Source: a virus | Virus record (IMG/VR): IMGVR_UViG_3300033049_000020 | Span: 64,001 to 128,000 of that record | Length of the DNA stretch: 64,000 nucleotides | Direction: 5' to 3' (one strand) | Shown here: positions 1-64,000 of the stretch, piece by piece | Layout: every line of letters starts with the position of its first letter | Position numbering within the stretch: position 1 is the first letter of the stretch | Notes under the pieces: generated by a model | Told to the model about the DNA's origin: nothing | Seen by the model: the letters and a program-made list of their open reading frames with translations, nothing else | Databases searched by the model: none | Program-made: the position numbers and the translations under genes

Positions 1-2
1 TT

Positions 3-380
3 TTGAAGTCAAAACCTAACTCAACTAAGAATATCTGGATTAAGGATATGTTAGAACCTAAAACATCCTCTGGATTGTATCTTAGCTACACAATGGCTCG
101 TTTACTATCTGCTGGGTTGGCACTCCCAACGTATGAAGATATATTAGCTGATTCCTTCATCAGTAAGGAGATTCAATTCGCCTACATTAAGGCAAAGATT
201 AATATGATGCCTAATACGCTATTAGAAGCGTTGGTAGAGCACTGTAAGATGATTAACACGTTATACATCGACCATCATATTAAGGACAATCCTGAGAATC
301 AGAAGATGTTCCAGCCAATGTTGGAAGATTTATCTTACGGAATGTTGTGCTTAGGTATGTACGAAGTAACTAAAGTATAA
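3..380 (+). CDS. argS: Arginyl-tRNA synthetase C-terminal (DALR-type anticodon-binding) region; 5' end outside window
   Basis: GLYLSYTMARLLSA resembles the ArgRS GPYLQYAHAR motif; C-terminal LSYGMLCLGM resembles L..GL.LLGI; directly followed by Arg tRNA cluster. Confidence 0.6.
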   Translation: MKSKPNSTKNIWIKDMLEPKTSSGLYLSYTMARLLSAGLALPTYEDILADSFISKEIQFAYIKAKINMMPNTLLEALVEHCKMINTLYIDHHIKDNPENQKMFQPMLEDLSYGMLCLGMYEVTKV

Positions 381-520
381 TGGCGACTATTGGAGAAAAC
401 TGGAATGAGCATGAGTCAGATGATAAGGTGCTAATGATTCTTGCCTTTGTAATTGGTTTTATAATGGCAATGGGATTTGGATTAGGTTTTTTAATTGCTT
501 GGTTCATGTTTGCTTAAAAC

Positions 521-591
521 GCCCCTATGGTGTAATGGATGCATAAGACTTTCCTAAAGTTTTGGTGGAGGTTCGAACCCTTCTAGGGGTA
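521..591 (+). tRNA. tRNA-Arg(CCT)
   Basis: Acceptor GCCCCTA/TAGGGGT, loop TTCCTAA, GTTCGAA T-loop. Confidence 0.85.
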
Positions 592-594
592 CAC

Positions 595-667
595 ACTCTC
601 TTGGTGTAACTGGATAGCACTTGAAACTACGAATTTCAGAGTAAGAGTTCAAATCTCTTGGAGAGTA
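595..667 (+). tRNA. tRNA-Arg(ACG)
   Basis: Acceptor ACTCTCT/GGAGAGT, loop CTACGAA. Confidence 0.85.
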
Positions 668-673
668 CTTTAT

Positions 674-752
674 GGCGGTGTAGCCCGTTCAGGTTTCGAC
701 CCTGTTAACGGTAATGGAGCTGCAAATGTGGGTTCGAATCCCACCTCCGTCT
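674..752 (+). ncRNA. Non-canonical D-armless tRNA-Arg(TCG)-like RNA
   Basis: Acceptor GGCGGTG/CTCCGTC, T arm GTGGG-TTCGAAT-CCCAC, hairpin CAGG-TTTCGAC-CCTG on an extended stem. Confidence 0.6.
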
Positions 753-785
753 CAACGTTACAGTATATACTTTATTGTGTAATAT

Positions 786-865
786 GGGGGTATAACCGAC
801 TAAGTTTTCTAAACTTTTAATCGTAATCGGAGTTGAAAATGGGGGTTCGAGTCCCTCTACCCCTT
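786..865 (+). ncRNA. Non-canonical D-armless tRNA-Arg(TCT)-like RNA
   Basis: Acceptor GGGGGTA/TACCCCT, T arm GGGGG-TTCGAGT-CCCTC, hairpin AAGT-TTTCTAA-ACTT on an extended stem. Confidence 0.6.
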
Positions 866-939
866 CAACAATTTAATACCAAGGTTTACATTGATTTTCT
901 CAATAATTATGCGTATCTTTGTACTATAAAACTTAGAAC

Positions 940-1410
940 ATGATTAAACTTAAAGAGAAAAATACGGACAAGCCCAAAGGTGGCAAAATACCTTATTACG
1001 AACTAGTATTCGACTACATGATTGGTGATGCTAATGGGGATACAACAGAGACGATTACAACATCAGTGGACAACCCACATGTAGAGAGATTTGTAAAATT
1101 AATAAACAGCTTAAAACCACTAAACGGTACTTGGGGTATCGTATTCTGTGAATATGAGGTAGAGGGATTTTCAGAGCAATTGGAATTGGAGGACTACCAA
1201 TTTCTGAATGCTGCATTGTTTGGTATTCACGGTAGAGAGGATTTGGATGATAATCCATATTTCGCAGAGGGTTTTGAAGATAACTATTTATGTGAATTTG
1301 AAGACGGAGTTCGTGGAGAGACTGAGTATTCATTCTTAGTATTTCAAGGAGTTGACCTATATTACTATGACGAATACGGTGTAAAGAACGAAACTGAAAT
1401 CACCTCATAA
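940..1410 (+). CDS. Hypothetical phage protein
   Basis: 156 aa ORF after TATCTTTG promoter. Confidence 0.7.
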   Translation: MIKLKEKNTDKPKGGKIPYYELVFDYMIGDANGDTTETITTSVDNPHVERFVKLINSLKPLNGTWGIVFCEYEVEGFSEQLELEDYQFLNAALFGIHGREDLDDNPYFAEGFEDNYLCEFEDGVRGETEYSFLVFQGVDLYYYDEYGVKNETEITS

Positions 1411-2232
1411 TGGTAGATATCAAGGAAGAGTATAACAAATTCGAAGTCTGGCTATCAACACAATCTAAAGTTGATATAGCTGGTCTTTTGTTGCCGACTA
1501 GAAATTGGTCTAATATAAAGACCAATGCTCACGAAATTCTTGAAAGACGTTATCGTTGGTTTACAACAATACAAGAGGAACCTAATATCGAAATAGTAAT
1601 GGGTGATAAGGTAGTTACGTTGGAAGATATATCTAACCATATGGTTAAGTACATTAGTAAGTTTGAGGATGAGCCTCAATCGGTGACTTTGACTGAAGCT
1701 CAGTATAAAGTGCTGGAAGAGTCAGAACACAAACGAATGTGGTTACGGTCATTAAAGAACATCTAATGAAATGTGATAAGCATAGTCAAGGTATGATAGT
1801 CCTACACGCATTCTCCGATGGTGAGTGTGAAGTATGTGGACAAGAGGTAGTTACAGCGCATATCCCTTGTGATGAGGTATGTGAACGTTGTAGTGAAGAC
1901 AATAACCTTTGCCAAGTTTGTGGAGAGAAGATAAGTAAGGTTACAGTCAAGATTGGCCACGTAACCGACATTGACGAGGGAGTGGTAACCTGTTTACTAC
2001 GAGCCGAAAAAGAAATTCACGATGAAATCGAATTCAACATAGAAACATTAACTGAAGAACAACTACAATACGTAGAAATAGGTAATACTATGAGATTCAA
2101 TAAGGAGACTTATGAGATTGAATTCATGAAAGAAGATATGAGCTACATCCAACCTAATTATGAGTTGGAGTACTGTGAAACCTGTATACAAATGACCAAC
2201 CACTTATACGGTAAGTGTCAAAAACATAAAAA

Positions 2233-2547
2233 ATGAAAGAACATTACGAACGAAGTCATGAGCTTAATACTTATGATGTTGCACCCACTTCTGAGAAGCT
2301 ATGTAAATTATTCGAAGAGGTCGGAGAATTGGCTCAAGGGGTTAATAAAACCATCGGTAGAAAGATTACCAATGATACGCCAGAAGATATACGAGATAAT
2401 GTATTAGAAGAGGCGGCAGATACACTACAATGTATTTTCTCCCTATTGGGTGATTATGACGTTACTTACGAAGAATTATGTGACCGAATAGGAGTCAAAA
2501 ATGAGAGATGGTTAGAAGTAATTAATAAGCGTAAACAGAAGGTATAA
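2233..2547 (+). CDS. MazG-like nucleotide pyrophosphohydrolase
   Basis: EEVGELAQ...EEAADTL motifs. Confidence 0.8.
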   Translation: MKEHYERSHELNTYDVAPTSEKLCKLFEEVGELAQGVNKTIGRKITNDTPEDIRDNVLEEAADTLQCIFSLLGDYDVTYEELCDRIGVKNERWLEVINKRKQKV

Positions 2548-2782
2548 TCTTTACCATGTGAGGCGATATTTATATCTAAAGCCCACATGAAGGACTCAAT
2601 CAGAAATAAGCTTCGGGAAGCTATTAAGTTTAATGGTATAGTTTACGATGGTGTAGACACACCTAACGGTAAAGTCATGATAAGTGACGATGGTGTATTA
2701 GGTTATGATGGAATTCTAATTCCGTGGGATATAATCGAAAGCCAAATGATTAAACGTGGGGCTAGTAATTGTTCTCAGTGGA

Positions 2783-3435
2783 AATGAAATTGTACCCAAT
2801 ATTAGAATCAGTTTTATCTGAAGAGGAAGTATTTGAAACTATCGAGACTTTAATGGGTGAAGAATATCCTTCCAGTTTTAATATGGAAGAGTTCAAAACA
2901 TTGCGTTCATATAGTGCAAGGGTACGATACTGTGAAACTCATTTACAACGAATAGCGGCTGGTACTGCCAGAGTGGTATTTAAAATTGATAATGAAAAGG
3001 TACTTAAGTTGGCCAAGAATCAAAAAGGTCTGGCTCAGAACGAAGTTGAAATATCTTATTCCCAATATAATGACCTTGAACATGTTCTAGCTAGAACATT
3101 CGATTACGAACCAAATGAAACTAAATACAGCACAATTCACTAATATAACAGGATTCAAATGGAAGGATTTTCAAGCTGCTATTCATAATTATGGACAAGA
3201 TGTTAATGGACGTGGTGGTGGTTATAAAATGCCAATAGACCACATGGTTTCATAAACCATGTGGGAAGAAGAATTTATTTATGGTGTATTCGATTATATT
3301 GGTAACTACGGTGTTCCAGCAGGTGACCTTACTAGAATGAATTCTTATGGAGTTGTTAAGCGTGGTGGAACTGACGAAATTGTTATCATTGACTACGGTT
3401 TAACATCTGACGTATATTCATCATATTATAGTTAA
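2783..3435 (+). pseudogene. Disrupted protein-kinase-like gene
   Basis: GTARVVF..KVLKLA..NEVE N-lobe; frame break near 3120-3140 and in-frame TAA at 3253; downstream frame continues GDL..NSYG...VIIDYG to stop at 3435. Confidence 0.55.
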
Positions 3436-3440
3436 ATTTA

Positions 3441-3472
3441 TTTGTATTTCTCAATTTAATTTAGTATCTTTG
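3441..3472 (+). promoter_or_regulatory. Bacteroidota sigma-type promoter (TTTG...TAnnTTTG); example of >25 copies in the window
   Basis: TTTG 3441-3444 and TATCTTTG 3465-3472; same motif recurs before many operons (e.g. ~914, 9850, 16539, 26885, 40298, 45572, 60858). Confidence 0.85.
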
Positions 3473-3554
3473 TAATATGATTTTTGCAATAGATTTTGAT
3501 GGGTAGCGGATTTTACTGATTTATCTACATATTTATTACTATAAAGGTAATGAT

Positions 3555-4271
3555 ATGGCAAAGGATAAAATCGGTATCTATATGATACTTAACAAAGTTA
3601 ACGGTAAAAGGTATATAGGTTCATCTAAGAATGTTCGGAAAAGAAAAAACAGACATTTTAGTGAACTTAGACGAGACGTACATAAGAATCGTAAGTTACA
3701 AAATTCATTTAACAAATACGGTGAAGATAAGTTTGAATTTAAACTATTAGAGGAAGTTTCGGACGAGAAGGACTTGATAGTTAGGGAACAGGTATTTATA
3801 AACGAATTAAAACCAAAGTTAAATATAAATTTAATTGCAAACTCTTCATTAGGTGTAAAACGAAGTGAGGAGACTAAAGAGAAAGTAAGGCAAGCTAACT
3901 TAGGACTTAAACATCCAGAATGGAGAAATAAAATAAAGAGTGAGGCGCAGGGTGGTGATAATCATTGGACTAAGAGTAAATCGTTTTCTGATGAAGCCAA
4001 AGAAAATATGAGTAACACTCATAAAGAGTTATATAAAAATGGGTATGTTAACCCTAGAAAAGGGGTTAAGGAATCTGAAGAGATTATAAATAGGAAGAGA
4101 ATAATAAGTGCTAAACCAATACAAATGTTTGATTTAGAGGGTAATATGGTTGGAGAATTTGGTTCTGCGAAAGAAGCGCACGAACAATGCGGCTTCAGTC
4201 CCCAATACATTGGTCAATGTTGTAATGGTAAACGAGAAAAATATAAAGGATATGTCTGGAAATTCAAATAA
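3555..4271 (+). mobile_element. GIY-YIG homing endonuclease (NUMOD3/NUMOD1 domains)
   Basis: GIYMILN..KRYIGSS; C-terminal CCNGKREKYKGYVWK. Confidence 0.9.
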
Positions 4272-4683
4272 AACAATTACAGTAGCCGTGGATTTTGATG
4301 GTACTTGTGTCACACATGAATACCCATTAGTGGGTTCGGATATAGGTGCGGCTGAAGTTCTACGTAAATTAGTAGATAAAGGCCATCAATTAATCCTATT
4401 CACTATGCGTAGTGATGGAGAGGTAAGTAATACGAGTTTCGGCACTCCACATGGACTAACCGATGCCGTTAATTGGTTCAAAAAGAATGACTTACCATTA
4501 TTTGGTATTCAGACTAATCCAGAGCAAAAATCGTGGACAGAATCACCAAAGGCATATGCTCAAATGTATATTGACGATGCAGCATTAGGTTGTCCGTTAC
4601 TATATGATGCAAATTTATCCTTAAGACCATTTGTAGATTGGAAAAGTGTAGAAAAACTATTAAAAGCTAAAGAGTTGATATGA
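4252..4683 (+). CDS. HAD-superfamily phosphatase (BT0820-like)
   Basis: AVDFDGT, LFTMR, YIDDAA motifs. Confidence 0.8.
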   Translation: MSGNSNKTITVAVDFDGTCVTHEYPLVGSDIGAAEVLRKLVDKGHQLILFTMRSDGEVSNTSFGTPHGLTDAVNWFKKNDLPLFGIQTNPEQKSWTESPKAYAQMYIDDAALGCPLLYDANLSLRPFVDWKSVEKLLKAKELI

Positions 4684-5441
4684 AACGTGCATTTTTAGAA
4701 AAGGAAGCTGGTGAATGGGCTTATGATTTTGTTTTCACGTCCAAACAAGCAGCTATTGATTTAGGGTATGAAGTAATACCTTGTGATACTGTCAGAGGAT
4801 TCGACTTTAATTACCCAAATATTACTGAGGATATTTGTATTGGTTCAGTAGAGTTCACAGAGATGTTTTTCAAGGAATGTGGTGTAATGACTCCTGAATA
4901 TCTTGGCTATCCAGACTCTCTCATTAATAATAAGAGCGCTATGGGTAGAACTGTAACTGAATGTACTGTGTATGACTTAATTAACCATGAATATCCATAC
5001 TTTGTTAAACCTTCAAGAAAGGTTAAACAGTTTACGGGTGACGTGATAGAGAATGATGGTCAAATGCGAATATTCAGAGATTATTATGATGTAGCTGATG
5101 ATACGGAATTGTACCTATCAGATGTGGTTAATTTCGTAAGTGAATATCGATGCTTTATTCATAATGGTGAGTTGAAAGGTATTCAATACTATAAAGGTGA
5201 CTTTACGGTATTCCCTAGAATGAAAGCGATTAAATACATTATGAATATCTATGAAAATGATTTAACCACAAAACCATTGGCTTATACAATGGATGTTGGT
5301 GTATTGGATACTGGGGAAACACATTTGGTAGAGTTGAATGACATGTGGGCAATTGGTGCTTATGGATTTGACTCAGAGGATTATGTTAGAATGATAATTA
5401 GTCGTTTTAGACAAATGGCTTTTGCGTTAACTACGAAATAA
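4680..5441 (+). CDS. ATP-grasp (R2K-like) protein
   Basis: FVKP..K.FTG, SEYRCF, MDVG...LVELND. Confidence 0.75.
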   Translation: MKRAFLEKEAGEWAYDFVFTSKQAAIDLGYEVIPCDTVRGFDFNYPNITEDICIGSVEFTEMFFKECGVMTPEYLGYPDSLINNKSAMGRTVTECTVYDLINHEYPYFVKPSRKVKQFTGDVIENDGQMRIFRDYYDVADDTELYLSDVVNFVSEYRCFIHNGELKGIQYYKGDFTVFPRMKAIKYIMNIYENDLTTKPLAYTMDVGVLDTGETHLVELNDMWAIGAYGFDSEDYVRMIISRFRQMAFALTTK

Positions 5442-5447
5442 TAAGAA

Positions 5448-6398
5448 ATGAACAAGAACGTAATAAGAAATAAGGTAAGAGAAGCACTAGGAAGTGTTAA
5501 CTCTATTGGGGTGGCTATCACTAAGCCAAACCAAGAGTTAATTGTTATGAGGGGTGTTTCTGGGGCTGGTAAGTCCACTAGAGCTAGAGAAGTAGTCGGT
5601 GAAGGAGCAATACACTCAACTGATGACCTTTGGGAAGCTACTGGTGACTACTTAGGTGCCTTCAAGAAGATGAACGAGACTGGTGACTGGTCGGCACACG
5701 GTAAGATGCATAACTTAAATTTCACTAACGCGAAAGCGTCAATGGAAACGGGTGTATCTCCAGTTGTTATCGATAATACCAATCTTAAGGCTTCGGATGC
5801 GAAAGCATATGTTAAGGCTGCATTGGAATTGGGTTATTCGGATGTTAATATCAAGGTTGAAGACGTTGGAACGAACGGTTTGACTGTTGAGGTATTGGCT
5901 GAAAGAAATACTCACGGTGTACCATTGGATAAAATTAAGAAGATGGTTAACGTTCATAAGAGCGTTGGAACATTGACAGTTAAGAAGATTATGGAAGCCT
6001 CTGGCGGTAAGAACCGACCAAAGGTTCTATATTCTGCTGTGGTTTTAGATGAAAACTCTAAGACCAAATTGTTGACTGCGTTGAAGCATTTAATCCCAGA
6101 AGGATGGGCACTATTCGCGCATCACATGACAATTGTATTTGCTAAAGGACTACCTGATGACCTTAAAGGGGATTTGGGTGAGACTGTGACGCTTAGAGCG
6201 ACTGAAATCGGTATATCCGATATGGCGATAGCCGTTAAGGTTGATGGATATTTCACAACTAACGATATTCCACACATTACGCTTGCGGCTAACACTGAGG
6301 CAGGTGGGAAGCCATTCATGTCTAATAAAATTACAAATTGGAAACCATTGGGGTCATACGTGAGCCTTACTGGTGTTGTAACTGAGATAAGGTCATGA
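5448..6398 (+). CDS. AAA_33 polynucleotide-kinase-like domain fused to 2H cyclic phosphodiesterase
   Basis: GVSGAGKST P-loop, VIDNTN, RNTHGVP; HHMT and HITL 2H motifs. Confidence 0.8.
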   Translation: MNKNVIRNKVREALGSVNSIGVAITKPNQELIVMRGVSGAGKSTRAREVVGEGAIHSTDDLWEATGDYLGAFKKMNETGDWSAHGKMHNLNFTNAKASMETGVSPVVIDNTNLKASDAKAYVKAALELGYSDVNIKVEDVGTNGLTVEVLAERNTHGVPLDKIKKMVNVHKSVGTLTVKKIMEASGGKNRPKVLYSAVVLDENSKTKLLTALKHLIPEGWALFAHHMTIVFAKGLPDDLKGDLGETVTLRATEIGISDMAIAVKVDGYFTTNDIPHITLAANTEAGGKPFMSNKITNWKPLGSYVSLTGVVTEIRS

Positions 6399-6655
6399 GG
6401 ATAGTTGATAAAATAATTGAACAGTATCCTGATGAACATATAATATTGTTTGATGGTTTTGACGATGCAGTTATTGGGCTTGACCCATATAAAATGACTG
6501 TTATATATTCAATAGAGCAGTGTCTGGAGATTCTTGTTGAAAGAGATGAAATGACTCCAGACGAAGCTGTTGAATTCTTTGAATTCAACGTAGCTGGCAC
6601 ATTATTAGGTGAAGACACACCAATATGGTTGGATGATTTAACGGAATATTAGGAT

Positions 6656-7210
6656 ATGTCAAAATTATTTCGTACCTTTGTAGAAGAAAAAAGAAAACAG
6701 AAAAATATGCCAAAAGACATAGAGATTGAACGTAAGTTTCTAATGAGGGTTAATCCTTTCAGATTCGATTATGACGATGTAGTAGAGATACACCAATGCT
6801 ACCTTCCCAGAGATGAGGAAGGGTTTACGGTTAGATATCGAGCAACAGCATTAGATGGAGTCGCGGCATACGTCAAGACAAGGAAGAAAAGAATATCTGA
6901 CATGTCATGTACAGAACTTGAACATAAAGTGACCAAGCCTGAGTATGATAGAGCAGAAGAAGAGAGTTTAAAGAGTTTAGTAAAATTAAGATATAGAAAG
7001 AAAATAGGTAATTTAGTTTGGGAACTAGATGATTTCTTAACGTCCCGACTTATGATTATGGAGGTAGAATTACCTAGCGAAGATTATGAGTTTGATATTC
7101 CTAAAGAGGTGGAAATTTGTACACTTATGGAAGTAACGGGAATTGATGAGTTCTACAATGAAAACATTGCAATTACAGACGAAGTTGCTGCAACACAGAT
7201 AAGAGTATGA
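6656..7210 (+). CDS. CYTH-domain protein
   Basis: EIERKFL, WELD.F, EVEL. Confidence 0.85.
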   Translation: MSKLFRTFVEEKRKQKNMPKDIEIERKFLMRVNPFRFDYDDVVEIHQCYLPRDEEGFTVRYRATALDGVAAYVKTRKKRISDMSCTELEHKVTKPEYDRAEEESLKSLVKLRYRKKIGNLVWELDDFLTSRLMIMEVELPSEDYEFDIPKEVEICTLMEVTGIDEFYNENIAITDEVAATQIRV

Positions 7211-7379
7211 TTGACGGAGACGAATTAATTAAAAGATTTTGGAAAGAAAGTGCTGAACTTATGGAAAGGCACAGGGAAAAGGATAAAGAAAGACAAGCTC
7301 AAGGTATAGTAGATTGTAGAATCTTAATAACTAGGATACAGGGCACGTTAAAACAAGAAGAGTTTAACAAGAAGAAATA

Positions 7380-8075
7380 ATGATTATAATTGGTGACATC
7401 CACGGTAACTTCGGGTACCTTGAGTACCTATTTAAGCAAATGAAGGGGCTAAACCTTTTTCATGTTGGTGATTTCGGTATGGGCGATAGCATCATCAATG
7501 GTGGTGTTACGCTTAAGAGGTTAGATGCTAAATTGAAAGTGGCCAATAATGTCATGTACGTTATTCGTGGTAATCACGACAATCCAGCATTTTGGACTGG
7601 TGACCACATGTACGACAACATCAAGCTAATTCCTGACTACACAGTTGTAGAAGCAGAAGGAAAAAGGTTTCTTGGTGTAGGTGGTGCAATAAGCATCGAT
7701 AGAGTACCTAGATTAGCTGGAATTGGGTTTTGGTGGGAAGATGAGGTATTCGTTCTAGATAGAGATAAATTGGCTGAGATGCGAGATATAGATGTCGTAG
7801 TGACACATACTGCGCCTCACTTTGCATATCCTACTGAAATTAATGGTCTTGTGAGAAGCTACGCTAAGAACGACCCAATGCTGATTCAAATGTTGGCAAA
7901 GGAGAGACTTGACCTTACAGAGATGTATGATATTATTAAGGAGAATAATACCATCACTGATTGGTTTTACGGTCACTTTCATACTAACAAGTTGACGCTG
8001 CATGATGGTGTTAAGTTTAGAGTTATCGGAATTAACGATACTTACGACCTAAGATTAGATATGGAGACTGGGTAG
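7380..8075 (+). CDS. Calcineurin-like metallophosphoesterase
   Basis: GDIHG, GDFG, RGNHD, GHFH. Confidence 0.9.
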   Translation: MIIIGDIHGNFGYLEYLFKQMKGLNLFHVGDFGMGDSIINGGVTLKRLDAKLKVANNVMYVIRGNHDNPAFWTGDHMYDNIKLIPDYTVVEAEGKRFLGVGGAISIDRVPRLAGIGFWWEDEVFVLDRDKLAEMRDIDVVVTHTAPHFAYPTEINGLVRSYAKNDPMLIQMLAKERLDLTEMYDIIKENNTITDWFYGHFHTNKLTLHDGVKFRVIGINDTYDLRLDMETG

Positions 8076-8121
8076 ACAATTTAGTCTACCCAGTCTCCTA
8101 CTTATAGAAAAGAAGATTACA

Positions 8122-8706
8122 ATGGAAAATGAAGTATTAAATAATTTAAGGAAAAGATTGACTGAGATGAAGAATGGGGTAACAAGGTTAGAGGTATTTG
8201 ATTTTGATGGCACTTTGATTGATACGCCACTACCAGAGAATGGGAAACCAATCTGGGAGAAAGCAACTGGTAAAGAATGGCCACATAAAGGTTGGTGGAG
8301 TAGACTTGAGTCTCTTGACCAAGACATCTTCGAGATGAGAGCTTTGCCACAGGTAACTGCTGCTTACAAGCAAGCGGCATCTAGACTAGATACCATGAAA
8401 ATCATGATGACAGGAAGACGTGGTGGGCGAAAGTATGATGCGCTGATGGCGGCTGTTAAATCTATCTTAGACAAGAAGGGACTTACTTTCGATGGGTATT
8501 ACTACAACTATAAGGGTGAAACATCTGCTTATAAGATTAGTGAACTTAATAAAATATTGTCTGAAAATCCTAACATCGTTGATGTAACGTTGTATGATGA
8601 TAGAGTGGCTCACGAGCCAACATTTCAGGAATGGGGGAAATCGCTACTAGATAATGGGAGACTAGAGAATTTCACATTTAACTTGGTAACGAGTGACCAT
8701 CATTAG
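8122..8706 (+). CDS. HAD phosphatase, Swiss-Army-Knife RNA-repair-like
   Basis: FDFDGTLIDTP, GWW, MTGR, YDDR..H. Confidence 0.75.
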   Translation: MENEVLNNLRKRLTEMKNGVTRLEVFDFDGTLIDTPLPENGKPIWEKATGKEWPHKGWWSRLESLDQDIFEMRALPQVTAAYKQAASRLDTMKIMMTGRRGGRKYDALMAAVKSILDKKGLTFDGYYYNYKGETSAYKISELNKILSENPNIVDVTLYDDRVAHEPTFQEWGKSLLDNGRLENFTFNLVTSDHH

Positions 8707-9325
8707 AATCCTTTTTTATGAATCGATTAATATAAGTGCATAATGGTTGAAGATTTGTATGATGGTTTAACCTGATTACATCTTCTTCCGTTATTGCTGA
8801 CGATATTACCACAACGTGGTCAATATCCCAAGTCTTATTCAGTTCATATATACCGTCTTTAGGATTACCGTAGTTGTCCCAATTCATCCAATCTTCCCAT
8901 TGTGACTCAATATGTATTTTGAATTCATCGAATGAACATCCTAATATTTCATGGGTTCTAGACTTCTTACGATACCCACGTTTCTTAAATGCGCCCCTAA
9001 TGGAACATCTAGTATAATGCTTCAACTTATATAGTGGGTCGGTAGCTAGCTTCTTACGAACATAATCCCCATTAGCTTTTTTACGTTTATCTGGGTTATT
9101 TTTAGCCCATAACACTTTTCTAGCGTTTTCTTGCTCTACATTCTTCTGAGCGTATTTCTTATCACTAATCTTTTTTCCCTCTTTATTACGCAGTTTATTC
9201 TCCGCAATTATATCTGGATTTTTCATTCTCCATACTTTAGCCTTTTCCCGTAGTTTAACTTTGTTTTTCCTCCGATATTCTATATCGTATAATCTTTTAG
9301 CTTCTTTTTTCTCTTCTGGTATCAT
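8678..9325 (-). mobile_element. HNH-type homing endonuclease
   Basis: LGCSFDEFK..WMNWDNYG..WDIDH..NHHTNLQPL; likely start MIPEEK after TATTTA motif; paralog of 57725-58291. Confidence 0.7.
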
Positions 9326-9869
9326 ACTATTGTTTTTAGATAAATATAGGGCTAACAACCCAAAAGACGACAGAGACGAACATTTATTTTCGGTTGGGGG
9401 GTTGACAAAACGAAAAGTTTCGCGTAACTTTGTACTATAAATTAATACTATGACATTTAATAATAAAATTAACATACCAAACCCACCCCAGTTTCCTGTG
9501 ATGGAATTTAGCGATAAAGCACTAATATGTATATACGGCAATGTTGACCTAACAGAAGTTAGAAAGTTAAAGCCTTACCATGAGGTGCTGAAAGATATTC
9601 CATGGTTTTTAAGTAATCACGATATTACCAAAGTAAAAGAAATTAATAAGATGCCTTTTATGGAAATATTAGAACGATTAAATAGTATAGTGGAAACTAA
9701 TAACCTACCAAAGAAAATGATACCTAATTTAAAAAAGATTAGTCTTATTCCAAGAAAGAAAATTGATACGAGGACTGGAGATGTCACAGCGCAATGAGTT
9801 TGCTGAAATTTATTATCCGTAAAGACTTGTATAAGTCAATATAATTTCGTATCTTTGTAAAGAAAGAAG

Positions 9870-10379
9870 ATGAATTACATGGACACAAAAGTAAAAGAAG
9901 CAAGGATGGTCGCTGTTAAGGCGCACTCAGGACAATACTATGATGATATTTTCCCTTACGAGAAGCATCTTGATGATGTAGTAGAGGTTCTTAAATCTCA
10001 TAATATTGTATCACCTTCATTATTGAAGGCGGCTTATCTACACGATGTGATTGAGGACTGTAATGTATCCTACAACGATATTAAAGATTATTTTGGTGAA
10101 GATGTTGCAGAAATTGTGTACTGTGTAACAGATGAGCTTGGACGTAATCGTAAAGAGCGAAAAGCTAAGACTCTTCCAAAGATAGCGTCAAACGCTGATG
10201 CCGTCATCGTGAAGCTGGCTGATAGAATTGCCAATATTAATCACGGTGGTAAGGTTGGTATGTATGCTAAAGAGTACTCTGATTTTAGAGATGTATTAAA
10301 GCAACCTGACACATTAGCTGAACCACTATGGGATGAACTAGATAGAATTATGAATTATAAAATAGAGGTAAATGTCTAA
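9870..10379 (+). CDS. HD-domain (p)ppGpp hydrolase (Mesh1/SpoT-HD-like)
   Basis: AH.GQ..PY.KH..V, LHDVIED, VKLADRIAN. Confidence 0.85.
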   Translation: MNYMDTKVKEARMVAVKAHSGQYYDDIFPYEKHLDDVVEVLKSHNIVSPSLLKAAYLHDVIEDCNVSYNDIKDYFGEDVAEIVYCVTDELGRNRKERKAKTLPKIASNADAVIVKLADRIANINHGGKVGMYAKEYSDFRDVLKQPDTLAEPLWDELDRIMNYKIEVNV

Positions 10380-10788
10380 TAATTGGGACGAGCTTGCGGC
10401 CAAGGAAGGTTTAGAGACTGAAGCTGGATATAAAGTGGTTTTTATGAATCACAAACATTTCGATAGAAATAGTCCTATGATGTTAAATCATTTTAAGGAT
10501 GGTGAGAAATATGTTACAGTAGAAGAAGCATTAAGTGCCATAAGATTAGCAGAACAAGCACTAAAAAAGAAGTACAATATAAAATAATGCAACACAAGAA
10601 AGATTTATTAATGGGTAGAGTCCTTAAATTAAAGGAAGATACCGAGTTAAGCAACGATTTAAAGTTCAAGAAAGGACAAGAGTTTGAATTGGTTAAGAAT
10701 ATGGTGTACATGAGGGGTATACCAGTTCAACCTAATATGCAACGGTACATATATAACTGGATAATAAACAACCAAAAACTATTTGTAG

Positions 10789-11517
10789 ATGACACAAGAA
10801 CTTGGTAAGAAACAATCACCATACAAATGGTGTTTAGAACATAACGTAAGACCTTTTAATCCTGAGAAATGGGGTGAGGGTAGCAATGAATTTAGCTTTG
10901 GTCACTTCCATGAAACAATGATGAGTGAAGAAGACTTTCTAAATAGATTGAAGGATGTTAAGTATAAAAATAATTCTCGTCCACGTAAGATGAATGAGTT
11001 CCTAGCATATAGGATGTATGGAATGGTTATATACCAATTGAAGGGTATCCAACAAGGTATTCAATTCCAACACTCAACATCTAGATATGTTAAAAATTTA
11101 CCTGAAGAAACCAATCTTATCAACACCTACAACTGGTGGATGGAAAGGAATGAAACTAGTATCATATTGAATGGTGGTAGTACTAATAATAATCTTAACC
11201 GTTTAGGAACAATTAATGTATTCATGAATGAGTTGATTGATAATGGTATTCATGTAGAGCCATTCTATGAAATTGACCTTAATGATGCTTTAACTGCATT
11301 CTCCTTCGTGGTGGATGAAAGAGTGTTCCTTAAGGAAGATTACCCAGATTATAAGAACTCACCATACACTTGGGATTCGAAGCATACACCTAATGACGCT
11401 ACTTACAAGAAGTGGGAGGACGATAATGCTAAGAATCATAAGAAGTGGGTAGAGAAGATAGGTGGAGAGCAAAACGCTTTCTTACGCGAATTTTTAATTG
11501 GAAAAAGATTAGCCTAA
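10789..11517 (+). CDS. Peptidyl-tRNA hydrolase type 2-like protein
   Basis: QQGIQFQH, SIILNGG, FYE.DLNDALTA pattern. Confidence 0.45.
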   Translation: MTQELGKKQSPYKWCLEHNVRPFNPEKWGEGSNEFSFGHFHETMMSEEDFLNRLKDVKYKNNSRPRKMNEFLAYRMYGMVIYQLKGIQQGIQFQHSTSRYVKNLPEETNLINTYNWWMERNETSIILNGGSTNNNLNRLGTINVFMNELIDNGIHVEPFYEIDLNDALTAFSFVVDERVFLKEDYPDYKNSPYTWDSKHTPNDATYKKWEDDNAKNHKKWVEKIGGEQNAFLREFLIGKRLA

Positions 11518-11785
11518 AATGTTACCAAGAAAATTACACTTAGAGCAGATTAATAGGTTTCACGACACTTATGAAAAATTGGACACTGATATTCAGAATA
11601 AAATAGATGAAGTAGCTGACGTACACGATGACGAACTATACCAACTAATGAAAATCTGGAGAGATATGATTAAGATTTGGGAAAAGATGGACGACTTCAT
11701 TGAATATGATATTAAACATGAGTTAGATTGTAATATCAAAGTTTAATTTGGTTTTCTCAATTTAATTTAGTACCTTTGTATAACA

Positions 11786-12325
11786 ATGAAGGAAAACACC
11801 ATAACGGTTAAAGGTAAAATCGTGTTCGACCCTGACAACAAAACCAAGAAGCACTCAGCTCAAGGTAGTTGGAAGAGGGTCGCAATGGTATTTTTTTCTG
11901 GTGACCTATGCGAATATTATGCTTGGTTTGTTGAAAAGCGATACGCACTACCATTAGCAAGACCATTAAGGAATGCACATATTTCTTTTATCAACGATAG
12001 AGGAAGTGATACCAATGGTAAGTGGGAAGAGGTAAAGAAGAAGTGGGATGGTAAGAAGATTGAAATAACGTTAAGTGTTGACCCAAGAACCGATGCCACA
12101 CACTGGTGGTTAATTGTCCCAGAGGGAGATAGAGTAGAGTTACAAGGTATACGAAGTGAGTTAGGGTTATCTAATCCGTATTACCCTTTTCATATGACGA
12201 TAGGGTATCCTACTGACTCATATGATAATGTTGATTTAGGGTCTAACGTGGCGAAGGCTAAACGAATGAATAAAGAGCATTCGAAGTATATTCATAGACT
12301 AATCAGGGATGGGTGGATTAGTTAA
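11786..12325 (+). CDS. 2H phosphoesterase-like protein
   Basis: AHISF and FHMTIG motifs. Confidence 0.6.
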   Translation: MKENTITVKGKIVFDPDNKTKKHSAQGSWKRVAMVFFSGDLCEYYAWFVEKRYALPLARPLRNAHISFINDRGSDTNGKWEEVKKKWDGKKIEITLSVDPRTDATHWWLIVPEGDRVELQGIRSELGLSNPYYPFHMTIGYPTDSYDNVDLGSNVAKAKRMNKEHSKYIHRLIRDGWIS

Positions 12326-13090
12326 GTCCACCCCCATTTATAACCCAAATACGTCTTTCTCTTACCGTAACATACTCTACTCACATTGGTTTTACTAAAT
12401 CCAGCGAGACCCAATTTTATTGGTTCAATCACCATTCGGTTTCTACTGGCAAATATTAGGGGCTTGGGATGAGGAGATGATTTTATTAGGAGAACTATAA
12501 ATAGAAAATAATTGGTGATAAAATAAAGAATTATGACACAAGACAAAAAAGCAAAACTGTACGATGACCTAGTAAGAGAAGGTGATAAAATAAATGCAAA
12601 GATTAGTAAATTAAAAGCCAATACAATCTCTGGTATGACACCAGAGGATGAACAGAATTTAGCTAACCTTAAGGAACAATTAACTAATTTAGAAAAGCGA
12701 GTTCAACAATTAATGAACGGTTAAAAATAAGAAGCACTTAAATTATTAACTAAATGAGAGAGTTTAAAACAATGTTTGATGGTATTGTGGACTTAGATGA
12801 CCCTAACACCTACGACTATCTACCTAGGGATGTTAAAACGTTGCAGAATAGGATATTGTTCGAGATTGGGTATTCTCATGTGTGGCAAAAGCATTGGCAT
12901 CCAGAAGGTAAATCCTCTCAACCAGAGCGAGTAGAAATATTGGTTAAGGAGTTTGCAGATGATTATATGACTAATATTAGTAACGTATTATGGTTACAAG
13001 AATTTTTATTCCGATTTGTAGATGAAATCGAGAATATGTGTTAAAAATAAGATTAAACTAAATAGTATATTAACTAAAAGAATTAGATAA

Positions 13091-14089
13091 ATGGGTGGTA
13101 GAGCACTAAAAAATACCGTAACAAGGCGTTACAATAAGAGGGAATTCACCAGCATTTCAACTGATATTTTAAGGAAAGTCAGGCGTGAATTTGCTAAGGC
13201 TGAGGTACCTAGATATTATCACAATAAGGAAACTTTTGGTGATGCCGATATTATTGTATCAATCGAAGGTTACAAGGGTGATATTCACAAATGGATTAAA
13301 GAAGTATTTGAGCCTAATGAAACATTCTCTAATGGTAATTGTATATCATTTGACTACAAAGAGTTCCAAATTGACCTAATGTTGGTTGAGGGAGAACATT
13401 TTGATTCAATGTTCAATTATCTGAGTTTTAATGATTTAGGTAACTTTATTGGTAGATTATCTCATGGATTCGGATTGAGATATGGTCAAGAAGGATTATG
13501 GTACACCTATTTTTATAAGAATACTAAGCACAAGCTAATGGTATCCAAGGACTATCCAAAGATATATGAATTCTTGGGGTTAGATTATAGACGATGGTTG
13601 AAAGGTTTTGATACGCTTGAGGATATCTTCGAGTTTATATCAGAATCACCTTATTTCAATTGGCAAAAGTTCCAACCTGAAGAGTTGAATAGGATTAATA
13701 GAGAGCGTAACCTTAAGAGAGCTTCCTATATGACGTTCCTTGAATGGATGGATGTCAATGTAGCTGATGAAGACCATGAGTATAAGTTCGAAAAGGACAA
13801 GACTACTTACCTGTCAATAATTGACCGATTCTTCCCAGAAGCTGGTCTTTTGAATGAGATGGAAAGAGTAGACTACGAGGTCTCAAAGAAGAAGTACGCT
13901 GCTACAATATTCAATGGTAAGCTAATAATGGATACCTATGGATTGACTGGTGGTGAACTTGGAAAATCTTTGCAGGGGTTTAAGGAGCATCTAGAAATGA
14001 GAGGTACTGATGACATCCCAGATTACTATATCCAAATGGGTAGGAAGCAGATGTTAGTAGAGTACGATTACTACCTGGATGTTCAATAA
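13091..14089 (+). CDS. Pol-beta-family nucleotidyltransferase-like protein
   Basis: GDADII and FQIDL motifs; C-terminal NGKLIM..YGLTGGELGK. Confidence 0.5.
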   Translation: MGGRALKNTVTRRYNKREFTSISTDILRKVRREFAKAEVPRYYHNKETFGDADIIVSIEGYKGDIHKWIKEVFEPNETFSNGNCISFDYKEFQIDLMLVEGEHFDSMFNYLSFNDLGNFIGRLSHGFGLRYGQEGLWYTYFYKNTKHKLMVSKDYPKIYEFLGLDYRRWLKGFDTLEDIFEFISESPYFNWQKFQPEELNRINRERNLKRASYMTFLEWMDVNVADEDHEYKFEKDKTTYLSIIDRFFPEAGLLNEMERVDYEVSKKKYAATIFNGKLIMDTYGLTGGELGKSLQGFKEHLEMRGTDDIPDYYIQMGRKQMLVEYDYYLDVQ

Positions 14090-14096
14090 TACCTTC

Positions 14097-14411
14097 TCAG
14101 GTATAAAAGGGATTCTCCCGTAAAAGAAGGTCGATGAGTTCATCGGCCTTTTTTGCTTCATCACTAAACGACATTACTTGTTTGTGAGTTAAATTAAACC
14201 ATTCACCAATAGCTCTGCTAGTTCCGTAATAACGATGCAGCATACCCTCAACTTTACGATAGTTAACAGAGTCGTATTTGTTGACTAAGAATATCTCTTG
14301 AGAGTTGCCAGTTTGGAGTTGTTTAATACGTTTATTCACATCACTTTTAGTGATACCGATTTTGAATCTGCCATTATCGCAGAACTCACCTAATAGATAA
14401 ACTGTTCCCAT
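14097..14411 (-). CDS. GIY-YIG nuclease (T5orf172-like)
   Basis: VYL..FKIG.TK..KRIKQLQTGN..E.MLH..GEWF. Confidence 0.8.
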   Translation of the reverse strand: MGTVYLLGEFCDNGRFKIGITKSDVNKRIKQLQTGNSQEIFLVNKYDSVNYRKVEGMLHRYYGTSRAIGEWFNLTHKQVMSFSDEAKKADELIDLLLRENPFYT

Positions 14412-15839
14412 ACTTTAAATATACACATTAAATTTGCATATGTCAATTATTTTTAGTATCTTTGTTCTATGAAAATTAAAAATGTTTGAAATTTTAAAGA
14501 AATACTTCAATATTCAGAATTCAAGTCAAAAGGCTTTGATAGTTGAAGAGAAGATTAAGTACAATGAAATCATTGACGCTATACGAACTGATGACAACAG
14601 TAATAGTAGGGAAATAACTAATCGACTTAATGGTCGTTGTCCTAATTGTGGTGAGACAACCAAAATAGTGAATAAGATACAACAAACCCATGGTAGTGGC
14701 TCAGTATCTGGTAGCTTTTCTTTAGGGTTTGGCTCAGTATATGGTAGTTCCAGTTTGGATACTGACCCTGTAAATCACTGTAATGGTTGTGGTAATCAAT
14801 GGAAGAAATACCGTTCTAATCATAAGAGTAGTAAGGATGTGTCACGAAGTATGTTAAGAAGTGTGGAAAGTATCTTGGAGGGAAATGATTATAGATTCCA
14901 ACTTAGTGATTATGAAAAACTTAAACATTTTCATGCCGAAACTATAGAGGTTGTTAATGAAGATTTAGGTGGCCATTGGCTTACGGGACAGAGGGAGTTC
15001 ACACTAAAAGAATTAAGAACGATGTTTAAATCAGTATTTGACAAACAATAATATGGGATGTGATATACACGGATACCTTGAATACTCAGGGATACCAAAG
15101 AAAGAAGACTTAGATAAAGGTAAAAAGAGATATTGGCGCTCAATGGGTGACCAGATTTCATTAAATAGAAACTATTACATGTTTGGAACATTATGTAAGG
15201 GTGTTAGGGGAGACCTAAAACATACATTTATACCTAAAGGTATCCCAGAAGATATTGGGTATTTTGCTCAGTTTGATAATAGATTACACCTAACAGATAA
15301 CCCAAATGAGGGAGGGGAAGAGTATGCCGACAGTAAGTCAGCCAAAAGGTGGGTGGAACAAGGTATAAGTGAATATCTTATGAATAGAGATGGCAAACCA
15401 TATGCGGTGACACATCCAGACTGGCACTCACACAGTTACCTATCAACTGCTGAATTTAAAGAAGCGTTTGAGATGTACAAGAAGAATCTAACTAATGAGG
15501 GAGATGATTCGGAAGGATGGGGTCTTGCTGCTACATACTACGCGGTGTTAGGGGCAATGGAAGCATATGAAACCAGAGACATGGAAGCCAGATTTGTATT
15601 TTGGTTTGATAACTAATGGAAGGCGGTCAAGAAATAATACGCAACGTTCTCAAGAGAATAAAGAAGCGTAAATCACCTTTCCACGGTAACATAAAGTGTG
15701 ATTGTGGCCATACTCAGAAAGACCATTCTGGTGGTCAAGGATGGTGTCACGATAGTAGACATCCAAATGCTGGAAAGTGTGGTTGCACTTGGTTTCACCC
15801 AAATGTAAGTTATATTAATAAACGAAAAAATAAATAATT

Positions 15840-16475
15840 ATGCCATCAGGATTTACAGCAGGTATTATAGACGGAAAACACAAAACCTTCACAGACTTTG
15901 CAAAGGATTGTATGAGGAACTTTGGTGCCACCATACATATGAGAGATGATGCTAGGGATAAGGAATATGAAGCTAGAGTTGTTTCTCCATACTACAACGA
16001 AAGGTTTGAGGAATATGTAATAAACTTAGGTAAACTATTAACAGCAACTGACAAGCAACTAATAACTAAGGAGAAAAAAAAACTAAAAGATAGGATAGTT
16101 CGTGCTACCGAAAAAATAATAGAAATTACTGCAACCAAAGAACGGTTAAACGCTTTCTTAAAAGAGGCTAAAGCATACCAATCACCGACACCAGAACATG
16201 ACGGTATTAGAGAGTTCATGATTAATCAAATTAAAGAGACTACTAAGTTTGATGGTAGTACTGAGTATTACGATAAAGAATTAGCTACCTGTAAAGAAGA
16301 GTTAAAGAATATTAACGTTGAAGAGATAAGAAGTAAAAATAAAGTATATCTTAAGGAAGATATTGAACGTGCTCTTGAGAATGAGAAAGACGAAAAAGAT
16401 AGATGTGACAACTCAAATGAGTGGGTTAGAACATTTCTTGATAGTCTTGAAGAAGAAAAAACCGAGAGTATTTGA
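15840..16475 (+). CDS. Hypothetical phage protein
   Basis: 211 aa ORF in tightly packed + strand run. Confidence 0.7.
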   Translation: MPSGFTAGIIDGKHKTFTDFAKDCMRNFGATIHMRDDARDKEYEARVVSPYYNERFEEYVINLGKLLTATDKQLITKEKKKLKDRIVRATEKIIEITATKERLNAFLKEAKAYQSPTPEHDGIREFMINQIKETTKFDGSTEYYDKELATCKEELKNINVEEIRSKNKVYLKEDIERALENEKDEKDRCDNSNEWVRTFLDSLEEEKTESI

Positions 16476-16496
16476 ACTTAAATTAGATAAAAATCA

Positions 16497-16566
16497 AAAA
16501 TATTTTACAAAAGACTTGTATTATCCAAATACTTTTCGTATCTTTGTACTATATTTAATAGAAAGA
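16497..16566 (+). repeat. 70-bp promoter block identical to 26843-26912
   Basis: Exact direct repeat containing TATCTTTG and TATTTAA, ahead of leaders 1 and 2. Confidence 0.9.
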
Positions 16567-16577
16567 AGAAACAAGTT

Positions 16578-16673
16578 ATGTTTACAACAATTACAATATT
16601 AGTCTTATGTTTACTGAGCAGCGTGGTGCTGTTGAGGCAAGAGAGCTATGATGTAATCTATTGTAAAGCATAA
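16578..16673 (+). CDS. Leader peptide 1 (Leu/Val/Cys-rich): MFTTITILVLCLLSSVVLLRQESYDVIYCKA
   Basis: Short ORF between promoter and terminator, ahead of Cys/Val/Leu tRNAs. Confidence 0.75.
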   Translation: MFTTITILVLCLLSSVVLLRQESYDVIYCKA

Positions 16674-16698
16674 AGAACTACAATACTTAATACATTAG

Positions 16699-16729
16699 AA
16701 GCTCTTACTCTCCAGTAAGGGCTTTTTTT
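16699..16729 (+). terminator. Attenuator terminator 1
   Basis: AAGCTCTTACT/AGTAAGGGCTT plus T run; 5' arm can pair alternatively with GAGAGCT at 16641. Confidence 0.85.
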
Positions 16730-16755
16730 ATGTCCAGTTCTTTGAAATAAAATAT

Positions 16756-16841
16756 GTGTAGGTGCCTGAGTGGTCGAAAGGTGCGGTCTGCAAAACCGTA
16801 AGGAGAAATCCTCATCGTCAGTTCGAATCTGACCCTACACT
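16756..16841 (+). tRNA. tRNA-Cys(GCA), long variable arm
   Basis: GTGTAGG/CCTACAC, loop CTGCAAA. Confidence 0.85.
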
Positions 16842-16847
16842 CTAAAT

Positions 16848-16920
16848 GTCCCTATAGTGTAGCGGTTCAGCACGTAACTCTTACAAAGTTGCAGCCCAGA
16901 TTCGAATTCTGGTGGGGATA
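16848..16920 (+). tRNA. tRNA-Val(TAC)
   Basis: GTCCCTA/TGGGGAT, loop CTTACAA. Confidence 0.85.
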
Positions 16921-16947
16921 CAAAGAGGAATGAAGTACAAGTTCCTT

Positions 16948-17464
16948 GGCTAAGTGGTGGAATTGGTATACACGCCCTCTGAAGGGGAGAGTTCATTACG
17001 ATACCAGAACGGAGTTGCGAGAGCGTGAGAAGGAGTTAGTTAATGAGGGTTTGTTGAAAGAGGTTTTATGTATGAATTTGGCAATAGGTGGAGGCGGTGG
17101 GTTTACTAGTAAAGAGCATATGTTAAAAGCTACTAAAGCTGGTAATAAAGCGACCCTTAAGAAGAGGTGGATTGATAATAGAGAAGTGAATGTTGATAAT
17201 TTGGTTAAACTAAACAAGAGTATGTGGGCTGACCCACATATGAGAGAAAAAATGCTTAAATCTAATGGGTTTAAAGATAAGACACATAGTGAAGAAACGT
17301 TGGGGAAGATGAGAGAGGTTATGAAGGGTAAAGGTACTGGGAAGGATAACTCGCAATATGGTACTTGTTGGATAACCAGAGATGGTGAGAGTAAGAAGAT
17401 AAATAAAGAAGGAATTAACGAATACCTTGCAAAAGGTTGGGCTAAAGGAAGAAAAGGAACATAA
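16948..17464 (+). pseudogene. Truncated tRNA-Leu 5' half fused to N-terminally deleted GIY-YIG/NUMOD3 endonuclease
   Basis: GTGGTGGAATTGGTATACACG Leu-type D arm with no T arm; ORF matches C-terminal part of 18569/30518 (CMNL..GG.GG, NSQYGTCWITRDG). Confidence 0.65.
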
Positions 17465-17696
17465 AATGGGTAAAGTAAAATATATAAGTAAAGTAGGTGA
17501 ATGGTTTAAAGAAGGTACAGAAGCTTTCCGTGAAGAACCTACCTATGAGGGTCATGCAATATACAAAGGTGTTTATGTTGTCGGAAGTTCTGGTGGTGGG
17601 TATGACAACTTTTGGTATAATAAAGGTCATAAGGATGGTGATGAGGTAGAGATGAGGGAACATTGTTCAGATGATGAATTTGATATTAAATAATAC

Positions 17697-17768
17697 GTCT
17701 CTATGGTGTAACGGCAAGCATCTCACTATGACATGGTGAACGGATTGGTTCGATTCCAATTAGAGATA
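17697..17768 (+). tRNA. tRNA-Val(GAC)
   Basis: GTCTCTA/TAGAGAT, loop ATGACAT. Confidence 0.8.
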
Positions 17769-17779
17769 CAATAATATAA

Positions 17780-17862
17780 GCCGCAGTGGTGAAATGGTAG
17801 ACACGCCAGACTTAGAATCTGGTGCCCTTACGGGCGTGTGAGTTCGAGTCTCACCTGCGGTA
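17780..17862 (+). tRNA. tRNA-Leu(TAG)
   Basis: Class II cloverleaf, loop CTTAGAA. Confidence 0.95.
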
Positions 17863-17873
17863 CAGTATCACAT

Positions 17874-17956
17874 GGGGATGTGGTGGAATGGTAGACACAC
17901 TAGCTTGAGGGGTTAGTGCCGTGAAAGGCGTGTGGGTTCGACTCCCACCATCCTCA
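17874..17956 (+). tRNA. tRNA-Leu(GAG)
   Basis: Class II cloverleaf, loop TTGAGGG. Confidence 0.9.
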
Positions 17957-17964
17957 CAACATAT

Positions 17965-18042
17965 GCGCTAGTAGTCCAATTGGTTAGAGGCATCAGGCTT
18001 AAACCCTGTCCAGTGTGGGTTCGAGTCCCACTTAGCGTACCA
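17965..18042 (+). tRNA. tRNA-Leu(TAA), short variable loop, encoded CCA
   Basis: GCGCTAG/TTAGCGT, loop CTTAAAC. Confidence 0.85.
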
Positions 18043-18045
18043 AAT

Positions 18046-18129
18046 GCCGTAGTGGTGGAATAGGTAGACACGAGGGTTTCAAAAGCCCTTTCCAGTAATG
18101 GAGTGTGGGTTCGAGTCCCACTTACGGTA
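18046..18129 (+). tRNA. tRNA-Leu(CAA)
   Basis: Class II cloverleaf, loop TTCAAAA. Confidence 0.9.
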
Positions 18130-18458
18130 CAAAATGAATGGAAAGCTAAAAACGGATATTAAGATGGAAATGAAACATAGTATTAAAGAAATAGTGAAAG
18201 ACAATACAGCTATACTGGAGTATAGTCAAAGTGGTAAATTATATTACTCTGTGGAAGTTGCAGATAGTACATATAGTGTGACAGCTACTAAATATACCTT
18301 CCCAGTAGACGTTACTAATAGTGATGACGTTGGAGATAGCAGATTTGAGTTAACGCATAAAGCGATTACTCTAATGAGGTATATTCGAAAGGCTATTAAG
18401 TCTGAAGAGATTCGTTGGGAAGAGTGTGCTATAAACTTTTCACAGTTGTAATTAGTAT

Positions 18459-18530
18459 TTCCCTATGGCGTAACGGCAAGCGTATCGTTTTTACATGACG
18501 AAGGGGATGGTTCGATTCCATCTAGGGAAA
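18459..18530 (+). tRNA. tRNA-Val(TAC)
   Basis: TTCCCTA/TAGGGAA, loop TTTACAT. Confidence 0.8.
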
Positions 18531-18568
18531 CTGGTGACTTTTTGGTACCTAGCACTATATTTAACTAT

Positions 18569-19213
18569 ATGAGGAAACCAAAAACGATACATTACATTTA
18601 CAAAACCACTTGTGATGTAACTGGTCGATACTATGTAGGGATGCATAGTACCAGTAACCTAGAAGATGGTTATATGGGTTCAGGTAAGAGGTTAAGACGT
18701 TCCATACGTAAGTACGGAGAAGATAATCATACCAAAGAGGTTGTGGCGTTCTACGATAGTAGGGAACTACTGGTTGAAGCTGAGAAGGAAGCCATCACAC
18801 CATATATGATTGGGGATAGGGATTGTATGAATCTGATGGGAGGTGGAACTGGCGGTTGGTGTAGTGAGGAGCACATGGTTAAATGTACTATAGCTGCTGG
18901 AAAAGCTAATAAAGTAAGGTTTGAAGTGGATATTGAGTATAAGAATTGGTGTTTAGATATTATGGCTAAAGGTAGGGCTAAATTAATTGATACGGGAGCG
19001 TATAAAAAGAAAGGTAAGGGGTTAGGTAGAGTTCATTCAGATGAAACTAAACAGAAAATGTCCAAATCGTCTAAAGGGAATGGTGTTGGAAAGTCTAACT
19101 CTCAATATGGTACTTGTTGGATAACCAGAGATGGTGAGAACAAAAAAATAAAGAAAGAAACTCTTAATGAATACTTAGAGATAGGTTGGGTTAGGGGAAG
19201 AGGAATAAAATGA
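18569..19213 (+). mobile_element. GIY-YIG (Seg-like) homing endonuclease
   Basis: YIYKTT..YYVGMHST..YMGSG; NUMOD3-like HSDETKQKMS. Confidence 0.9.
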
Positions 19214-19302
19214 AGGATAGGTTCAGCAAAAACCAACAGGTAAACAATTTGATTTCAACTCAGATTCAGGTGGTTCAAATCCATCGAACAATATCTATCC
19301 TG
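19213..19302 (+). ncRNA. CAGCAA-stem tRNA-mimic element
   Basis: AGGATAG..CAGCAA...CTATCCTG closing stem around an anticodon-like hairpin (loop TTTCAAC) and a T arm. Confidence 0.55.
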
Positions 19303-19603
19303 TCTTATTTAATTTGGATAAGTGAAAATTTTTACTTATCTTTGTACTATTATGACTAAAGAAGAGAAAAAAGCTAAAAGATTAGCAAGGGCAGAACGCA
19401 GACGCGAGAAGCAACGTAAGAGAACTTGGTTCGACTATGGTACTCTTCGTACAGACATCCCTCTTTGGGCTGCAAGACAGATTGCCCGAAAAGGCTACTC
19501 TTCAGCAAGTTGGGATGACCCTAGTTCACCAACTGGCAGAAGCCAAGTTTGTGATTGGAGTGGAGTCTGTCAAGCTCCTTGTAATGGTGATTGTTAGTAT
19601 ATC

Positions 19604-19662
19604 TGTGGGGTAGCTCAGTTGGCTAGAGCCTTGTTTCGGTGGTTCGAATCCGCCCCCCACAA
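19604..19662 (+). ncRNA. Anticodon-armless tRNA-like RNA
   Basis: TGTGGGG/CCCCACA acceptor, canonical D and T arms, 8-nt linker in place of anticodon arm. Confidence 0.65.
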
Positions 19663-19887
19663 CTAAATAATTATTTATATGTTTGAAAAATTAAAATGTA
19701 AGGTGTTTGGTCATGAGTGGAGATATAACTTCTCCACCATGCCAAACAAAACTATTTGTGCTAATTGCAAAATAAAGGCTAAGTTTGATTTGAGAGGATT
19801 GGAGTGGAATCCAATCGACACCTTTGAAGGTGAAAAAAGAACCGATGAAGAATTAATTGCCGAGTGGGGTAGTAAATTGTATTAATA

Positions 19888-21162
19888 ATGAAAGAAGATA
19901 AGTTTTACTGTTTGACTATGTTTCCTTATCCTAGTGGTAGTGGGTTGCATGTCGGTCACGCCTATAACTACGCTGTTATGGATAGCTATTGCCGTTGGAA
20001 GAATTTCTGTGGCGTAGAGACATTCCAACCGTTTGGTTATGATGCATTTGGCTTGCCAGCAGAGAATTACGCTATTAAACACAATCGAGACCCAAGAGAG
20101 ATTACTTATGAAAATATCGATAATTTTCGTGGTCAAATGGATAGAATGACTACCAATTACGAAGAGATGGTTATCACTTCTGACCCATCTTACTACAAGT
20201 GGTCACAATGGTTGTTCACCAAGATGGTGGAACACGATATGGCCTACAAGAAGAATGCGCCTGTGAATTTTTGTCCTTCATGTAATACTGCTTTGGCTAA
20301 CGCTCAAGTGGTTGAAGATAAGTGTGAACGATGCGATACTAAGGTAGAACAACGAGATATGAACCAATGGTTTTTCAGGTTGAGCAAGTATGCAGATAGG
20401 TTGGTCTCCAACTTGGACATCATTGACTTCCCAGAGAAGACAAAGAAGCAGCAACGTCACTGGTTGAAAGAACCCCAAGATTGGTGTGTATCTAGGCAAA
20501 GAGCTTGGGGTACACCAATCCCTATTAAGGGAGAAACCGACACATTGGATACATTCGTTGACAGCTCATTTTACTTTATAAGGTATTGTGACCCAACTAA
20601 CGAGAATGAAATAGCCGCTAAGGATAAGATACGTCAAGTAGACTTGTATGTAGGTGGTAATGAACACGCTTGTATGCACTTGGTGTATGCTAGGTTTGTA
20701 AATATGTTCTTGTTTGATATTGGTGTGACCCCATTTGAAGAGCCATTCAAGAAATTGGTTCACCAAGGTATGATAATCAAGGATGGTGAGAAGATGAGCA
20801 AATCTAAAGGTAATATTGTTAATCCAGACGATTATGACCCAGACGAGATGCGAGAATATTTGATGTTTTTGGGTCCTTATACCCAAGGTGGTGATTGGAG
20901 CGATAGTGCTATGGTGGGCATTAGGAGGTTCAACGGTAGGTTTAATAGATGGTTGGGTAATGCCCAGATTGACGGTGAATCAATAGATGTTGGACAATTG
21001 ATGAGTGATATTGATAAAAATGTGGAGATATTTAATTTTCATTTGGTTATTAGTTCATTTATGAAATTCTATAATTCAAACAAGGGTAAAGTTATCAACA
21101 TTAACACTAAGAATGAATTGACTAAAATGTTTACCTGTTTTGCACCCAATTTTACGTCTTAG
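19888..21162 (+). CDS. leuS: Minimal leucyl-tRNA synthetase (no CP1 editing domain)
   Basis: MFPYPSG.GLHVGH, DAFGLPAENYA, DWCVSRQRAWG, GGNEHA.MHL.YARF, KMSKSKGN. Confidence 0.95.
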   Translation: MKEDKFYCLTMFPYPSGSGLHVGHAYNYAVMDSYCRWKNFCGVETFQPFGYDAFGLPAENYAIKHNRDPREITYENIDNFRGQMDRMTTNYEEMVITSDPSYYKWSQWLFTKMVEHDMAYKKNAPVNFCPSCNTALANAQVVEDKCERCDTKVEQRDMNQWFFRLSKYADRLVSNLDIIDFPEKTKKQQRHWLKEPQDWCVSRQRAWGTPIPIKGETDTLDTFVDSSFYFIRYCDPTNENEIAAKDKIRQVDLYVGGNEHACMHLVYARFVNMFLFDIGVTPFEEPFKKLVHQGMIIKDGEKMSKSKGNIVNPDDYDPDEMREYLMFLGPYTQGGDWSDSAMVGIRRFNGRFNRWLGNAQIDGESIDVGQLMSDIDKNVEIFNFHLVISSFMKFYNSNKGKVININTKNELTKMFTCFAPNFTS

Positions 21163-22039
21163 GAAATATTTCGTCTAACCAACCATTTTTATATGCGGAT
21201 TTATAAGCGGCTTGATTATCACCTCTAAAAGATGTCCTATTTTTATAACCCGTTGAAGCCTCAAAACATTTATCCTTAGTCCAATAGTATTTTTCGTGCC
21301 CATCCTTGGACATGTGCTTACAAATATCATCCAACCAACCCCTTCTTAATGCTATATTATAAACTGAAACGTGTTTTTTTCTAAATTCACTTTTAGTCTT
21401 ACAATTAATGCTTATTTCCCGACACCTGTCCTTATCCCAAAACCCTCTGGGTTTAATTTTATTTGGAATAATATCGTATACGTCTACCAACCACCCACCG
21501 TTTTTTGCCGAATTGTAAGCTCCATGGTATTTTTTTATGAAATAGTCTCTACTTTCACATAATTTAGCCACTTCCAGACATTTTTCTCTTGTCCACTTGG
21601 TAGTATTACCCCCTAAACCACCACGTTTTCGATTAATTATATTAACCTTAGACTCTTGGTATTCTTTAATTATTTTAGACTCTAATTTAGCCGCTTCTTC
21701 TTTATCTATATAGTCGGTTAATTGTTTGACAATGAATTTATGATTATTCTTAGCTAAATATCGGTATATTGAACTTCTTCGGTCTACTCTGTGTTTATAT
21801 TTCCTAACGTCTAAATTGTAAGTTAAACCAATATAGATAGCGCCACCCTCAAATTCATAAGCGTATACGCACCTATTATATCTGTTACCGTTATTAGACA
21901 TATGTTCACATAGTTCTTCGTGCCACCCCATTTTCAACGACTTATTATAAGCACCACTGAACCTAATAGTAAATTCGGTTTTAGTAGAACATAATAAGGC
22001 TAATTCCTTACATTTATTTTTGGTTAGTTTATATTTCAT
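21152..22039 (-). mobile_element. GIY-YIG homing endonuclease with repeated WT/WD..KC helical modules
   Basis: VYAYEF..IYIGLT..R; four repeats ending AY.SA..GWL. Confidence 0.8.
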
Positions 22040-22090
22040 TATTACGGTTTATTATAAATATGGGCTAGAACCAAGAAAACCCATTAATTT

Positions 22091-22396
22091 ATGTACTTGA
22101 TGTTCATTGGTCACTATTTCGAAGGTGGTGATTGGGACGATAGGGCTATTAAAGGTATTCGTAAGTTCAAAGGACGAATGGATAGATGGTTGAACGAAGC
22201 TGAGAAGCATGGTGAAGCTATTGACGTTAGAACGTTTATCGATACAGTTGATGGGTACGTTGAGGCATTCAAATTCAATAAGGTTATTAGTAGTTTTATG
22301 GAGTTCTACAATAAGAACAAGAATACCACAATAGATATACCTACGGCCAATATCATAAGGGAGATGATGAAATGTATATCTCCTAATTTCAAATAA
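22091..22396 (+). pseudogene. Orphaned duplicate of LeuRS C-terminus
   Basis: YLMFIGHYFEGGDWDD..GIRKF aligns with YLMFLGPYTQGGDWSD..GIRRF of leuS. Confidence 0.85.
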
Positions 22397-22822
22397 GGTT
22401 GCACAAGTCAATTTAATTTAGTATCTTTGTATTATGAAAAATTTTATATATTTCGTTATGGCGGTGCAAGTAGTTCTAATAGGCTTAGGTGTCTATGATG
22501 TTTACCAAGGAGACGTAGGTTTCGGAGTAAGTATGATACTATTCAACGGATTCTTCTTAGCTAATAATGTGAAGACTATGAATCGCTGAGACTAATGGCA
22601 ACTGACGAAGAATTACTGAAAATCTATAGGCTCGGCTTCAATGATGAACTATGGGATAAGCCACGACAAGCTTTTAATGATGACTTCCAAGACCGAGCCT
22701 ATGGGTTAGGTATGATGGATGCAATAGCAGGTGATGACGTATCATCAGTCGATGAGAAGTCCAACGAGGAAACCTTGAAGCAGATTAAAGGATTATAGCT
22801 CGGTTAACCTATATTTATAGGT

Positions 22823-23605
22823 ATGTTACCAAGCATAAGAAAAAGTTTACGAGAAGGATTAATGTTCGAGCACGATGTTGTGGACTCAAAGAGAGTACGC
22901 AATCAAATAGACCACATACGGTATGTCTTTACAGTTAATGGTGTTTTATATAACGTCAATTTCTGGCATGATGACAAGGTGCATAAATTTGGTGAGTACG
23001 AACTAGAGTTTTCAATTGATAATCAAAACAATACTGGTCAAAGAGTTGGTAAAGACCTTAGACACCTTAACACAGTTTTATACACGGTTACCAACATTAT
23101 CGAAAGAGAAGTTCAAGAAAAAGGTATCATACGAGTGAAGATTGAGGGTGCTGGTGACGCTAAGGATAGTGCTGGAATATTCAATCCAACTATTAGAGCT
23201 AAACTATACCTTAGATTCCTAAAGAACAAATATCCAACGGACGCTATAACTGCCGCAGGTCGTTATATTAATATGGATATGACCAAGATATATCCTAACA
23301 TGAAACGAGACGCTGAGAGTAGCTCAGATAAGCTTATCAAGGCTCTACTGGTTGTGTCTGATGCCGACCCAGATGAGACAGGTCTTAGAAGAGGCTTAAG
23401 TGGTAAGGATGAGTCACAATTCGTCATCAATACTGACTTTATTCAAAGCTCTAAATTTGGAACCATCTACGTAGAGATACGAGTGTGGGGTGCTATCAAC
23501 GAATATGAGCTTGCTTGGGATATAAACAGTACTGGAAACGAAGGTAGTAAAGAGTTCGAGAGCGTTGACCAAATGGTTGAGTTCATATTAGCCAATTTTA
23601 AATAA
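22823..23605 (+). CDS. Hypothetical protein (TATTTATA promoter class)
   Basis: 260 aa ORF. Confidence 0.7.
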   Translation: MLPSIRKSLREGLMFEHDVVDSKRVRNQIDHIRYVFTVNGVLYNVNFWHDDKVHKFGEYELEFSIDNQNNTGQRVGKDLRHLNTVLYTVTNIIEREVQEKGIIRVKIEGAGDAKDSAGIFNPTIRAKLYLRFLKNKYPTDAITAAGRYINMDMTKIYPNMKRDAESSSDKLIKALLVVSDADPDETGLRRGLSGKDESQFVINTDFIQSSKFGTIYVEIRVWGAINEYELAWDINSTGNEGSKEFESVDQMVEFILANFK

Positions 23606-23661
23606 ATTTGTATATATCAATTTAATTTAGTATCTTTGTATTATTAAATCAAAACATATAA

Positions 23662-24879
23662 ATGGGTAGTTTTTCATATACTTGCAAATTAACTGGAGTC
23701 CCTATCACATCAGGTGAGCCAGCAGTTCTAATCCCGATAAAACCTTCGGGGAAATTATATGACAATTCAGAAAAGAGTCTAAGTGAGTACGGAAAAACGT
23801 GCTTGGTATCAAATGATGGTGCTAGACTTAAATTTAATCCATGCTGGTTCCCAATCAGATTAAACTATAACGACTATGGTAGTGGTGAAGATATTGTAAA
23901 GGACGACAACACTGAAGTACTGGAAAAGTACTATAATCTACCCATAGAAACATTGGTTGAAATCATCACTTCACATAGAAAGGATGATGGATATGATGAT
24001 GCATTAGATGAAATCAAAGACCAAGAAAATCCTGGTGAGTACGGAGCGCCTAATTACCAAGATAGATATAAAGAACTTTTGAATATTTCTGGCATGTGGG
24101 TTCATGGAACCGTATATGATGAATTAGTCAAAGAGCAAGACCACTCGACCACTTCATGGGGATTTCCATTAGACTTGGGTATGCCAGAGATTCTAATTTC
24201 TTTCGGGTTTACCGAGATTGAAGAAGACCCGAAAGAAGCTAGATATAAACGACAGTTTGAGAAAGACGGATTGGTTGTTAATTCTGATGGTACTTGGTTA
24301 CATGTTAAAGACACTAATGGGATATATGATTTAGTTAACCTACAAGACTATTGTAAGTCGGAAGGGGTTACAATCGACATCAGTAATCATGAAAATAAGA
24401 GTTCTTGGGAGTTACTAAATGACTTCTTCATACCAACTATAGATAACTTAGACGGTGACCGTGGCTTGTTACTTAGTATGAGCACAAAGTCTATGGGTAC
24501 TATACTTAGAGAGCTAATGGCTGACGGAATGGATGAGGAAGATGCTGCGGATTTAGCTTTCGAATTAAAACATGGTATGATGTCCGAATCTAAAAAGAAA
24601 ATCGCTTACCGATTACTTAATTTTGGTTGTAATGAACATTCAGTTAAAAATCCGATAACTAGAGCATACTTTGAAGCTGTCAAAGAAGGTAAACTGAGAG
24701 ATGTAGTTAGAGACTTCTGGAGATTCGACAGTTATATGTACCCAACTGGTAGATTTTACGATATTATCGGTACGTCTCCACAATGTGGAGACGCTATATC
24801 GGTTAAAAGAGTATTGGAAGCCGCATTGGTAGCAGTAGCCCCACAAGTAGCTCAAGAAGAGGAATACGCAAACGAATGA
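23662..24879 (+). CDS. Hypothetical phage protein
   Basis: 405 aa ORF after TATCTTTG promoter. Confidence 0.75.
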   Translation: MGSFSYTCKLTGVPITSGEPAVLIPIKPSGKLYDNSEKSLSEYGKTCLVSNDGARLKFNPCWFPIRLNYNDYGSGEDIVKDDNTEVLEKYYNLPIETLVEIITSHRKDDGYDDALDEIKDQENPGEYGAPNYQDRYKELLNISGMWVHGTVYDELVKEQDHSTTSWGFPLDLGMPEILISFGFTEIEEDPKEARYKRQFEKDGLVVNSDGTWLHVKDTNGIYDLVNLQDYCKSEGVTIDISNHENKSSWELLNDFFIPTIDNLDGDRGLLLSMSTKSMGTILRELMADGMDEEDAADLAFELKHGMMSESKKKIAYRLLNFGCNEHSVKNPITRAYFEAVKEGKLRDVVRDFWRFDSYMYPTGRFYDIIGTSPQCGDAISVKRVLEAALVAVAPQVAQEEEYANE

Positions 24880-25586
24880 AAAAAAATTTAAAAACATCAA
24901 AAGAGTGGGAAGAGTTAGTTCCCAAAAGATTTAAATTGCAAATCCTAGACCCAGATGGTTGGGATAGAAGTAACTATGAATTCTCCTTTCATGAGGAGTT
25001 GATTACGTGGGAGCAATTCCGTAACAGGATGTCTTATTCTACGTGCATTGTACATGCCGATATTCATAAGTGGGATGGTTTAATATTTCGGGAGGAATTA
25101 GAAGAAAACGGATGGAAAGAAGAAGAAGGATTGTGGCGTCACGAAACGTTCGGTGCAGAAGGATTGATGTACGATGAGGCGGTACCAAACCTACCATCAC
25201 AAAATGAAATACCAGAAGGCTGGATGGATTGGAATAATCAGTCAATGGACTTCTATGTAAGTGTACTTGGGGGGTGGCAATTCCAAAGTAGTGGAGAAGC
25301 TAAAGCTATATGCAAATTGATAGCGTTCTATGAAGCCAACAAGGATAGAGACCCAAACCGAACAGAAACGGAACTATACTCAATCAAAGACGAGTGGGTG
25401 CGACATAACGCTAAAACAGATAGAGTAATTGCAGAAGGAACTAATCGTATAAATGGAATGTTCACAATGGAAGAAGCTCAAGCGTATGTAGCTAAACAAG
25501 ATGAGAGGGTAGAACTAGAGAAGTTCAACCAATATAGGTTACACTCTTTTATAATAGAAGAAATCACCAGTAAACCATTAGTATAA
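24876..25586 (+). CDS. Hypothetical phage protein
   Basis: 236 aa ORF overlapping previous stop. Confidence 0.7.
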   Translation: MKKNLKTSKEWEELVPKRFKLQILDPDGWDRSNYEFSFHEELITWEQFRNRMSYSTCIVHADIHKWDGLIFREELEENGWKEEEGLWRHETFGAEGLMYDEAVPNLPSQNEIPEGWMDWNNQSMDFYVSVLGGWQFQSSGEAKAICKLIAFYEANKDRDPNRTETELYSIKDEWVRHNAKTDRVIAEGTNRINGMFTMEEAQAYVAKQDERVELEKFNQYRLHSFIIEEITSKPLV

Positions 25587-26923
25587 GATGGACTTAGAAA
25601 AACAATGGAACGACTTACGTAACGATGGTAAATTATTATCATATATTGAGGATAAGTTTGACCACTATAAAGAACTTGGCTATCAAGTAAGTGCCTTCAT
25701 AAGCTCTTCTTATATTAGTATTGGAGATGAGAGTATCACAGGCAACAAATCCATGTACCACGAATTAAAGAGTATTCATGATATGGATGCGTACTTAAAA
25801 GATAAAGAGGAAAGTCAACCATGAACAAACTACACGCAAGAAAAATAAGTGAAACCATACCTGATGTTGCAATATTCAACATGCTGGAACGTGCTAAGAC
25901 TGAGGTAAAGGATTGGTCGGTTCCATGTAAGGTGAATGGTCAGATAAGTAGGGGACATTTCTGGAACATGTTCGCATGTCAACTTAAAGCTCCAGATTTT
26001 GAAATCGTGAGTAGTATGGTTAAGTATAGTCTTATATATGAGTTCGGTGACCTACTTCCAAAGGAGTACCAACCACCCAAAAAGAAAAAAGGTAAGGAGT
26101 TACCATTAAACTATATTCATTCAGAACCAAAATTTAACTAATGGAAACAGATGGAGATTACGATACTGGATGGGATGAATCAGAAGATACTGAACTAGAA
26201 GCATGGGATGTAGAAACGGATTCTGAAGACCCAGAATTTGAAACTGGTAAGGAACCAAATAAGGATATTGATTATTTATACATTCTTGGTGAGGCTTGGC
26301 CAGTATATCCGCAAGGTATCACCACTATTTTCGAAGATAAATATGAAAGACCTCATATTGTATCTAGAGAGCAATTTGATGCTATTCACACCAAATACTC
26401 TTGTATAGATATTGATGATGAGGTAACGGCTATCGATATAGTCAAAATTGGAAACACATCTTACGAATTTACCATTAAAGAACTTAATATCAGATGTCGC
26501 TCTAACTATCCTTGGGCATTCTTTGAGAACACTCCAGAGAATAGACCGAAAATCAATGAGTACTATAGACAGAAAAAGAATAGAGAAGAGTTGGCTGAAA
26601 TAGTTGAAGTATTAAGAAACGATATTGCACAACTATGAACGAAGAAGTTACCCACTTCAATTATTGTATAGCTAGACCATGGAAAAATAATCCAAATAGT
26701 CTATCCGCATACGCTTTAGGTACTCAATTATTTTATGGTACTATGGAGGAGGCTGAAGACACAAGAGCGAATATAAGTAAACGAGCTGGAAAAGAATATG
26801 AAATCTATAAGCTTGATAATCAACCACTTATGAGAAAACCTTAAAATATTTTACAAAAGACTTGTATTATCCAAATACTTTTCGTATCTTTGTACTATAT
26901 TTAATAGAAAGACATAAACAGTT

Positions 26924-26992
26924 ATGAGAAACTTTAACGACATATTCGAATTCAACTTTGCCGCATTTGCGGAGGAGGATGATTGCATCTAG
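26924..26992 (+). CDS. Leader peptide 2 (Phe/Glu/Asp/Ala-rich): MRNFNDIFEFNFAAFAEEDDCI
   Basis: Short ORF between promoter and terminator, ahead of Phe/Glu/Ala/Asp tRNAs. Confidence 0.8.
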   Translation: MRNFNDIFEFNFAAFAEEDDCI

Positions 26993-27034
26993 ATGCCAAA
27001 GGATATGTTGTAAACGAAACTCAATACGATATAC

Positions 27035-27068
27035 AAAACCTTTGGCTAACCAGTCAAAGGTTTTTTTT
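27035..27068 (+). terminator. Attenuator terminator 2
   Basis: AAAACCTTTGGCT/AGTCAAAGGTTTT plus T run; CCTTTGGC can pair alternatively with GCCAAAGG at 26995. Confidence 0.85.
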
Positions 27069-27185
27069 ATGCCTTAAAATTAAAATATGCGACCTAAGCT
27101 AACTTGGTAGAAGCACTGGCTTGAAACCCTTCTTTCTAATAGAAGTAAAACAATTAGAGTGAGTTCTTTGACATCTTGGTTAAAT

Positions 27186-27259
27186 GGGGTAGTGGTAGAG
27201 TTGGTCAATTGCGTTCGGTTGAAGCCCGAAAGATGTAGGTTCGATTCCTACCTGCCTCA
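27186..27259 (+). tRNA. tRNA-Phe(GAA)
   Basis: GGGGTAG/CTGCCTC, loop TTGAAGC. Confidence 0.8.
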
Positions 27260-27323
27260 CAAAAGTTTGAACTATTTTTACACTTTTCAGTCTTTGTTGA
27301 TATTTATATTAAACGATGATATT

Positions 27324-27740
27324 ATGGAAAAGAAAATTTGTACACGATGTGAAGATAGTAAAGAGTTAGACGACTTCAGTTGGAAGAGTAAAGTAAAAGG
27401 GACTAAACAGTCTAAGTGTAAAGTATGTATGCGTGAGTTGGATAAGATAAAATACGCTAATGATACTGAAAGGAGAAGAAGAATAAGGGAAACCGCAAAA
27501 CTGGCTTATATTAGGAATCGTGATTTTGTGCGGAGAGTAAAAAGGTTGGGTAGCTGCTCTGAATGTGTAGAAGATAGGTGGTATTGTTTAGACTTCCATC
27601 ATTGTGGAGATAAAGAGTTTGAACTTAGTGATATGGTACATTCTGGGTATTCCATTATTAAGATTAAAAAGGAAATTAGAAAATGTAAGCTTCTATGTGC
27701 TAATTGTCATAGAGAAGAACATTACCAGAATGGTTATTGA
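27324..27740 (+). mobile_element. HNH homing endonuclease
   Basis: CSEC..LDFHH...KC.LLCANCHREEH. Confidence 0.85.
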
Positions 27741-27776
27741 CGCGGTTCGAAACTGGTAGGTCGCACCAAAACATAC

Positions 27777-27849
27777 GTGACAGTAGCTCAGTTGGTAGAG
27801 CATCGCCCTGAAGAGGCGAGTGTCGGGGGTTCGAGACCCTCTTGTCACA
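27777..27849 (+). tRNA. tRNA-Phe(GAA)
   Basis: GTGACAG/TTGTCAC, loop CTGAAGA. Confidence 0.9.
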
Positions 27850-28013
27850 CAGCTAATATTTTAGCCAGAAATAGCTAAAATAGAGGTAAATAGTTAATAT
27901 ATTAGCTATTGTTCTTTGACATCTTGGTTAAATGGTGCTGTATGCAAGCGGTTCAACGCAGCAATTTGACATTTTCTAAATGTTTAGTATATTTATATTA
28001 AAATAGATATATT

Positions 28014-28640
28014 ATGGTAAGAAAATGGAGAGAAAAGGAAATTGAGTTTTTAAAGCTTAATTATGGTGCTAATGGTTGTAAATACGTTTGTGAAAAATTA
28101 AATAGAGGTAGAGGTAGTGTACAGAAAAAGGCTAAAGTCTTCAACCTGAAAGTAGATAGGAAAAAAATTTATTATTCAGTGGAAGTTGTTAGTAGAATAG
28201 TCAGTGAAAGTATGTCGATGAAGGATGTGGTGTTGGCATTAGGTAAAAGTGTTAGTGGTAAACAATATAAGGTAATAAAAAAGTTTATAGATGATAATAG
28301 TATTGACGATACACATTTTAATCCTTACCACTTAAATAAAACTAATTTAAAAATTGGTAGAGTCACATATCCAATTGACCATTGGCTTAAGAACGGTTCT
28401 AATATTAGTAGTTCTAACTTAAAGGTTAAACTATATAAAGAAGGTCTGAAGAAGAGGGATTGCGAAATGTGTGGGCAAGGTGAAGAATGGTTAGGTAAAA
28501 AAATGAGTTTAATACTTGACCATATTAATGGGGTGAATGATGATAATAGGTTGGATAACTTAAGGATTGTTTGCCCTAATTGTAACGCTACCTTGGAAAC
28601 CCATTGTAGAGGTAGTAAGGGATTAAAACAACGTGCGTAA
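28014..28640 (+). mobile_element. HNH homing endonuclease
   Basis: CEMCG..LDHING..DNRLDNLRIVCPNC. Confidence 0.9.
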
Positions 28641-28714
28641 TGCAATTGGGTGCGCAACTGGGCTTTCACCCCAGCTACATTGTTAGAGAGTGGGTTCGAT
28701 TCCCACACGCATGA
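28632..28714 (+). tRNA. tRNA-Glu(TTC), long variable arm
   Basis: CGTGCGT/ACGCATG, loop CTTTCAC; overlaps HNH stop. Confidence 0.75.
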
Positions 28715-28908
28715 CTATACAACCTTGTGTCTATATGACTTCGAGGGTTCGAATCCCTTCGGCACTACATTATTGGTGTTCCAAATTGACCTAAAATTGA
28801 GTGTTTTGGAACACCAATAACCAGCCAAAACTACCTGTTTTAGGGTACATTTGGCTGGTTATAGAACGCGGAATGTACTTAAATGTGGTAGATTCCGAGA
28901 AATATCAC

Positions 28909-28981
28909 CGCCCGTTGGTCTATCGGTTAGGACGTCTGGTTTTCAACCAGAAGGTGATGGGTTCAATTCCCATACGGGTGA
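28909..28981 (+). tRNA. tRNA-Glu(TTC)
   Basis: CGCCCGT/ACGGGTG, loop TTTTCAA. Confidence 0.9.
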
Positions 28982-29011
28982 CCTTGACAATCTGGAAAGA
29001 CAGATAATTAT

Positions 29012-29088
29012 GGGGGATGGGACTGCTTTGGAGTGGTCACCTCACTTGCAATGAGGAAATCAGATGGGTTCGAATCCCATATCCTCCA
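29012..29088 (+). tRNA. tRNA-Ala(TGC)
   Basis: G3:U70 pair, loop CTTGCAA. Confidence 0.85.
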
Positions 29089-29153
29089 CTCAATGTGGGA
29101 CTTTGATTTACTTTTTCTCCACTTTGCGTATATTTATAATAAAGACTAAATAA

Positions 29154-29933
29154 ATGGCTAAGTGTAAGAATATTGAGTGTAAAAATAATACAGAAGGTAA
29201 ACGAGTTTATTGTTCGTTACAGTGTAGGAACTATTATGTTAACAAATATATTAGGGACTACAATAAAAATAGCAAGGGGCTTGCCAAAGACGCTAAGAAA
29301 GTTTATGAGGACAACCCTAAATATTGCTTAAACCCTAATTGCGGAGAGAAGATAACATATAAGAAAAGAAGGAACCAATATTGTAATAGCTCATGTCAGG
29401 CGTCTGTTACGGGTGTAGGTAGAATTGTTAGCGAAAGTACTAGGGAAAAGCATAGATTAAGTAGGTTAAAACAAATTGGTGATTACAAAAAGGTTGATTG
29501 TAAATGGTGTGGTTCAGAACTATTAGTTATGAATAGAAGACTATATTGTGATTCAGAATGTAGAAGAAAATATAATCGTAAGAATATGGATGAGTTCTTA
29601 ATCTACAAAGCTGACACAAAATTCGGTTTTAATTTGGGTGATTATCCTAAAGAATTTAATTTTGGGCTGATAGAGGAACACGGTTGGTACTCACCAACCA
29701 ATTCAAGAAAGCCTAATATTGGTGGTATAAGTAGAGACCACATGTTATCAGTTAGAGAAGGGTTTAATAGTGGGATAGACCCAAAATTATTGAGTCATCC
29801 AGCCAATTGTAAATTGATGATTCATGGTGATAATATTAGTAAGAATAAGAAATCTAGTATAACAGAAGAAGAATTAAAGGAAAGGATTAAAGAATGGAAT
29901 AAGAAATATGGGGCTATGGTGACAACTGGCTAA
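29154..29933 (+). mobile_element. Zn-finger/HNH-like homing endonuclease
   Basis: Multiple CxxC/YCS..C; SRDHMLS..HPANC..NISK; ends inside tRNA-Ala. Confidence 0.65.
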
Positions 29934-29983
29934 CACGTTGCTTTTGCAAGGCAGAGATGGGGTATCGTACACCCCTAGCTCCA
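29910..29983 (+). tRNA. tRNA-Ala(TGC), atypical T loop
   Basis: GGGGCTA/TAGCTCC, loop TTTGCAA. Confidence 0.75.
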
Positions 29984-30297
29984 CTTATTAACTTAAAAAT
30001 GAAGTAAAATGAGACTTACAGAGAAAAGAGAAATGCTTATGAAATTGGGTGAGAACCTAATGAGTAAAGGTGGTAAGCTAACACTTAACTTCACCAACGG
30101 TAGTATGAGGTATACGGAGCTTATAGCTTCTGAACAGTATCACTATCAAAGTGACAAACGATATGTCGAAATATCGGCTATGGTTCATTTCAGTGAACCA
30201 AACGTCTACAGGGTAATACCTATAGGCACTAATACAATTAGTTTTGTACTGGAAACACTTCTGAGTAACTCCAAGTAACCGCTTGGCATCAGTAATT

Positions 30298-30369
30298 GGT
30301 CTTGAAGCACAATGGCTGTGCAACTCGTTGTCTGCGAGAAAGTTGCGAGTTCGAATCTCGTCAGGACCG
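30298..30369 (+). tRNA. tRNA-Asp(GTC)
   Basis: GGTCTTG/CAGGACC-G, loop TTGTCTG. Confidence 0.8.
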
Positions 30370-30398
30370 CCTTTGACAATCTGGAAAGACAGATAAAT

Positions 30399-30481
30399 GG
30401 ATATGGCGCATAACGGCTGGTGTACCTGACTGTCACTCAGGTGTGTGTAACACGTAGTGGGTTCGACTCCCATCATATCTG
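30399..30481 (+). tRNA. tRNA-Asp(GTC), long variable arm
   Basis: GGATATG/CATATCT-G, loop CTGTCAC. Confidence 0.8.
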
Positions 30482-30517
30482 CCCTTGACTTTTTGGTACT
30501 TAGCCATATTTATATGT

Positions 30518-31159
30518 ATGAGGAAACCAAAAACGATACATTACCTTTACAAGACTACTTGTAAAGTAACAAATAGGTACTATGTAGGGATGCATAGTAC
30601 CAACGACTTAGAAGACGGTTATATGGGTTCTGGAAGAAGGTTACGAGCCTCAATCAGGAAACATGGTGAAGATAACCATACCAAAGAGATATTGGAGTTC
30701 TTTGATGATAGAGGACGACTGATAGAAGCAGAGAAGGAATCTATTACCTTAGACATGATTGATGATAAGGATTGTATGAATCTGATGGGAGGTGGAACAG
30801 GTGGTTTCATCAGCGAAGACCAACAGAGGCATCGTTCAACGATTGCAGTGGAGAAGAGAGAAAAGAAGAGAGAGGACGACCCAGAGTGGGATAAAGAGTA
30901 TAGACAAGCTCAATCCCTATCATTGATGAAGCAATATGAGAGTGGTAAGCGAGTATCCAAGCTCCCAAACTGGGAAGGTAGGAAACATTCAGAAATTACT
31001 AAAGAGAAGATGAGGGAGACTAAGAAGGGACAAGGCTCTGGCGAAACTAACTCTCAATACGGTACTTGTTGGATAACCAAAGATGGTTCCAACAAGAAGA
31101 TTAAGAAACAACTTCTTGATTCATTCCTTACTGAAGGATGGGTTAAAGGTAGAAAATAA
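30518..31159 (+). mobile_element. GIY-YIG (Seg-like) homing endonuclease, paralog of 18569
   Basis: MRKPKTIHY.YKTTC..YYVGMHST..YMGSG. Confidence 0.9.
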
Positions 31160-31465
31160 TTTGGATAGGTCGAATATTTTACGTATCTTTTACGTATCTT
31201 TGTAGGATGAAAAGATTTAAGATAGGCGATACGTTCGTCAATAATGTAGACCATAGTAAGGTTAGTTCTAAAGGATATGACCATGCAGTTAACTACCTGC
31301 CATACACTTCAGAACCAGATGAAAGTTTGGAAACTATTGGTAAAACACAAACGGTTATAGATATTGAAGATGGTGATACTATAATCACTGATTTTGTTTT
31401 ATCATCTGGAGAAACGTACTGGTTTGAAAAGGATTCCTCATACGCAGAAAGTTGTAAAAAAATAC

Positions 31466-31576
31466 GAATGTAAGAGCAAGCTGTCGTGAGACGCTGTATT
31501 GGGTTCATTACCCGATAAGTCTACGGTTAAAGGTGGTACCATTGTTAACTTATAGGTGCAATTCCTATTACATTCG
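31466..31576 (+). ncRNA. Expanded tRNA-like RNA with CAT anticodon hairpin
   Basis: GAATGTA/TACATTC acceptor, T-like arm ATAGG-TGCAATT-CCTAT, hairpin TATTGGG-TTCATTA-CCCGATA. Confidence 0.5.
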
Positions 31577-31578
31577 CT

Positions 31579-31661
31579 AAGGTTGAATACAGCAAACAAA
31601 AATTCCGAGAGATGTGCCCACGGGCACCCTTCCCGACCAAATTCCCGAAAGGGGTCAACCT
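31579..31661 (+). ncRNA. CAGCAA-stem element
   Basis: AGGTTGA-ATACAGCAA...TCAACCT closing stem with internal hairpins. Confidence 0.5.
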
Positions 31662-31667
31662 ACATTC

Positions 31668-31739
31668 CGTCCTATGGTGTAACGGCTAACATGCTACCCT
31701 GTCACGGTGGCGCTAGGGGTTCGATTCCCCTTGGGACGG
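31668..31739 (+). tRNA. tRNA-Asp(GTC)
   Basis: CGTCCTA/TGGGACG, loop CTGTCAC. Confidence 0.9.
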
Positions 31740-32708
31740 CTCTGGAACTTTTGTACCTTAGCTATATGAGGAAACAAAATGATGGTGTTTCAAGTAGAAA
31801 ATAATTTGTAAATGTCAAATAAATTTTGTATCTTTGTATTATGAGTAGATATGAAGTAAGGGTAATATGGTACGAGGGTGCCACTCAAACTGAAATAATC
31901 ACAGGTAACCTAACCATGGGTAATAATTATTATCAGATAGTTGACGAAGATTTTAAGGACTGGTTCTTCCCAATGGGAAGAACCGTAATTCAAGAACTAT
32001 GAAAGGATTTATATTTTGTATATGGATGTTTATGGATGTTTATAACACTTGTACTTGTACTTAGTCTTATAGGTTTGTGGGTGGTATTACCTACCACAAC
32101 ACATTACGTTGAAGGTCCGCCAAACATCATTAGAAGTGACTGGATGATATTAGGTGACAAATTACTGGAAGCGGTATTAACGGATAAGAAATAAAACTGA
32201 CAGATGAAACTTAAGAAATTTATAAAGAACTTAGAAGCGTTCGCAAAGAAACATCCAGAAGCATTGGAAATGACGGTAGTAACTGCCATTGATGATGAAG
32301 GTAACGGATTCAATGAGGTGTACTTTACTCCAATATTGGGATTCTACGAAGATAGAGAATTCATGTCTGTTGAGAATATGGAGGAGTACGAAAGACCTCC
32401 ATCTGACATCAACGCTGTCTGTGTGAACTAATGGGTAATAAGAAAATAAATAGGCTGCTTATCAACATGAAGAACAAGATTGATATTATTAACGGTTCAA
32501 TCAACATGGTTCATGAGATGAGGCGAGGAGAAACGATTACGTTAAATGGAATACACCGATTGGAAGTCGGGATGTCAGAGTCTACAACCAATGACGAGTA
32601 CATCGGAATAATAGACAAGTTGATTGATGAGAGAGATAACCTTCAAAATTAGTTAACCGAATGGATGGTTAAGTACGAATAACGCTTCTCTCTGTCATAT
32701 TTACATAT

Positions 32709-33125
32709 ATGACAGAGAGAAGAAAAAAACTCCATTTTATTTATAAGATTACCCATATCAAATCTGGTAAGTATTATTTGGGTATGCATTCAACATTCGA
32801 TATGGATGATGAGTATATGGGTTCAGGTAAAAAGATAGTGGCATCCGTTAAAAAGTACGGAGTAGAGAAACACACTAAAGAGATTTTAGCATATGCTAAG
32901 AGTCGTAGTAGTCTGGTAAAGTTAGAAGCTGAGATGGTTACCGAAGATGTTGTGAGCGAAAAGCTTTGCCTCAACATGAAGAATGGTGGACATGGAGGTT
33001 TTGCTGGCGAGACGCATAAGAAGAGATTCATGGCCGCAGGCAGAAGAAAGAGGAGATTTAATCTTAAGAAGAAGAAAGTGAAGAAACGTATTGCAGCAAG
33101 GAAAGCAAAAGCAAGGAAAAAATGA
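32709..33125 (+). mobile_element. GIY-YIG endonuclease (short)
   Basis: FIYKIT..YYLGMHST..YMGSG. Confidence 0.8.
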
Positions 33126-33308
33126 AAGAAAAAGAGAGAAACAAAAGATTGATAGAACTCATTACTAAACTTAGGATGGAAGGTGATGATAAAGCAATTG
33201 AATTATTAGGTACAATGGTGGCTTATAATACCGAAGCGATGCAAAAGTCCTATGAAATAATGACAACAGATAATTTCATCACAAGGATGCTTGATGAGTA
33301 AATAATAT

Positions 33309-33424
33309 TGGCGTATGGTGTAGTGGTAGCACACTTATAACGGAACCTGACCAAGGTTCTATTCAGCAACAAAAATTTCCATTTCGAGGAAGTAGCGGAG
33401 GTTCGATTCCTTCTACGTCAACCA
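33309..33424 (+). ncRNA. tRNA scaffold carrying a permuted CAGCAA module
   Basis: TGGCGTA/TACGTCA-A-CCA, D and T arms intact; insert GAACCTG-ACC-AAGGTTC-TATTCAGCAA before hairpin TTCC-ATTTCGA-GGAA. Confidence 0.6.
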
Positions 33425-33606
33425 GACATATTTATAGAGAAACATAGATATGGAAAAGAAGATTAATAGTATTAATAGTTGGAAAGCTAGAAACAAACAA
33501 CGTGACAAGGTTTATATTTATGTTCGATTCGGCAAATTAACCGTATTCGAGGTTTACTTAGACTTATCCACAAAAGAATTCAGAGTAATGATACTCAATT
33601 TCGGGT

Positions 33607-33798
33607 ATGAAAGAAAATGATACATTTAAGAAGGACGTAGATTACTACATGGAAGATGGTCGGTTAGTTTTTACCGAACATTATTTAACCAAGATTAGGA
33701 AATACTGCTGCGGCAACGGCTGTAGACACTGCTGTTTCACACCAGCCAACCAAAAGGGAAACACTCAACTGAAGAGTCAAAAAATCAAATTAAACTGA
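33607..33798 (+). CDS. Small Cys-rich protein (DUF5522-like)
   Basis: DYY.EDG..VFTE.Y...CCGNGCRHC. Confidence 0.6.
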   Translation: MKENDTFKKDVDYYMEDGRLVFTEHYLTKIRKYCCGNGCRHCCFTPANQKGNTQLKSQKIKLN

Positions 33799-34559
33799 AA
33801 TTAAATTTGGTAGTATGGATTATTTTACCTATCTTTGTAGTATGAGAAATCAAAGAGAAATAGATTTAGCAATCGCATCGATTGAAAAGGACATGGAAAC
33901 TGCCCCAGAGTATAACTACTTCGGGGATAATAATCATGAGAAGATGAGACTCGGTTTGAGTATCTTACAAGGTTTGATTGATGAAGACGAACTTGACCAG
34001 ATGGGGGATGATGAGGAAATTACTTCCGAGGAATATAATGATGCTTATACGTATATTGAGTATCTTAATGGTGATGTTGAATTGGTCGAGATGTTGTTCA
34101 ATCCAGAAAACATCGTCACAGAGTAAGTATGGTCAACGTCTGCAAGAAAACATGTAAGGACTGTCCGTTCTCCAATCAATCTATGAAAGGGTGGCTGGCA
34201 GATTATGAAATCCAAGATTTTCAAAATTATATGTCTCGTGAAGTCAGCTTTCCTTGTCATATGATGATGACCAAAGATAATTTGGACGCTAATGAAACCA
34301 AAGAAGCCATTACCAACGGAGAGATGAGTTTGTGTAGGGGATATGTTGAGAGTATTATTAAATCGGCTAAGATGCCGTACATGAACAAGCAACTGGTTGA
34401 GGCCATTGCTCAAGTTAAAGAAGAGGGATTATCTAACAATACAATGTCCATATTTGAATTCAGAACTTATCATACATTAAATTGAATAATAATACGTAGT
34501 AGGCTTGTTTTTCTCAATATTAATGCGTATATTTGTACTTACAAACATTACTATTAAAC

Positions 34560-35303
34560 ATGGAACTAATAATTGGGTCAACCGCCCTTAAATACCACTT
34601 CCCCGACTTCAATCGGGAACCGAAGGACTTAGACATTGCGGTGCCAGATAGTTCTAAGTATAAGACTTCTAGAGAGATAGAATATCTCCAAAATCCAGTA
34701 ATTTTCAAGTATATAGAAGAAGGTCAAAAATACATTGACCCAAACTTGTTATTATCCTTAAAAATGTCACACCTATTCTTTGATAATAGATGGGACAAAC
34801 ATATGTGGGATACTCAGTTCCTAATAGATAAAGGTTGTGAGTATGACATCAATATTATGATGGACTTATACGAGTACTGGAAGAAAGACTATCCTAGACA
34901 TAGAAGAAGTGATTTGGATATGACCAAAGATGAATTCTTCACCAATGCTATTAACTATGATGAGAATGAACATGATTACCTTCACACTCTAATCAATCCA
35001 GAGCCACTATATCGTAAGATATTGGTTGGAGGTAAAGAGGTGGAGATAAGTGAAGCCCAGTTCAACGCTTTAGACTTTGAAACTAAGTTGGAATTGATTA
35101 GGGAAGAAGTATATGTAATGGCATTTGAAAGGTATAAGGATAAACATCATTTGGTGGCCTATTCTATAATGCTTAAGAAGTTTATCAGACAACACGCACC
35201 GATATGGATGTTTCCATTTGTGGTGGAGAATTACATTAAATTAAGTAGAGCAAAAATCAATTTTATAACAAAAATAGAAACACAATTAAATCATGGAAAT
35301 TAA
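34560..35303 (+). CDS. Phage nucleotidyltransferase-like protein
   Basis: IIGSTAL..REPKDLDI N-terminal motif. Confidence 0.5.
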   Translation: MELIIGSTALKYHFPDFNREPKDLDIAVPDSSKYKTSREIEYLQNPVIFKYIEEGQKYIDPNLLLSLKMSHLFFDNRWDKHMWDTQFLIDKGCEYDINIMMDLYEYWKKDYPRHRRSDLDMTKDEFFTNAINYDENEHDYLHTLINPEPLYRKILVGGKEVEISEAQFNALDFETKLELIREEVYVMAFERYKDKHHLVAYSIMLKKFIRQHAPIWMFPFVVENYIKLSRAKINFITKIETQLNHGN

Positions 35304-35535
35304 CTTAACAGAACTTAACACAAAGCTGAAGAACTTCGGCTCACTACCTGTCGTAGAGTCACACTCTGACGTCAACGTTGACGAAGGATACACTATCAGA
35401 AAGCTTACCGATGACTTATTCTTGAAGGTATACACCTATGAGGATTCGTATGGTGACAACGTAACCACTGGAATCGAATTCGTTAAAGCGGTAGAATCAA
35501 AAGTAACAAATTATGAAACAATTTAAAAATAAAAC

Positions 35536-35928
35536 ATGGAAGACAAGAAATTAACATTTGACGAGATTATAACTATCGCTAAAGAAATGTACGGTGATGA
35601 TGGTGTATCTGACTTCGCTGAAGGAATGTGGTATAGCGTCCCAGAAGACTTCGAACCACTGTCAGAAGATGCTACTGCTGAAGAAAGAAAAAGTAGACGA
35701 GAGAATTATGCAAATACACAACCATTGGGGCATACTACAGAGGTAGATAGTACTGGTGGTATGGACGAAGGTTCTGATTGGAGTACCGTACAACACTTTA
35801 CCAAGCATGATGTGTACATCCAAACATCTGGATGGTACCAGTCTCATAGTGGAGTCGAATTCTACGATGGGTGGGAATCCTGTTCTGAGGTAACACCTAA
35901 ACAAAAAACAATAACTGTTTACACATAA
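35536..35928 (+). CDS. Hypothetical protein, paralog of 35933-36355
   Basis: Shared KKLTFDEII, GGMD.GSDW, GWY.SH.G. Confidence 0.75.
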   Translation: MEDKKLTFDEIITIAKEMYGDDGVSDFAEGMWYSVPEDFEPLSEDATAEERKSRRENYANTQPLGHTTEVDSTGGMDEGSDWSTVQHFTKHDVYIQTSGWYQSHSGVEFYDGWESCSEVTPKQKTITVYT

Positions 35929-35932
35929 AACT

Positions 35933-36355
35933 ATGGAAAATAAAAAACTAACGTTTGATGAGATTATAGCTCTAATACAAGAAATATATGATGTTGACGA
36001 AACGGCTCAAGATGATTATGGTGGAAGTATTGAAATGTTCGCACATGAAGGTATGTACTACCCAACCCCCCAAGACTTCGAACCGTTAGGGAGTGATTCT
36101 ACCTACCAAGAAGATATTGCTAGGGATAAGCGATATGTAGATACCCAACCATTGGGTCGAACTGAGCAGATGGCTAGTAATGGTGGTATGGACAAAGGTT
36201 CTGATTGGTGGAGAATTTACCATTTTGTTAAGCACGATGTATATGTGAAGGTTAGTGGTTGGTACGCATCTCACGATGGTACACACTTTGAAGATGGATG
36301 GGGTAGCTGTAAGGAGGTTCATCCTAACGAAGTCACCGTTATCGAATATAAATAA
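35933..36355 (+). CDS. Hypothetical protein, paralog of 35536-35928
   Basis: Tandem paralog. Confidence 0.75.
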   Translation: MENKKLTFDEIIALIQEIYDVDETAQDDYGGSIEMFAHEGMYYPTPQDFEPLGSDSTYQEDIARDKRYVDTQPLGRTEQMASNGGMDKGSDWWRIYHFVKHDVYVKVSGWYASHDGTHFEDGWGSCKEVHPNEVTVIEYK

Positions 36356-36407
36356 AAAAAATGGGAATTTATTTGTATATGTCAAATAAATTCCCTATCT
36401 TTGTTGT

Positions 36408-36866
36408 ATGAACGACTCAATATTATTTCACGGAGGGTGCCACGGATGTACTATGCAGACTGAAGGAGAAGGATTAGGCGGCTGTGTCGGCTGTAGATTT
36501 TTCGACTTCACTGCGCACTCAGATTTACCTGACCTTAATGATTCTCATCTAAAAGAAGAGGATTCTCATCTAAAAGAAGAGAATTATATGACTAAAGTTA
36601 GAGGTGAGGCAAGAGCATTAGCCGCAGGTCTAAACAACATACCAAAAGAGCCGAAGGTATCCTTGGGTGACCAACTGGATGTTGCAGTTGGAGCCGAGAA
36701 CTATGAAGAGGCTGCAATTGTCAGAGACAAGATAGCGGCTGAGAAACCTTTTAAGGATGCCCTTAATGCTGCAATAGCTAAAGGTGATTATGAAGAGGCT
36801 TCTAATATCAGAGAAAAGAATAAGAAAGGTTTTTTTGGTAAACTCGGTGATTACTTCAAGAAATAA
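36408..36866 (+). CDS. Protein with two UVR (UvrB/C) motifs
   Basis: AVGAENYEEAAIVRDKI; AIAKGDYEEASNIRE. Confidence 0.65.
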   Translation: MNDSILFHGGCHGCTMQTEGEGLGGCVGCRFFDFTAHSDLPDLNDSHLKEEDSHLKEENYMTKVRGEARALAAGLNNIPKEPKVSLGDQLDVAVGAENYEEAAIVRDKIAAEKPFKDALNAAIAKGDYEEASNIREKNKKGFFGKLGDYFKK

Positions 36867-37332
36867 AAATGGGAAAATATAAAATACTTATATCATATGG
36901 TACGGGTGATAGTTTCAATAATTATGATACTACCAGTTTCATTGAATTGGAATGGGATAATCTTGACGTAGCCAAAGAGAATTTGAAGGCTATTCGAGAG
37001 CACGACAATATGTGCGAGTTAGCCAATGCTTGGAGAACTAAATTCGAGGACAAGGTTAAATATTACCAAGATAATGAAGACAAGTTCTGGTTTGTTTCGG
37101 ATAGTAAGCCTTTACACAATAAGAATAAGTGTTATCATGCTATGGCAGACTATAAGAAGTCTCCAGACGATTTCACTTTAGTGCCAGATGATTACTCTGC
37201 ACAACACCTCATTAAGTTTAAAGCTGATAACGGCAACTTGATGCAAATTCAAGCTTTTTGGGTTGGTTATTTTGAAAGATTTATGGGTGCTGAAATAATC
37301 ACCGATGACTCAGATATGAAATTCATTAAATA

Positions 37333-38175
37333 ATGGCATTCAAAATTAAAGTATTACATATTACGGTTGGCTTACCAGCTAGCGGTAAAACGACTTGGGC
37401 TAAAGAGCAAGCGGCTAAGGCTGGTTACTCACGTAATTTTGGTGCCATACACTTAGATGAGTGGATGATGAGAGACCAATTCGATAGTTATTCTGACTTC
37501 ATCGAGTCGACTTCATTTCGTCCATACTGTAGAGAAACAACCATCATTGATGGTTTGTTCTTGACTGTGGCCAATATTGAGATGTTCTTGACAGCTTTGA
37601 ATAAGAAGGGTATGTCATTTGAAAAGGTGGTTATTCATAAGTGGGATATTGACCGAGAATCATGTATCTGGAATGACTTATACCGTAGAGAGAAGGGTTC
37701 GGGTATTACTATTGCAAATGGTGAAATAGATATGTTCAGTAGAGAGCAACTAAAGGCTCTGAAAGATAAGTTCAATGGTACCGTATTCATTAGAGAGAAG
37801 CACTTAGTCGAGAAGAAAGAACCTTGGCAAGTATTTGCCAATCAGTACGAAATATATCACAATAGAGACGGATACGTAAAAAGCGAATCGTGGTCTGGTG
37901 GTGGTGATTGGAGAGACTGTTGGGAAGGTGGGGGCATTATTCATCCAGACTCAGAGCCTGAATATATGAATGAGTTATATGACCTATTAAAGAAAATCGA
38001 TGAGACTACTGACCACTACAAGTATAAAGTTATTCATAATTCGGTAGTATGGGAAGACGAGGATTACGAGAACGACTACTATGGTGGTAGTGAGAAACGT
38101 ATTCGGCACGTATTCTCTGTAGAGTCACTTTACAAAATGTTGGTTACTGATAAATTGATAGAAGCAATAACATGA
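37333..38175 (+). CDS. AAA_33/polynucleotide kinase-like P-loop protein
   Basis: GLPASGKTTWA, IIDG. Confidence 0.7.
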   Translation: MAFKIKVLHITVGLPASGKTTWAKEQAAKAGYSRNFGAIHLDEWMMRDQFDSYSDFIESTSFRPYCRETTIIDGLFLTVANIEMFLTALNKKGMSFEKVVIHKWDIDRESCIWNDLYRREKGSGITIANGEIDMFSREQLKALKDKFNGTVFIREKHLVEKKEPWQVFANQYEIYHNRDGYVKSESWSGGGDWRDCWEGGGIIHPDSEPEYMNELYDLLKKIDETTDHYKYKVIHNSVVWEDEDYENDYYGGSEKRIRHVFSVESLYKMLVTDKLIEAIT

Positions 38176-38422
38176 TTTGGATTATAGTGGAGCTAATAAT
38201 ACCTTAGATGGTCTTCATACCTTCGATAATAATAAGTTCAAAGCAGTGTATTTGCATAAGCATGGTGCTAACATCATGTTTAAGAGTTCAACACCAGCAC
38301 ACGAAGTTATTAAATTCATTGATTGCAATATTCAATTGGGGGTTAAAACCATATAAATGTTAATAAATTACTTGTTATTGTCAATTTTTTTACGTATCTT
38401 AGCATAATCAAAACAAAAACAG

Positions 38423-39346
38423 ATGTTTAATAAATTATATGGTAAGCCAGTGGCTACAGTTGAAGAAATTCACGAAGAATTTGATTCGGCACAAGAAAGA
38501 CTACTTAAAGAGTGTGATGATATTTTGAATACACTTGAAATCCCTACTGAGGGTAAAGTGGAGCGAAAAGCATCTAACTTAGAAGCGTTAGGTTTTATTA
38601 ATTCAAAAACAGTAGAAGATTATAAGGACTTTAAAGAGTCAGTAAAGAACGTAGAGGAAAAAATTGATTTTACAACCACACAAGCCACTGAAATCAGAAA
38701 CTTAGCATTCAGATATCCATTCGAGAAATTCATCACTACTGACGAATTAGATAGAATCTGTACTAAGTACGACCTACTTCATGCGCCAGTAGCTAACTAC
38801 ATCAAAGATGTTCCAGAGAAGAATGTGTTGGAGATGAAGAATAGAAAACCTTTGGACGTAAAAGATGCGGTTGAGGCGGTTTACGAATTATTTGGATTCG
38901 AAACCAATAGATTCATGAATCTATTGGGTAAAACGGATACTAAGTTCACTGAGTCTGAGGTAATAGCTATCTGTGAAACATACGGAGGGCGTCCAAATAC
39001 TACGATTGGACACCTTAAAAATGGTGATACTAGTTTTACCTTCGGAATTCTTTATAGTATTTTAAACGATTTTACGAAAATTAATTATAGTGATTATAAT
39101 TTTACTAGTATGACCACGATAGACCAATCTGGATTACATGTTGCTGCACCAAAATCACACTTTAACCTAAAAGGGTTAGATAAAATTACTAAATTTGGGT
39201 GGGGCGTTAAAAGAGAGGTAGAAGTTAAAGACCCAGTAGTATTTGAATACTGCCAAAATGACATCGTAAGAATTATTACTAAATGGGGAACGGAAGACGA
39301 CCAATCATATTTGGATGATGCATTACAAAACCCAACACTAAACTAA
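38423..39346 (+). CDS. Hypothetical protein, paralog of 39352-40245
   Basis: Shared VEEIH.EFD.AQE, YIKDVPEKN, DP.VFEYC..KWG. Confidence 0.8.
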   Translation: MFNKLYGKPVATVEEIHEEFDSAQERLLKECDDILNTLEIPTEGKVERKASNLEALGFINSKTVEDYKDFKESVKNVEEKIDFTTTQATEIRNLAFRYPFEKFITTDELDRICTKYDLLHAPVANYIKDVPEKNVLEMKNRKPLDVKDAVEAVYELFGFETNRFMNLLGKTDTKFTESEVIAICETYGGRPNTTIGHLKNGDTSFTFGILYSILNDFTKINYSDYNFTSMTTIDQSGLHVAAPKSHFNLKGLDKITKFGWGVKREVEVKDPVVFEYCQNDIVRIITKWGTEDDQSYLDDALQNPTLN

Positions 39347-39351
39347 GAGAC

Positions 39352-40245
39352 ATGTTTAATATTTTTAACAAAGAGGTGTTTGACACCAAGAAGATAGTTA
39401 CTGTGGAAGAAATCCACCAAGAGTTTGATGATGCACAAGAAAAAGTGTTAAAGGAAGCTTCAGACATACTGGATGGTATTCCTACCAAAGATTCTAGATT
39501 AGAAAGGAAGGCACTTAAATTAGAAATTACTGGTTTCGCTAAGTCGGAATTATTACAGGAATATTATACTAAGAATACCGAAATAGAAACTATTGCAAAA
39601 GCGGTGGAGGGTAGAAAACGTATGTTGGATAGTATTATGAAATTCATTCAGAAATATCCATACCAAAAGTTTATCACAGTTGATGAATTGGATAATATTT
39701 GTGGCAAATATGGGTTGATATATGCACCCGTCAAACACTACATCAAAGATGTTCCAGAGAAGAATCTAGACGAAATAGTTAATAGGAAGGAGCTTCATAG
39801 TTCTGAAATAACACCAGTTGTTCATATTGTGTCAAAAATAAGTTTTTGGGACAATACACCACAAGATTATCAGGATTTTGTGAATAAGCATATCTTGAAC
39901 CGAGTCTTTCCCGATAAAGAAATGACTGAACGAAACTTTGAACAAGTGATTGAAGAGCGAGGATGGAAAGATGGTAAGTCATCCCAGTATTGGTTTAGGA
40001 AGGCAACTGTGAAGACTGAAGATAATGCTGGATTACAGGTTGCCGCTCCAGAATCACATTTTGATTTGAAAGGATTGAAAAAGACCAAGAAATTTGGTTT
40101 CGCTAAAGTGGAATATATCGAAACTAAAGACCCAATTGTTTTTGAATACTGTAAAGACAATATTGTACGAATAATAAGTAAGTGGGGGACTGACGATGAC
40201 CAATCATATTTGGACGAATCGTTGATTAATCAAAATTTAAACTAA
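39352..40245 (+). CDS. Hypothetical protein, paralog of 38423-39346
   Basis: Tandem paralog. Confidence 0.8.
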   Translation: MFNIFNKEVFDTKKIVTVEEIHQEFDDAQEKVLKEASDILDGIPTKDSRLERKALKLEITGFAKSELLQEYYTKNTEIETIAKAVEGRKRMLDSIMKFIQKYPYQKFITVDELDNICGKYGLIYAPVKHYIKDVPEKNLDEIVNRKELHSSEITPVVHIVSKISFWDNTPQDYQDFVNKHILNRVFPDKEMTERNFEQVIEERGWKDGKSSQYWFRKATVKTEDNAGLQVAAPESHFDLKGLKKTKKFGFAKVEYIETKDPIVFEYCKDNIVRIISKWGTDDDQSYLDESLINQNLN

Positions 40246-40329
40246 AAGAAAAAGTGAAATAATTGTCCAAAGATTTGGTAGTGTGGATTATTTTACCTAT
40301 CTTTGTAGTGTTCTTTGAAATGATAGATA

Positions 40330-40645
40330 TTGAAGTATTAGGATTTAAAGATTTATTTCTGCAATTAAAAGCGAAATAACGGTTCTAAGGTACTGACAGC
40401 CGTGAAAGCGGCCTAGGGATAGTAGTGTTAGACAGAAGTTTGATGTTAACGCATTAAATGTTTACTGCGGTAGGAAAGGCTCTTCGGAGTTACGAAAACA
40501 TTACGTGCTCAGTGTTGCATATGTGGGCTGGTTCAAGGAGGTTAGACTCTCTGCCCAAAAAAATGCAATTTATAGCGGCCATAAGCGCTCGTGGAGATGT
40601 AGTCTGCATCGAATAGAGTAATTAAATCTATATCCGATACTTCAA
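40330..40645 (+). ncRNA. ~315-nt structured ncRNA of unknown class
   Basis: Ends pair (TTGAAGTAT/ATACTTCAA; AGATTTA/TAAATCT); GAAA- and UUCG-containing hairpins; follows promoter and boxA-like site. Confidence 0.6.
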
Positions 40646-40659
40646 CCTTTAAAAATATT

Positions 40660-41670
40660 TAGGAAATGCTTGGCATTAACCTGATGAGGCAATCACGAAT
40701 GTAGTGGATACATTGCAATAGTAGTGATTGTAACTGGTAAGTGAGAACCAACCATGGAACGGTTATCATAGTCTTGCCGCACGTAGAGTGCCAACATGCC
40801 TCTAAAGCATTAGATTCATACGATTGAGTGTGGGTCGTGGTTGACGGATGGTGCAAACCCCTCCCAAGACGCAAAGGAATAGTGAGAAGAGTGGTAGTTC
40901 GCCCTACTTTGTCCCCTTAAGTGGGATGCTCTTCTGGCGACATTATTCCGAGAAATTAAAGATAGATTGGAGAGTGACCTATTAGCGTAGGCGGCCTAGT
41001 TGGGGTGGAACATACTACGACACCCAACAACGTGGTTAGAGGTCATTGAAGAGTAAGTGTATGTGACGATGACACGCTCTCCTAACTGTATTGTTTACCG
41101 CAGCATCCGAGATTCAAGGTAGGACTGGGCGTTTGGTTTATCCAACGAAGAAAACTTGGGAGAATTGGCGAGTCGATAGGGTAGATATACCTTGAATACG
41201 CGAAATAAATTGTTCAAAAGGGGCGAATCGAGAGTCGAGGTATTTGTCGTTCCAAACCGAGAAACTCGAACTACTGGCGAGTAGATTCCACTAAAGATGA
41301 AAGCTTGTCTAGGGTGGTGAATACGTAGATGCCCCACCTGTTAAAAGGTTCCAACTACCGTTGGAGGATGGTCGTGGTCGGAGTGGTGTTCGATTAGTAG
41401 CAATGACTTGAAAAAATCAGAGGTCACTGTCATACGCTGTGAATGGGCGTATCGGTAGTCGGACACCGTAAGTTCTGATGAAGGGGTGCCCATGCCCCAC
41501 CTATATGGTTCGAACTACCGTTCGAACAGAGATGTGTCGACTTCCAACCGACTATATAGCATTCTCGAAAAAAACAGAGGCAAAGGGGGTACGCTGCAAA
41601 TGGGCGTAATAGGTAGCTATATCCGAATAAGTATAGTAAGTCGCCAGAGACTTGGGATTCATCTCTGGCG
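40660..41670 (+). ncRNA. Large structured ncRNA candidate (GOLLD/ROOL size range)
   Basis: ~1 kb with no credible ORF, GC-richer than flanks, many hairpins, adjacent to tRNA-like genes. Confidence 0.45.
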
Positions 41671-41676
41671 GTAATT

Positions 41677-41761
41677 GGCGCAATAGCTCAGTTGGTAGAG
41701 CGAGGTTTAAAAATGCTACTTGTAGCGGCCTTGGTCGGTGGTTCGAATCCATCTTGCGCCA
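41677..41761 (+). ncRNA. tRNA-like RNA with hairpin inserted in anticodon loop
   Basis: GGCGCAA/TTGCGCC, canonical D/T arms, extra GCTAC-TT-GTAGC. Confidence 0.6.
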
Positions 41762-41766
41762 CATAT

Positions 41767-41824
41767 GGGGAGGTCAGAGAGGTAGCATTAGGGCTACCCA
41801 AGGGTTCGAATCCCTAACTCTCCA
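41767..41824 (+). ncRNA. Mini tRNA-Ala/tmRNA-TLD-like RNA
   Basis: GGGGAG/CTCTCC-A with G3:U70, T arm, single internal hairpin. Confidence 0.5.
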
Positions 41825-41835
41825 CTATTATATAA

Positions 41836-42034
41836 GGTACGGTAGCTCAGATTGCGTTAGAGCACTCTTCCTATTAGAGGTGTACAACTTGAAGTAGGAG
41901 TATTAAGATGACTGATAAGATAGTATAGTGAGATTCCCTGATGTACAAGGAGGAACGTTGCTAGAGTGAAATTGAAAGAAGTCTCGATATTAATAACATG
42001 AGAGGGGTCGGTGGTTCGAATCCCTCTAGTGCAA
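41836..42034 (+). ncRNA. tRNA scaffold with ~130-nt anticodon-loop insertion
   Basis: TAGCTCAG..AGAGC D arm, CTCTT/GAGAG stem, GGTTCGAATCC T arm; acceptor imperfect. Confidence 0.5.
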
Positions 42035-42059
42035 CTAAAATATTTTAAACGAATATACT

Positions 42060-42947
42060 ATGTATAAAGGAGATTTAAAAAATGTACCATCAGAAGTGGT
42101 GGTAGTAATCTTGGAAAGGCAGTTAGAACAAGGCAATAGAAGGGATGTAAGTGTATTTGAAGAAACTCTATATGCCCAACAAGATGAAAATGGGTTCGAT
42201 TGGGATGCTGCGCCAGAAGGCGATAATTTTTGGGAGAGAGTTTTGGAGTTTGAGGAGTGGGAAATATTTTTCGAGAAATATCCTAGGAAGTCTTGTGGAG
42301 ATTATAAGGAGGGTGATTATATTATAGTTACTGAACTTCACGGTGAGTCTAACTACTATAATTGGTTTATGCCAAATGAAGTTATAAAAGTTGGTGGTGA
42401 CCGTTGGATGGGGTCTTTAAGAGAACATTTTGCGGCTATAAGTGCTAACAACTACCCAAATGGTAACGGCATGAATTATAATTTTGAAGAAAACTACAAG
42501 ATAAGACATGCTACAGATTGGGAAATATTATTATCATTTTGGGGTAGTTTTCCAAAAACTAAAATTGAGTTACAAGTAGGGGACACTTACGAGAACTCAA
42601 CAGGTAAGATGATGAGGATACATTCAATGAATAACAGTATGTTATGGTACATACATGAGAATGGTACTCTGTACGAGGAAGAAAAAAATACAATATTGGA
42701 ACGATTAGAAAGGAAGTTATACAAGAATTATAAATCAGTAAATAATAAATCAAAAACAATTAAAAATGAAGTACACAGAGAGAATTCAGAATCAAGGCGA
42801 ACAAGCAACAAAGGTATTAGAGCAATTAGGCAAAAGGTCGAAATTGCAAGCGCAAGCAGACCTGTTGGAAGTAGAGTCTCAGATATCCGACAAAGAAACA
42901 GACCTAGAAAATCTACGATTAGCGGAAGGAGAGTATTCTTTAACTAG
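42060..42947 (+). CDS. Hypothetical phage protein
   Basis: 295 aa ORF, GFDW..APEGDNFW motif. Confidence 0.7.
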   Translation: MYKGDLKNVPSEVVVVILERQLEQGNRRDVSVFEETLYAQQDENGFDWDAAPEGDNFWERVLEFEEWEIFFEKYPRKSCGDYKEGDYIIVTELHGESNYYNWFMPNEVIKVGGDRWMGSLREHFAAISANNYPNGNGMNYNFEENYKIRHATDWEILLSFWGSFPKTKIELQVGDTYENSTGKMMRIHSMNNSMLWYIHENGTLYEEEKNTILERLERKLYKNYKSVNNKSKTIKNEVHRENSESRRTSNKGIRAIRQKVEIASASRPVGSRVSDIRQRNRPRKSTISGRRVFFN

Positions 42948-43433
42948 AGTAGCGGAATGTCAACTTGCGTTGAACGACCTGAATGCCGTTTACAAATTGA
43001 TGAATAAAGAGATGATTGCCGAATTCGGCAAGTAATCAAAAACATTAAGGATAACAACCTTGTGGGTTACAAAATATTATCTGCTTTAAGCAAACAGTAA
43101 ACACGCTGCCCATGGAACCGTTGATAACCTATATTATAGGAAGGAGGGGCAAGGATAATGAAAGGAATAATACGTCCTTTTTAATTTACAGTCTAACCAA
43201 GACGTTGTTTGTATTAGAGGTGTAGACAGAAGTAACTGTTTTGTTACGACCACTCAACCTTTGGTGGGTTGACAGATATAATATTGAGAGTGATAGACAG
43301 CTCCTGAGTGGATACAGGGCGATTAGGACTAAGGAGAGTCATTAATGACTAGCCTCCTACGGGAACACAACTCCGTCTAGCTCTTTTATTGTTCTCATCC
43401 AATTTGCAGAGAGCACAACATATTTATATACAC

Positions 43434-43913
43434 ATGAGAGCAATAGAGACACAAGCACCAGACCCAATAGAGAATAAAGATGGATTCTTAACAGTTTTCT
43501 TAGCTGGTTCCATTGAGATGGGAATAGCTGAAGACTGGCAGAAAGAATTAATCGGACTATTATCAGATAAACCAATTGAATTCTTGAATCCAAGACGAGA
43601 CGATTGGGATTCATCTTGGATTCAAGAATTCGGTGATAATGAATTTACCGAACAAGTAGAATGGGAACTATCATCATTAGATGCGGCAGACTTAATCATC
43701 TGCTATTTCGACAAAGAAACCAAATCACCGATTACCATGATGGAACTTGGCTTACATGCTAAGTCTCAGAAGCTAATTGTTTGCTGTCCAGAAGGATTCT
43801 GGCGTAAAGGAAACGTTGATGTTATTTGTAATAAATACGGTATAACACAAGTAACAGAATTAGAAAAATTAGCCAATATATTAAGATTACGAAGTCTTAT
43901 AAGTACAATTTAA
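43434..43913 (+). CDS. Nucleoside 2-deoxyribosyltransferase-like protein
   Basis: VFLAGSI..DWQ, NPRRDDW, QVEWE, SPITMMELGL. Confidence 0.85.
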   Translation: MRAIETQAPDPIENKDGFLTVFLAGSIEMGIAEDWQKELIGLLSDKPIEFLNPRRDDWDSSWIQEFGDNEFTEQVEWELSSLDAADLIICYFDKETKSPITMMELGLHAKSQKLIVCCPEGFWRKGNVDVICNKYGITQVTELEKLANILRLRSLISTI

Positions 43914-44382
43914 TTTGGTAATATCGGATATTTTTTGTATCTTTGTCTTGAATCAAAACAATTACTATGATTAAGAACTTATTACAGGCGAGAGCCAACG
44001 GTATTATCGATAGCATGGAAGCCTTGGAAGGTAGAGATGATGAGGAGGCTAACTATGAATTTGATGCATTGTATAAGATGGGTATATCTTTGAATATGAT
44101 GGCATTACACATATTTAAGGTAGAATTAGATTAATTTGTTGAAATTCTCAGAATAAATGTGTATCTTTGTATTATGAAGAAAAATAATTACAGAAGACGA
44201 ATGACCGTCTTAAACCAATTAGAAGCCCAATTGGAGTCTGGAACTAAAAATTCTGATGGGAAGGAAATCTCTCTTACTGACAAGGATAAGAAGAGAATAA
44301 CGAAGGAAGTTGAGGTGTTAACTACTCGACTAAAGAGTGCATAAATAGTTTTAGATACTATTTATCATAAAGAATAGGAACT

Positions 44383-44862
44383 ATGGAATTTGACGATAAT
44401 GAATTTGATTTCAATGGCTTTCACAATATGAAAGACCTTGGAGAACCCACCAGTGTTGAGAAATTTACCCAAGGTGGAGTAACTTACGAACTTAAAGTAT
44501 GGCAAACAGCTAACGGTGTTATTAAAACCATGGACATCATAGATGTCTCCAGCAACTTTGACGATATAGATTTTAAGGTTGTTAAGGAAGAGGTTTCGTT
44601 TAATAAGGACGATTTAAACTCAGTATTTGATAATGCAGGTGCAATACCAATGGGCTTTTTACGTTTATTAGGTGAAGCGGCACAATTGCATGACAGTCAT
44701 GCAGAACGATTCAGAGGTATGAAACCACCTGAACTCACAATAGAAGAACAAATTGAGGAACTAGAAGAAGACCTTTTAGTTGTAGTAGGCCAAGAAGATT
44801 ACGAAGCTGCTGGTGACATTAAAAAGGAAATTGAAACTCTTAAGTTAAAAACTAATGGTTAA
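44383..44862 (+). CDS. Protein with C-terminal UVR motif
   Basis: VGQEDYEAAGDIKKEI. Confidence 0.6.
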   Translation: MEFDDNEFDFNGFHNMKDLGEPTSVEKFTQGGVTYELKVWQTANGVIKTMDIIDVSSNFDDIDFKVVKEEVSFNKDDLNSVFDNAGAIPMGFLRLLGEAAQLHDSHAERFRGMKPPELTIEEQIEELEEDLLVVVGQEDYEAAGDIKKEIETLKLKTNG

Positions 44863-45642
44863 AAACTAATGGCTAAGAAACCAGTACCATGTATAAAGTG
44901 TGGCGAAACTAAAATAGTAATCGGAGATGCAAACGAAAGCGCCTTCAACTATTTTACGGGTAAATGTACCAATTGTGGTAATGAAGTATTTGGTGATTGT
45001 GGCATATTCCCTGAGATGGATATGATGGTTGGAACGTGGAATGCGTCTAACGACCCAAAGAAGATACTTAAGTCTTATAAGAGTACTATTAAAGATTACG
45101 AGAAGAAGATTGACGAAGTAAAACAAAAGATAGTTGAACTTGAATTCTGGCATACCAAATGATAGATATTAAAGACCTAAGAGTAGGAAATCATATTCAA
45201 CTTCATGAGGTAGATGCTGGTGAAGATAGAAAGGCAACCTTTGATTGGTTGAAGTCAAATCAATTGAAAAGGATATGATAAATGGATAAATTAGAGATAG
45301 GAACAAGAATAATATTCGTAAAGCTTTTAGATAGCCCAGCCACTGGCGACCACCCAGAATTAGTTTATGCTTATAAAGGAGACGAAGGAGAGGTAACTGG
45401 ATACAATAACTTTGAAGGGTATTGGGTTAAAAGAGATAAATGGCCAGCCCCTTTCGGTGCAGAGATAGAAACCGAATTCATCGAGTTAAAATTATAAGAC
45501 TGAAAATCAGTCACTTAAGAGAAATTTTAAAAATAATTGTACGAACACTTGTTTTATTCAAAACTATTTCGTATCTTTGTACTATAATTAAAATAAACAA
45601 AGAAACTTTGCACTTTTATTAAGTGCGCTATATTTAAAAGAA

Positions 45643-45732
45643 ATGAGAAACTTTACTACGACTTATAAAGGGAAACAGTATCCGCAAGGCACAAAGCCAA
45701 GCGCACTGAGATTGTCGTATCTTGTTTTCTAA
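45643..45732 (+). CDS. Leader peptide 3 (Thr/Tyr/Lys/Gly/Gln/Pro-rich): MRNFTTTYKGKQYPQGTKPSALRLSYLVF
   Basis: Short ORF between promoter and terminator, ahead of Pro/Gln/Tyr/Thr/Gly/Lys tRNAs. Confidence 0.8.
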   Translation: MRNFTTTYKGKQYPQGTKPSALRLSYLVF

Positions 45733-45765
45733 CTTTTTAGAATAGAAAAACACATAGATATTGCG

Positions 45766-45798
45766 AAAGCCTCAGTGAGAAATCACCGAGGCTTTTTT
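45766..45798 (+). terminator. Attenuator terminator 3
   Basis: AAAGCCTCAGTGA/TCACCGAGGCTTT plus T run; CTCAGTG can pair alternatively with CACTGAG at 45704. Confidence 0.85.
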
Positions 45799-45864
45799 GT
45801 TGTTTCATATTTTGACAACGTTAAAAATAAAATATGGTTCTTTGACATCGTGGTAATAAATAAA

Positions 45865-45937
45865 TTGAGAAGTAGCTTAAACTACAAAGCTCCATCCGTG
45901 AGGGGTGGGGATGGAGGTGTAAACCCTCCTTCTCAAC
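45865..45937 (+). tRNA. Degenerate tRNA-His(GTG)-like
   Basis: TTGAGAA/TTCTCAA-C, loop CCGTGAG, atypical D and T loops. Confidence 0.4.
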
Positions 45938-45943
45938 TAATAT

Positions 45944-46022
45944 CTAGGTACTTGAGCAGTTGGTTGAACTCGCTTGCTTTGGGAGCAAGAGTATTGCGCT
46001 GGTTCGAATCCAGCTACCTAGA
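45944..46022 (+). tRNA. tRNA-Pro(TGG)
   Basis: CTAGGTA/TACCTAG, loop TTTGGGA. Confidence 0.8.
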
Positions 46023-46033
46023 CTTTTTAATCT

Positions 46034-46127
46034 CTAGTAATGTGCGAGTGGATTAAGCAACTGGCCTTGGAAACCAGTGAGGACTTCAAGAGGTTGTCTT
46101 CCGTAGGTTCGAATCCTACTTACTAGA
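46034..46127 (+). tRNA. tRNA-Pro(TGG), long variable arm
   Basis: CTAGTAA/TTACTAG, loop CTTGGAA. Confidence 0.75.
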
Positions 46128-46248
46128 AATGACTAAGTTAACTACTTCCACGTAGTAGTCATTGGAAACAGGTAATGCTGGCTAAAAGTTAACAAAAAAT
46201 TCTGGTCACTTTCTCTGACTTGAACATATTTATATAGAAATAGATATT

Positions 46249-46596
46249 ATGGGACAATCAGAGAAACAACAATTATGGAAGAAGCAACACTACCAAGAGA
46301 ACAAAGAATTTTATATTAATAAGCAACAAAAGAGGAGGAAAGAAATTAAAGAATTCATTGATTCCTTTAAAACGGAATGTGATGCATGTTATGAATATGA
46401 TAAAGCGTGTTTGGACTTTCATCACCTAGATGGAGCTGATAAAGATGCGGCAGTATCTCAAGCATTGGTAAATAAATGGGGCAATAAAAGGATTATAACA
46501 GAGATAGAAAAATGTGTTGTATTATGTTCTAACTGTCATCGTAAGTTACACGCTTATAATTTAACAGTCGAAGAACTTAAAATTAGAATAGCATAA
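46249..46596 (+). mobile_element. HNH homing endonuclease
   Basis: CDAC..LDFHH..KCVVLCSNCHRKLH; paralog of 27324. Confidence 0.85.
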
Positions 46597-46648
46597 TAAT
46601 ATACGGCAATTAGTTGTCGTATTTGCCGCAGAAAATGCGGCAAATAAT

Positions 46649-46723
46649 CGGGGGGTTCCGCAGATGGATATACGGACCTGCTTTGGAAGCAGGTGTTCGT
46701 GGGTTCGAATCCCACTCTCCCGA
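46649..46723 (+). tRNA. tRNA-Pro(TGG)
   Basis: CGGGGGG/TCTCCCG, loop TTTGGAA. Confidence 0.85.
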
Positions 46724-46726
46724 CTA

Positions 46727-46784
46727 AAGGATGATTACAGCAAACAAAAACAATTTGACTCTTAATCAAAAAAAATTCATCCTG
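46727..46784 (+). ncRNA. CAGCAA-stem element displaying a Lys(CTT) anticodon arm
   Basis: AGGATGA-TTACAGCAA...TTGACTCTTAATCAA...TCATCCTG. Confidence 0.6.
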
Positions 46785-46790
46785 TTATAT

Positions 46791-46876
46791 TGAGCGATAT
46801 GCAAACTGGCAAGCAAACAGGTTTTGAACCTGTCGTGACGAAAGTCCAATTGTAGGTTCGAACCCTACTCGCTCAA
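46791..46876 (+). tRNA. tRNA-Gln(TTG), long variable arm
   Basis: TGAGCGA/TCGCTCA, loop TTTTGAA. Confidence 0.8.
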
Positions 46877-47185
46877 CCGTTTACTTTTCTGTACTTTTTA
46901 AGTACATTATACAATAACAAAAAATGATACTATGGAGAATATAGAGAAATTAATAACTGAATATGAAACCAAATATGAAGAAGGTTTCACCGATGATGAA
47001 ATCAAAAACATATTAGAGAATTATCCCAACATTAACATGGATAAGTTTAATGGTGCAATGATGGGAAATACGTGTGCAATGAGAGATGGGTTACTAGTAA
47101 TGTATCCTTGTGATGTAAGAGCAGCATTGTATTGTGGAATGGAGAATCGAGATTTAAATATACAGGAATGGGATTAAACGTATAT

Positions 47186-47256
47186 TGCCTTGTCGTCTAG
47201 CGGCAGGACCCTCCCCTTTGAAGGGAGTGACGGTGGTTCGAATCCATCCGAGGCAA
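47186..47256 (+). tRNA. tRNA-Gln(TTG)
   Basis: TGCCTTG/CGAGGCA, loop CTTTGAA. Confidence 0.9.
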
Positions 47257-47283
47257 CCCTTAACTTTTTGGTCGCTTTACTCC

Positions 47284-47354
47284 AATTATAAAAATTGTAC
47301 ATGACCTAATTATAAAAATCGTACATGACCTAATTATAGATATTGTACGTCACT
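47284..47354 (+). repeat. 24-bp tandem repeat x3
   Basis: AATTATAAAAAT(T/C)GTACATGACCT twice plus a degenerate third copy. Confidence 0.85.
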
Positions 47355-47374
47355 TTAGAGATGAATAAAAATAT

Positions 47375-47460
47375 CGGTTAGATGGTAAATTGGCTAAATC
47401 AGCAGACTGTAAATCTGTCGTCTTTCGACTATGTAGGTTCGATTCCTACCTGACCGACCA
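47375..47460 (+). tRNA. tRNA-Tyr(GTA), C1:G72, encoded CCA
   Basis: CGGTTAG/CTGACCG-A-CCA, loop CTGTAAA. Confidence 0.85.
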
Positions 47461-47503
47461 AGCTAAGTTCACACTATAATCGCAAAGAAGAGGAAGTGTA
47501 ATT

Positions 47504-47575
47504 GGGAATATGCTCAGGGTAAGTCAGACGGATTGTAACCCCGAACTGCATGGAGTTCGAGTCTCCTCATTCCCA
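47504..47575 (+). tRNA. Atypical tRNA-Tyr(GTA)-like
   Basis: GGGAAT/ATTCCC, T arm, loop TTGTAAC, weak D arm. Confidence 0.5.
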
Positions 47576-47688
47576 CAGCTTAGTTGGTACTATACTCGGT
47601 TGACGAGGAAGTACATTGGTTGAAGTTATAATAAACCACCCTTCTTGAAAGGGAACCCATAAAGATGGGTTATAAATAAAACTTAGAT

Positions 47689-47771
47689 GCTTGATTAGTA
47701 TAACGGAGGGGAAACCCGTATTACCTTGGCTTTGTAACCCAAAAATATCAGTTCGATTCTGATATCAAGCT
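47689..47771 (+). tRNA. tRNA-Thr(TGT) with hairpin in D loop (Tyr register possible)
   Basis: GCTTGAT/ATCAAGC, loop TTTGTAA, insert GGGAAACCC. Confidence 0.6.
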
Positions 47772-47855
47772 CTACATAGTGATTATTTGTGGTTGATGTA
47801 TAACAATTAATCATTATCACTATACTTTTTGATGATAATGCTTATATTTATTATT

Positions 47856-48356
47856 ATGGAAGCTAAAATATGTAAAAATTGTGGTGAGGAAATCAAAGGT
47901 AGAGGCATTAAGTTCTGCTCTCAAACCTGTAATGGTATCTACAACAATAAAGATAGGATTAAGAAGGTAGAACGAGAATGTAATAATTGTGGTGTAGTAA
48001 CAACTAATAAATTTTATTGTACGCCAGAGTGTAATCAAAAACATAAAACTCAATTAAGGTTTGACCAGATTGAGAATGGTGACATTACATTAGATTTTAG
48101 GCAGTATAAAAAATACCTAATTAATAAACATGGTGCTAAATGCATGAGATGTGGTTGGTGTGAGGTTAATCCGACATCTGGTAATGTGCCTATAGAGTTG
48201 GAACATAAAGATGGTGACTCAAGTAATAATTCATTAGGTAATCTTGAATTACTTTGTCCTAACCACCATTCACTAACACCAACGTATAAAGCGTTGAATA
48301 AAGGTAACGGTAGACATAAAAGGATGGAACGTTACAAAGAAGGTAAAAGTTATTAA
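47856..48356 (+). mobile_element. HNH homing endonuclease
   Basis: CMRCG..LEHKDG..NNSLGNLELLCPNHH. Confidence 0.9.
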
Positions 48357-48576
48357 ATTAATAGTTATGGAAGAGACAATAATCGATGGTAGAGAAGCCA
48401 TCATAACAAGAGGAGAGGGGTTAGTGGTCATAGCATCCAAAGGTAAAGGTGGTGCTGTAATATCTGATGAGAATGAAGATGTTGCTAAGGAGAAGTTTTC
48501 TGAAGCGATGAATTTGGCTGAGTCAGTTTACAAACTAATCTTTTTTGAAAAACATGGGAAATTCCCATAAACATAA

Positions 48577-48650
48577 GCGAGTAACGCATAAGTGGTGGTG
48601 CGCCAGCCTTCCAAGCTGGAATAGAGTCGGTTCGATACCGTCTACTCGCT
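48577..48650 (+). tRNA. tRNA-Gly(TCC)
   Basis: GCGAGTA/TACTCGC-T, loop CTTCCAA. Confidence 0.85.
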
Positions 48651-48690
48651 CACGGACATATCGGACTGTCCAATAAAATGTCCGATAAAT

Positions 48691-48761
48691 GCAGTATAGG
48701 TGTTACGGTAGCACATCTGGCTTCCACCCAGAAGGCGAGATTTCGACTATCTCATACTGCA
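48691..48761 (+). tRNA. tRNA-Gly(TCC)
   Basis: GCAGTAT/ATACTGC, loop CTTCCAC. Confidence 0.8.
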
Positions 48762-48906
48762 CAAAAGTAAGTATAGTAGCAATAACACAAAGCGCTTGTG
48801 TTATGTACCTTGCAGTGGGTGACCACAAGGAGAAGTACGTTTCGAGTAATTAACGGGATGGAATTGGGCTAATCAGGCGAATAAACTTCTCTTACTTTTA
48901 ATAATT

Positions 48907-48981
48907 CCATCGGTAGCAAATGTGGATAAGCAACTGGTTTTTACCCAGAATGGAAGACGGGTTCGACTCCCTCTTGGGGCA
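48907..48981 (+). pseudogene. Chimeric tRNA-Lys(TTT) with non-pairing acceptor
   Basis: 5' end identical to 49021 copy, but 3' strand TTGGGGC does not pair with CCATCGG. Confidence 0.55.
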
Positions 48982-49020
48982 CTGGATTAGTTAGCACTAT
49001 ACTCGAAAGGAAGTGCAAAA

Positions 49021-49094
49021 CCATCGGTAGCAAATGTGGATAAGCGTTCGGTTTTTACCCGAAGTAGGAGTGGGTTCGACACCCACCCGATGGA
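49021..49094 (+). tRNA. tRNA-Lys(TTT)
   Basis: CCATCGG/CCGATGG, loop TTTTTAC. Confidence 0.8.
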
Positions 49095-49099
49095 CAAAT

Positions 49100-49171
49100 G
49101 GCTCTATAGTATAAGCGGCAATACACTAGTCTTGTAAACTTGAGTTCTGGCATCGATTGCCAGTAGAGCCT
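49100..49171 (+). tRNA. tRNA-Thr(TGT)
   Basis: GGCTCTA/TAGAGCC, loop CTTGTAA. Confidence 0.75.
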
Positions 49172-49177
49172 CAATAT

Positions 49178-49247
49178 GCGATTATAGTTTAATTCAGAAT
49201 ACCAACCATCTAGGTTGGAGATGTTGGTGGAAACCCAGCTAATCGCT
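49178..49247 (+). pseudogene. Degenerate Gly-like tRNA
   Basis: GCGATTA/TAATCGC-T acceptor; loop CATCTAG lacks U33; T loop atypical. Confidence 0.45.
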
Positions 49248-49252
49248 CATAT

Positions 49253-49340
49253 GACTCCATAGTTCAATTGGTTATCCCGAAAGGGTGTAGAATAGTTGCC
49301 TTTTAAGCTTCGGATTTGGGTTCGAGTCCCAATGGAGTCA
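49253..49340 (+). tRNA. tRNA-Lys(TTT) with hairpin in D loop
   Basis: GACTCCA/TGGAGTC, loop CTTTTAA, insert ATCCCGAAAGGGT. Confidence 0.7.
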
Positions 49341-49453
49341 CACAAGTTTGTACGTTTGTGCTGTAAAACGTACTTATCATGATGAATTCATGTGCAACTG
49401 GGTAACAGGTTAACCACTCTCCTGTCCTAATGTTAAAGACTAAAAGTGGATAT

Positions 49454-49528
49454 GCGAATGTAGCTCAGTTGGTTTAGAGCGTCTGGTTGCCAATCAGAAG
49501 GTCGTGAGTTCGAATCTCATCTTTCGCT
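49454..49528 (+). tRNA. tRNA-Gly(GCC)
   Basis: Canonical D/T arms, loop TTGCCAA. Confidence 0.9.
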
Positions 49529-49567
49529 CTCTTGACTTTTTGGTACTTCCCACCTCCCCAACAATAA

Positions 49568-49641
49568 CCATCGATAGCAAATGCGGATATGCACTTGACT
49601 CTTAATCAAGACGGGAAAGGGTTCGACTCCCTTACGGTGGA
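49568..49641 (+). tRNA. tRNA-Lys(CTT)
   Basis: CCATCG/CGGTGG, loop CTCTTAA. Confidence 0.8.
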
Positions 49642-49664
49642 CTAACATTAAAATCAACATTATT

Positions 49665-50339
49665 ATGGAAGATGAATCGTATTACGTCTCTGACGTAACA
49701 GGTAATAAGTACCCCAAAGATGAGTATCATAATCATGGTTGGGGTGGGATTAAGTACAATTTTAAGGATTTACCTCATGATGAATATCCTTATTCAGTAG
49801 TAGAACCAAACATCAAAAGCGATGAGGAGTTACTGGTTGAATATATGCGAGAGGTCTTTAGTATCCTTAAGGAACGAGAAGTGCCGAGTAAGTATGATAA
49901 AGAGTATGATGCTAGACTATACAAAGCTCTGGCTAATTGGAACATTCACGTAATACCTCACGCCTTTAAGGAGCGTGGATTGAGAGAAGAGGATGTTGCG
50001 ATAATATTACCGTCAGCACGATTAAGAGAGCTGGCAGAATACGTTGAATTCACAAATTTAATTGATTTTACCACGGGAAAGAAGGTATTGGGCGAAATGC
50101 TTGATAGTAATGAAGACGCTTGGACGGTAATGGAAAGAATGGATTTATTATACAAGGCCGAAGGTTCGGCAGTAGAAGATGCTGTTGACGCAGTATTAGC
50201 TAAATATCCAGATAAAATTATTGCCTACAAAGGTGGAAAGAAAGGTTTATTTGGAATGTTTGTTGGTGAGATAATGCGAAGCATTAAGGGTGTTAATGGG
50301 AAAGAAGTAAGTGATATATTAACCGAAAAATTAAAATAA
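49665..50339 (+). CDS. GatB C-terminal/YqeY domain protein
   Basis: VDAVLAKYPDKIIAYKGGKKGLFGMFVGEIMR..KG. Confidence 0.75.
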   Translation: MEDESYYVSDVTGNKYPKDEYHNHGWGGIKYNFKDLPHDEYPYSVVEPNIKSDEELLVEYMREVFSILKEREVPSKYDKEYDARLYKALANWNIHVIPHAFKERGLREEDVAIILPSARLRELAEYVEFTNLIDFTTGKKVLGEMLDSNEDAWTVMERMDLLYKAEGSAVEDAVDAVLAKYPDKIIAYKGGKKGLFGMFVGEIMRSIKGVNGKEVSDILTEKLK

Positions 50340-50620
50340 TGATGGAACGAATAGATTTTCCAACATCTGGAATGCACATCAACGACTATTTAACGTCAGT
50401 TGAACGTGAAGTATCTGAATACTACTCAGATTCTATTCGTAGAATTTGGGTAAGCTATGCTAGAATCAGCAAAGGACGTGGAGAGTATAGGCTACAAGTG
50501 ACTGTATTTCCAAATGGAGTTGACTCCCCATATAGGATTATCACTGGAGAGGTTGATACTCAATTGACTCTAGAGGGAGTCTGCGAAATGATTGATGGAG
50601 CACTTAAGGCCATCAATAAT

Positions 50621-50692
50621 GCCTCCATGGTATAAAGGTTATTACGTGCCCTTGGTAAGGGTAAAATTCCGATTCAATTTCGGGTGGAGGCT
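50621..50692 (+). tRNA. tRNA-Thr(GGT)
   Basis: GCCTCCA/TGGAGGC, loop TTGGTAA. Confidence 0.85.
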
Positions 50693-52563
50693 CCCTGAAC
50701 TTTTTATTTGTACATGTCAAATATTATGCGTATCTTTGTCTTATGGATAAGTATGTAAAGGTAAAGTTCAATGGTAAGGTAACACCTTATTTACTTTACG
50801 TAGATGAGAATTACGTATGGACAGATGAGCAGGTAAAGTCGGAAAACGCTAAAACAGTTGAATTAGCTAAAATGGCTTTCCTTGACCACGGAGTACCATT
50901 AATACCTTTGGATTCAATATCAGATGTCTTGAGCCTTAAAGCGGCCTACACAACACCAACCAAAGATGTAGTATTACTCATTTATGAGGGTGGAAATTTC
51001 ATGACACTATTACCATCTATGGAGATAGTAAAGGAACAATACTCTGAGTATTACCCAATAGAAGAAGGTTTTGCGGTTATATGTGAAAATGACCCATTCG
51101 ATAAAAACGTGAGTATGACGGACTACATATTTGAGAGGATGTGCAAGGATAACTCAATAGTTGGGTATCATTATCTGTTCAGCTTCAGGAATAGATTAGA
51201 ATCGGAATTGATTAAAGCATTTTCTGAAGCACCAGCGATACTATTCAATAGTTCGTATGTGGATGTGGATTGGTGGGAATTAATGCTGAGGTGTATAATA
51301 AAGTCTAAAACCAAGGCTAAAGTCATCGGTAAGAAAAAAACTCACCCAAAAATGGTGGAGAGACAGGATAAGTATCTTGAATTAGCCAATAAGTTTGGGG
51401 TTGAAATATCGATGATGCTATAATTTGCATATGTCAAATATTTTATGTATCTTTGTTCTATTATGAGTAAAGAAGACAAATTCAATCCAGAGAGACTATT
51501 ACGTAGTCTAGGCTTCACTAGTGTAAGTAAGGATGAAGACGGAAATTCTAAACCTAGCGATTGGGGTAGTAGTCGTTTCTACAATCATCCTCTAGGTTAT
51601 CGTGTAGATATCACTTACGATGACAATACGACTAGGAAGCCTGATAATGTCCTTTACTACATGTTCAGGGATAACCAACATAGAGAAGTGGTTGAGGATT
51701 ACAATAAATCATACGGACAGCATAGAACGTCAACGGAGTTTGCTAACGCTCTACACGACTTCAATAAAGAACTCAAAGAATTTTACAAAGACAAATTAGA
51801 GGCTAATCCACTATTAAAAAAGTATGTAACAACCTTCGAATACGTAGGCTGCTCAGGATTTCACCCTTCTCACTTTGGAACAAGGACTAAAGGTCATTTA
51901 AGTATGGACTGGTGGTTAGAAACATTCAAAAACTTAGAGTGGGATGTGGACATGATGAAAGAAGCAAAAGAAAAATCAGAATAAATTTGCATAGCTCGAA
52001 TATTTTTCGTATCTTTGTAATCTAATCAAAACAAAAAACGTATGATTCTAATTTTTATATTACTAGCATTAATAATACTCGGTGGGTATATAATGAACAC
52101 TAGTTATAATTATGAGCCTCTTGGCTTTATGATGGTAGCTATATTCAGCATTTGGCTACTTATTCATACTATTATGTGGGGGTTAACTACTTACGATTAT
52201 TATATGTTTGTAGTTAAGAGAAATGCATTTGAGCAAACGTTGAGTGACTCTAGAGAAAACGGCAATGAATATGAGACTGCTGCAATTGTTAAAGAGGTGG
52301 CTGAGTGGAATATTAGTTTGGCCACTAGACAGTACGACAATAAGACTTTCTATCTAGACCAATATCATGACGATAGAATAGAAGATTTAAAGCCAATCAA
52401 ATAAATGGCCTCTAAGAATAAGTGGAATAAGATGAAGAACGCTCGTTCTAATCGTGGATTTGCACTTAAAGAGTCTAAATTAAAAATGAAGCGAAGACTA
52501 TTCTTCAACGCCTCAACAAGAAAAAATTTAAACAACCCCAAAAACTGGGATTAATTAATAACA

Positions 52564-52932
52564 ATGAAAGAATTAAAAGAATTTGCAGAGAGAATAGCCA
52601 ACTTCACACCAAGTGAAGCAAAAGAGCTAAAAGAAATATTAGAAGATACTTACGGTATTGAAGCACCTAATACTGATGTTGTGGTATTTGATAACGTTGA
52701 GGTAGAAGAAGTGGAAACTCAAACTGAGTTTGACGTGATTCTAGAGAACTCTGGCGCATCCAAATTGGGAATCGTTAAGTTGGTTAAGCAAATGCTTGGT
52801 TTAGGGCTTAGAGAGGCTAAAACCATTGTTGATGCGGCTCCTACAGCAATAAAGGAAGCAGTTTCTGACATGGAAGCTCAGTCCCTTAAGTCTGAATTGG
52901 AAGCAGCAGGTGCGACTGTAACAATTGTATAA
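52564..52932 (+). CDS. rplL: Ribosomal protein bL12 (L7/L12)
   Basis: TEFDVILE..G.SKLGIVK.VK..GLGLREAK.VD.AP..IKE.VS..EA..LK.ELEAAGA.V. Confidence 0.95.
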   Translation: MKELKEFAERIANFTPSEAKELKEILEDTYGIEAPNTDVVVFDNVEVEEVETQTEFDVILENSGASKLGIVKLVKQMLGLGLREAKTIVDAAPTAIKEAVSDMEAQSLKSELEAAGATVTIV

Positions 52933-53859
52933 TGACCTTTAAAAAGATTGACGTCATAAATCGAATATTGGTTTTCTGTGATGAGGTCAAAATTTATCGT
53001 AAAGAACTTATGGTTCGTAAGCACTTTATATGCGAGTCAGAAGAATATACTGATGAGCTGTGGGAAATATTCAAAGAAATTTGGTTATCCAAACCCCTAT
53101 TGTAATGTTCGATAAGATACTAGAAGAACATAAAAACTTGATGAATAGTAATCACCGTAACATAGTTATTGTGGTTATGATACTAACAATACTTATAGCA
53201 TGTTTATAGAGAGATACACTTCCCCGACTTCCGACCTATACCTTGATGGTGAGTTCGTGACAACCCTCTTTAATGAGGAAGAACTTCTTAGAGTAAGACT
53301 TAAAGTGGCTCAAGAAGAACTTAAAGGTTACACAGTGGTGATTGAAGGATACGAATATAACATGTTACATGACGGCATGTTGGAGTCGGAAGATGATAAG
53401 GATGGTGAAGCGCTCAGAGAGGTATTTAATGTGTCCTTTGAATGTGTTCGGAAAATATGCTTACTCAATCGAGAAAGAAAAGACCTTTTGAAGAACTAGA
53501 GTTCTTTTCCATACCACCCTGAGTACAAAGCCGAAGTTTATTTTCGGCTTTCCTTGCATTTGTCAATTATATTTTGTATCTTTGTCTCATAATGAATGAA
53601 ACAAGACTGAAATTAGACCATTGTCCAGCTTGCAAAAGTGAATGTGATTCTGCATCATCTTCTGATAATAGTAATGCTAAACCAGTACCATACGATATTA
53701 CAGTATGTTTTTACTGCGCAGAGACATTACAATTCGATGAGGATTTGCGATTAACATCATTATCTAGTCGAGATTTCGACATGTTGGATAAGGAGACAAG
53801 AATAGAGGTTTTGAAAGTAAAGAGGTTTGTTAAAGAGGAAATAGATAGAAAAGAAAAAA

Positions 53860-54459
53860 ATGAGTAACAAAAGTAATAAAAGTGACATATTTGTCACGAG
53901 TGACCAACATTTTGGTCATAAGAACATCATACGATTCTCCAATCGCCCGTATCGAGACGTGAATCATATGAATGAGGAAATGATAAAGAATTGGAACGCT
54001 ATCATCAGTGATAATGATGATGTTTACATGCTGGGAGATGTAAGTCTAACAAATGCAGAGAAAACAAAGGATATAATATACCGATTAAACGGTAGATTAC
54101 ATCTGATTAACGGTAACCATGAGAAGAGTGTTCTTAGCAAAAGCTATAATAGAGACCGATTTGAGTGGATTAAAGATTACTACGAATTGAAGATTAATGA
54201 CGAAGGCGAAAAAGCAATGTTCGTGATGTGTCATTACGCATTTAGAGTATGGAATAAAAGCCATCATAAATCAATTCACCTTTATGGGCACTCTCACGAT
54301 AGCTTAGACGCTAACGGAGAATTTTGGGGGAGAAGTATGGATGTTGGGGTTGACAGTGCCGCCAGAGTATTGGGAGAATATAGACCATTTAGACTTAGCG
54401 AAATTACGAATATAATGAAAAAACGTGAACCTAAAATTATTGACCATCATGGTAAATAA
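53860..54459 (+). CDS. Calcineurin-like phosphoesterase
   Basis: TSDQHFGH, LGDV, GNHE, GHSH, DVGVD. Confidence 0.9.
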   Translation: MSNKSNKSDIFVTSDQHFGHKNIIRFSNRPYRDVNHMNEEMIKNWNAIISDNDDVYMLGDVSLTNAEKTKDIIYRLNGRLHLINGNHEKSVLSKSYNRDRFEWIKDYYELKINDEGEKAMFVMCHYAFRVWNKSHHKSIHLYGHSHDSLDANGEFWGRSMDVGVDSAARVLGEYRPFRLSEITNIMKKREPKIIDHHGK

Positions 54460-54524
54460 TTTGGAGTATTTCACATCAGTTATGACTTTTTGGTTATTCT
54501 ACGATATTTATATTAAAGACTAAG

Positions 54525-55106
54525 ATGGAAAAAAGATGTGTAATATGTGATGACGTGAAACCACTTAATAAGTTTCATAAAGCTTCAGATAGACCAGATG
54601 GATATAGAGGTGATTGTAAAATTTGTAGGAAAACTAAGAGGAGATTAGACCCAAACGCCACTAAATTAAGGTGCTATACTTGCGATGAGCTAAAAGATAA
54701 AACGGACGAAAATTTCCACATATCTAAAAAGAGTAAGTATGGGTTTAGGCGTTGTTGTAAAGAGTGTCACAAAAATATACAGAGGAAGAGTCACCTAAAT
54801 AGGAATTACGGTATAACACCAGAAGAGTATGAGGGTATGCTAATAAACCAAGATTATAAATGTTTAATATGTACAGAGGTTAAAAAATTGGTTGTTGACC
54901 ACAACCACTTGAGTGGTGAGGTGAGAGGTCTTCTATGTGATACTTGTAATCGGGGAATCGGTTATCTACAGGAAAGTAAGACCAACCTTTGGAACTCGAT
55001 ACTATATTTGATGCCAGAATTAGAGAATGTTAGATTTAGTGAAGTAAAAGACATTTTGGATAAAAGAGAAAAAAAGGTGGTAGACCACCACACAGGGAGG
55101 ACTTAG
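54525..55106 (+). mobile_element. Endonuclease VII-family homing endonuclease
   Basis: YGIT.EEY..Q..KCLIC..LVVDHNH.SGEVRGLLC..CN.GIG. Confidence 0.9.
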
Positions 55107-55167
55107 ATTTGTCTTAGACAATTGTCCTCTACTATTTATAAATGAGGATAATTAAAAAAGAGAAATT

Positions 55168-55773
55168 ATGGAAACAGTTTTCAAACTAAAGAATGGTGCA
55201 TCAGTCGATGTTATCGAGCACACTAACAGCGTAATCGCTGAAAATAGAGCATTAGGATACGTAACCAGAATCTACATTGGTACAGACTCACAAGACAGAG
55301 GTAGCAAGTCTACTTATGCTACTTGTATTTGTTACAGAAGTGGGTTCTACTTAGAACCAGCATATGAAGGTGCAGACCCAGAATTTGTTGGTAAGGGTGT
55401 TCACTATATCTACACTAAGGAAAAGATTCCAAGGTTAAGAGACATCTGGTCAAGGTTGTACAAGGAAACTGAGTACACCATGGAAATTGCCACTTGGTTC
55501 ATTGACTTGTACCCAAATGCAGATGTAACAATCGATTTGGACTATAATATCAAGCCAAGCGAAAATAGTAACATCTTGGTAAGCGCAACCAAAGGTTGGG
55601 CAGAAAGTATGGGTATGAAGGTTAACATTAAGTTGGACTGGGAGGACGAAAATACTAAGTACCATGTACAAGTTGCTACAAAGGCGGCTGACCGTGAATG
55701 TAGAGGTGGTGGTTCAAAAGCTGGAAACAGAAAGAAGTTCCGAAAGGAAAACAAAAAAGCCGCTAAGTCATAA
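55168..55773 (+). CDS. RNase H-like YkuK family protein
   Basis: IYIGTDSQ, RL..E, IDLDYN, A..AAD. Confidence 0.75.
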   Translation: METVFKLKNGASVDVIEHTNSVIAENRALGYVTRIYIGTDSQDRGSKSTYATCICYRSGFYLEPAYEGADPEFVGKGVHYIYTKEKIPRLRDIWSRLYKETEYTMEIATWFIDLYPNADVTIDLDYNIKPSENSNILVSATKGWAESMGMKVNIKLDWEDENTKYHVQVATKAADRECRGGGSKAGNRKKFRKENKKAAKS

Positions 55774-55776
55774 TTT

Positions 55777-55807
55777 AAAAAGCCCATTTATTACAAATGG
55801 GCTTTTT
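55777..55807 (+). terminator. Intrinsic terminator
   Basis: AAAAGCCCATTT/AAATGGGCTTTTT. Confidence 0.8.
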
Positions 55808-56190
55808 ATTTGCATATGTCAAATATTTTGTGTATATTTGTATTATCATTAATAAAAACTATTAATTATGGAATGGGTAATGTTAAACATGTTTCTGGCA
55901 ATAGCCAATTTTGGAGTGGGGGTACACTCTTATAATAATAAAGAGTATGGACAATATGTGGGTGTCTGGATTATGTACAATGAGTACATTTAGTCAAATT
56001 GCAAACCTTATAGTCTAATGGGAGTTCTACTATTCGTATTGTTACTCCTATTAATATTAGCGCCAGAGATACTGCTACTACTTGCAATGGTTCCAATCAT
56101 ACTACTTGTAGTGATATTCGAGTTCATATTGAACCTATTTGGTAAGAGCCTTGATGGTAAAGACCTTAATAATAACTAAAATAAATAATA

Positions 56191-56463
56191 ATGAAAAGAA
56201 TACTATTAGTACTTGCGGTTGCGGTGACATTTATGTTCACTATTACAAGCTGCACTGAGAACCAAAGAGCAAAGCGATTTGGTGGGAATATGACAATCAA
56301 CCTACCAGCAGGTCAGAAATTGGTTGAGGCAACGTGGAAGAACGAAGACCTTTGGTATCTCACCAGAGATAGACGAGAAGGAGAAGTGGTTGAGAAATTT
56401 AGCTTCGTTGAAGAATCCTCATTTGGGATTATTGAAGGAAGTGTAACCTTTATAGAGAAATAA
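56191..56463 (+). CDS. Putative lipoprotein
   Basis: Hydrophobic signal ending ITSC. Confidence 0.65.
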   Translation: MKRILLVLAVAVTFMFTITSCTENQRAKRFGGNMTINLPAGQKLVEATWKNEDLWYLTRDRREGEVVEKFSFVEESSFGIIEGSVTFIEK

Positions 56464-57461
56464 ACCATGTCAGTATTTGCAATGAACATATTATTTGTCT
56501 TCCTTAACGGAGGAGTATCAATTTTGAATTACAACATTGGAAACCACAAGACATCATTATTTTCAATGTTTGTGGTTGGATGGTGTGCTGCCTTGGCATT
56601 TAAAGCAATCCTTTAAATGACTGAGATAATCATTTGTAGTGCTGTTTGGTATAAGGACTTACCAACGATGGTTCACTTACCTAAAAACATTGATGTTGGA
56701 ACGGTAGTATGTGGTCATAGACATCACAACTGTATTCACACCGTTTTTACCCTATGTAAACTTAGAAGTGTTACTTTCGCTGAAGATGCCGCAGGTGAGG
56801 ATGTACAAGGTTTCCTAACCAATACGAACAGATTTGTGGATAGGTATGATGGGATGGAAATTGCAATTGCATGTGGACAAGTGGGTGAAGAGAAAACTGG
56901 TAAAGAATTATATAGTGAAGATTTATATTAATGAGCGATAAAGCCTACATAAGGATGATTGAAACGGCTGAGTCCATACAGAAGGGTGACTGGTTGTTTA
57001 CCTGTGATATGGAACCTAAACAATTTGAGTCTTTTGACCCAGAGAAATCTCCCGATGATTGGGAGAGGGATAAATTCTCGGACAAGAATTGGGAGCAATT
57101 CTCCAAGTATGGGGACTTTACAACCATTGGAGGTGCATGTCATTCACAATCTAATTGTGGTCTACACCCAGTATCGGAGAAGTACGCTAAGTGGTTCATC
57201 GAGAACAAATGCTGGGAAGAATATGATAAGTTGAAAGGTAGCGACATAAATTATGATTCGACAGATAATGACATCTGGGAGGACTATGAGATACGAGTAA
57301 AGGAACGATGTGAAGAAGAAGGAATAACTTACGAAGGAATATAAAACATGGAGTGGATATTGATAGCATTAGTAATTTGGTATTTCTTCTTTCGAGAAGA
57401 TGATTATTGAGAAATAAAGGCAGAGATTGTATCGCTGGGCGAAAGCCTTGAGGAATTATAT

Positions 57462-57739
57462 AGAGTGGGTAAACAGAGAATCTAACGCTGTGAATACGCT
57501 AGACGTATTCATTGAGGAAGTTCAGGGCATCTCTCCAAGAGGTAGGAGATTCGGGCTAACGTTCGGGTTGTTTGGACTACCGCAACATGGGATGCAACAC
57601 CAACAGTCTTAGCAAGCGAACTTGGATTGCGATGATAGACGGGTAGTGGCACCAGTATGAAAAACTGGATGACTTTTAGGGTCATAGATAAATGTTAGAT
57701 TTAAAAACAAGACCTTGGCTATGCTCACTTACCCACTCT
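57462..57739 (+). ncRNA. rnpB: RNase P RNA (compact bacterial type)
   Basis: P1 AGAGTGGGTAA/TTACCCACTCT; P2 ATCTAAC/GTTAGAT; GAGGAAGTTCAGGG and AACAAGACCTTGGCT form P4 with bulged U; GCAACAC, AGCAAG and AGATAAATG conserved blocks. Confidence 0.85.
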
Positions 57740-58291
57740 TATGTAATTTTCTCTCTTTATTTCTCTATTTATCTTACTACACAAAGGTTGGAGGTTAGTA
57801 TAGTGATTTAGGTTAATAATATCATCCTCAGTCTTACCAGATGTCGATGGTATTATGTGGTCAATATCCCAACCGTAATCAAATTCACCATTATACTTAC
57901 CATAATTATCCCAGTTCATCCATGGCTCCCAAAGGGATTCTATACGTATTTTAAATTCATTAAACGAACAATCTAGTATTTCAGTGGCTTTAGACTTTTT
58001 GGTATAACCATTACGATATATGGTCATTCTTATTAGTCTACTAATACTGCTACGTATCTTGAATAGGTTATCGGATTTGCGCTTAGTCTTTAGGTACTCA
58101 CGTTTATACTTTCGTCTATAGTCAACATTTTTAAGTTCCCAGCGTCTACGGCCATCTTTAACCTTTTCTGGGTTATTATTACGCCATACTTTATGCTGAA
58201 TACTGGTACATAGCTTACAAATACCCTTATGTTTATAGAACGTAACATTAGGTTCATACTCACCACAATGTTTACAGGTTTTAACCTTCAT
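57725..58291 (-). mobile_element. HNH-type homing endonuclease
   Basis: WMNWDNYG..WDIDHIIP..NHYTNLQPL; ends in RNase P P1 3' strand. Confidence 0.75.
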
Positions 58292-59490
58292 CGATATCTT
58301 TCTTTAGTAACACCCTTAGTCGTTGTGATATAGAATATCCATTATCTTTGCAGTGCTTAACGAACGCATCCTTTAATTCTTGTTCAACCCTTACGTTGAG
58401 CATTATCTCCTTTTTATTTCCCATGTAAATCAATTGCTTTACAATAAATATAATAAAAATTTGGAAAAGTCATATTAATTGTGTATATTTGTAATATGAA
58501 AGTAATAACAGGTAAAGCGAGATATAAGAAAGAGAGTAGGTTCATCTATAATACTGATGAAAAACTTATCTTCGACATCACTAAGGTGTATATCACGACT
58601 ACAGCTAAGAGTTGTGTCGGTGTATACCCAGTAGGGTCACGAGAATATCGACTTAGCTTAGTTGGTACCGAATGGGACGACTCTGATGGTAAGTATAAAA
58701 AGGATACGGTGTGTCATGATAGTGAACTGATTATACTTGAGTTGTATGAGACAGTTACACTGCCATTGACAGATGAAGAGTGTTACAAGCTAGTCGATTT
58801 CATTAAAGAAGACTCAACTAGAGTATTACAAGATTTCTTGGATGCTAACATTAGGGTATCTAATTTCCCAATTATTGATTTGTCAACCTCTAACTTCCCC
58901 TCAGTGAGGGAAAGCTACTTGGAGTGGGAACAAGACCCAAACGCAAGAATCATCAACGCAGACGTTGAACCTGCGCCATACGATAGATAGGACTAATAGT
59001 GGAGGGGTATGGGTAAGCTCACCTCCTTTATTTTAAAACCAAACAACATGGCTAAGACTAAAAAGAAACGTACAGATTTAAGGTCACTTACAGTTAACGG
59101 TGTGGAGTGGGGGTATAAGATTGGAAAGACTTGTATTGCTATTCACGACCCTAACGATAAGAGGTACTTCCCTAAGATTGACAGTTTAATCGATTCTAGC
59201 AGTATAGGTTACAGAATAACACCTGCGCTGATACTCAACTATATTAAGGTTGTGATATTGAAAGAGGAAGCGGTACATAGTACGTGTTGTGACTGTGGTA
59301 TAGTGTCTAGTAATTTGGAAGTGTTAACTTTTGATGGTATTACCAGTGCGTGGTGTTATAGTTGTGTATAAAGAATATGATTCTGAGTAAGCTCACCTTT
59401 ATTTATTTTTTGAAAAACCACCCATTGGGTGGTTTTTCTCGTTTTAATATAGTATCTTTGTTGTAACCTTAAAAATAATAAACAAATAGA

Positions 59491-60780
59491 ATGAATTTAG
59501 ACCCAAAGACTAAAGTATGGAACGAATCAGGAGGTAGACACTATCTACAATTCCCAACCAACAGAATGCAAGAATTAGATAAAAACTCTGTCTATGTGGT
59601 AGAGCAAGATGAATTTAAAGTGTTTTATTTATCTAAAGTATCGAATGGATATGTTTTCGATTATAAAATTTACGGATTAGAATCAGAATTCGTTAGGAGA
59701 GTGGAGAAGAGTTATGCCGCTACAAATAGCAACTTAGGTATTCTACTTAATGGTACAAAAGGAACTGGTAAAACTGTATGTTGTAAAACGATTGCTAACA
59801 ACCTTAATCAACCAACGGTTATTATTAATGTCCCGTTTCCAGGAGTCCAATTCTTCGTGAATAGTATTCCACAGGACATCACCATTTTTGTTGATGAGTA
59901 TGAGAAGATTTACGGTAATTCAAATGATATGCTTACCATTATGGATGGGGCACTTAATTCTGAGTTCAAGCGTATGTTCTTATTGACAACTAATAAGTTG
60001 TACATCGAGGACAACCTAAAACAACGACCATCAAGATTACGTTACTTGAAGACCTTCAGTGACCTATCACCAGATGTTGTCGAGGAATTGGTTGAGGACA
60101 TTCTCATATTGGAGAAATTCAAAGATGAGTGCTTCAAGTTTATCAGCTCTCTAGAGATTATCACTGTGGACATAGTGAAGGAGATTTTGAATGAAGTAAA
60201 CCTTCATAATGAATCACCATTTGAATTCGCTGAAGACTTTAACGTAGAAATGCGAGAAGGTAAGTATAAGATTTTCAATGTAGACCAAAATGGTAACACG
60301 TCATTGGCTATGAACAATGCGAATATCTACCCTAGACCTAAGTTTAACGAACAACATACTCGACACTACGTTGAGGTTGGTGGTATAATGATTGGTGAAA
60401 TAGTCAACGTGATTGATGAAGATACCATTATGATTGGTGAATGGGTGGTTGATGAAGAAACTGGTGAAAATACACCGACTCTGAGCAAGCTAATGGTATT
60501 ACGACTTGAAAAGACATATACTACTCACGTTCATTACGCTTACGGTGGCTATGATGATTACGGTTTCGGTGGTAGAACTGATATTAATTCGTCAAAGATA
60601 GCAGGTGGATTCACAAATATCTTAATAGGTATGACGGCTGAAGAGCTATTGAAAATCATGAAACTTATCAATCATAACCAGCCAACCGATGAAGGATTTG
60701 AATTCGGTGATGAGGCGGTTGCAAAGCCAAAAGCATACCAAGCTATAAGCGAAGTAGAAGTAGGAAAGGCAGAGGGATAA
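59491..60780 (+). CDS. AAA ATPase
   Basis: GTKGTGKT, IFVDEYEK, LTTN, RPSR. Confidence 0.85.
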   Translation: MNLDPKTKVWNESGGRHYLQFPTNRMQELDKNSVYVVEQDEFKVFYLSKVSNGYVFDYKIYGLESEFVRRVEKSYAATNSNLGILLNGTKGTGKTVCCKTIANNLNQPTVIINVPFPGVQFFVNSIPQDITIFVDEYEKIYGNSNDMLTIMDGALNSEFKRMFLLTTNKLYIEDNLKQRPSRLRYLKTFSDLSPDVVEELVEDILILEKFKDECFKFISSLEIITVDIVKEILNEVNLHNESPFEFAEDFNVEMREGKYKIFNVDQNGNTSLAMNNANIYPRPKFNEQHTRHYVEVGGIMIGEIVNVIDEDTIMIGEWVVDEETGENTPTLSKLMVLRLEKTYTTHVHYAYGGYDDYGFGGRTDINSSKIAGGFTNILIGMTAEELLKIMKLINHNQPTDEGFEFGDEAVAKPKAYQAISEVEVGKAEG

Positions 60781-60800
60781 TACCCACTAATATATCAATA

Positions 60801-60835
60801 AATAAGGAAGCTGGATTAAATCCAGCTTCCTTATT
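60801..60835 (+). terminator. Intrinsic terminator
   Basis: AATAAGGAAGCTGGAT/ATCCAGCTTCCTTATT inverted repeat. Confidence 0.75.
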
Positions 60836-60854
60836 TGCATATGTCAAATATTAT

Positions 60855-61235
60855 TTGTATCTTTGTGGTGTGGATTTATTCAAGAACGGCATATTAAGTT
60901 TAAAAGATATATTCTCTTTACTTAATTCCCCTAGGGATTTAACTGAAGAAGAGTTTCATTGCCTATCTATTTTCTGTAGTCTTAAGCCGTGGAAACATAT
61001 TATTGAATCCATAGATACTCCACAAGTAGTGATAGATTGTGGAATCTCATCCACGCTTAGTGAGGTGAGAAGGATGATAAAAGCTAACGCACTATCAATC
61101 GGTAAGCGAAAGGTAAAAGACTTTAGTGATACTATCCAACCTGAAGATTTCTTTGAGACGGGTATCGAAGGGTTAAAGTGGACAACAGTTAAACACGGAA
61201 AGAAAATTCAAGAAGTAATACTAACATGTCAGTAA
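60855..61235 (+). CDS. S4-like RNA-binding domain (TyrRS C-terminal type)
   Basis: G..STLSEVRRMIKANALSI.KRKV.D...VKHGKK. Confidence 0.65.
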   Translation: MYLCGVDLFKNGILSLKDIFSLLNSPRDLTEEEFHCLSIFCSLKPWKHIIESIDTPQVVIDCGISSTLSEVRRMIKANALSIGKRKVKDFSDTIQPEDFFETGIEGLKWTTVKHGKKIQEVILTCQ

Positions 61236-63205
61236 GAGGAATAACATACAATGATGGTGGAAATCCGATTGATTACAAAGAGGTAACAATCAGCACCAGA
61301 GAAACTGGAGACCATAAGTGGAACTCTGGAGATTTCGTAAGAGATTGGTATTTCTCGACTAAGTTCATTCTAATGGGTGGGCTGAATGGAGAACACGGTT
61401 GCCATTCATCAAGTGTTGACCATTTTGTTATGGATGGTGCTCCGTATGATTCGCTTTATCTGGTTTTCGGTGAGGACGACAAACCTAGTTTAACTAATCA
61501 GTATGATTGGGATGGTGATAATATCGAACTTTTCGTACCAGAAGGAACCCAACCAACGTGGGAAGAATTAAGAGAGATGTGTGGTGACCCAGTATTAAAA
61601 GTTGGTGATATTGTTAGCTTCATGCCAGATTATGATGTAATCACTGGTATGGTTGACGAAATCATTGATGAGGAGAAGGAAAGATTCGTGATGGTTAATT
61701 GTGTTGAGCCTGTGCAAGGTACCATAAGAATACCATTTTTGGACTTAATACGGCCAGAGAGGTAATGAAAAAACGAACTCCCTGTCAGCGATTTGATAAG
61801 GATGGCAATTTAGTACCTAAGAAGGCGTTTAATACGTTTGAGAATGCTTTAAGACGGGCTAGAGAGCTTAATTTAAGAAAAGGGGAGACCGATATGCTTA
61901 CACCCTATAAGTGCCCTATATGTGCTTTATTTCACATGGGACATAATGGTGAAAAAATAACAGATGCGTATCGCAAAGCAGTTATACCTAAGATGTTTGC
62001 CATTAAGGTTGTGGGGAAGATTGATTTAGAGGAGTTGAGTAAACGAATAAAGAAATAATGAAATATAAACTAACATGTGGGTATCAATATACCAAAAGAC
62101 TTTAAAATAGAAGGAATATGAGTACAATAAGAGAAGAAATATATTACGAACACTTTGGGGGTCACCACGTATTAAGGTTTTCTGATTTACCAGAAGATAT
62201 GTTACCAGACGACCAAATAGAGATGACACATGTTGAGGGATTCTATTCTGAGAATAATAGTTGGGATGCATATTCTGAGTTAAGGGTTTTCCATGTGAGA
62301 GAAACAACAGAAGAGGAAAAGGTTGAGTTGAAAGCACATTTCGCTAAACTAAAGGCTGAGAGTAAGGAAAAAAGACGACTTCAGTTTTTAAAATTACAAG
62401 AAGAATTTAAAGATGAGTGAATTTATATTAAAGTTTAATGAGGCCAATAACTTCGACCCAGTTGGTGAGAAGTATGGAACTCTAGGAGATAGAGAGGACA
62501 TAGCCAGAAACGTTGCGTGGATTATCAATTGTGCTGAATCGGCTATCGAAAAGGCTTATGGTGATGGTGCTCCTAGAAGGGTGGAGATGTTCAAAATGTG
62601 TAATGAATTAAGAGGTCAATTGAGAAACCAATTATCTCAAGAGGAGATTGAAACGTTGAAATTAGGATAGGTCAATTTAATTTTGTATATTTGTACTATG
62701 GAAAAACAATTTGTACCATATGCCGAGGCTAAGGCTATGAAAGAGCTGGGATTTGATGAAACATGTTTTGCATGTTTTTATGATGGAGTGTTAAGTTTGA
62801 CAACTGACGAAGAATCTTTGGTTTATGAAATAGAAGATAATTTTTGGAGAAAGAATAGTGATATGGATAATTCAGTCACTACACCACTATACCGACAAGC
62901 ATTAGAATGGTTTAGAAAGGAACACGGATTATACTATTCAATTATACCTGAGTTCTATACTAATGTAATACATTTTAATTGGCAATTACGTTGGTATTTA
63001 CCTAAAGAAGAGTGGACTAAATATGTTATTAGTGGTGGTACATATTGGTATGGTGATGATGGTCAATATCCCACACAAGAAGAGGCAGAGTTAGCCACTT
63101 TAAGAAAAATGATTGAAAGAGTGAAACAACAAAGTTAATATGGAAAATGGGTGAATTATATGGTGTTAGTTTGGAAACAATTAAGAATATAAAATATAAG
63201 AAGAC

Positions 63206-64000
63206 GTGGAAACATATAAAGATTTAAAAGGGAAAAGGGTCTTGTGTGCGATGTCGGGAGGATTAGATTCCACCATGACAGCGTTACTATTGCACGAGGC
63301 TGGATGTGACTGTATAGGTATCACGATGAAAACTTGGGACTATGCATCTTCTGGAGTTGCTGACAGTAACTCCAAGACCACAGGTTGTTGCTCGTTGGAT
63401 GACATCAACGATGCTAGACAACTATGTGTCGATTACGATATCCCTCATAACATCATTGATATACGTGAAACTTTCACCGACTCAGTGGTTGATAACTTCA
63501 TTGATGAATATATGGCTGGTAGGACACCCAATCCTTGTATAGTATGTAATACTCACATTAAGTGGGGTGCGCTATTAAATTATGCCGACCAATTAGGGTG
63601 CGACTATATTGCGACTGGCCATTATGCTCGTATCCGTTACGAAAATGACAGATACGTTATCTCAAGTGGTATTGATGTAACTAAAGACCAAAGCTATGTG
63701 CTATATGGGTTGAGCCAAGAGGTGTTAGCCCGTACTCTAGTTCCTATGGGTGAATACCTTAAAAGTGATATCAGGAACATGGCTAAAGAGCGTGGCTATG
63801 ACGCAATTGCTACTAAATCGGAGAGTTACGAGATTTGTTTTGTACCTATTGGACACTTTAGTGATTTCTTAAAATTTAAGAGACCAGAGTTATTGCACTT
63901 AGATGGTGGGGAAATCAGACTTAAAGATGAGACCGTAATAGGTACGCATCATGGGTATCCTTTCTACACCGTAGGACAAAGAAGAGGACTTGGGTTATCG
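63206..64000 (+). CDS. mnmA: tRNA 2-thiouridylase MnmA (runs off window end; absent from ORF track)
   Basis: GTG start; VLCAMSGGLDS, GRTPNPCIVCN, IATGHYAR, KDQSY, ESYEICF, YTVGQRRGLG. Confidence 0.95.
   Translation, partial: METYKDLKGKRVLCAMSGGLDSTMTALLLHEAGCDCIGITMKTWDYASSGVADSNSKTTGCCSLDDINDARQLCVDYDIPHNIIDIRETFTDSVVDNFIDEYMAGRTPNPCIVCNTHIKWGALLNYADQLGCDYIATGHYARIRYENDRYVISSGIDVTKDQSYVLYGLSQEVLARTLVPMGEYLKSDIRNMAKERGYDAIATKSESYEICFVPIGHFSDFLKFKRPELLHLDGGEIRLKDETVIGTHHGYPFYTVGQRRGLGLS

What the first reader, a model, noticed from the sequence alone, without database searches (positions are those of the whole stretch)
674..865. Two D-armless tRNA-Arg-like RNAs with a shared rearranged fold
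Both read: acceptor, TA(G/A)C...G(C/T)TG stem, nested stem, 7-nt anticodon hairpin, AAAT, canonical T arm. Their anticodons TCG and TCT complement the canonical CCT and ACG genes next to ArgRS, so the identities look non-random. The primary sequences differ while the architecture is kept, which argues for selection rather than decay. They could be functional non-canonical tRNAs or nuclease decoys.
Basis: partly seen in the sequence, partly recalled or inferred. Interest (0 to 1): 0.7.

Follow-up and report, generated by a model that had tools for sequence, protein, structure and literature searches.

The report
Rewired phage arginine tRNAs
Two overlooked genes next to a giant phage's arginyl-tRNA synthetase are very probably working arginine tRNAs whose D-arm pieces are joined in a different order from the universal cloverleaf. 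They belong to a large phage family that gene finders miss and that I found in no paper.

Summary
Window 674-752 (anticodon UCG) and 786-865 (UCU) are 79- and 80-nt tRNA-like genes. They directly follow canonical tRNA-Arg(CCU) and tRNA-Arg(ACG) and a compact phage ArgRS. ARAGORN misses both, and the Rfam tRNA model scores them 28.7 bits against a cut-off of 29.

They are not D-armless. A normal D-loop (UAAU(N)GGA) is present but lies 3' of the anticodon arm. The anticodon arm sits inside a split D-stem. Position 10 pairs with a pyrimidine after the D-loop, and positions 12-14 pair with the three bases before it.

I collected 130 distinct homologues from 126 loci, nearly all phage contigs. Of 119 standard-length genes, 118 carry arginine anticodons. 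All helices covary: 94.6% of cells pair, against about 45% when partners are slid. The D-loop base at position 15 covaries with the base before the T stem exactly like the canonical 15-48 tertiary pair.

The most likely reading is working tRNA-Arg with a circularly permuted D/anticodon domain that still folds as an L. There is no obligatory link to the phage ArgRS. Expression and charging are untested, and why the core is rewired is unknown.

This scan has found the same family before on other DNA. I found no publication describing it.

The parts
674..752 (+). RNA1: rewired tRNA-Arg(UCG), 79 nt. Layout: acceptor 674-680 with 745-751; discriminator U at 752; connector helix H2 681-684 with 719-722; split D-stem H3 685-687 with 709-711; anticodon arm 689-705 (anticodon 696-698); relocated D-loop 712-718; connector 723-727; T arm 728-744.
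   Evidence: Sequence. Rfam tRNA 28.7 bits with the D arm deleted. Family model R1 87.8 bits. Pair counts. It is 96% identical to L028b, and one of the few differences is a compensated G-C to A-U change at pair 10-49.
786..865 (+). RNA2: rewired tRNA-Arg(UCU), 80 nt. Layout: acceptor 786-792 with 858-864; H2 793-796 with 832-835; H3 797-799 with 821-823; anticodon arm 801-817 (anticodon 808-810); D-loop 824-831; T arm 841-857.
   Evidence: Sequence. Rfam tRNA 28.7 bits. R1 91.2 bits. Reads AGA, which is 51% of this phage's Arg codons.
521..592 (+). Canonical tRNA-Arg(CCU), first gene of the four-gene Arg cluster.
   Evidence: ARAGORN; Rfam 53.4 bits. Its D-loop AAUGGAU matches the relocated D-loop of RNA1.
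595..668 (+). Canonical tRNA-Arg(ACG), second gene of the cluster. It ends 5 nt before RNA1.
   Evidence: ARAGORN; Rfam 50.1 bits.
1..380 (+). 3' part of a compact (396 aa) phage arginyl-tRNA synthetase gene. The whole gene is genome 63190-64380 (P0001).
   Evidence: Pfam tRNA-synt_1d at 25.9 bits, cut-off 23.3. AlphaFold model with pLDDT 89.5. The first 19 Foldseek PDB matches listed are all ArgRS, TM 0.6-0.7. At least 634 homologues of about 392 aa, some named arginine--tRNA ligase of uncultured marine phage.

Best explanation
RNA1 and RNA2 are genes for working elongator tRNA-Arg. RNA1 has anticodon UCG, reading CGA/CGG. RNA2 has anticodon UCU, reading AGA and possibly AGG. They belong to a phage-borne family in which the D/anticodon domain is circularly permuted.

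In a cloverleaf the chain runs: D-stem 5' strand, D-loop, D-stem 3' strand, base 26, anticodon arm, variable loop. Here it runs:
- U8 A9, then R10 Y11;
- a strand equivalent to the D-stem 3' strand (3 nt);
- one base, then the anticodon arm;
- U-A-N, then a strand equivalent to the D-stem 5' strand (3 nt);
- the D-loop;
- G-Y, pairing back to R10 Y11;
- U-G-N-A-A-A-N48, then the T arm.

So the old domain ends (45 and 10, which touch in a normal tRNA) are joined. New ends are opened between 21 and 22, which in a normal tRNA lie next to U8/A9 and 46-48.

Shown here:
- the helices and their covariation;
- retention of U8, A14, R15-Y48, G18 G19, A20 and the T loop;
- restriction to Arg anticodons;
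- location in tRNA arrays.

Inferred:
- The RNA folds into the usual L shape, with the split D-stem stacked on the anticodon stem and the relocated D-loop docked on the T loop.
- It is processed by RNase P and given CCA.
- It is charged by ArgRS through A20 plus C35 and U/G36. The charging enzyme would be the host's in most phages, and the host's and/or the phage's own here.
- It is used on the ribosome.

Why the core is rewired is unknown. My preferred guess is that it makes the tRNA a poor substrate for some tRNA-targeting nuclease or modifier while keeping it translatable.
For: Fold and its covariation:
- The fold pairs 94.6% of cells, against about 45% when partners are slid.
- Pair 10-49 is A-U in 18 and G-C in 12 sequences, with no mismatch. 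Pair 13-38 shows four Watson-Crick types and no mismatch.
- In 130 distinct genes, pair 10-49 is G-C 64, A-U 61, other 5. U8 A9 is present in 127 of 130.

Tertiary signal:
- The base after GUA (position 15) and the base before the T stem (position 48) are A/U in 105, G/C in 17 and G/G in 8 genes. No other combination occurs. Both positions were left free in the search patterns.
- The same rule holds in 10 of 10 rewired Ile genes that use both states.
- From my own knowledge, these are the combinations of the canonical 15-48 Levitt pair; G15-G48 occurs in E. coli tRNA-Cys.

Anticodon and loop:
- Anticodons are TCT 79, ACG 22, TCG 14, CCT 2, CCG 1 and TGT 1. U33 is present in 118 of 119 and A37 in 117 of 119.

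Context:
- The genes always lie in tRNA arrays on the array's strand.
- Some encode CCA and others do not, as is usual for phage tRNAs.

Demand:
- AGA is 51% and CGA 15% of this phage's Arg codons. No canonical UCG gene exists in the record.
- In the complete genome of the cultured Maribacter phage Panino, the rewired UCU gene is the only phage-encoded AGA reader; the only canonical Arg gene there is ACG.
- In this record the only tRNA-Ile(GAU/UAU) genes are rewired ones.

D-loop:
- It equals that of the phage's own canonical tRNA-Arg genes, including A20. From my own knowledge, A20 is the main E. coli ArgRS identity base.
Against: - No expression, processing, charging or decoding data exist; everything here is comparative.
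- The family scores below Rfam's tRNA cut-off.
- The continuous helix from pair 10-49 to the anticodon loop has about one stacking layer more than a normal D plus anticodon stack. The 3-D fit is my inference, not a model.
- U8 and A9 could pair with the invariant U-G after pair 10-49 instead of making the canonical tertiary contacts. Because they never vary, the data cannot tell which.
- Canonical genes with the same anticodon coexist in some genomes: here UCU at genome 57727, and also in L009, L013/G001, L066 and L079. Decoding capacity alone therefore does not explain the design.
- The discriminator base varies (G 44, A 39, U 36).
- The loci come from pattern scans, so invariance of the D-loop to T-arm stretch is partly imposed by the patterns.
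Confidence: 0.7

Rival explanations
1. They are tRNA mimics that do not take part in translation. Examples would be decoys that soak up a host anticodon nuclease or another tRNA-binding defence protein, or regulators that bind ArgRS or another tRNA-handling enzyme.
For: - Canonical and rewired genes with the same anticodon coexist in several phages.
- This phage carries many other structurally odd tRNA duplicates.
- Phage tRNAs are known to counter tRNA-cleaving defences (PMC10264068, PMC11555353, PMC11464382; titles and abstracts seen).
Against: - A decoy needs only the part that the nuclease sees. Here every element needed for processing, CCA addition, EF-Tu and the ribosome is kept and covaries: a 7-bp acceptor stem, the T arm, the G18 G19 elbow and the 15-48 pair.
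- In Panino the rewired gene is the phage's only AGA reader.
- In this record the rewired genes are the only Ile(GAU/UAU) genes.
- The anticodons track the phage's frequent Arg codons.
Confidence: 0.14
2. They are private substrates of the phage's own compact ArgRS. The unusual core would make an orthogonal ArgRS/tRNA-Arg pair that keeps working when the host pair is shut off or attacked.
For: - Here the two genes lie 294 nt downstream of a fold-confirmed ArgRS.
- In L066 and L079 a rewired tRNA-Arg(UCU) ends 16-40 nt before the ArgRS start.
Against: - Three carrier genomes that CheckV rates 96-100% complete (353, 360 and 285 kb) have no PF00750 match, while the control rang in 14 of 14 known genomes and in G000.
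- None of the 30 first loci encodes a P0001 relative in the DNA fetched.
- 33 of 35 loci with the compact ArgRS have no rewired gene within 4 kb, and several have canonical tRNA-Arg there instead.
- Panino, CcrRogue and the Vibrio phages are of modest size and carry the gene in ordinary arrays.
Confidence: 0.07
3. They are decaying tRNA pseudogenes or chance tRNA-like sequences.
For: Sub-threshold Rfam score and no ARAGORN call. RNA2's minimum-free-energy fold is no better than that of shuffled sequence (z = -0.07). The canonical tRNAs beside it do no better on that test.
Against: There are 130 distinct homologues in 126 loci with compensatory changes in every helix, an invariant U33/A37 context, and anticodons confined to arginine.
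Confidence: 0.02

Closest known systems
Canonical class I bacterial and phage tRNA-Arg (Rfam RF00005), for example the window's own tRNA-Arg(CCU) 521-592 and tRNA-Arg(ACG) 595-668
   Same: 7-bp acceptor stem, U8 A9, D-loop A14 A15 U16 (U17) G18 G19 A20, 5-bp anticodon stem with a 7-nt loop (U33, C35, A37), R15-Y48 covariation, 5-nt connector before a GTTCRA T arm, similar length, and position in tRNA arrays.
   Different: - There is no D hairpin.
- The anticodon arm lies between the two D-stem strands, and the D-loop follows it.
- A new short helix (R10-Y, Y11-G, possibly A9-U and U8-G) joins the two connectors.
- Nothing sits between the D-stem 3' strand position and the variable region.
- Rfam can only align it by deleting the D arm.
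D-armless mitochondrial tRNAs (for example nematode and mammalian mt-tRNA-Ser; review PMC7609411)
   Same: No D hairpin between the acceptor and anticodon stems, and an extended helix above the anticodon stem.
   Different: [quoted passage not shown] From my own knowledge, D-armless mt-tRNAs lack the D-loop GG and the D/T-loop elbow contact. The phage RNAs keep a full D-loop, a canonical T loop and the 15-48 covariation, and they occur in bacterial viruses. That review does not mention phages.
Permuted and split tRNA genes (Cyanidioschyzon merolae; archaea, PMC3218864)
   Same: The order of tRNA segments along the gene differs from the cloverleaf order.
   Different: By my own knowledge, in permuted tRNA genes the 3' half precedes the 5' half and processing restores a normal cloverleaf RNA. 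I saw only the title and the start of the abstract of PMC3218864. Here the acceptor strands are at the two ends as usual, and no cut-and-join of the transcript yields the cloverleaf order. The permutation is internal and persists in the RNA (my analysis).
Phage tRNAs that evade or neutralise tRNA-targeting defences (PMC10264068, PMC11555353, PMC11464382)
   Same: Phage-encoded tRNAs that differ from host tRNAs. This is a possible rationale for duplicates of host or canonical isoacceptors.
   Different: The title of PMC10264068 names anticodon-loop mutations as the means of evasion. None of the abstracts I saw mentions a non-cloverleaf tRNA. No nuclease is known to be avoided by the rewired core. 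This is a lead for function, not a membership.
The 'rewired' phage tRNA-Arg/Ile family noted earlier by this scan on other genomes (unpublished AI notes)
   Same: Same layout, same amino-acid restriction (Arg, Ile), the same failure of gene finders, and the same absence from the literature searched.
   Different: This window adds four things:
- direct adjacency to a phage ArgRS, with a test showing the link is not general;
- the 15-48 covariation count;
- a UCG/UCU pair in one cluster;
- a syntenic relative (G001) in which the fourth slot holds a canonical UCU gene.

Membership tests
tRNA, Rfam RF00005 (cloverleaf) | Score at or above the curated gathering threshold (29 bits) | tested here: not met
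   28.7 bits for each gene; absent from the gathering-threshold run.
tRNA, Rfam RF00005 (cloverleaf) | D hairpin (stem 10-13 with 22-25 closed by the D-loop) between position 9 and the anticodon arm | tested here: not met
   Only 5-7 nt separate A9 from the anticodon stem. The model deletes 15 D-arm positions. The D-loop motif lies 3' of the anticodon arm.
tRNA, Rfam RF00005 (cloverleaf) | 7-bp acceptor stem, 5-bp anticodon stem with a 7-nt loop (U33, purine 37), and a 5-bp T stem with a T-loop of GTTCRA type | tested here: met
   Acceptor 96.7%, anticodon stem 87.3% and T stem 97.3% of cells paired, with two-sided changes. U33 in 118 of 119 and A37 in 117 of 119.
tRNA, Rfam RF00005 (cloverleaf) | Tertiary core: U8, A14, R15-Y48, G18 G19 | tested here: met
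   U8 A9 in 127 of 130. Positions 15/48 are A-U 105, G-C 17, G-G 8 and nothing else. The GG was imposed by the search patterns.
tRNA-Arg (functional isoacceptor) | Arginine anticodon with C35 and U/G36, plus A20 in the D-loop (E. coli ArgRS identity set, from my own knowledge) | tested here: met
   Anticodons TCG and TCT here. In the family, 118 of 119 are Arg. An A follows G18 G19 in all sequences, partly imposed by the pattern.
tRNA-Arg (functional isoacceptor) | Transcribed, end-processed, CCA-tailed, arginylated and used on the ribosome | not testable with these tools
   No expression or biochemical data are available. Cultured carrier phages were identified for the test.
D-armless mitochondrial-type tRNA | D arm replaced by a short connector without the GG motif; no D-loop/T-loop contact | tested here: not met
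   A full D-loop motif UAAU(N)GGA is present at 712-718 and 824-831, and the 15-48 covariation is kept.
Permuted tRNA gene (algal/archaeal type) | 3' half encoded upstream of the 5' half, with mature ends created from an internal junction | tested here: not met
   The acceptor 5' and 3' strands lie at the two ends of the gene and pair directly, 7 bp in 29 of 33 first hits.
Rewired phage tRNA-Arg/Ile family (this scan's earlier notes) | Pair 10-49 and the 12-14/37-39 helix enclosing the anticodon arm, the D-loop after it, and an Arg or Ile anticodon | tested here: met
   Three Ile members lie in the same genome at 59554-59941.

The most novel reading that the evidence does not exclude
The rewired core is an adaptation that lets phage tRNA-Arg and tRNA-Ile work in translation while escaping a tRNA-directed attack. 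The attacker would be either a host defence nuclease or modifier, or the phage's own weapon against host tRNAs, that recognises the normal D-arm or core geometry. If so, these would be the first natural non-cloverleaf tRNAs used on bacterial ribosomes, and a new class of anti-defence RNA.
Probability: 0.3. Interest if true: 0.88.

Novelty: new variant of a known kind. Interest (0 to 1): 0.72.

Why it matters
By textbook knowledge, tRNAs used on bacterial ribosomes are cloverleaves; the known exceptions reviewed in PMC7609411 are mitochondrial tRNAs lacking one or both side arms, and that review does not mention phages. A family of more than a hundred phage genes keeps all tertiary-contact nucleotides but joins the D-arm pieces in another order. 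If they are charged and decoded, this would show that the L shape can be reached by a different chain topology.

It would also mean that phage tRNA repertoires are systematically under-counted, especially for AGA, CGA and AUA readers. Examples seen here: ARAGORN missed both genes here and miscalled the G001 homologue as tRNA-Asp; the GenBank records of Panino, CcrRogue and Vibrio phage 70E34-6 carry no tRNA feature at the gene, and in Panino a hypothetical-protein CDS overlaps it.

The design gives a natural scaffold for orthogonal tRNA engineering. It may also point to an unknown arms race over tRNA-Arg and tRNA-Ile. Cultured carriers, among them phages of the model bacterium Caulobacter, make it directly testable.

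Tried and rejected
1. Alternative fold suggested by the Rfam alignment (D arm lost, long variable-arm hairpin, columns 37-39 with 49-51). Only 66.7% of cells pair, the middle pair forms in 4 of 30 sequences, and there are no two-sided changes. Rejected.

2. Pairs 15-36 and 16-35 hold in 10 and 15 of 30 sequences. It is kept only as a subfamily variant: with U16, A35 can replace the U16-U33 mismatch.

3. Obligatory coupling to the phage ArgRS. Rejected.

4. Anticodon complementarity to canonical neighbours as evidence of function. A permutation test gave P = 0.08, too weak to use.

5. Processing into a cloverleaf by excision or permutation of the transcript. No rearrangement of the segments gives a viable D hairpin (reasoned).

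6. Searches for close relatives.
- Megablast of the first 6 kb against GenBank phages found nothing.
- P0001 alone found no viral-contig relatives, although an alignment of homologues did.

7. Literature. Five full-text searches, the 2020 review of non-canonical tRNAs and the OLD tRNase paper contain no description of this layout.

I therefore could not look at the contigs of individual ArgRS homologues and used the search for related loci instead.

9. Cellular genomes. A motif scan of 185,579 prokaryote genomes gave 7 hits, all on MAG contigs. Four of the five I looked at are dense tRNA arrays. I cannot prove these are phage DNA.

Full report
**What is there**

The window is bases 64001-128000 of a 152-kb IMG/VR phage record that CheckV rates 43% complete, so it is a very large phage. 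The record is 36.5% G+C and holds at least 44 tRNA genes and a tmRNA.

At the window's start, a 396-aa open reading frame ends at 380. It is followed by four closely spaced genes on the same strand:
- tRNA-Arg(CCU) at 521-592;
- tRNA-Arg(ACG) at 595-668;
- the flagged RNA1 at 674-752;
- the flagged RNA2 at 786-865.

ARAGORN does not call RNA1 or RNA2. The Rfam tRNA model aligns each end to end at 28.7 bits, just under its 29-bit cut-off. It can do so only by deleting the D arm and inserting about 20 nt in the variable region.

**Checking the fold**

Read directly, both RNAs have, in order:
- a 7-bp acceptor stem, then U8 A9 R10 Y11;
- a short strand, then a normal anticodon arm (UCG at 696-698, UCU at 808-810);
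- U-A-N, then the partner of the short strand;
- the sequence UAAU(N)GGA;
- G-Y-U-G, then N-A-A-A-U;
- a canonical T arm and the acceptor 3' strand.

The two genes are 67.5% identical.

A motif taken from their shared 3' part found 30 IMG/VR loci with the same layout. On the 30-sequence alignment A1 I tested this structure: acceptor 1-7/74-80, H2 8-11/48-51, H3 12-14/37-39, anticodon stem 16-20/28-33, T stem 57-61/69-73.
- It pairs 94.6% of cells, against 40-53% when the 3' partners are slid by 1-3 columns.
- 17 pairs change on both sides.
- Pair 10-49 is A-U in 18 sequences and G-C in 12, with no mismatch. Neither column was fixed by the search motif.
- RNA1's nearest relative, L028b, is 96% identical. 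One of the few differences is exactly this compensated G-C to A-U change.

A variable-arm hairpin, as the Rfam alignment might suggest, fails.

**Not D-armless: a permuted D/anticodon domain**

The stretch UAAU(N)GGA is the D-loop. It matches A14 A15 U16 (U17) G18 G19 A20 of this phage's own canonical tRNA-Arg genes.

The three bases before it pair with positions 12-14. Those positions run through one base straight into the 5' strand of the anticodon stem, just as the D-stem 3' strand does in a cloverleaf. So H3 is the D-stem with its usual relation to both the D-loop and the anticodon stem, but with the chain threaded differently. The anticodon arm's 3' strand continues into the D-stem 5' strand. 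The domain is entered and left at the 21/22 junction through two connectors that pair with each other (R10-Y, Y11-G).

From established tRNA structure (my own knowledge), positions 45 and 10 touch in a normal tRNA, and 21/22 lie beside U8, A9 and 46-48. The permutation is therefore sterically plausible. That the RNA adopts a normal L shape is my inference.

**Tertiary covariation**

Two looser motif scans left the base after G-U-A (position 15, A or G) and the base before the T stem (position 48) free. With them the collection grew to 130 distinct genes in 126 loci.
- Position 15 with 48 is A with U in 105, G with C in 17 and G with G in 8. No other combination occurs.
- Among rewired Ile genes found with the covariance model, which use both states, the rule holds in 10 of 10.

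These are the combinations of the canonical 15-48 pair. This is the strongest sign that the relocated D-loop sits where a normal one does. One caveat applies: the sequences are related, so the counts are not independent events. However, the closest G15 and A15 genes are about 80% identical across several different acceptor-stem lineages.

**Identity**

Of 119 standard-length genes:
- 118 have arginine anticodons: TCT 79, ACG 22, TCG 14, CCT 2, CCG 1. The exception is a TGT gene, which also has C33.
- U33 is present in 118 and A37 in 117.

Model R1, built from A1, also finds three further rewired genes in this same genome, upstream of the window. All are isoleucine: GAU at genome 59554-59630, GAU at 59636-59726 and UAU at 59862-59941. 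No canonical tRNA-Ile is present in the record.

The phage uses AGA for 51% and CGA for 15% of its Arg codons, and AUA for 35% of its Ile codons.

Within the cluster the four anticodons do not repeat and together cover all six Arg codons. But a canonical tRNA-Arg(UCU) lies at genome 57727-57802. Across 17 loci with canonical neighbours, rewired anticodons overlap canonical ones 5 times in 19, against 7.3 expected under shuffling (P = 0.08). This is a trend, not proof.

More telling are two whole genomes:
- In the cultured Maribacter phage Panino, all annotated tRNAs lie in one array. The only canonical Arg gene is ACG. The rewired UCU gene sits unannotated under a 'hypothetical protein' call.
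- In G001 (353 kb, rated complete) the cluster is syntenic with the window: CCU, ACG, rewired UCU, then canonical UCU. ARAGORN miscalls the rewired gene there as tRNA-Asp(AUC).

**The ArgRS**

The upstream ORF (P0001) passes Pfam's ArgRS catalytic-domain cut-off. It has HVGH and KLSSRNG motifs. It folds confidently (pLDDT 89.5), and the first 19 PDB matches listed are all ArgRS. It belongs to a family of at least 634 proteins of about 392 aa from very large marine phage contigs.

It is not tied to the rewired tRNAs:
- three carrier genomes rated 96-100% complete lack any PF00750 match, with positive controls;
- none of the first 30 loci encodes a relative in the DNA fetched;
- 33 of 35 ArgRS loci have no rewired gene within 4 kb, and several have canonical tRNA-Arg there instead.

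In L066 and L079 a rewired UCU gene with an enlarged variable region ends just before the ArgRS. In most phages the host ArgRS would therefore have to charge these RNAs.

**Distribution**

Members occur in cultured phages:
- Caulobacter phage CcrRogue (ACG, between annotated tRNA-Gln and tRNA-Arg);
- Vibrio phage 70E34-6 and probably the roughly 300 related Vibrio phage records that gave the same BLAST match (ACG in 70E34-6, the only one I checked with the family model);
- Maribacter phage Panino.

The first motif occurs in only 7 places in one genome each of 185,579 prokaryote species. All 7 are on MAG contigs, and four of the five examined are dense tRNA arrays.

**Interpretation**

The most likely reading is working tRNA-Arg genes with a permuted core (about 0.7). 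A decoy or other non-translational role, a private substrate of the phage ArgRS, and decay are progressively less likely, for the reasons given in the Rival explanations section.

The reason for the rewiring is open. Canonical and rewired genes of the same anticodon often coexist, and this phage duplicates many other tRNAs in structurally odd forms. That makes escape from some tRNA-directed attack an attractive guess, but nothing here tests it.

**Prior knowledge**

This scan's earlier notes describe the same Arg/Ile family on other genomes. I re-derived the layout independently before reading them, and tested the Ile extension and the gene-finder failure myself. Five full-text searches and a dedicated review of non-canonical tRNAs gave no published description. 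The library lacks most subscription journals, so absence is not proof.

Noticed in passing
Outside the window, same genome: G000 59554-59630, 59636-59726, 59862-59941 (L003:15554-15941): Three further rewired tRNA genes, all isoleucine (GAU, GAU with an enlarged variable region and encoded CCA, UAU). No canonical tRNA-Ile is present in the 152-kb record.
   Followed up: partly
window 16756-16842, 28632-28715, 30398-30484, 45944-46023, 46033-46128, 46791-46878: tRNAs for Cys, Glu, Asp, Pro and Gln that are 80-96 nt long because of a long, class II-like variable arm. Each lies near a normal-length gene with the same anticodon. A long variable arm is the bacterial SerRS identity element, so who charges them is an open question.
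   Followed up: no
window 47689-47771 and 49253-49340: Two tRNA hits (anticodon loops UGU and UUU) that ARAGORN misses. Each carries a small GNRA-type hairpin inserted in the D-loop.
   Followed up: no
window 19604-19662: A 59-nt tRNA-like gene (Rfam 40.2 bits) with acceptor stem, normal D arm and T arm but no anticodon arm.
   Followed up: no
window 33309-33421: A 113-nt tRNA hit (43.6 bits) with an insert of about 40 nt in the anticodon-arm region. It could be an intron or another non-canonical form.
   Followed up: no
window 41677-41762: An 86-nt tRNA (53.4 bits) that ARAGORN reads with a four-base AAAA anticodon and that has an extra arm.
   Followed up: no
window 1-380 and genome 63190-64380 (P0001): A compact 396-aa ArgRS, about 180 residues shorter than bacterial enzymes, with a small N-terminal domain. 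It is a member of a family of at least 634 proteins in very large marine phage contigs (up to 727 kb).
   Followed up: partly
Outside the window: genome 47335-47483 and 44751-45125: Two tRNAs with CUA (amber-reading) anticodons and a phage tmRNA. TAG ends 17 of 152 long ORFs.
   Followed up: no
L081:7655-7735 (G001, 353-kb phage): ARAGORN calls the rewired tRNA-Arg(UCU) as 'tRNA-Asp(atc)'. Such genes can therefore be misnamed as well as missed.
   Followed up: yes
L094:6333-6412: One family member has a UGU (Thr-type) anticodon and C33 instead of U33. It is the only non-Arg anticodon among 119.
   Followed up: no
L018:5081-5163: A member whose 5' part matches L028a and whose 3' acceptor strand matches L028b, so the acceptor stem does not pair. 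It looks like a recombinant or an assembly chimera of two neighbouring rewired genes.
   Followed up: no
L066:3871-3961, L079:3896-3985, L084:5405-5493: Rewired tRNA-Arg(UCU) genes with 10 or so extra bases between the connector helix and the T arm. The design tolerates an enlarged variable region.
   Followed up: partly

Follow-up and report, generated by a model that had tools for sequence, protein, structure and literature searches.

Why should a phage place a short open reading frame (ORF) and a transcription terminator between a promoter and its tRNA genes? This question arises from an uncultured Bacteroidota phage with a genome of 152 kb (IMG/VR record IMGVR_UViG_3300033049_000020), of which a window of 64,000 nt was analysed (positions 64,001 to 128,000 of the record; coordinates below refer to this window unless marked as genome positions). 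The first-pass annotation had described a common layout for three tRNA operons in the window, and all its parts could be located. Operons 1 to 3 each consist, in this order, of a Bacteroidota-type promoter, an ORF of 22 to 31 codons, an antiterminator hairpin of 55 to 77 nt which includes the 5' arm of the terminator, a U-tailed terminator, a boxA-like site and the tRNAs. Using an automated finder, exactly four leader units of such design were detected in the whole genome, the fourth (unit 0) being located just upstream of the window. Across the operons, all 20 isotypes are represented. Quite likely, the tRNA operons are each controlled by a transcription attenuator of the ribosome-mediated (leader-peptide) type, which would exert negative feedback on tRNA supply. 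Thus, production of a tRNA set by the phage is probably restricted to conditions in which its codons are decoded slowly by the ribosomes.

The features of operon 1 are the following:

16497-16553, plus strand: promoter of the Bacteroidota type (-33 TTG, -7 TAnnTTTG)
16578-16673, plus strand: leader ORF 1, 31 codons followed by TAA
16641-16706, plus strand: antiterminator hairpin 1, from folding (dG -18.2 kcal/mol)
16697-16733, plus strand: intrinsic terminator 1, 13-pair stem, 4-nt loop, T tract
16737-16745, plus strand: boxA-like site GTTCTTTGA
16756-18531, plus strand: tRNA array 1, Cys GCA; Val UAC (two copies) and GAC; Leu UAG, GAG, UAA and CAA

Operons 1, 2 and 3 share an identical 20-nt promoter core (16534-16553 in operon 1). 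In line with the first-pass annotation, control codons 8-19 of leader 1 (16599-16634) specify Leu, Val or Cys in 10 of 12 cases, ahead of tRNAs for Cys, Val and Leu; outside this set the leader has two Ser codons (AGC). The control codons sample six of the seven anticodon species of array 1, the tRNAs of which have ORFs between them. The basal helix of the antiterminator is formed by 16641-16647 and 16700-16706, the latter belonging to the 5' arm of the terminator, with the stop codon at the apex.

Operon 2, which is identical to operon 1 over approximately 70 nt of promoter and 5'-UTR, comprises:

26843-26899, plus strand: promoter
26924-26992, plus strand: leader ORF 2, 22 codons followed by TAG
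26995-27046, plus strand: antiterminator hairpin 2, from folding (dG -16.7 kcal/mol)
27035-27068, plus strand: intrinsic terminator 2, 13-pair stem, 4-nt loop, T tract
27163-27171, plus strand: boxA-like site
27186-31740, plus strand: tRNA array 2, Phe GAA (two copies), Glu UUC (two), Ala UGC (two), Asp GUC (three)
27911-27919, plus strand: second boxA-like copy, after an HNH endonuclease ORF

Control codons 4-20 of leader 2 (26933-26983) specify Phe, Glu, Asp or Ala in 14 of 17 cases and sample all four anticodon species of array 2; in the leader as a whole, Asn (three times) and Ile lie outside the set. Counting the Ala codons as matches is justified, since the array contains two tRNA-Ala(UGC) genes with G3:U70 (29012-29088 and 29910-29983), which were overlooked by default ARAGORN. 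Homing-endonuclease ORFs are interspersed among the tRNAs. The antiterminator (26995-27002 paired with 27039-27046 in the 5' arm of the terminator) begins 2 nt past the TAG, so that the stop codon of this leader marks the base of the hairpin, in contrast to the apex in leaders 1 and 3. If the TAG were read through, the frame would run to a TAA at 27011-27013. In a terminator scan, the stems at 16697-16726 and 27035-27064 were the two strongest within 16 kb.

In operon 3 the following elements are present:

45530-45586, plus strand: promoter
45609-45627, plus strand: small 5'-UTR hairpin between promoter and leader ATG
45643-45732, plus strand: leader ORF 3, 29 codons followed by TAA
45704-45778, plus strand: antiterminator hairpin 3, from folding (dG -20.6 kcal/mol), containing inner helices and an apical stop codon
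45767-45800, plus strand: intrinsic terminator 3, one stem mismatch, GAAA loop, T tract (dG -15.5 kcal/mol)
45837-45845, plus strand: boxA-like site
45944-50694, plus strand: tRNA array 3, Pro UGG (three copies), Gln UUG (two), Tyr GUA, Gly UCC (two), Gly GCC, Lys UUU, Lys CUU, Thr UGU, Thr GGU and two weaker tRNA-like genes

Here the match is complete: control codons 5-19 (45655-45699) specify Thr, Tyr, Lys, Gly, Gln or Pro in 15 of 15 cases and sample nine of nine anticodon species of the array. The antiterminator pairs 45704-45710 with 45772-45778 in the 5' arm of the terminator, the stem of which (45767-45794) has an internal mismatch and was detected by folding only. All three leader ORFs of the window read as had been claimed.

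Unit 0 lies mostly outside the window:

genome 56052-56141: leader ORF 0, outside the window
genome 56052-56196 (window -7948 to -7804): leader 0 with antiterminator and terminator
521-870, plus strand: tail of tRNA array 0, Arg CCU, Arg ACG and two odd Arg-like genes

Codons 1-14 of leader 0 all fall within the isotypes of array 0. A promoter-like site is located inside this array (genome position 61236); the attenuator may therefore not be the sole control of every tRNA, and some may be under additional control. The extra tRNA copies in this phage are unusual, with long variable arms or rearranged arms.

The match between leader codons and arrays exceeds chance. Leader composition is specific for the array of the same unit: the true pairing of leaders with arrays came out best among 24 permutations in this phage (G000) and in one relative (G001), among 6 in another (G002) and among 2 in a separate lineage described below. 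Runs of 13, 6, 9 and 15 matching codons in the four leaders have no counterpart in approximately 6,600 random phage-protein windows. The mixed use of synonymous codons was also borne out: of the 31 anticodon species, 28 are sampled by the four leaders, among them both partners of the Lys, Gly, Thr and Val anticodon pairs, and rare G/C-ending synonyms are enriched among the control codons (25 of 55 versus 16.3 expected, p ~0.009).

Folding agreed with the claimed sequestration of the terminator 5' arm and with the position of the stop codon at the apex or base of the hairpin. The leaders were also folded with and without a ribosome. The alternative structures are present, and hairpin 2 vanishes when a ribosome is placed at codons 21-23; however, the terminator was favoured every time in full-length folds at equilibrium, which implies that the switch would depend on kinetics. 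Without translation the preferred fold is the antiterminator, and thus the operon may be ON by default, unless a 1:2 'protector' helix intervenes. Since the basal antiterminator helix sits just behind the footprint of a ribosome parked at the stop codon, we assume that termination is achieved by disruption of the inner helices or by timing.

The boxA-like GTTCTTTGA was found at 16737, 27163 and 45837 as annotated, and there are six copies in the window versus 0.8 expected. It recurs inside the arrays, following homing-endonuclease ORFs. In three Bacteroidota genomes, the 16S rRNA is preceded at a distance of 90-158 nt by the same sequence or a one-base variant.

Based on this anatomy, we propose the following mechanism. 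Transcription would begin at the Bacteroidota-type promoter and the leader of 22-31 codons would be translated by the first ribosome. Codons 2 to approximately 20 would act as control codons, which name almost only the amino acids of the downstream tRNAs and cover nearly every anticodon species, including rare synonyms, while the final 10-14 codons would provide the 5' half of the long hairpin, and the 5' arm of the terminator its 3' half. If the control codons are decoded fast, the ribosome should enter the hairpin up to the apical stop codon and keep it open, the terminator would form and the tRNAs would not be made. If any sampled tRNA is scarce or uncharged, the ribosome would stall upstream, the antiterminator would fold and RNA polymerase would read through; such an increase in read-through upon stalling is predicted from the attenuator geometry. 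The polymerase would then pass the boxA-like site, probably recruiting host Nus antitermination factors, and transcribe the array. Since the tRNAs of an operon would quicken decoding of their own leader, the circuit would regulate tRNA supply by negative feedback, with a separate regulator for each isotype group.

Related phages were searched for leader composition that tracks tRNA content, and 45 distinct homologous or analogous leaders were found in IMG/VR contigs. In these the ORF, its reading frame and the membership of residues in the set are maintained, while the peptide sequence drifts. In family A (27 leaders; set of His, Trp, Ser, Asn, Ile, Met, Arg and Thr), 98% of the control residues belong to the set, as compared to 50% in the remaining ORF, and substitutions exchange set members for one another; Thr is conserved at codon 3, although tRNA-Thr is present in few of the arrays. 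The antiterminator strand within the ORF occupies fixed codon positions, starting in nearly all leaders 22-42 nt ahead of the end of the stop codon, and co-varies with each phage's own terminator arm in at least eight different compensatory pairings. The mean duplex energy is -11.6 kcal/mol for cognate and -7.8 kcal/mol for non-cognate combinations. The cognate duplex ranked first in 15 of 44 cases (mean normalised rank 0.19 versus 0.5 under the null) and is weak in three to five of the 44 relatives. The separate lineage obeys the same rule with a different isotype partition (15 + 5): one leader of 44 codons contains codons for each of the 15 isotypes encoded in its array, and the second leader is rich in precisely the five left over, Ser, Thr, Cys, Arg and Leu. 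Together with the folding, this conservation, the in-set substitutions, the co-variation and the differently partitioned lineage strongly support the reading that the control codons list the downstream isotypes.

What such a device was selected for is a separate matter. It is conceivable, though rather unlikely, that its purpose is counter-defence, replacement tRNAs being switched on when host tRNAs are destroyed by anticodon nucleases (PrrC, RloC, PARIS AriB, retron-associated PtuAB or colicin-like) or by phage-induced shut-off. Loss of any sampled tRNA would trigger the circuit, the sensed isotypes include the reported nuclease targets Lys, Tyr, His, Asn, Asp and Arg, and the extra tRNA copies with their unusual arms might resist cleavage. 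However, the operons cover all 20 isotypes and not just known nuclease targets, nothing in the present evidence ties the circuit to defence, and supply-and-demand feedback in normal infection accounts equally for the design. We regard it as doubtful that the attenuators chiefly read amino-acid starvation, tying tRNA output to host nutrition rather than to tRNA abundance. Indeed, missing and uncharged tRNAs are indistinguishable to the mechanism and the classical multivalent leaders (thr, ilv) operate in this way, but extra tRNA does not relieve starvation, so that there would be neither feedback nor evident benefit; moreover, sampling both members of an anticodon pair is pointless for sensing amino acids and sensible for sensing tRNAs. 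Plain feedback homeostasis of tRNA supply explains the design at least as well as either purpose.

Two further explanations dispense with the ribosome. The small ORFs could be untranslated; the terminators would then serve simply for insulation or processing, and the agreement between codons and tRNAs would be fortuitous or a by-product of composition. As Bacteroidota do not use Shine-Dalgarno signals, the presence or absence of a ribosome-binding site says nothing about initiation; nevertheless the 20 nt ahead of the leader ATGs are A-rich (61% A versus 37% locus-wide), and the statistics already make this explanation very unlikely, given the absence of comparable runs from random windows, the best rank of the true assignment in four independent tests, the maintenance of the 45 leaders despite peptide drift, and the fact that antiterminator strand and terminator vary together. 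Least credible of all is direct binding of tRNAs by the leader RNA through codon-anticodon pairing, in the manner of T-box riboswitches, which sense tRNAs and act via terminator/antiterminator choice: no T-box or other Rfam cis-regulatory family reaches threshold on the leaders, and a series of up to 15-30 consecutive in-frame codons with an ATG start and a stop precisely within the hairpin is consistent with a translating ribosome but not with a single specifier loop.

For the attenuator favoured here, the literature was searched and no published account of such control of tRNA genes was found. Phage tRNA clusters are assumed to keep translation going late in infection or following host tRNA loss. 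Those of T4, T5 and large Vibrio or mycobacterial phages are similar in that the tRNA arrays are often interspersed with homing endonucleases; to our knowledge, published descriptions attribute their expression to ordinary early or middle promoters. In the literature searched, no codon-matched leader ORF with an attenuator was found for them. The boxA-like element resembles rrn-type boxA/Nus sites: it is situated just downstream of a promoter region, in an operon for a long untranslated RNA, and shares an identical 9-mer with Bacteroidota rrn leaders, but the phage site, a putative binding site for NusB/NusE, comes after a regulated terminator and recurs in the arrays. T-box riboswitches also sense tRNA status ahead of translation-related genes and choose between terminator and antiterminator; however, they bind one uncharged tRNA directly and without a ribosome, via a specifier codon and the T-box sequence, whereas the phage element is an ORF. 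The pheST operon of E. coli with its pheM leader is similar in that leader-peptide attenuation acts on a translation component handling the sensed tRNA, but pheST encodes an aminoacyl-tRNA synthetase for one amino acid, not tRNA genes, and lacks a multi-isotype list. Last, the enterobacterial leader attenuators include the multivalent thrL (Thr/Ile) and those of ilvGMEDA and ilvBN (Ile/Val/Leu), besides trpL, hisL, pheL and leuL. They share with the phage units the promoter-proximal short ORF, the run of regulatory codons, the mutually exclusive antiterminator and intrinsic terminator, the choice of fold by ribosome position and the capability of one leader to sense more than one amino acid. 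In contrast, their targets are biosynthetic enzymes rather than tRNAs, one codon is repeated and the stop codon is located between segments 1 and 2, while the phage leaders list 3-8 amino acids (15 in one lineage), sample anticodon species via mixed synonyms, have the stop codon at the antiterminator apex, and belong to Bacteroidota phages with a boxA-like site following the element.

All three leader loci claimed in the first-pass annotation were found in the sequence as described, and the layout it had proposed for the tRNA operons of the window (units 1, 2 and 3) was confirmed: each operon contains a promoter, a short ORF, a terminator, a boxA-like site and tRNA genes. A rule-based finder, which required a promoter -7 box, an ATG-initiated ORF of 15 to 50 codons, a terminator no more than 130 nt away and a tRNA gene no more than 1.3 kb away, returned exactly four units in the whole genome (152,464 bp, of which bases 64001-128000 form the window). 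The fourth, unit 0, lies mostly upstream of the window. The leaders and the parts of unit 0 are located as follows:

Window 16578-16673: leader ORF of unit 1
Window 26924-26992: leader ORF of unit 2
Window 45643-45732: leader ORF of unit 3
Genome 55978, upstream of the window: promoter of unit 0
Genome 56052-56141, upstream of the window: leader of unit 0
Genome 56164-56196, upstream of the window: terminator of unit 0
Ending at window position ~870: tRNA array of unit 0

The 20-nt promoter core is identical across units 1, 2 and 3 and has the Bacteroidota form (-33 TTG and -7 TAnnTTTG). With up to three mismatches it is present at 13 sites in the window, where 0.01 are expected. Leader ORFs 1, 2 and 3 start with ATG and comprise 31, 22 and 29 sense codons, respectively; in all four units the ORF has 22-31 codons and is located 25-56 nt 3' of the promoter core. 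The terminator stem-loops (-12.6 to -20.6 kcal/mol across the units) are followed by T tracts. Two of the three in the window are the strongest terminator-like sites within 16 kb, and the third has one mismatch and a folded dG of -15.5 kcal/mol. Of the 43 tRNA genes that ARAGORN predicted for the genome, 31 fall within the window; every one is on the plus strand, and further tRNA genes were added by Rfam and inspection by hand. In the 20 nt preceding the leader ATGs, A makes up 61% of the bases vs 37% locus-wide. Translation in Bacteroidota starts without Shine-Dalgarno pairing, to which an A-rich upstream context fits. Together with the reading frame and the isotype set being kept among the relatives, this context lends indirect support to the presumed translation of the leaders.

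Approximately 70 nt comprising promoter and 5'-UTR are identical before leaders 1 and 2 (window 16491-16560 and 26837-26906), which themselves differ; this suggests that the promoter module has recently been duplicated or gene-converted. A small hairpin in the 5'-UTR of unit 3 (window 45609-45627), between the promoter and the ATG, may stabilise the 5' end or cause pausing. Many relatives have hairpins at the same place.

The leaders are matched to their arrays at the codon level. The longest runs of codons belonging to the isotype set of the own array comprise 13, 6, 9 and 15 codons in leaders 0 to 3, and such runs were found in 0 of ~6,600 length-matched windows from the proteins of the phage. 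When all leaders were scored against all arrays, the true assignment ranked first among 24, whether the strict or the extended tRNA list was used, and in every leader the codons that the own array can decode outnumber those decodable by any other array 2-4-fold. Under strict wobble rules, 28 of 31 anticodon species of the own arrays are sampled (9/11, 6/7, 4/4 and 9/9). Some leader codons fall outside the isotype set of the array. For leader 2, 14 of 17 control codons (the stretch of leader codons that would sample the downstream tRNAs) had been counted as matching, which requires Ala tRNAs; these exist, as two genes for tRNA-Ala(UGC), both with the identity pair G3:U70, were detected at window 29012-29088 and 29910-29983.

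Unit 0 served as a prediction test, since its leader was read before the tRNA list of its array was complete. The first 14 codons of leader 0 specify solely Met, Ser, Ile, His, Asn, Trp and Arg. Array 0 was found to contain His, Trp, Ser, Asn, Ile, CAU-anticodon and Arg tRNAs. ARAGORN at default settings overlooked the Trp gene, one of two Asn genes and three odd Ile genes, which were recovered by a T-arm search, Rfam and relaxed ARAGORN. Further, rare synonyms ending in G or C account for 25 of 55 control codons (16.3 expected, p about 0.009), and some control codons represent only 2-9% of the usage of their synonymous family in the phage. The enrichment of rare synonyms suggests that isoacceptors are deliberately sampled.

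Several tRNA genes of this phage are unusual. Second copies of the Cys, Glu, Asp, Pro and Gln tRNAs have a long, class-II-like variable arm (84-96 nt), which tRNAs of these isotypes do not usually have; they adjoin canonical copies of their isotype, and Met and Asn second copies of this kind are present in array 0. Rearranged tRNA-like genes (Ile GAU twice, Ile UAU, Arg UCG and Arg UCU) are located at genome 59554-59941 and window ~690-870. Their acceptor stem and T arm are normal, the anticodon hairpin directly follows the acceptor strand and is itself followed by a D-loop-like motif, and standard tools give them low scores or miss them. The unusual elements in the window are:

Window 16756-16842: long-variable-arm tRNA
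Window 28632-28715: long-variable-arm tRNA
Window 30398-30484: long-variable-arm tRNA
Window 46033-46128: long-variable-arm tRNA
Window 46791-46878: long-variable-arm tRNA
Window 19604-19662, 33309-33421 and 41677-41762: tRNA-like elements belonging to none of the four arrays (a mini form of 59 nt, one carrying an insert of 44 nt and one whose anticodon loop is odd)

At genome ~45001-45126 (L001:1-126), Rfam detected the 3' portion of a tmRNA gene, which is cut by the end of the locus (RF00023, 56 bits). By this match, the phage encodes its own tmRNA. Two tRNAs with a CUA anticodon (amber-suppressor type) form a separate short unit outside the window (genome 47335-47483), which has a promoter and no leader. 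These tRNAs and the TAG ending leader 2 raised the possibility of genome-wide TAG recoding, of which ORF statistics gave no sign. Within array 0, a promoter-like site with three mismatches to the core (genome 61236-61255, window -2764) is followed by an 80-aa ORF and the distal tRNAs; this distal part may therefore escape the putative attenuator.

At the RNA level, each unit can form an antiterminator hairpin of 55-77 nt (-16.7 to -20.6 kcal/mol), the 5' half of which corresponds to the last 10-14 codons of the ORF and the 3' basal strand of which is the terminator 5' arm. In nearly all leaders compared, the 5' strand falls within the ORF, 22-42 nt ahead of the stop-codon end. The stop codon is at the apex in units 0, 1 and 3, while in unit 2 the TAG is located 2 nt before the basal strand. 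The position of this TAG is occupied by a Tyr codon in the related contig G001. A TAA six codons further on, close to the apex, closes the frame in both (TAG through TAA, window 26990-27013).

That the upstream hairpin would sequester the terminator 5' arm in dependence on the ribosome was analyzed by folding with the terminator 3' arm withheld and a 30-nt ribosome footprint imposed. In unit 2 the result agreed with the proposal: the 5' arm remained paired to the upstream strand when the ribosomal A site was placed at codons 1-19 and was freed at codons 21-23. The same trend was obtained for units 1 and 3, in a less clean form. At equilibrium, folds of the full leaders always favoured the terminator. 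Thus, the choice between the folds has to be kinetic, as it also is in classical attenuators. With a ribosome at the stop codon, the strand of the basal helix is located just behind the footprint, and termination must then rest on loss of the inner helices or on timing. A candidate protector helix between the control codons and the antiterminator strand is visible by eye in G001 and in a second related contig, G002.

Searches of isolated-phage records at the DNA and protein levels yielded matches at the level of tRNAs only and no relative, and no relatives were obtained when viral contigs were scanned with the promoter core or when the protein encoded upstream of leader 1 was used as a single query. 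IMG/VR was also scanned with the boxA-like site and its flank; of the 43 loci obtained, the majority are located within tRNA arrays of phages. G001 (162 kb) and G002 (71 kb) harbour the same four isotype-sorted operons with a leader on each. A short pattern of the family-A leaders (control set His, Trp, Ser, Asn, Ile, Met, Arg and Thr) added 38 loci, and five further contigs were sampled besides the two scans. In total, at least 45 distinct leaders were listed by the finder, although only a few pattern scans had been run. Judging from these contigs, the leader family is widespread in uncultured phages. In family-A loci including L121, L131, L151 and L173, a conserved ORF of ~57 aa is located between the terminator and the first tRNA; it is absent from the genome studied here, in which tRNA-His starts 8 nt after the unit 0 terminator.

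In 27 distinct family-A leaders, 98% of the residues in the control region, taken from codon 2 up to the conserved Trp-Arg-Arg-Asn-Ser block, are His, Trp, Ser, Asn, Ile, Met, Arg or Thr, compared to 50% in the rest of the ORF. In the variable columns Ile, Met, Asn, Ser, Arg and His interchange; by this pattern, what the putative control region keeps is membership in the set and not the peptide sequence. The antiterminator strand occupies fixed codon positions and varies along with the terminator arm of each phage, with at least eight different complementary pairs in family A (for example TGGTCAG/CTGACCA, GTCAAGG/CCTTGAC and GAATTCGG/CCGAATTC). It co-varies likewise in families B, C and D. Since MAFFT aligned the ORF of the 27 family-A leaders well and their variable terminator arms poorly, pair counting was dropped in favour of an alignment-free comparison of cognate and non-cognate duplexes. 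For 44 leaders, the 3' part paired with the own terminator arm with a mean of -11.6 kcal/mol and with the arms of other phages with -7.8 kcal/mol, a large effect for which any formal p-value is inflated by sequence relatedness. The cognate duplex ranked first in 15 of 44 cases (mean normalised rank 0.19 vs 0.5 expected), and in a few relatives cognate pairing was weak.

The expectation that leader composition co-varies with tRNA content in related phages was borne out, and it holds in lineages in which the tRNAs are partitioned differently. In a separate lineage (L116, L120 and L126), one 44-codon leader holds all 15 isotypes of its large array. The five isotypes absent from this leader, Ser, Thr, Cys, Arg and Leu, are abundant in a second leader, and the tRNAs following the second leader are of these five isotypes. 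In a third lineage (L147 and L152) the 44-codon leader contains no Ala, Asp or Glu; ARAGORN detected no Ala, Asp or Glu tRNA in the array after it, and Asp and Glu tRNA genes are located upstream of the leader.

The boxA-like 9-mer GTTCTTTGA is found 4-100 nt after the terminators and is followed by the tRNAs; it is present at 6 sites in the window vs 0.8 expected. Direct reading of rrn leaders revealed the 9-mer, identical or with one mismatch, 90-158 nt upstream of the 16S rRNA in Algoriphagus and two Sphingobacterium genomes. This makes Nus-type antitermination of the long untranslated transcript a reasonable role for the site, where Nus factors would presumably load. An 18-nt boxA pattern matched bacterial genome contigs at about the chance rate, with no match before a 16S gene, and the pattern is therefore uninformative on the host. 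HNH (PHROG match) and GIY-YIG-like endonuclease ORFs are located between tRNAs, and each is followed by a fresh boxA-like copy with the same 18-nt flank:

Window 27315-27740: endonuclease ORF, with the following boxA-like copy at window 27911-27919
Genome 56329-56976: endonuclease ORF, with the following boxA-like copy at genome 56997-57005

Either antitermination is reloaded at these copies or the site moves with the mobile gene.

Every sequence-level feature of a leader-peptide attenuator was found, and we consider ribosome-mediated attenuation of the tRNA operons probable, with good support from the comparative data. When the control codons are decoded fast, the lead ribosome would enter the antiterminator hairpin and hold it open up to the stop codon at the apex, the terminator would form and transcription would end. 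Slow decoding of any sampled codon would hold the ribosome upstream, allowing the antiterminator to fold and the polymerase to read into the array. Because the tRNA products read the control codons, such a circuit would be self-limiting. A T-box riboswitch can be dismissed, as no covariance-model match at the gathering threshold or with E < 0.1 was obtained in the window and the upstream locus.

What the attenuators serve is a matter of lower probability. A modular tRNA-supply sensor, in which the tRNAs of large Bacteroidota phages are split into regulons, each gated by a translated "checklist" ORF sampling almost every anticodon species, is a tentative reading that we regard as rather unlikely. 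Loss of any one host tRNA, by an anticodon nuclease, phage-induced shut-off or a codon-demand mismatch, would switch on the exact replacement set, which would be switched off again once decoding recovers. Similarly doubtful is a purpose in counter-defence; if the natural trigger were tRNA cleavage by a host defence, this would be the first leader-peptide-based counter-defence that is inducible and senses damage.

If ribosome-mediated attenuation indeed governs these operons, it would provide a simple feedback circuit for tRNA supply and a reason for the sorting of phage tRNAs into conserved isotype groups. It would also offer a direct way of asking when phage tRNAs are required, and why, making the counter-defence idea testable, and synthetic biology could gain compact sensors that can be programmed to report whether chosen tRNAs are available.

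Leader-peptide attenuation is a textbook mechanism for genes making or charging amino acids. To our knowledge, all described leader-peptide attenuators are on amino-acid biosynthesis, transport or aminoacyl-tRNA synthetase genes, and we know of no cellular or viral system in which tRNA genes are regulated in this way. A full-text literature search, with coverage short of all journals, did not turn up any account of tRNA genes under leader-peptide control. The genes following the phage leaders are tRNAs and homing endonucleases, not genes of the three former classes. Since the attenuator would act on the tRNA genes themselves, the sensed quantity, decoding speed, would be restored directly by the operon product. 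The closest known systems are the multivalent thr and ilv leaders, from which the phage leaders differ in that they control tRNA genes, list many isotypes together with isoacceptors, and carry the stop codon at the apex.

Follow-up and report, generated by a model that had tools for sequence, protein, structure and literature searches.

A leader of 31 codons, in which Leu, Val and Cys codons are concentrated, precedes an array of Cys, Val and Leu tRNA genes in a large phage, and the element is quite likely a ribosome-mediated transcription attenuator of the trp/his/ilv type that gates the phage tRNA array. Judged by its sequence, it would probably allow these tRNAs to be made only when Leu, Val and Cys codons are decoded slowly. 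Every anatomical part that a ribosome-mediated attenuator requires is present in silico, and the stall geometry fits in a folding model. The attenuator reading given in the original prediction is supported by this in silico anatomy and geometry, by the synonymous conservation of the codon run, by compensatory changes and by 15 further units. The classical attenuation mechanism is known; the present case differs in its target (tRNA genes), in its phage setting and in being organised as several units whose leaders spell out the isotypes of the arrays behind them. As a rule, the tRNA genes of phages are viewed as constitutive cargo serving codon usage or replacing cleaved host tRNAs. The arrays described here would be regulated isotype by isotype via the decoding speed of the codons they serve, in a direct feedback loop.

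The stretch of DNA analysed (the window, 64,000 nucleotides) comprises bases 64001-128000 of a 152,464-bp IMG/VR virus record with a CheckV completeness of 43%. It has about 37% G+C and its + strand carries nearly all genes; ARAGORN finds 31 tRNA genes in the window and 43 in the whole record. Bacteroidota promoters have the form TTG-N20-TAnnTTTG, a consensus derived from Bacteroides promoters, and the promoter-like boxes in the phage record fit this form; the host of this large phage is of Bacteroidota type. The nearest named relative is LR745206.1, an uncultured phage of 634,780 bp, the two leucyl-tRNA synthetase (LeuRS)-like proteins being 60% identical. A search for relatives by means of an upstream 211-aa protein returned none, and a scan of IMG/VR with a promoter 18-mer gave mostly unrelated phage promoters and one true relative. 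LR745206.1, LR756502.1 and LR756501.1 match the 635-, 642- and 735-kb Mahaphage genomes, respectively. Al-Shayeb et al. described the Mahaphage clade as holding genomes of 634, 642 and 735 kb, with hosts predicted to be Bacteroidetes (PMC7162821); the text of that paper contains no word starting with "attenuat" or "leader".

Anatomy and folding of the Cys/Val/Leu unit

The unit, termed unit B, starts with a repeat block holding the promoter (Table 1). Transcription would start near 16552, and the leader ORF begins about 25 nt later. A copy of the block that is 96% identical (26843-26926) precedes the Phe/Glu/Ala/Asp unit, additional copies lie at 45518-45606 and C1:55923, and the promoter core, TTCGTATCTTTGTA, has 7 occurrences in 152 kb. 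Downstream of every one of the four block copies lie a short ORF, a hairpin with a U tail, the motif GTTCTTTGA(A/C)AT and an array of tRNA genes; since all four lead into the same layout, unit B is one of four parallel units.

Table 1. Features of unit B, the gene for the LeuRS-like protein and the four leader-array units of the phage record (window positions unless preceded by C1)
Feature	Position	Strand	Description
Promoter/5′UTR repeat block	16497-16580	+	84 nt, ends with the leader ATG
Promoter boxes	-33 TTG 16516-18; -7 TATCTTTG 16539-46	+	Spacer 20 nt, Bacteroidota-type
Leader ORF	16578-16673	+	31 codons, ATG to TAA, kept in three orthologs
Control-codon run	16599-16634	+	Codons 8-19, LVLCLLSSVVLL; 10/12 read by array tRNAs, two AGC Ser
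Protector (1:2), predicted	16576-16673	+	Start region/first codons paired with codons 22-32; minimum-free-energy fold
Antiterminator (2:3)	16641-16706	+	Three helices; TAA 16671-73 in apical loop
Antiterminator helix	16641-47 with 16700-06	+	GAGAGCT with AGCTCTT
Antiterminator helix	16649-55 with 16691-97	+	TGATGTA with TACATTA
Antiterminator helix	16659-65 with 16679-85	+	TATTGTA with TACAATA
Intrinsic terminator (3:4)	16699-16729	+	11-bp stem, CTCC loop, T7 tail; 5′ arm 16699-16709, loop 16710-13, 3′ arm 16714-24, T to 16729; dG ~-13
boxA-like site	16737-16748	+	GTTCTTTGAAAT; 8 nt past T tract, 8 nt before first tRNA
tRNA array	16756-18531	+	ARAGORN; Rfam tRNA 45-60 bits
tRNA Cys-GCA	16756-16842	+	Array position 1
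tRNA Val-TAC	16848-16921	+	Array position 2
tRNA Val-GAC	17697-17769	+	Array position 3
tRNA Leu-TAG	17780-17863	+	Array position 4
tRNA Leu-GAG	17874-17957	+	Array position 5
tRNA Leu-TAA	17965-18042	+	Array position 6
tRNA Leu-CAA	18046-18130	+	Array position 7
tRNA Val-TAC	18459-18531	+	Array position 8
LeuRS-like class I synthetase core	19888-21162	+	424 aa; Pfam tRNA-synt_1
Unit A	Leader ATG C1:56052		Run codons 1-14, MMSIHISSINWRRN; array His, Trp, Ser, Asn, Arg, CAT-anticodon tRNAs, three unusual Ile-anticodon tRNA-like genes
Unit B	Leader ATG 16578		Run codons 8-19, LVLCLLSSVVLL; array Cys, Val, Leu
Unit C	Leader ATG 26924		12/13 codons (8-20) in set; array Phe, Glu, Ala (with G3:U70), Asp
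Unit D	Leader ATG 45643		15/15 codons (5-19) in set; array Pro, Gln, Tyr, Gly, Lys, Thr

The leader reads exactly as it had been quoted, codons 8-19 being TTA GTC TTA TGT TTA CTG AGC AGC GTG GTG CTG TTG. Leu, Val or Cys occupies 10 of these 12 codons (background of {C,V,L} 0.153; binomial 10^-6.5), and none of 3000 random peptides matched the score of the run. Among the 1060 small ORFs of the genome, the leader ranks second for {C,V,L}, the sole ORF outranking it being antisense and Leu-rich. The ten matching codons need the anticodons TAA, GAC, GCA, TAG, TAC and CAA, which leaves Leu-GAG as the only one of the array's seven anticodon species with no matching codon in the run. The array itself, with one Cys, three Val and four Leu tRNAs, was recovered as predicted by both ARAGORN and Rfam, and small ORFs are interspersed among its tRNA genes. 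ORFs resembling homing endonucleases (GIY-YIG and NUMOD3 hits) are found at 17072-17464, 18542-19213 and 21152-22039 (- strand), inserted between tRNA genes and adjoining the LeuRS-like gene.

Two AGC Ser codons, which are conserved, interrupt the run at its centre and count against the attenuator reading, the array having no Ser tRNA. It had been claimed that no tRNA of this cluster matches these codons, and indeed neither ARAGORN, also in relaxed mode, nor Rfam at E<=1 detected one for Ser in the unit B cluster, including the gap at 16921-17697. The pair is conserved in the orthologs (ACC AGC in one of them) and lies within a small local hairpin, CAGC/GCTG; a structural role for the two codons is possible. 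The tRNA-Cys-GCA at the head of the array is 87 nt long, with a long variable arm and a U discriminator, and one ortholog contig has both a normal tRNA-Cys of 73 nt and the form with the long variable arm. It was considered as a Ser acceptor and set aside, as the U discriminator and the GCA anticodon appear to fit Cys identity.

Downstream of the run, the three antiterminator helices pair where the original prediction had placed them, with the TAA stop codon in the apical loop. Antiterminator and terminator are mutually exclusive, as had also been stated, because 7 nt (AGCTCTT) of the terminator 5′ arm are common to both. The partner of the predicted protector, codons 22-32, is the antiterminator 5′ arm. 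When the RNA is folded free of ribosomes, the protector hairpin is formed and the probability of the terminator is 0.94.

For the modelling of stalled ribosomes, folding was restricted to the RNA that lies 3′ of the ribosome footprint, beyond A-site +13; this replaced equilibrium folding with pairs across the ribosome, which gave unrealistic protector pairing. In the footprint model, before the terminator 3′ arm has been made, the antiterminator occupies the terminator 5′ arm at 0.52-0.70 for stalls at codons 1-18, and its occupancy is 0.27 at codon 19, 0.02 at codon 20 and 0.03 at the stop codon. Hence, the Leu/Val/Cys run, which extends to codon 19, ends where the permissive window ends (codon 18-19). 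With the whole terminator present at equilibrium, stalls at codons 10-13 lead to terminator probabilities of 0.06-0.34. For a stall around codon 13, the native upstream RNA gives a terminator probability of 0.08, compared with a mean of 0.93 for 500 dinucleotide shuffles; values as low as the native one were reached by 2-5 of 500 shuffles (2 at the stall around codon 13). The antiterminator energy was found to be 3 sd below that of dinucleotide shuffles, 4 of 500 reaching it. The pairing probability of the terminator 5′ arm fails to separate native from shuffled RNA (110/500), and this measure was replaced by the antiterminator energy and the competition with the full terminator.

Since any stall at codons 1-18 is permissive in the model, codons 2-7 (Phe, Thr, Ile) could trigger read-through as well. 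Thr/Ile/Asn-rich starts similar to these codons are seen in the leaders of relatives, and such starts may serve initiation. In units A and D, the terminator wins at equilibrium in every folding state; the switch must therefore be kinetic there, as in the classical systems.

Between the end of the T tract and the first tRNA there are 26 nt, 12 of which form the boxA-like site, so a separate Bacteroidota promoter hardly fits there. The boxA-like motif recurs after all four candidate attenuators in the phage record, and GTTCTTTGAAAT is also found after a leaderless tRNA promoter at C1:48100. At that locus, which lies outside the window (G000:C1:48068-48260), GTTCTTTGAAAT and a tRNA-like gene come directly behind a strong promoter, with neither leader nor terminator; the D loop of the tRNA-like gene carries a large insert, and its anticodon stem is odd. 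Sphingobacterium and Dysgonomonas have motifs similar to the boxA-like site in their 16S leaders. A 17-mer of the site matched bacterial genomes at about chance frequency, by a rough estimate of database size, and no rRNA was present at the five loci checked from these matches, which carry no information on function; a literature search for the motif sequence returned primer sequences only. As a boxA-type site, it could render the polymerase that reads through resistant to termination across a long array with intervening ORFs.

Orthologs, sister units and units of other phages

Three orthologs of unit B are available, from the IMG/VR contig 3300009149_000307, a TARA scaffold and a second contig from the metagenome of 3300009149_000307. 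All of them retain L V L C L L (S/T) S V V L L, and the changes within the run are four synonymous Leu replacements (TTA/CTA, CTG/CTT, CTG/TTG and TTG/CTA) and one Ser-to-Thr replacement. Codons 20-31 carry amino-acid changes at seven positions among the orthologs. A run that is kept, followed by variable codons 20-31, is the pattern expected if codon identity and then RNA pairing matter. In the four sequences, 92.9% of antiterminator cells are paired, compared with 35-42% when the partners are slid, and five compensatory pairs were counted in these four sequences only, with a covariation score that was reached by 7 of 500 shuffles. For the terminator, 88.6% of cells are paired in the orthologs, and one position covaries in the antiterminator 5′ arm, the shared arm and the terminator 3′ arm together. 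In the IMG/VR contig ortholog (G005), the individual positions of helix 2 are not kept, and pairing takes a shifted register instead. The footprint model gives one ortholog the same stall geometry as unit B, and the arrays behind all three consist of Cys, Val and Leu tRNAs only.

The 20 amino acids are split 7+3+4+6 among the four arrays of the phage record. Two exceptions to this partition are low-confidence calls of relaxed ARAGORN, namely Val-CAC in array C, which has a poor acceptor stem, and Arg-TCT in array D; a second tRNA-Cys sits outside the four arrays, at C1:46998. When the best window of each leader was scored against its own array, the binomial scores (-log10) were 4.6, 6.5, 6.5 and 7.5, compared with at most 1.9 against other arrays. 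For their own sets, leaders C and D come first among the 1060 small ORFs, and the codons of unit D, read against the ARAGORN anticodons, query nine of nine anticodon species of its array. Regulation of this kind would account for the way in which these phages sort their tRNA genes, by amino acid, into separate arrays.

The three tRNA-like genes of unit A (G000:C1:59554-59941; L027 15554-15941) have Ile anticodon loops GAT, GAT and TAT, lack a normal D arm and contain an insert of 20-30 nt each in the variable region. The leader of unit C ends with a TAG stop codon. Directly 3′ of the unit C terminator, the segment at window 27088-27130 resembles a 5′ tRNA half with a GAA anticodon loop and was called by no tool.

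Twelve units were found in Mahaphage genomes, with leaders that differ along with their arrays: seven in LR745206.1, four in LR756502.1 and one in LR756501.1. The first leader of LR745206.1 has H, K, F, S and W in its run, with His, Phe, Trp and Lys tRNAs behind it; the Arg and Ser tRNAs come behind the leader after this one, which is rich in S and R. The others in this genome comprise a leader with Y, E and G ahead of Glu and Tyr, one with I, A and G ahead of Ile, Gly, Met and Ala, a leader of 38 codons, in which 23 of 24 belong to the set, ahead of Asn, Arg, Leu, Val, Ile, Thr and Met, one with P, Q and D ahead of Pro and Asp, and a leader reading QQIQQQQ ahead of three Gln tRNAs. Across 16 units of four genomes, the last codon that is permissive for the antiterminator varies from 12 to 25 and falls within about 1-3 codons of the end of the cognate run. 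More candidates, including two orthologs of unit D, occur in other IMG/VR phages with large tRNA arrays. The same pipeline detected no such leader at 20 tRNA clusters of three Bacteroidota bacteria. Such a leader would be a readable "label" that predicts the tRNAs of one transcription unit, and the units would offer compact, programmable parts for sensing tRNA supply.

Proposed mechanism and alternative explanations

It is proposed that transcription begins at the strong Bacteroidota-type promoter and that a ribosome starts on the 31-codon leader. With rapid decoding of the Leu, Val and Cys codons, the ribosome would proceed into codons 20-32 and on to the stop codon and cover the antiterminator 5′ arm, upon which the terminator hairpin would form and RNA polymerase would stop at 16729. 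When charged tRNA is scarce, the ribosome would stall within codons 8-19 and cover the protector arm, leaving 16641-16668 free to pair with 16679-16706. With the terminator 5′ arm thus sequestered, the polymerase would read through, past the boxA-like site and into the Cys, Val and Leu tRNA genes. The fresh tRNAs would then relieve the stall, which amounts to negative feedback on the supply of exactly the Cys, Val and Leu tRNAs. The analysis shows the sequence anatomy, its statistics, its conservation and covariation and the recurrence of the design; translation of the leader, stalling, regulated read-through and the function of the boxA-like site are inferred.

One could argue that the ORF encodes a small hydrophobic membrane peptide and is followed by an ordinary terminator, that the array is transcribed independently, and that the codon match is a by-product of hydrophobicity. 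Residues 5-19 do resemble a membrane helix, the set {C,V,L} is hydrophobic, and a functional peptide would also show the amino-acid conservation of the run in the orthologs. Because the unrelated antisense Leu-rich ORF scores higher than leader B for this set, unit B is, when taken alone, the unit most open to this objection. In the context of its sister units it is not, as the three other leaders are non-hydrophobic and yet match their own arrays, and the 12 units in Mahaphage genomes add to this. In addition, the C-terminal half is unconserved as a protein but covaries as an RNA, the antiterminator is far more stable than expected by chance, and the first tRNA follows the T tract at a distance of just 26 nt. 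A membrane peptide with an independently transcribed array is thus considered extremely improbable. It is very unlikely, too, that the element is a real attenuator which reports general translation capacity (ribosome availability or coupling), with codon content being secondary. This explanation draws on the read-through that any stall before about codon 19 gives in the model, and on the shared Thr/Ile/Asn-rich start of the leaders, which is unrelated to the arrays; however, it leaves unexplained why each of 16 leaders names the isotypes of the array behind it and why the cognate run ends together with the permissive window.

The third alternative retains an amino-acid starvation switch, responding to uncharged tRNA as in ilv and leu, and takes the LeuRS-like gene and the downstream proteins as its target, the tRNAs being passengers. 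The LeuRS-like gene lies 1.4 kb past the last tRNA of the array, and no terminator was detected on the + strand between the two. On the other hand, a -7-type promoter box (19337-19344) stands directly before the ORFs that lead to this gene, other units have the same design with no matching synthetase behind them, and the ortholog arrays were recovered with tRNAs only; the LeuRS-like gene is therefore highly improbable as the real target, although it may or may not be co-induced with the tRNA genes. The LeuRS-like gene scores 404 bits against the leuS_bact profile, for which the cut-off is 548, with profile positions 27-221 of 843 as the best listed stretch, and its protein has half the length of that profile. 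Just ahead of it, between small ORFs, lies a 59-nt tRNA-like gene (window 19604-19662; Rfam tRNA, 40 bits) that lacks an anticodon arm; its acceptor, D and T arms are present.

If the element is a tRNA-gating attenuator, a further and more speculative step can be taken with less than even confidence, namely that the attenuators provide on-demand tRNA replacement, in which the loss of a host tRNA class switches on exactly the phage array that replaces it. Host tRNAs would in this case be lost to anticodon nucleases, to other tRNA-targeting defences or to phage-induced decay. If true, the on-demand system would be a sensor-coupled counter-defence that is widespread in large Bacteroidota phages.

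Relation to known systems and other genes of the phage

Multivalent attenuators are known from enterobacteria, where the leader of ilvBN carries Val and Leu codons and that of ilvGMEDA carries Ile, Leu and Val codons; leuL is a further case. The phage element shares with these a short leader with mixed control codons of the Leu/Val type, alternative protector, antiterminator and terminator structures, a stop codon that lets the finishing ribosome block the antiterminator, and termination as the default. It differs in that it controls tRNA genes, has a Bacteroidota-type promoter, co-senses Cys and is one of four units that jointly cover the 20 amino acids, and no relationship to the enterobacterial leaders exists by sequence or Rfam family. 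As tRNA genes rather than biosynthetic enzymes are controlled, the product would act directly on the quantity sensed. The Rfam leader families (Leu_leader, His_leader, Thr_leader, Trp_leader and Phe_leader) gave no match to the phage element.

Leader-peptide attenuation of a gene of the translation apparatus is also found in pheM-pheST, the phenylalanyl-tRNA synthetase operon of E. coli, but pheM is bacterial, controls a synthetase and senses a single amino acid. T-box riboswitches likewise couple the supply of a specific tRNA to terminator read-through before translation-related genes; unlike the phage element, which has an ORF with start and stop codons, the T-box binds uncharged tRNA directly and without a ribosome. 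No T-box covariance model matched in Rfam searches of 16300-20000 at E<=1 and of the whole window at the gathering score; the former gave tRNA and two weak plastid models only, and the latter tRNA only. With regard to rrn-type boxA antitermination, the likeness lies in the GTTCTTTGA(A/C)AT motif directly past the attenuator, which resembles the motifs of two Bacteroidota 16S leaders, whereas the phage site is known from motif resemblance alone. No account of tRNA genes controlled by leader-peptide attenuation turned up in full-text literature searches.

Some further RNA genes were observed in the phage record. A tmRNA gene lies outside the window at G000:C1:44751-45126 (L027 751-1126; Rfam RF00023, 90.7 bits). 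Two neighbouring tRNAs with the amber-reading CTA anticodon are found at G000:C1:47335-47483, also outside the window and upstream; the genome-wide recoding of TAG that they suggest was unsupported by open-frame statistics. Within the window, a 113-nt Rfam tRNA match at 33309-33421 may contain an intron, and ARAGORN reads the gene at 41677-41762 either as a tRNA with the four-base anticodon aaaa or as a tRNA-Tyr with an intron.

Follow-up and report, generated by a model that had tools for sequence, protein, structure and literature searches.

Why would a marine giant phage place a 22-codon open reading frame (ORF), written mostly in Phe, Glu, Asp and Ala codons and linked to a switchable transcription stop, in front of its Phe, Glu, Ala and Asp tRNA genes? 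The stretch of DNA analyzed here (the window) is 64,000 nucleotides in length and covers bases 64001-128000 of a 152,464-bp virus contig (IMGVR_UViG_3300033049_000020) with 36.5% G+C and more than 45 tRNA genes. The contig carries many copies of a TTG-N21-TAnnTTTG promoter (family D1, 24 copies in the window), a motif that is the signature of the Bacteroidota primary sigma factor. No close relative was identified in a phage database, but a near relative occurs in a TARA ocean metagenome. An initial annotation made from the sequence alone had read the locus as a transcription attenuator, and we examined each of its sequence statements before testing that reading; the coordinates of the features discussed are collected in the table.

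Features of the locus, its sister modules and related loci. Positions are those of the window unless marked genome; labels beginning with L denote loci retrieved for the analysis.
Feature	Position	Strand	Details
Promoter	26857-26894	+	Bacteroidota-type; TTG at 26861-26863, 21-nt spacer, TATCTTTG at 26885-26892
Promoter block	26843-26912		70 bp, 100% identical to 16497-16566 ahead of module 1
Leader ORF	26924-26992	+	MRNFNDIFEFNFAAFAEEDDCI; ATG 26924, TAG 26990-26992; F x5, E x3, D x3 and A x3 within codons 4-20
Region 1 (protector)	26937-26947	+	Pairs with 27001-27011 in the untranslated full-length RNA
Region 2 (antiterminator 5' strand)	26995-27012	+	GCCAAAGG + ATATGTTGTA, starting at the third base after the stop codon
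Region 3	27025-27047	+	TACGATATA plus the terminator 5' arm; shared between antiterminator and terminator
Intrinsic terminator	27035-27068	+	13-bp stem (27035-27047/27052-27064), 4-nt loop, T8 run; -13.9 kcal/mol
tRNA-Phe remnant	27089-27129	+	Resembles the 5' half of tRNA-Phe, no T arm
Further tRNA fragments	27934-27970; 28739-28768
boxA-like motif GTTCTTTGACATC(T/G)TGG	27163-27175; 27911-27923; 45837-45849; genome 57000 and 48143	+	Five copies
Downstream tRNA operon	27186-31740	+	Phe 27186-27260 and 27777-27850; Glu 28632-28715 and 28909-28983; Ala(tgc) 29012-29089; Asp 30298-30371, 30398-30484 and 31668-31740
HNH and GIY-YIG/NUMOD3 homing-endonuclease-like ORFs	28014-28640; 30485-31159; 18542-19213		Interspersed between tRNA genes; GIY-YIG copies about 79% identical paralogues
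Next host-type promoter	31801
Sister module 1	16511-16731	+	Promoter, leader MFTTITILVLCLLSSVVLLRQESYDVIYCKA (16578-16673), terminator; ahead of Cys, Val and Leu tRNAs
Class I aminoacyl-tRNA synthetase-like ORF	19888-21162		424 aa; Pfam tRNA-synt_1 1.7e-42, tRNA-synt_1g 9.5e-35; inside the Cys/Val/Leu tRNA operon
Sister module 3	45544-45798	+	Promoter, leader MRNFTTTYKGKQYPQGTKPSALRLSYLVF (45643-45732), terminator; ahead of Pro, Gln, Tyr, Gly, Lys and Thr tRNAs
Fourth module	genome 55941-56200		Outside the window; leader MMSIHISSINWRRNVTMVSNCLDFTKTGI (MMSIHISSINWRRN...); ahead of His, Ser, Asn, Arg and Met tRNAs
tRNA-Asn genes	genome 57621 and 61689		Another operon, outside the window
tRNA-like hits	674-752; 786-865; genome 59554-59941		Rfam 28-38 bits, not assigned by ARAGORN
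tmRNA	genome 44751-45126 (L001:751-1126)		Outside the window; full-length, Rfam RF00023, 90.7 bits
Two tRNAs with anticodon CTA	genome 47335-47483 (L001:3335-3482)		Outside the window; amber suppressors
Cys and CTA tRNAs without a leader	genome 46998-47483
Promoter and 8-codon ORF	genome 46250-46345		Outside the window; promoter very like those of the modules; MKKEQDCM, TAG stop; ahead of a protein gene, not a tRNA
Nested attenuators in relatives	L023:2093-2248 and 2934-3043; L026:1087-1231 and 2520-2616; L029:2614-2743 and 4929-5052		Asp/Pro/Gln leader heads the array; second, Gln-only leader before the Gln tRNAs inside it

The observation is confirmed in every sequence statement. The promoter is followed by an A-rich 5' untranslated region of about 25 nt and by the leader, which is the only ATG ORF ending near the terminator. 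As the initial annotation had claimed, GCCAAAGG (26995-27002) pairs with CCTTTGGC (27039-27046) in the terminator 5' arm, and the helix is extended by TATGTTGTA (27004-27012) with TACGATATA (25-33 of 27000), giving together -16.7 kcal/mol in the nascent RNA. The 70-bp identity with module 1 also holds, and ATGAGAAACTTTA recurs only at 45643, the start of leader 3; both fit the proposal of one module duplicated and re-tuned. Among the downstream genes, the Ala gene scores 38 bits in Rfam and has the G3:U70 pair. Relaxed ARAGORN settings gave mostly false positives, and only hits also supported by Rfam or by a clear structure were kept. A tRNA-Asn, which the initial annotation had noted as lacking for three Asn codons and had proposed to seek in this operon in related phages, is absent from the operon here. 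Of the three codons, N3 belongs to an MKN/MRN start motif common to many leaders, whereas the other two Asn codons, two Ile codons, one Cys codon and one Arg codon have no partner tRNA in the operon.

The terminator is the only strong + strand terminator in 26500-32200, and there is no other host-type promoter and no other strong terminator between 26894 and 31801, so that the region looks like one transcription unit with a single checkpoint. The boxA-like motif is found only in the tRNA zones of this genome, always on the + strand and usually just before a tRNA; it resembles bacterial rRNA-operon boxA sites and might load an antitermination complex after the attenuator, although the boxA reading was not tested.

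How could this RNA act as a switch? Untranslated, it folds into a helix between regions 1 and 2 plus the terminator, at -41.4 kcal/mol, and the slightly longer stretch 26900-27075 folds better than all 200 shuffles (z -4.4). In the nascent RNA, before the 3' arm of the terminator exists, the best structure is the antiterminator, which is mutually exclusive with the terminator. Complementarity of the upstream RNA to the terminator arm as strong as that observed is reached by 1 of 500 dinucleotide shuffles. We folded the RNA with a ribosome mask, assuming a footprint of 13 nt 3' of the A site and using only the minimum free energy (MFE) structures. The antiterminator (-16.7 kcal/mol) stays intact for stalls from Phe8 to Ala16, is weakened at Asp20 (-10.3 kcal/mol) and is abolished with the ribosome at the TAG (-2.3 kcal/mol), which agrees with the claim that a terminating ribosome would cover this strand. 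The terminator starts 42 nt after the stop, beyond a ribosome footprint, and thus stays free. On the complete RNA, however, the terminator plus a small hairpin (-21.8 kcal/mol) beats the antiterminator (-16.7 kcal/mol) in every ribosome state, and the switch must therefore be kinetic, as in the classical trp attenuator; co-transcriptional kinetics were not modeled. Two tRNAs of this phage carry the anticodon CTA and leader 2 ends in TAG; if read through, the ORF would stop at TAA 27011-27013, giving a 90-nt ORF like leaders 3 and 4 with the antiterminator strand inside it. ORF statistics show no sign of TAG recoding on this contig, so the TAG is treated as a stop and the read-through idea stays speculative.

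Is the codon match more than chance? In leader 2, 14 of 21 codons after the start encode F, E, D or A, against 24% expected from the long ORFs of this genome (binomial P=3.3e-5). The same design occurs three more times in the genome, once outside the window, where the fourth module was found through promoter homology; the leaders of modules 1 and 3 are enriched in exactly the residues of their downstream tRNAs, and leader 4 contains four Ile codons, which would be explained if the tRNA-like hits listed in the table were rearranged Ile and Arg tRNAs. Relatives were reached through the class I synthetase-like ORF, which is conserved in huge-phage relatives; they are IMG/VR contigs of up to 508 kb with 45-68 tRNAs each. 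Scanning their loci, plus further tRNA zones of five of them, gave 29 more modules, for example MKTTLSLSLSLSLSLSGWTNRAM ahead of eight Leu and Ser tRNAs, ..AQQQQQQSS.. ahead of four Gln, MRFNNNNQQQYQQNNY.. ahead of Asn, Gln and Tyr, and MKHFSSHKHSFKFWF.. ahead of His, Trp, Phe and Lys.

For the 23 modules of the second scan a fixed rule was applied (the longest ATG ORF ending near the terminator, with tRNAs counted up to the next module or 5 kb), whereas the leader ORFs of the first ten modules were picked by eye from the ORFs listed. Across all 33 modules the combined Fisher P is 7e-67, and the summed z-score of each leader against its own tRNA set is 130, compared with a mean of 4.8 (sd 9.8, maximum 48) when leaders are permuted among operons. 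Each of the 20 amino acids is 2-20 times commoner in leaders whose operon carries its tRNA. All four leaders with at least 3 Phe codons precede a tRNA-Phe, although Phe is grouped with E/D/A here, with H/K/W in some relatives and with P/V in another. Matched codons fill the second and third fifths of the leaders (65-77%) and are rare in the last two fifths (27% and 17%), where the antiterminator strand lies. Synonymous codon choice does not track the downstream anticodons (169 of 206 observed against 162.5 expected) and carries no information beyond the amino-acid match. Not all tRNA clusters carry a leader, as illustrated by the Phe cluster of locus L005 and by the Cys and CTA tRNAs of this genome.

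The antiterminator is further supported by relatives. In nine of the first ten modules the terminator 5' arm is complementary to a strand at nt 50-80 of the leader, and across these ten modules the summed duplex energy is -114.8 kcal/mol, against -71.5 (sd 5.8) for shuffles. The TARA relative of module 1 (L013) is 94% identical over the leader; its differences cluster in the antiterminator strand (GAGAGCU to AAGGGCU) and in both terminator arms (AGCUCUU to AGCCCUU), including a compensatory A-U to G-C change that keeps both alternative helices, with only one other change in the 96-nt ORF. No orthologue of module 2 itself was found by the upstream protein, by a degenerate leader pattern or by the promoter block in viral contigs, so its own helices have no covariation support; the one metagenome hit, in TARA, covers module 1 only, and the rest of that scaffold was not examined.

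Taken together, the attenuator interpretation of the initial annotation is supported in silico, and we regard ribosome-mediated (leader-peptide) transcription attenuation of the trp/ilv type, applied to a phage tRNA operon, as the probable explanation. In this view, host RNA polymerase starts at the Bacteroidota-type promoter and a ribosome loads on the leader. If charged tRNA-Phe, -Glu, -Asp and -Ala are plentiful, the ribosome would run to the TAG and cover GCCAAAGG, so that the terminator hairpin forms and transcription stops at 27065-27068. If any of these tRNAs is short, the ribosome would stall within codons 4-18, the antiterminator (26995-27012 with 27025-27046) would form first and sequester the terminator 5' arm, and polymerase would read on into the tRNA genes, whose products would relieve the stall and close the loop. 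Without any translation, pairing of regions 1 and 2 would favor termination. The phage therefore probably makes these tRNAs only when ribosomes read those codons slowly. The parts, their mutual exclusivity, the geometry, the codon-to-tRNA match and its recurrence come directly from computation, whereas translation of the leader, the kinetic switch and tRNA supply as the physiological signal are inferred; there are no expression, ribosome-profiling or reporter data, none of this has been tested at the bench, and the dependence of read-through on leader translation and cognate charged tRNA was not measured here. It should also be considered that stalling reports amino-acid starvation, which making more tRNA would not cure.

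The alternative that comes closest, though we consider it unlikely, is that the same device reports general translation capacity or amino-acid starvation, or acts as a timer that opens the tRNA operons once host translation declines late in infection. Ribosome stalling cannot distinguish a missing tRNA from an uncharged one, and in most sister modules the antiterminator forms by default when no ribosome is present, so the operon would also open when translation collapses. A general sensor, however, has no need for a leader tailored to each operon, yet every leader tracks its own tRNA set, for all 20 amino acids. An untranslated element with an incidental ORF, either a small RNA or a riboswitch or T-box-like leader that binds tRNA or another ligand, appears very unlikely: a promoter followed by a terminator within about 200 nt is also the layout of a small RNA gene and the region is strongly structured, but no Rfam family, T-box included, matches the leader at E <= 0.5, the leaders start with ATG and A-rich second codons, and the signal lies in one reading frame at the amino-acid level while the nucleotide sequences of the modules are unrelated. 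Least likely is a functional small protein with its own terminator and coincidental neighboring tRNAs. Leader 1 and its relatives look like a hydrophobic helix, but leader 2 is acidic and aromatic and not a recognizable peptide family, orthologous leaders keep their composition but not their sequence (own1 compared with L005), and permuting leaders among operons never approaches the observed match (0 of 100,000 in one test).

How does the element compare with known systems? The multivalent attenuators of enterobacterial amino-acid operons (the ilvGMEDA leader with Ile/Leu/Val and thrL with Thr/Ile) and the single-amino-acid trpL, hisL, leuL and pheL share with it a promoter-proximal short ORF enriched in regulatory codons, terminator and antiterminator hairpins that share a strand, a protector 1:2 pairing and ribosome position as the signal. 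Here, however, the output feeds back directly on the sensed molecule, there is no sequence or Rfam match, the setting is a phage of a Bacteroidota-type host, and in most sister modules the antiterminator strand lies inside the 3' third of the ORF. No match to Phe_leader, His_leader, Leu_leader, Thr_leader or Trp_leader was found in window 1-52000 at E <= 0.5 or at gathering scores. In the pheST attenuator of Escherichia coli, the pheM leader with Phe codons controls phenylalanyl-tRNA synthetase, a component of the translation apparatus for the same amino acid; pheM gates a synthetase gene and senses one amino acid, whereas this element gates eight tRNA genes of four isotypes. T-box riboswitches also attenuate transcription in response to specific tRNAs, but they bind uncharged tRNA directly, without translation, through one specifier codon, whereas the signal here is a multi-codon reading frame. 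The element has every structural feature of ribosome-mediated attenuators that can be tested in silico. All described ribosome-mediated attenuators regulate amino-acid biosynthesis or aminoacyl-tRNA synthetase genes, whereas the downstream genes here are eight tRNA genes plus homing-endonuclease ORFs; full-text literature searches found no paper describing leader-peptide control of tRNA genes.

A broader reading, which we consider about as likely as not, is that huge phages of Bacteroidota-type hosts run a per-isotype tRNA homeostat, in which every tRNA operon would be transcribed only when ribosomes slow on that operon's own codons. This would let the phage detect and repair depletion of particular host tRNAs, whether from host shut-off, a codon-usage mismatch or tRNA-cleaving defense nucleases, without making 40-70 tRNAs constitutively, and it would be the first case of leader-peptide attenuation controlling tRNA genes and the first direct feedback loop on tRNA supply. 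Why phages carry tRNA genes, and how they use them, is still debated, with proposed reasons including codon-usage matching, replacement of degraded host tRNAs and escape from anticodon nucleases. A sensor placed in front of each tRNA operon and written in that operon's own codons would mean that the phage measures decoding speed isotype by isotype and answers with the matching tRNAs, which turns the question into a testable one. It would also extend the attenuation mechanism beyond metabolic operons to the translation machinery itself and provide a set of natural, modular sensors for tRNA availability covering all 20 amino acids.

Follow-up and report, generated by a model that had tools for sequence, protein, structure and literature searches.

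Two parts of a putatively dead tRNA-Phe gene around an intact tRNA-Phe gene and an HNH endonuclease gene in a huge marine phage

Introduction

Free-standing homing endonucleases are established residents of phage tRNA gene clusters, as with the F-Tfl nucleases of phage T5. An endonuclease gene can also separate the parts of another gene, as in phage Aeh1, in which nrdA is split by mobE. Split and permuted tRNA genes are found in Nanoarchaeum equitans and Cyanidioschyzon merolae.

The main example of a nuclease in phage tRNA clusters is SegB, a free-standing GIY-YIG enzyme of the T4 tRNA cluster, which recognises a conserved T-arm motif and cuts at the 3' ends of tRNA genes (PMC2330249). In fungal mitochondria, mobile ORFs that bring a foreign C-terminus have been described for the atp6 gene of Allomyces macrogynus and for the atp6, atp9, cox2 and nad3 genes of Glomus (PMC3630166). 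The 'fractured genes' with split inteins are genes in pieces through endonuclease insertion (PMC2677866), and the discontiguous tRNA genes have been reviewed (PMC3400036). A tRNA gene split by a nuclease gene together with a nested isoacceptor tRNA gene was not found described in the literature searched. The locus presented here, from the tRNA-rich genome of a huge marine phage, appears to have this structure.

Results

Genome context

The window is the whole stretch of 64,000 nucleotides analysed, bases 64001-128000 of a 152,464-bp IMG/VR virus record that is judged 43% complete. It has a G+C content of 36.5% and contains 43 tRNA genes found by ARAGORN as well as five further matches found by Infernal. 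The window also encodes a leucyl-tRNA-synthetase-like gene (leuS), the top public match of which is in LR745206.1, an uncultured phage of 635 kb, at 60% identity. Three DNA runs from seawater, all belonging to one study, contain the stretch or part of it. The window has recurrent promoter-like repeats of the TTG...TAnnTTTG kind, which suggest a host of the Bacteroidota type. A polynucleotide-kinase-like ORF is located at 5448-6398 (phrog_505, E 5e-12).

Anatomy of the split gene

The locus is placed directly behind a leader region that is closed by a terminator-like hairpin. It contains the two parts of the split gene (Phe-A), the block between them with a complete tRNA-Phe (Phe-B) and a nuclease gene (HNH-1), and a third tRNA-Phe (Phe-C).

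27038 to 27068, plus strand: terminator-like hairpin and T run, closing the leader that precedes the tRNA array (read directly)
27089 to 27127, plus strand: Phe-A 5' part, acceptor 5' strand to anticodon loop (sequence and homology)
27128 to 27136, plus strand: junction filler between tRNA remnant and block, with an uncertainty of about 9 nt in the left boundary
27137 to 27187, plus strand: upstream element U, with a 25-nt exact repeat at its 3' end
27186 to 27260, plus strand: Phe-B, complete tRNA-Phe(GAA) (ARAGORN; Infernal, 57.8 bits)
27300 to 27313, plus strand: AT-rich, promoter-like motif ATATTTATATTAAA just 5' of the HNH-1 start, of presumed function
27324 to 27740, plus strand: HNH-1, intact 138-aa endonuclease VII-like gene, its stop codon adjoining the T arm
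27741 to 27768, plus strand: Phe-A 3' part, T arm, acceptor 3' strand, discriminator and CCA
27777 to 27850, plus strand: Phe-C, third canonical tRNA-Phe(GAA), 8 nt past the Phe-A 3' part (ARAGORN; Infernal, 64.4 bits)

The 5' part reads GCGACCT AA GCT-(11 nt loop)-AGC A CTGGC TTGAAAC. It comprises the acceptor 5' strand (GCGACCT), A8A9, a 3-bp D stem with an 11-nt loop, the anticodon-stem 5' strand (CTGGC) and the anticodon loop (TTGAAAC), in which the anticodon is GAA. The 3' part reads CGCGG TTCGAAA CTGGT AGGTCGC A CCA, with the T loop TTCGAAA, the acceptor 3' strand AGGTCGC, the discriminator A and an encoded CCA; three of the five T-stem positions are paired. The acceptor strands form Watson-Crick pairs at seven of seven positions, in agreement with the perfect complementarity for which the two parts had been singled out in an earlier, sequence-only reading of this DNA. 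A scan of T-arm-like sites over the 152-kb record gave the orphan T arm at 27741-27768 a sole perfect partner with a D arm, the segment at 27089-27127.

The distance between the parts, previously put at about 610 nt, is 613 nt. The same reading had taken them as the 5' and 3' halves of one tRNA. Both parts are present, but the 3' part holds only the T arm and the acceptor strand and the sum is incomplete: the anticodon-stem 3' strand and the variable loop are absent, with a loss of about 10 nt that corresponds roughly to tRNA positions 39-48. The native spacing is kept on both outer sides, between the upstream terminator and the 5' part and, with 8 nt, between the 3' part and the next tRNA.

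Contigs of the runs agree with the assembled sequence. The segment 26883-28100 is contained without differences in a 14.6-kb contig from run X1, which is possibly the source sample, and a contig of a second sample spans 27692-27891 (the end of HNH-1, the Phe-A 3' part and Phe-C), likewise without differences; the left junction is covered in one run only, possibly the source run. No contig that skips the insert was found among the three seawater DNA runs. The runs list a single joint, 26904 to 27233 (side 22), and this joint is an artefact of a repeat.

The inserted block

The block is arranged as the repeat-bearing upstream element, Phe-B, the AT-rich motif and HNH-1, whose stop codon abuts the T arm. 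On its left side, homology to the second copy of U begins at about 27137, and homology to the Logan contig L090 (described below) at about 27130. The 25-nt exact repeat at 27163-27187 is identical to 27911-27935 and describes this segment better than the 'boxA-like site' proposed before. A third, diverged copy of U heads another tRNA array in the same genome (G000:C1:56997), and U-like elements are placed upstream of tRNAs in the viral contigs L046, L048, L060, L074 and L079. A 17-mer of U has matches in 50 viral contigs, which are mostly chance matches, and only five look related.

The ATATTTATATTAAA motif occurs exactly at 27300 and 27989 and with one mismatch at 29130 and at 22048 (minus strand), where it precedes a GIY-YIG gene. 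The motif is also found 5' of the next two nuclease genes after HNH-1. Its matches number 12, against 4.7 expected.

HNH-1 matches the PHROG HNH families phrog_2255 (E 1.8e-28) and phrog_3106 (E 1.4e-17) and contains a DFHH...CANCH motif and four CxxC pairs. No Pfam HNH model matches it at E 0.1, and a PDB sequence search gave no useful match. The ARAGORN and Infernal calls for Phe-B and the phrog_2255 match bear out the tRNA-Phe(GAA) and the HNH gene that had been recognised in the insert from its letters.

The C-terminus of HNH-1 (..HYQNGY*) shows DNA homology to a paralogue until 27727 and to L090 through the stop codon. This end is therefore native to the nuclease, and the tRNA remnant would start at about 27741. 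The ACCAG at 27724, considered as the lost anticodon-stem strand, was rejected since it belongs to the conserved HNH C-terminus. A chimeric T stem, with the 5' strand of a donor and the 3' strand of the recipient, was also considered for the two T-stem mismatches; no CGCGG/CCGCG donor is present in the record and the proposal is speculation.

Intact relatives of Phe-A and Phe-B

A degenerate search pattern derived from the Phe-A 5' part (ACCTAAGCTAA...GGT..AAGCACTGG) finds an intact tRNA-Phe(GAA) in 19 related contigs (LR745206.1, three from IMG/VR and 15 from JGI metagenomes). These contigs have no HNH gene at the point where Phe-A is split here. They are distant relatives: in the one that was compared, the LeuRS-like protein is about 60% identical. 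Every one of the intact Phe-A genes has the unusual A8A9 together with the same D arm and a CTGGA CTGAAAA TCCAG stem-loop; in several of them, CCA is encoded as well. The identity to these genes is 28/35 for the 5' part and 19/26 for the 3' part. The homology with the intact orthologues sets the register, so that the anticodon of Phe-A reads as GAA (Phe) and not as TGA, two possibilities between which the sequence-only reading had left the choice ambiguous. By this homology the split gene is presumably a dead copy of a tRNA-Phe(GAA) of a type that is kept intact in related huge phages.

The exact 26-nt pattern of the 5' half has no matches in IMG/VR, and a pattern of the 5' acceptor strand and D-arm start, N40-65 and the 3' acceptor strand has none in the JGI metagenomes. 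The search for an uninterrupted allele, proposed with the first reading, thus yielded the intact orthologues in the 19 contigs and no allele with Phe-A's own sequence in IMG/VR, the JGI metagenomes or the three seawater runs. Consequently, the state before the insertion is reconstructed from orthologues that are only about 75-80% identical.

In the three contigs whose flanks were examined (L015, L017 and L019), a second Phe gene is located 90-160 nt downstream of Phe-A, without HNH. In L017, where Phe-A occupies 11436-11511, the order is Phe-A, His, Phe-B, Trp, Lys, and the Phe-B orthologues are identical to Phe-B at 42/52 (L017) and 40/53 (L015) positions of the aligned core. Since the intact Phe-A and Phe-B stand side by side in HNH-free relatives, both are probably old members of the array. 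This argues for Phe-B as an old resident paralogue of these arrays, which need not be foreign or cargo.

The HNH-1 family and the second phage

The protein search places the homologues of HNH-1 in L090 (62% identical), L091 (54%) and L093 (44%). The gene directly adjoins an intact tRNA-Phe in L091 and an intact tRNA-Arg in L093; the three closest relatives are all counted as lying beside tRNA-Phe genes, with the L093 neighbour given as tRNA-Arg. The homologues from cultured phages are 36-40% identical, and the two that were checked, in Escherichia phage SUSP1 and Erwinia phage pEp_SNUABM_01, both reside in tRNA arrays. Their location marks the HNH-1 family as a dweller of tRNA arrays, the nearest members of which are tied to tRNA-Phe genes. 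The record itself contains six genes of the family, HNH-1 and five paralogues. An orphan tRNA 3' fragment is located at most 20 nt past three of the six, and another one of the six runs into a low-scoring tRNA.

The contig L090 is syntenic with the locus. It has a homologous leader ORF and terminator hairpin, followed by a diverged U element and a Phe-B orthologue at 224-297. Then come a ATATTTATATT motif, the HNH gene and, directly past the stop codon, an orphan tRNA 3' fragment that begins at the T loop; beyond this fragment are Glu, Asp, a GIY-YIG gene and Ala. The 49 nt that correspond to the Phe-A 5' part are absent from L090, leaving a clean gap in the alignment. The segment GACTGAAAAT of L090 was considered as a remnant of the Phe-A anticodon and dropped, since it aligns equally well with the post-terminator spacer of the present locus and is ambiguous. 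At the present locus, the upstream 165-aa ORF has no relatives in IMG/VR.

As judged from this alignment, two phages with HNH proteins that are 62% identical have both kept the block of U, Phe-B, HNH and 3' fragment. Because the block is common to both despite this degree of divergence, the event is probably old and not recent. The simplest history would be one old insertion into Phe-A, with the useless 5' part later lost in the L090 lineage.

Intron, splicing or a tRNA in two pieces

The models of group I and group II introns have no match in 26000-30000 at E<=10, nor at the gathering score over the whole window, which upholds the earlier statement that the insert carries no recognisable group I core. 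ARAGORN, with introns of up to 1500 nt allowed, finds no tRNA across the split. The joined Phe-A candidates do not fold into a cloverleaf, and an uninformative scan of 2356 trial joins returned only low-threshold calls of mixed identity.

These results bear on the possibility that Phe-A is functional though discontinuous, its parts being brought together either by splicing through an unknown intron mechanism or in trans, by joining or annealing, in the manner of Nanoarchaeum. The perfect acceptor complementarity, the full set of cloverleaf features within the 5' part, the encoded CCA end and the polynucleotide-kinase-like ORF of the window (5448-6398) are the points in its favor. Such a tRNA would nevertheless have to do without the anticodon-stem 3' strand and the variable loop, with two mismatches in the T stem and with no match to an intron model. 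The flanks pair no better than shuffled ones, since their cofolding energy of -37.2 kcal/mol is within one standard deviation of the shuffled value (-35.5 +/- 2.8 kcal/mol), the one 8-bp helix between them is not conserved in L090, and the 5' part is wholly absent there. A search for RtcB and two RNA ligase families found none in the 152-kb fragment, which at 43% completeness and with a failed control for one family is uninformative. A functional discontinuous Phe-A is extremely improbable. With about 10 nt missing and no intron core, the parts could not be spliced or annealed into a normal tRNA, and we conclude from the sequence that Phe-A is a pseudogene with an HNH-associated insertion rather than a spliced or two-piece tRNA.

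The same layout elsewhere in the genome

Two further tRNA cases were recognised in the record, one of them directly downstream of Phe-C.

27934 to 28769, plus strand: second split tRNA, seven acceptor pairs of which two are G-U, a weaker case than Phe-A
From 27934, plus strand: 5' part of the second split tRNA, GGTGCTG TA TGC..GCA, preceded by the exact 25-nt repeat
28014 to 28640, plus strand: HNH-2 (Pfam HNH, E 1.4e-5)
28632 to 28715, plus strand: tRNA-Glu with a long variable region (ARAGORN and Infernal)
28743 to 28767, plus strand: orphan T arm and acceptor strand of the second split tRNA (sequence)
G000:C1:57701-58423: third split tRNA, with a 26-nt acceptor-plus-D-arm fragment, tRNA-Arg(TCT), an HNH paralogue and a 3' fragment

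In the second case the nuclease gene comes before the intact tRNA, the reverse of the order of Phe-B and HNH-1. In the third, a complete tRNA-Arg(TCT) immediately follows the 5' fragment and the 3' fragment is located right past the HNH stop codon. The first 26 nt of this tRNA-Arg are identical at 23/26 positions to the 5' fragment of the broken gene. The fragment pair and the nested tRNA have the unusual pairs G1-U72 and U4-G69 in common and differ by compensatory acceptor changes at 2:71 and 6:67.

The leuS-like gene offers a related picture in a protein gene. Its terminal 99 residues recur, 53% identical, past an inverted GIY-YIG gene. The locus is read as an intact gene with a replacement C-terminus, followed by the inverted GIY-YIG gene and the displaced original C-terminus. 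The 152-kb record thus contains this topology three times at tRNA genes and once at the gene of an aminoacyl-tRNA synthetase.

The recurrence weighs against a purely local rearrangement, in which Phe-A and Phe-B were duplicated in tandem and deletions followed, so that the two parts come from different copies and the HNH gene is a bystander. The alternation of His, Phe-A, His and Phe-B in relatives is a sign of tandem duplication, and many tRNA-like sequences of the record are odd or incomplete, some of them orphan T arms without a partner. A history of this kind is still quite improbable. It requires at least three events instead of one, and it has to accommodate the native spacing from the 5' part to the terminator and from the 3' part to the next tRNA (8 nt), the nuclease stop codon that in L090 meets the fragment at an identical point, and a topology that recurs at three nuclease genes and at leuS.

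The conserved block and its recurrence argue that the nuclease and the spare gene stay together. A stronger proposal is a cut-and-replace cassette, in which the spare tRNA-Phe and the HNH gene would be mobile as one: the nuclease would cut genes of the Phe-A type, and the cargo, devoid of the cut site, would make the invasion harmless. The nested and the broken tRNA indeed have the same anticodon, U, Phe-B, HNH and the 3' fragment are kept as a unit in L090, and the three closest HNH-1 relatives are counted beside tRNA-Phe genes. The 23/26 match of the nested tRNA-Arg(TCT) to its broken counterpart, with the shared G1-U72 and U4-G69 pairs, and the leuS layout, which equals the fungal mitochondrial hybrids of a mobile ORF plus a foreign C-terminus (PMC3630166), point in the same direction. 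On the other hand, Phe-B orthologues are found next to an intact Phe-A in HNH-free relatives, and isoacceptors cluster in these arrays anyway, so that a neighbour with the same anticodon is not improbable. Furthermore, the JGI metagenomes and the three seawater runs contain no pair of close alleles with an empty and a filled site, and the more distant HNH-1 homologues stand between intact tRNAs with no broken gene. A cassette of this sort is unlikely, albeit the least so of the alternatives considered here.

Discussion

Origin of the locus

The sequence comparisons show the anatomy of the locus, the homology of its parts to intact genes, a second phage with the conserved block and the recurrence of the layout in the genome. 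The likely origin is a double-strand break in or near Phe-A whose imprecise repair left the remnants of the dead Phe-A on either side of the nuclease gene and the neighbouring Phe-B. We infer the following course for the nuclease activity and its target, for the route of repair and for the succession of events. HNH-1 would be one of a family of free-standing homing endonucleases resident in the tRNA arrays of phages. By analogy with T4 SegB, HNH-1 or its ancestor may have broken Phe-A near the variable-loop and T-arm region. The repair would have been imprecise, because both junctions are non-homologous; for the same reason ordinary homing by homologous repair does not explain the locus. The nuclease gene and Phe-B would in this way have ended up between the remnants. 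Phe decoding would then pass to Phe-B, the first intact gene past the leader and the terminator, and to Phe-C.

Several points count against this break and imprecise repair. The searches gave no uninterrupted allele with the acceptor sequence of Phe-A itself, and the two junctions are non-homologous. The absence of the 5' part from L090 requires that the L090 lineage underwent one more deletion. If the split has the age that the 62% HNH identity implies, the perfect 7/7 acceptor match is also somewhat unexpected in a pseudogene, with a chance of about 10% under neutral decay by a rough estimate.

The sequence-only reading had proposed a homing element that destroyed its tRNA target and brought a cleavage-resistant substitute. 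The first half of the proposal holds in that a gene is broken by a block of an isoacceptor plus an HNH gene, but Phe-B is not demonstrably imported. A putative role of Phe-B as a resistant substitute borne by the nuclease is plausible.

Implications

The locus is directly behind the leader and terminator region, and the insertion therefore changes the first tRNA-Phe of that regulated array. In a broader and tentative reading, it is possible that the homing endonuclease genes of this huge-marine-phage lineage travel as 'break-and-replace' modules, each carrying, or staying next to, a working substitute for the gene that it interrupts. The substitute would be a whole isoacceptor tRNA for the tRNA targets and a new 3' end for leuS. 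If true, the invasion of useful genes would cost the phage nothing, and repeated rounds would produce many tRNA paralogues of the same anticodon and much tRNA debris in huge-phage arrays.

Should nuclease and spare gene be mobile as one unit, a selfish nuclease could settle in a functional gene and leave the phage unharmed. Such movement would be one source of the redundancy and the odd shapes among the tRNAs of huge phages, and tRNA counts made automatically in these genomes would then mix live genes, spares and wreckage.

Comparison with known systems

The locus resembles five kinds of described systems and departs from each of them. As for T4 SegB, a nuclease gene with its own expression signals is placed among phage tRNA genes and is absent from the otherwise homologous arrays of relatives. 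HNH-1 has an intact homing-endonuclease motif, is located in no intron or intein, and has tRNA genes or fragments on both sides. Its stop codon abuts a T arm, the region that SegB recognises. SegB is a GIY-YIG enzyme, whereas HNH-1 is an HNH enzyme, known here from its sequence. In addition, SegB stands between intact tRNA genes and its homing replaces whole neighbours, whereas here two remnants surround a nested tRNA.

The mobile ORFs of fungal mitochondria share with Phe-A, G000:C1:57701-58423 and leuS the succession of a native 5' part, a replacement, an endonuclease gene and a displaced native 3' part, and the leuS locus is a close match to this layout. The fungal cases are protein genes with an in-frame fusion at a homologous crossover; the junctions here are non-homologous, and what serves as the replacement is an entire tRNA gene, separate and preceded by an upstream element of its own.

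The group I introns in the anticodon loops of bacterial tRNA genes also interrupt the gene from the anticodon loop and carry an endonuclease ORF inside. In contrast, the present insert has no ribozyme core, the exons are incomplete and another tRNA gene is included. In the fractured genes and in the nrdA of Aeh1, a free-standing endonuclease gene is likewise located between two parts of one gene. Their products are reassembled as proteins and are functional, whereas Phe-A has no evident route of reassembly and its function is covered by paralogues.

The tRNAs of Nanoarchaeum and Cyanidioschyzon are similar in that the parts are encoded apart and the acceptor strands are complementary. Their halves make up a full cloverleaf, have complementary flanks that pair into a bulge-helix-bulge and are processed by an archaeal or eukaryotic splicing endonuclease, none of which is seen here. 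Among all of these systems, the free-standing homing endonucleases of phage tRNA clusters, with T4 SegB as their main example, are what is already known; to them the present locus adds two remnants of one tRNA-Phe gene around a nuclease gene and a nested isoacceptor.

Further split tRNA genes beside HNH genes

A second split tRNA occurs at window 27934-28769, where two genes are enclosed by a 5' part, which follows the exact copy of a 25-nt repeat, and by an orphan T arm plus acceptor strand:

28014-28640, HNH-2, an HNH gene downstream of Phe-A
28632-28715, tRNA-Glu with a long variable region

A third split tRNA is located outside the window, at positions 57701-58423 of the 152-kb virus record G000:C1 (L087:802-1524). 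The order is a 26-nt acceptor-plus-D-arm fragment, an intact tRNA-Arg(TCT), an HNH paralogue and a 3' tRNA fragment that starts right behind the paralogue's stop codon. Compared with the nested tRNA-Arg, the split tRNA has compensatory changes in its acceptor pairs 2:71 and 6:67. Also outside the window, two orphan T arms follow another HNH paralogue (G000:C1:62293-62402, L089). For one of them, the complementary acceptor strand lies downstream (CCTAGGG, 15 nt, CCCTAGG), and the pair forms either a hairpin or a permuted-looking arrangement.

The leuS locus

The last 99 residues of the leuS-like (leucyl-tRNA-synthetase-like) gene are found again, 53% identical, beyond an inverted GIY-YIG gene (window 19888-22396). 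The layout is a replacement terminus, a nuclease gene and a displaced terminus:

21152-22039, inverted GIY-YIG gene, between two leuS-type termini

Repeated upstream elements

The element GTTCTTTGACATCTTGGT(TAAATGG) lies immediately 5' of tRNAs and is possibly a promoter or processing signal. Related copies are placed upstream of tRNAs in the viral contigs L046, L048, L060, L074 and L079. The motif ATATTTATATTAAA is located shortly upstream of several homing-endonuclease genes, with 12 matches observed vs 4.7 expected (two mismatches at most).

Window 27163-27187 and 27911-27935, G000:C1:56997-57013: copies of GTTCTTTGACATCTTGGT(TAAATGG)
Window 27300, 27989, 29130, 22048 (minus strand), 46226 and 54504: sites of ATATTTATATTAAA

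Other tRNA and tmRNA features

The third tRNA-Phe, Phe-C, resembles a typical cellular tRNA-Phe, whereas the split Phe-A and the nested Phe-B do not. Summed contig depth over Phe-C (window 27783-27832) is very high in the seawater runs and comes from other organisms at 86-88% identity. Over-long tRNAs are numerous (window 33309-33421; also 16756, 30398, 46033 and 46791) and include Cys, Asp, Pro, Gln and Glu genes of 84-96 nt and a 113-nt Infernal match that contains an insertion of roughly 40 nt (33309-33421). There is also a class that combines A8A9 with long variable regions. Standard tRNA finders give discordant calls for several of them. A further tRNA-like sequence has an acceptor stem, D arm and T arm without an anticodon arm:

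Window 19604-19665: TGTGGGG TA GCTC..GAGC, 8 nt, GGTGG TTCGAAT CCGCC CCCCACA

Outside the window, ARAGORN detects a phage-encoded tmRNA with a tag ending in ..AALSA. Two tRNAs there carry the anticodon CUA; they are amber suppressors and a possible sign of TAG recoding:

G000:C1:44751-45125 and 47335-47483: tmRNA and two CUA-anticodon tRNAs

Nuclease reading frames running into tRNA genes

The stop codons of HNH-2 and of the further downstream gene HNH-3 fall within the tRNA genes that follow, at their 5' ends:

Window 28632-28640: HNH-2 end inside tRNA-Glu
Window 29910-29933: HNH-3 end inside tRNA-Ala, anticodon TGC

The same arrangement is found for homologues in the contigs L091 and L093 and in Erwinia phage pEp_SNUABM_01.
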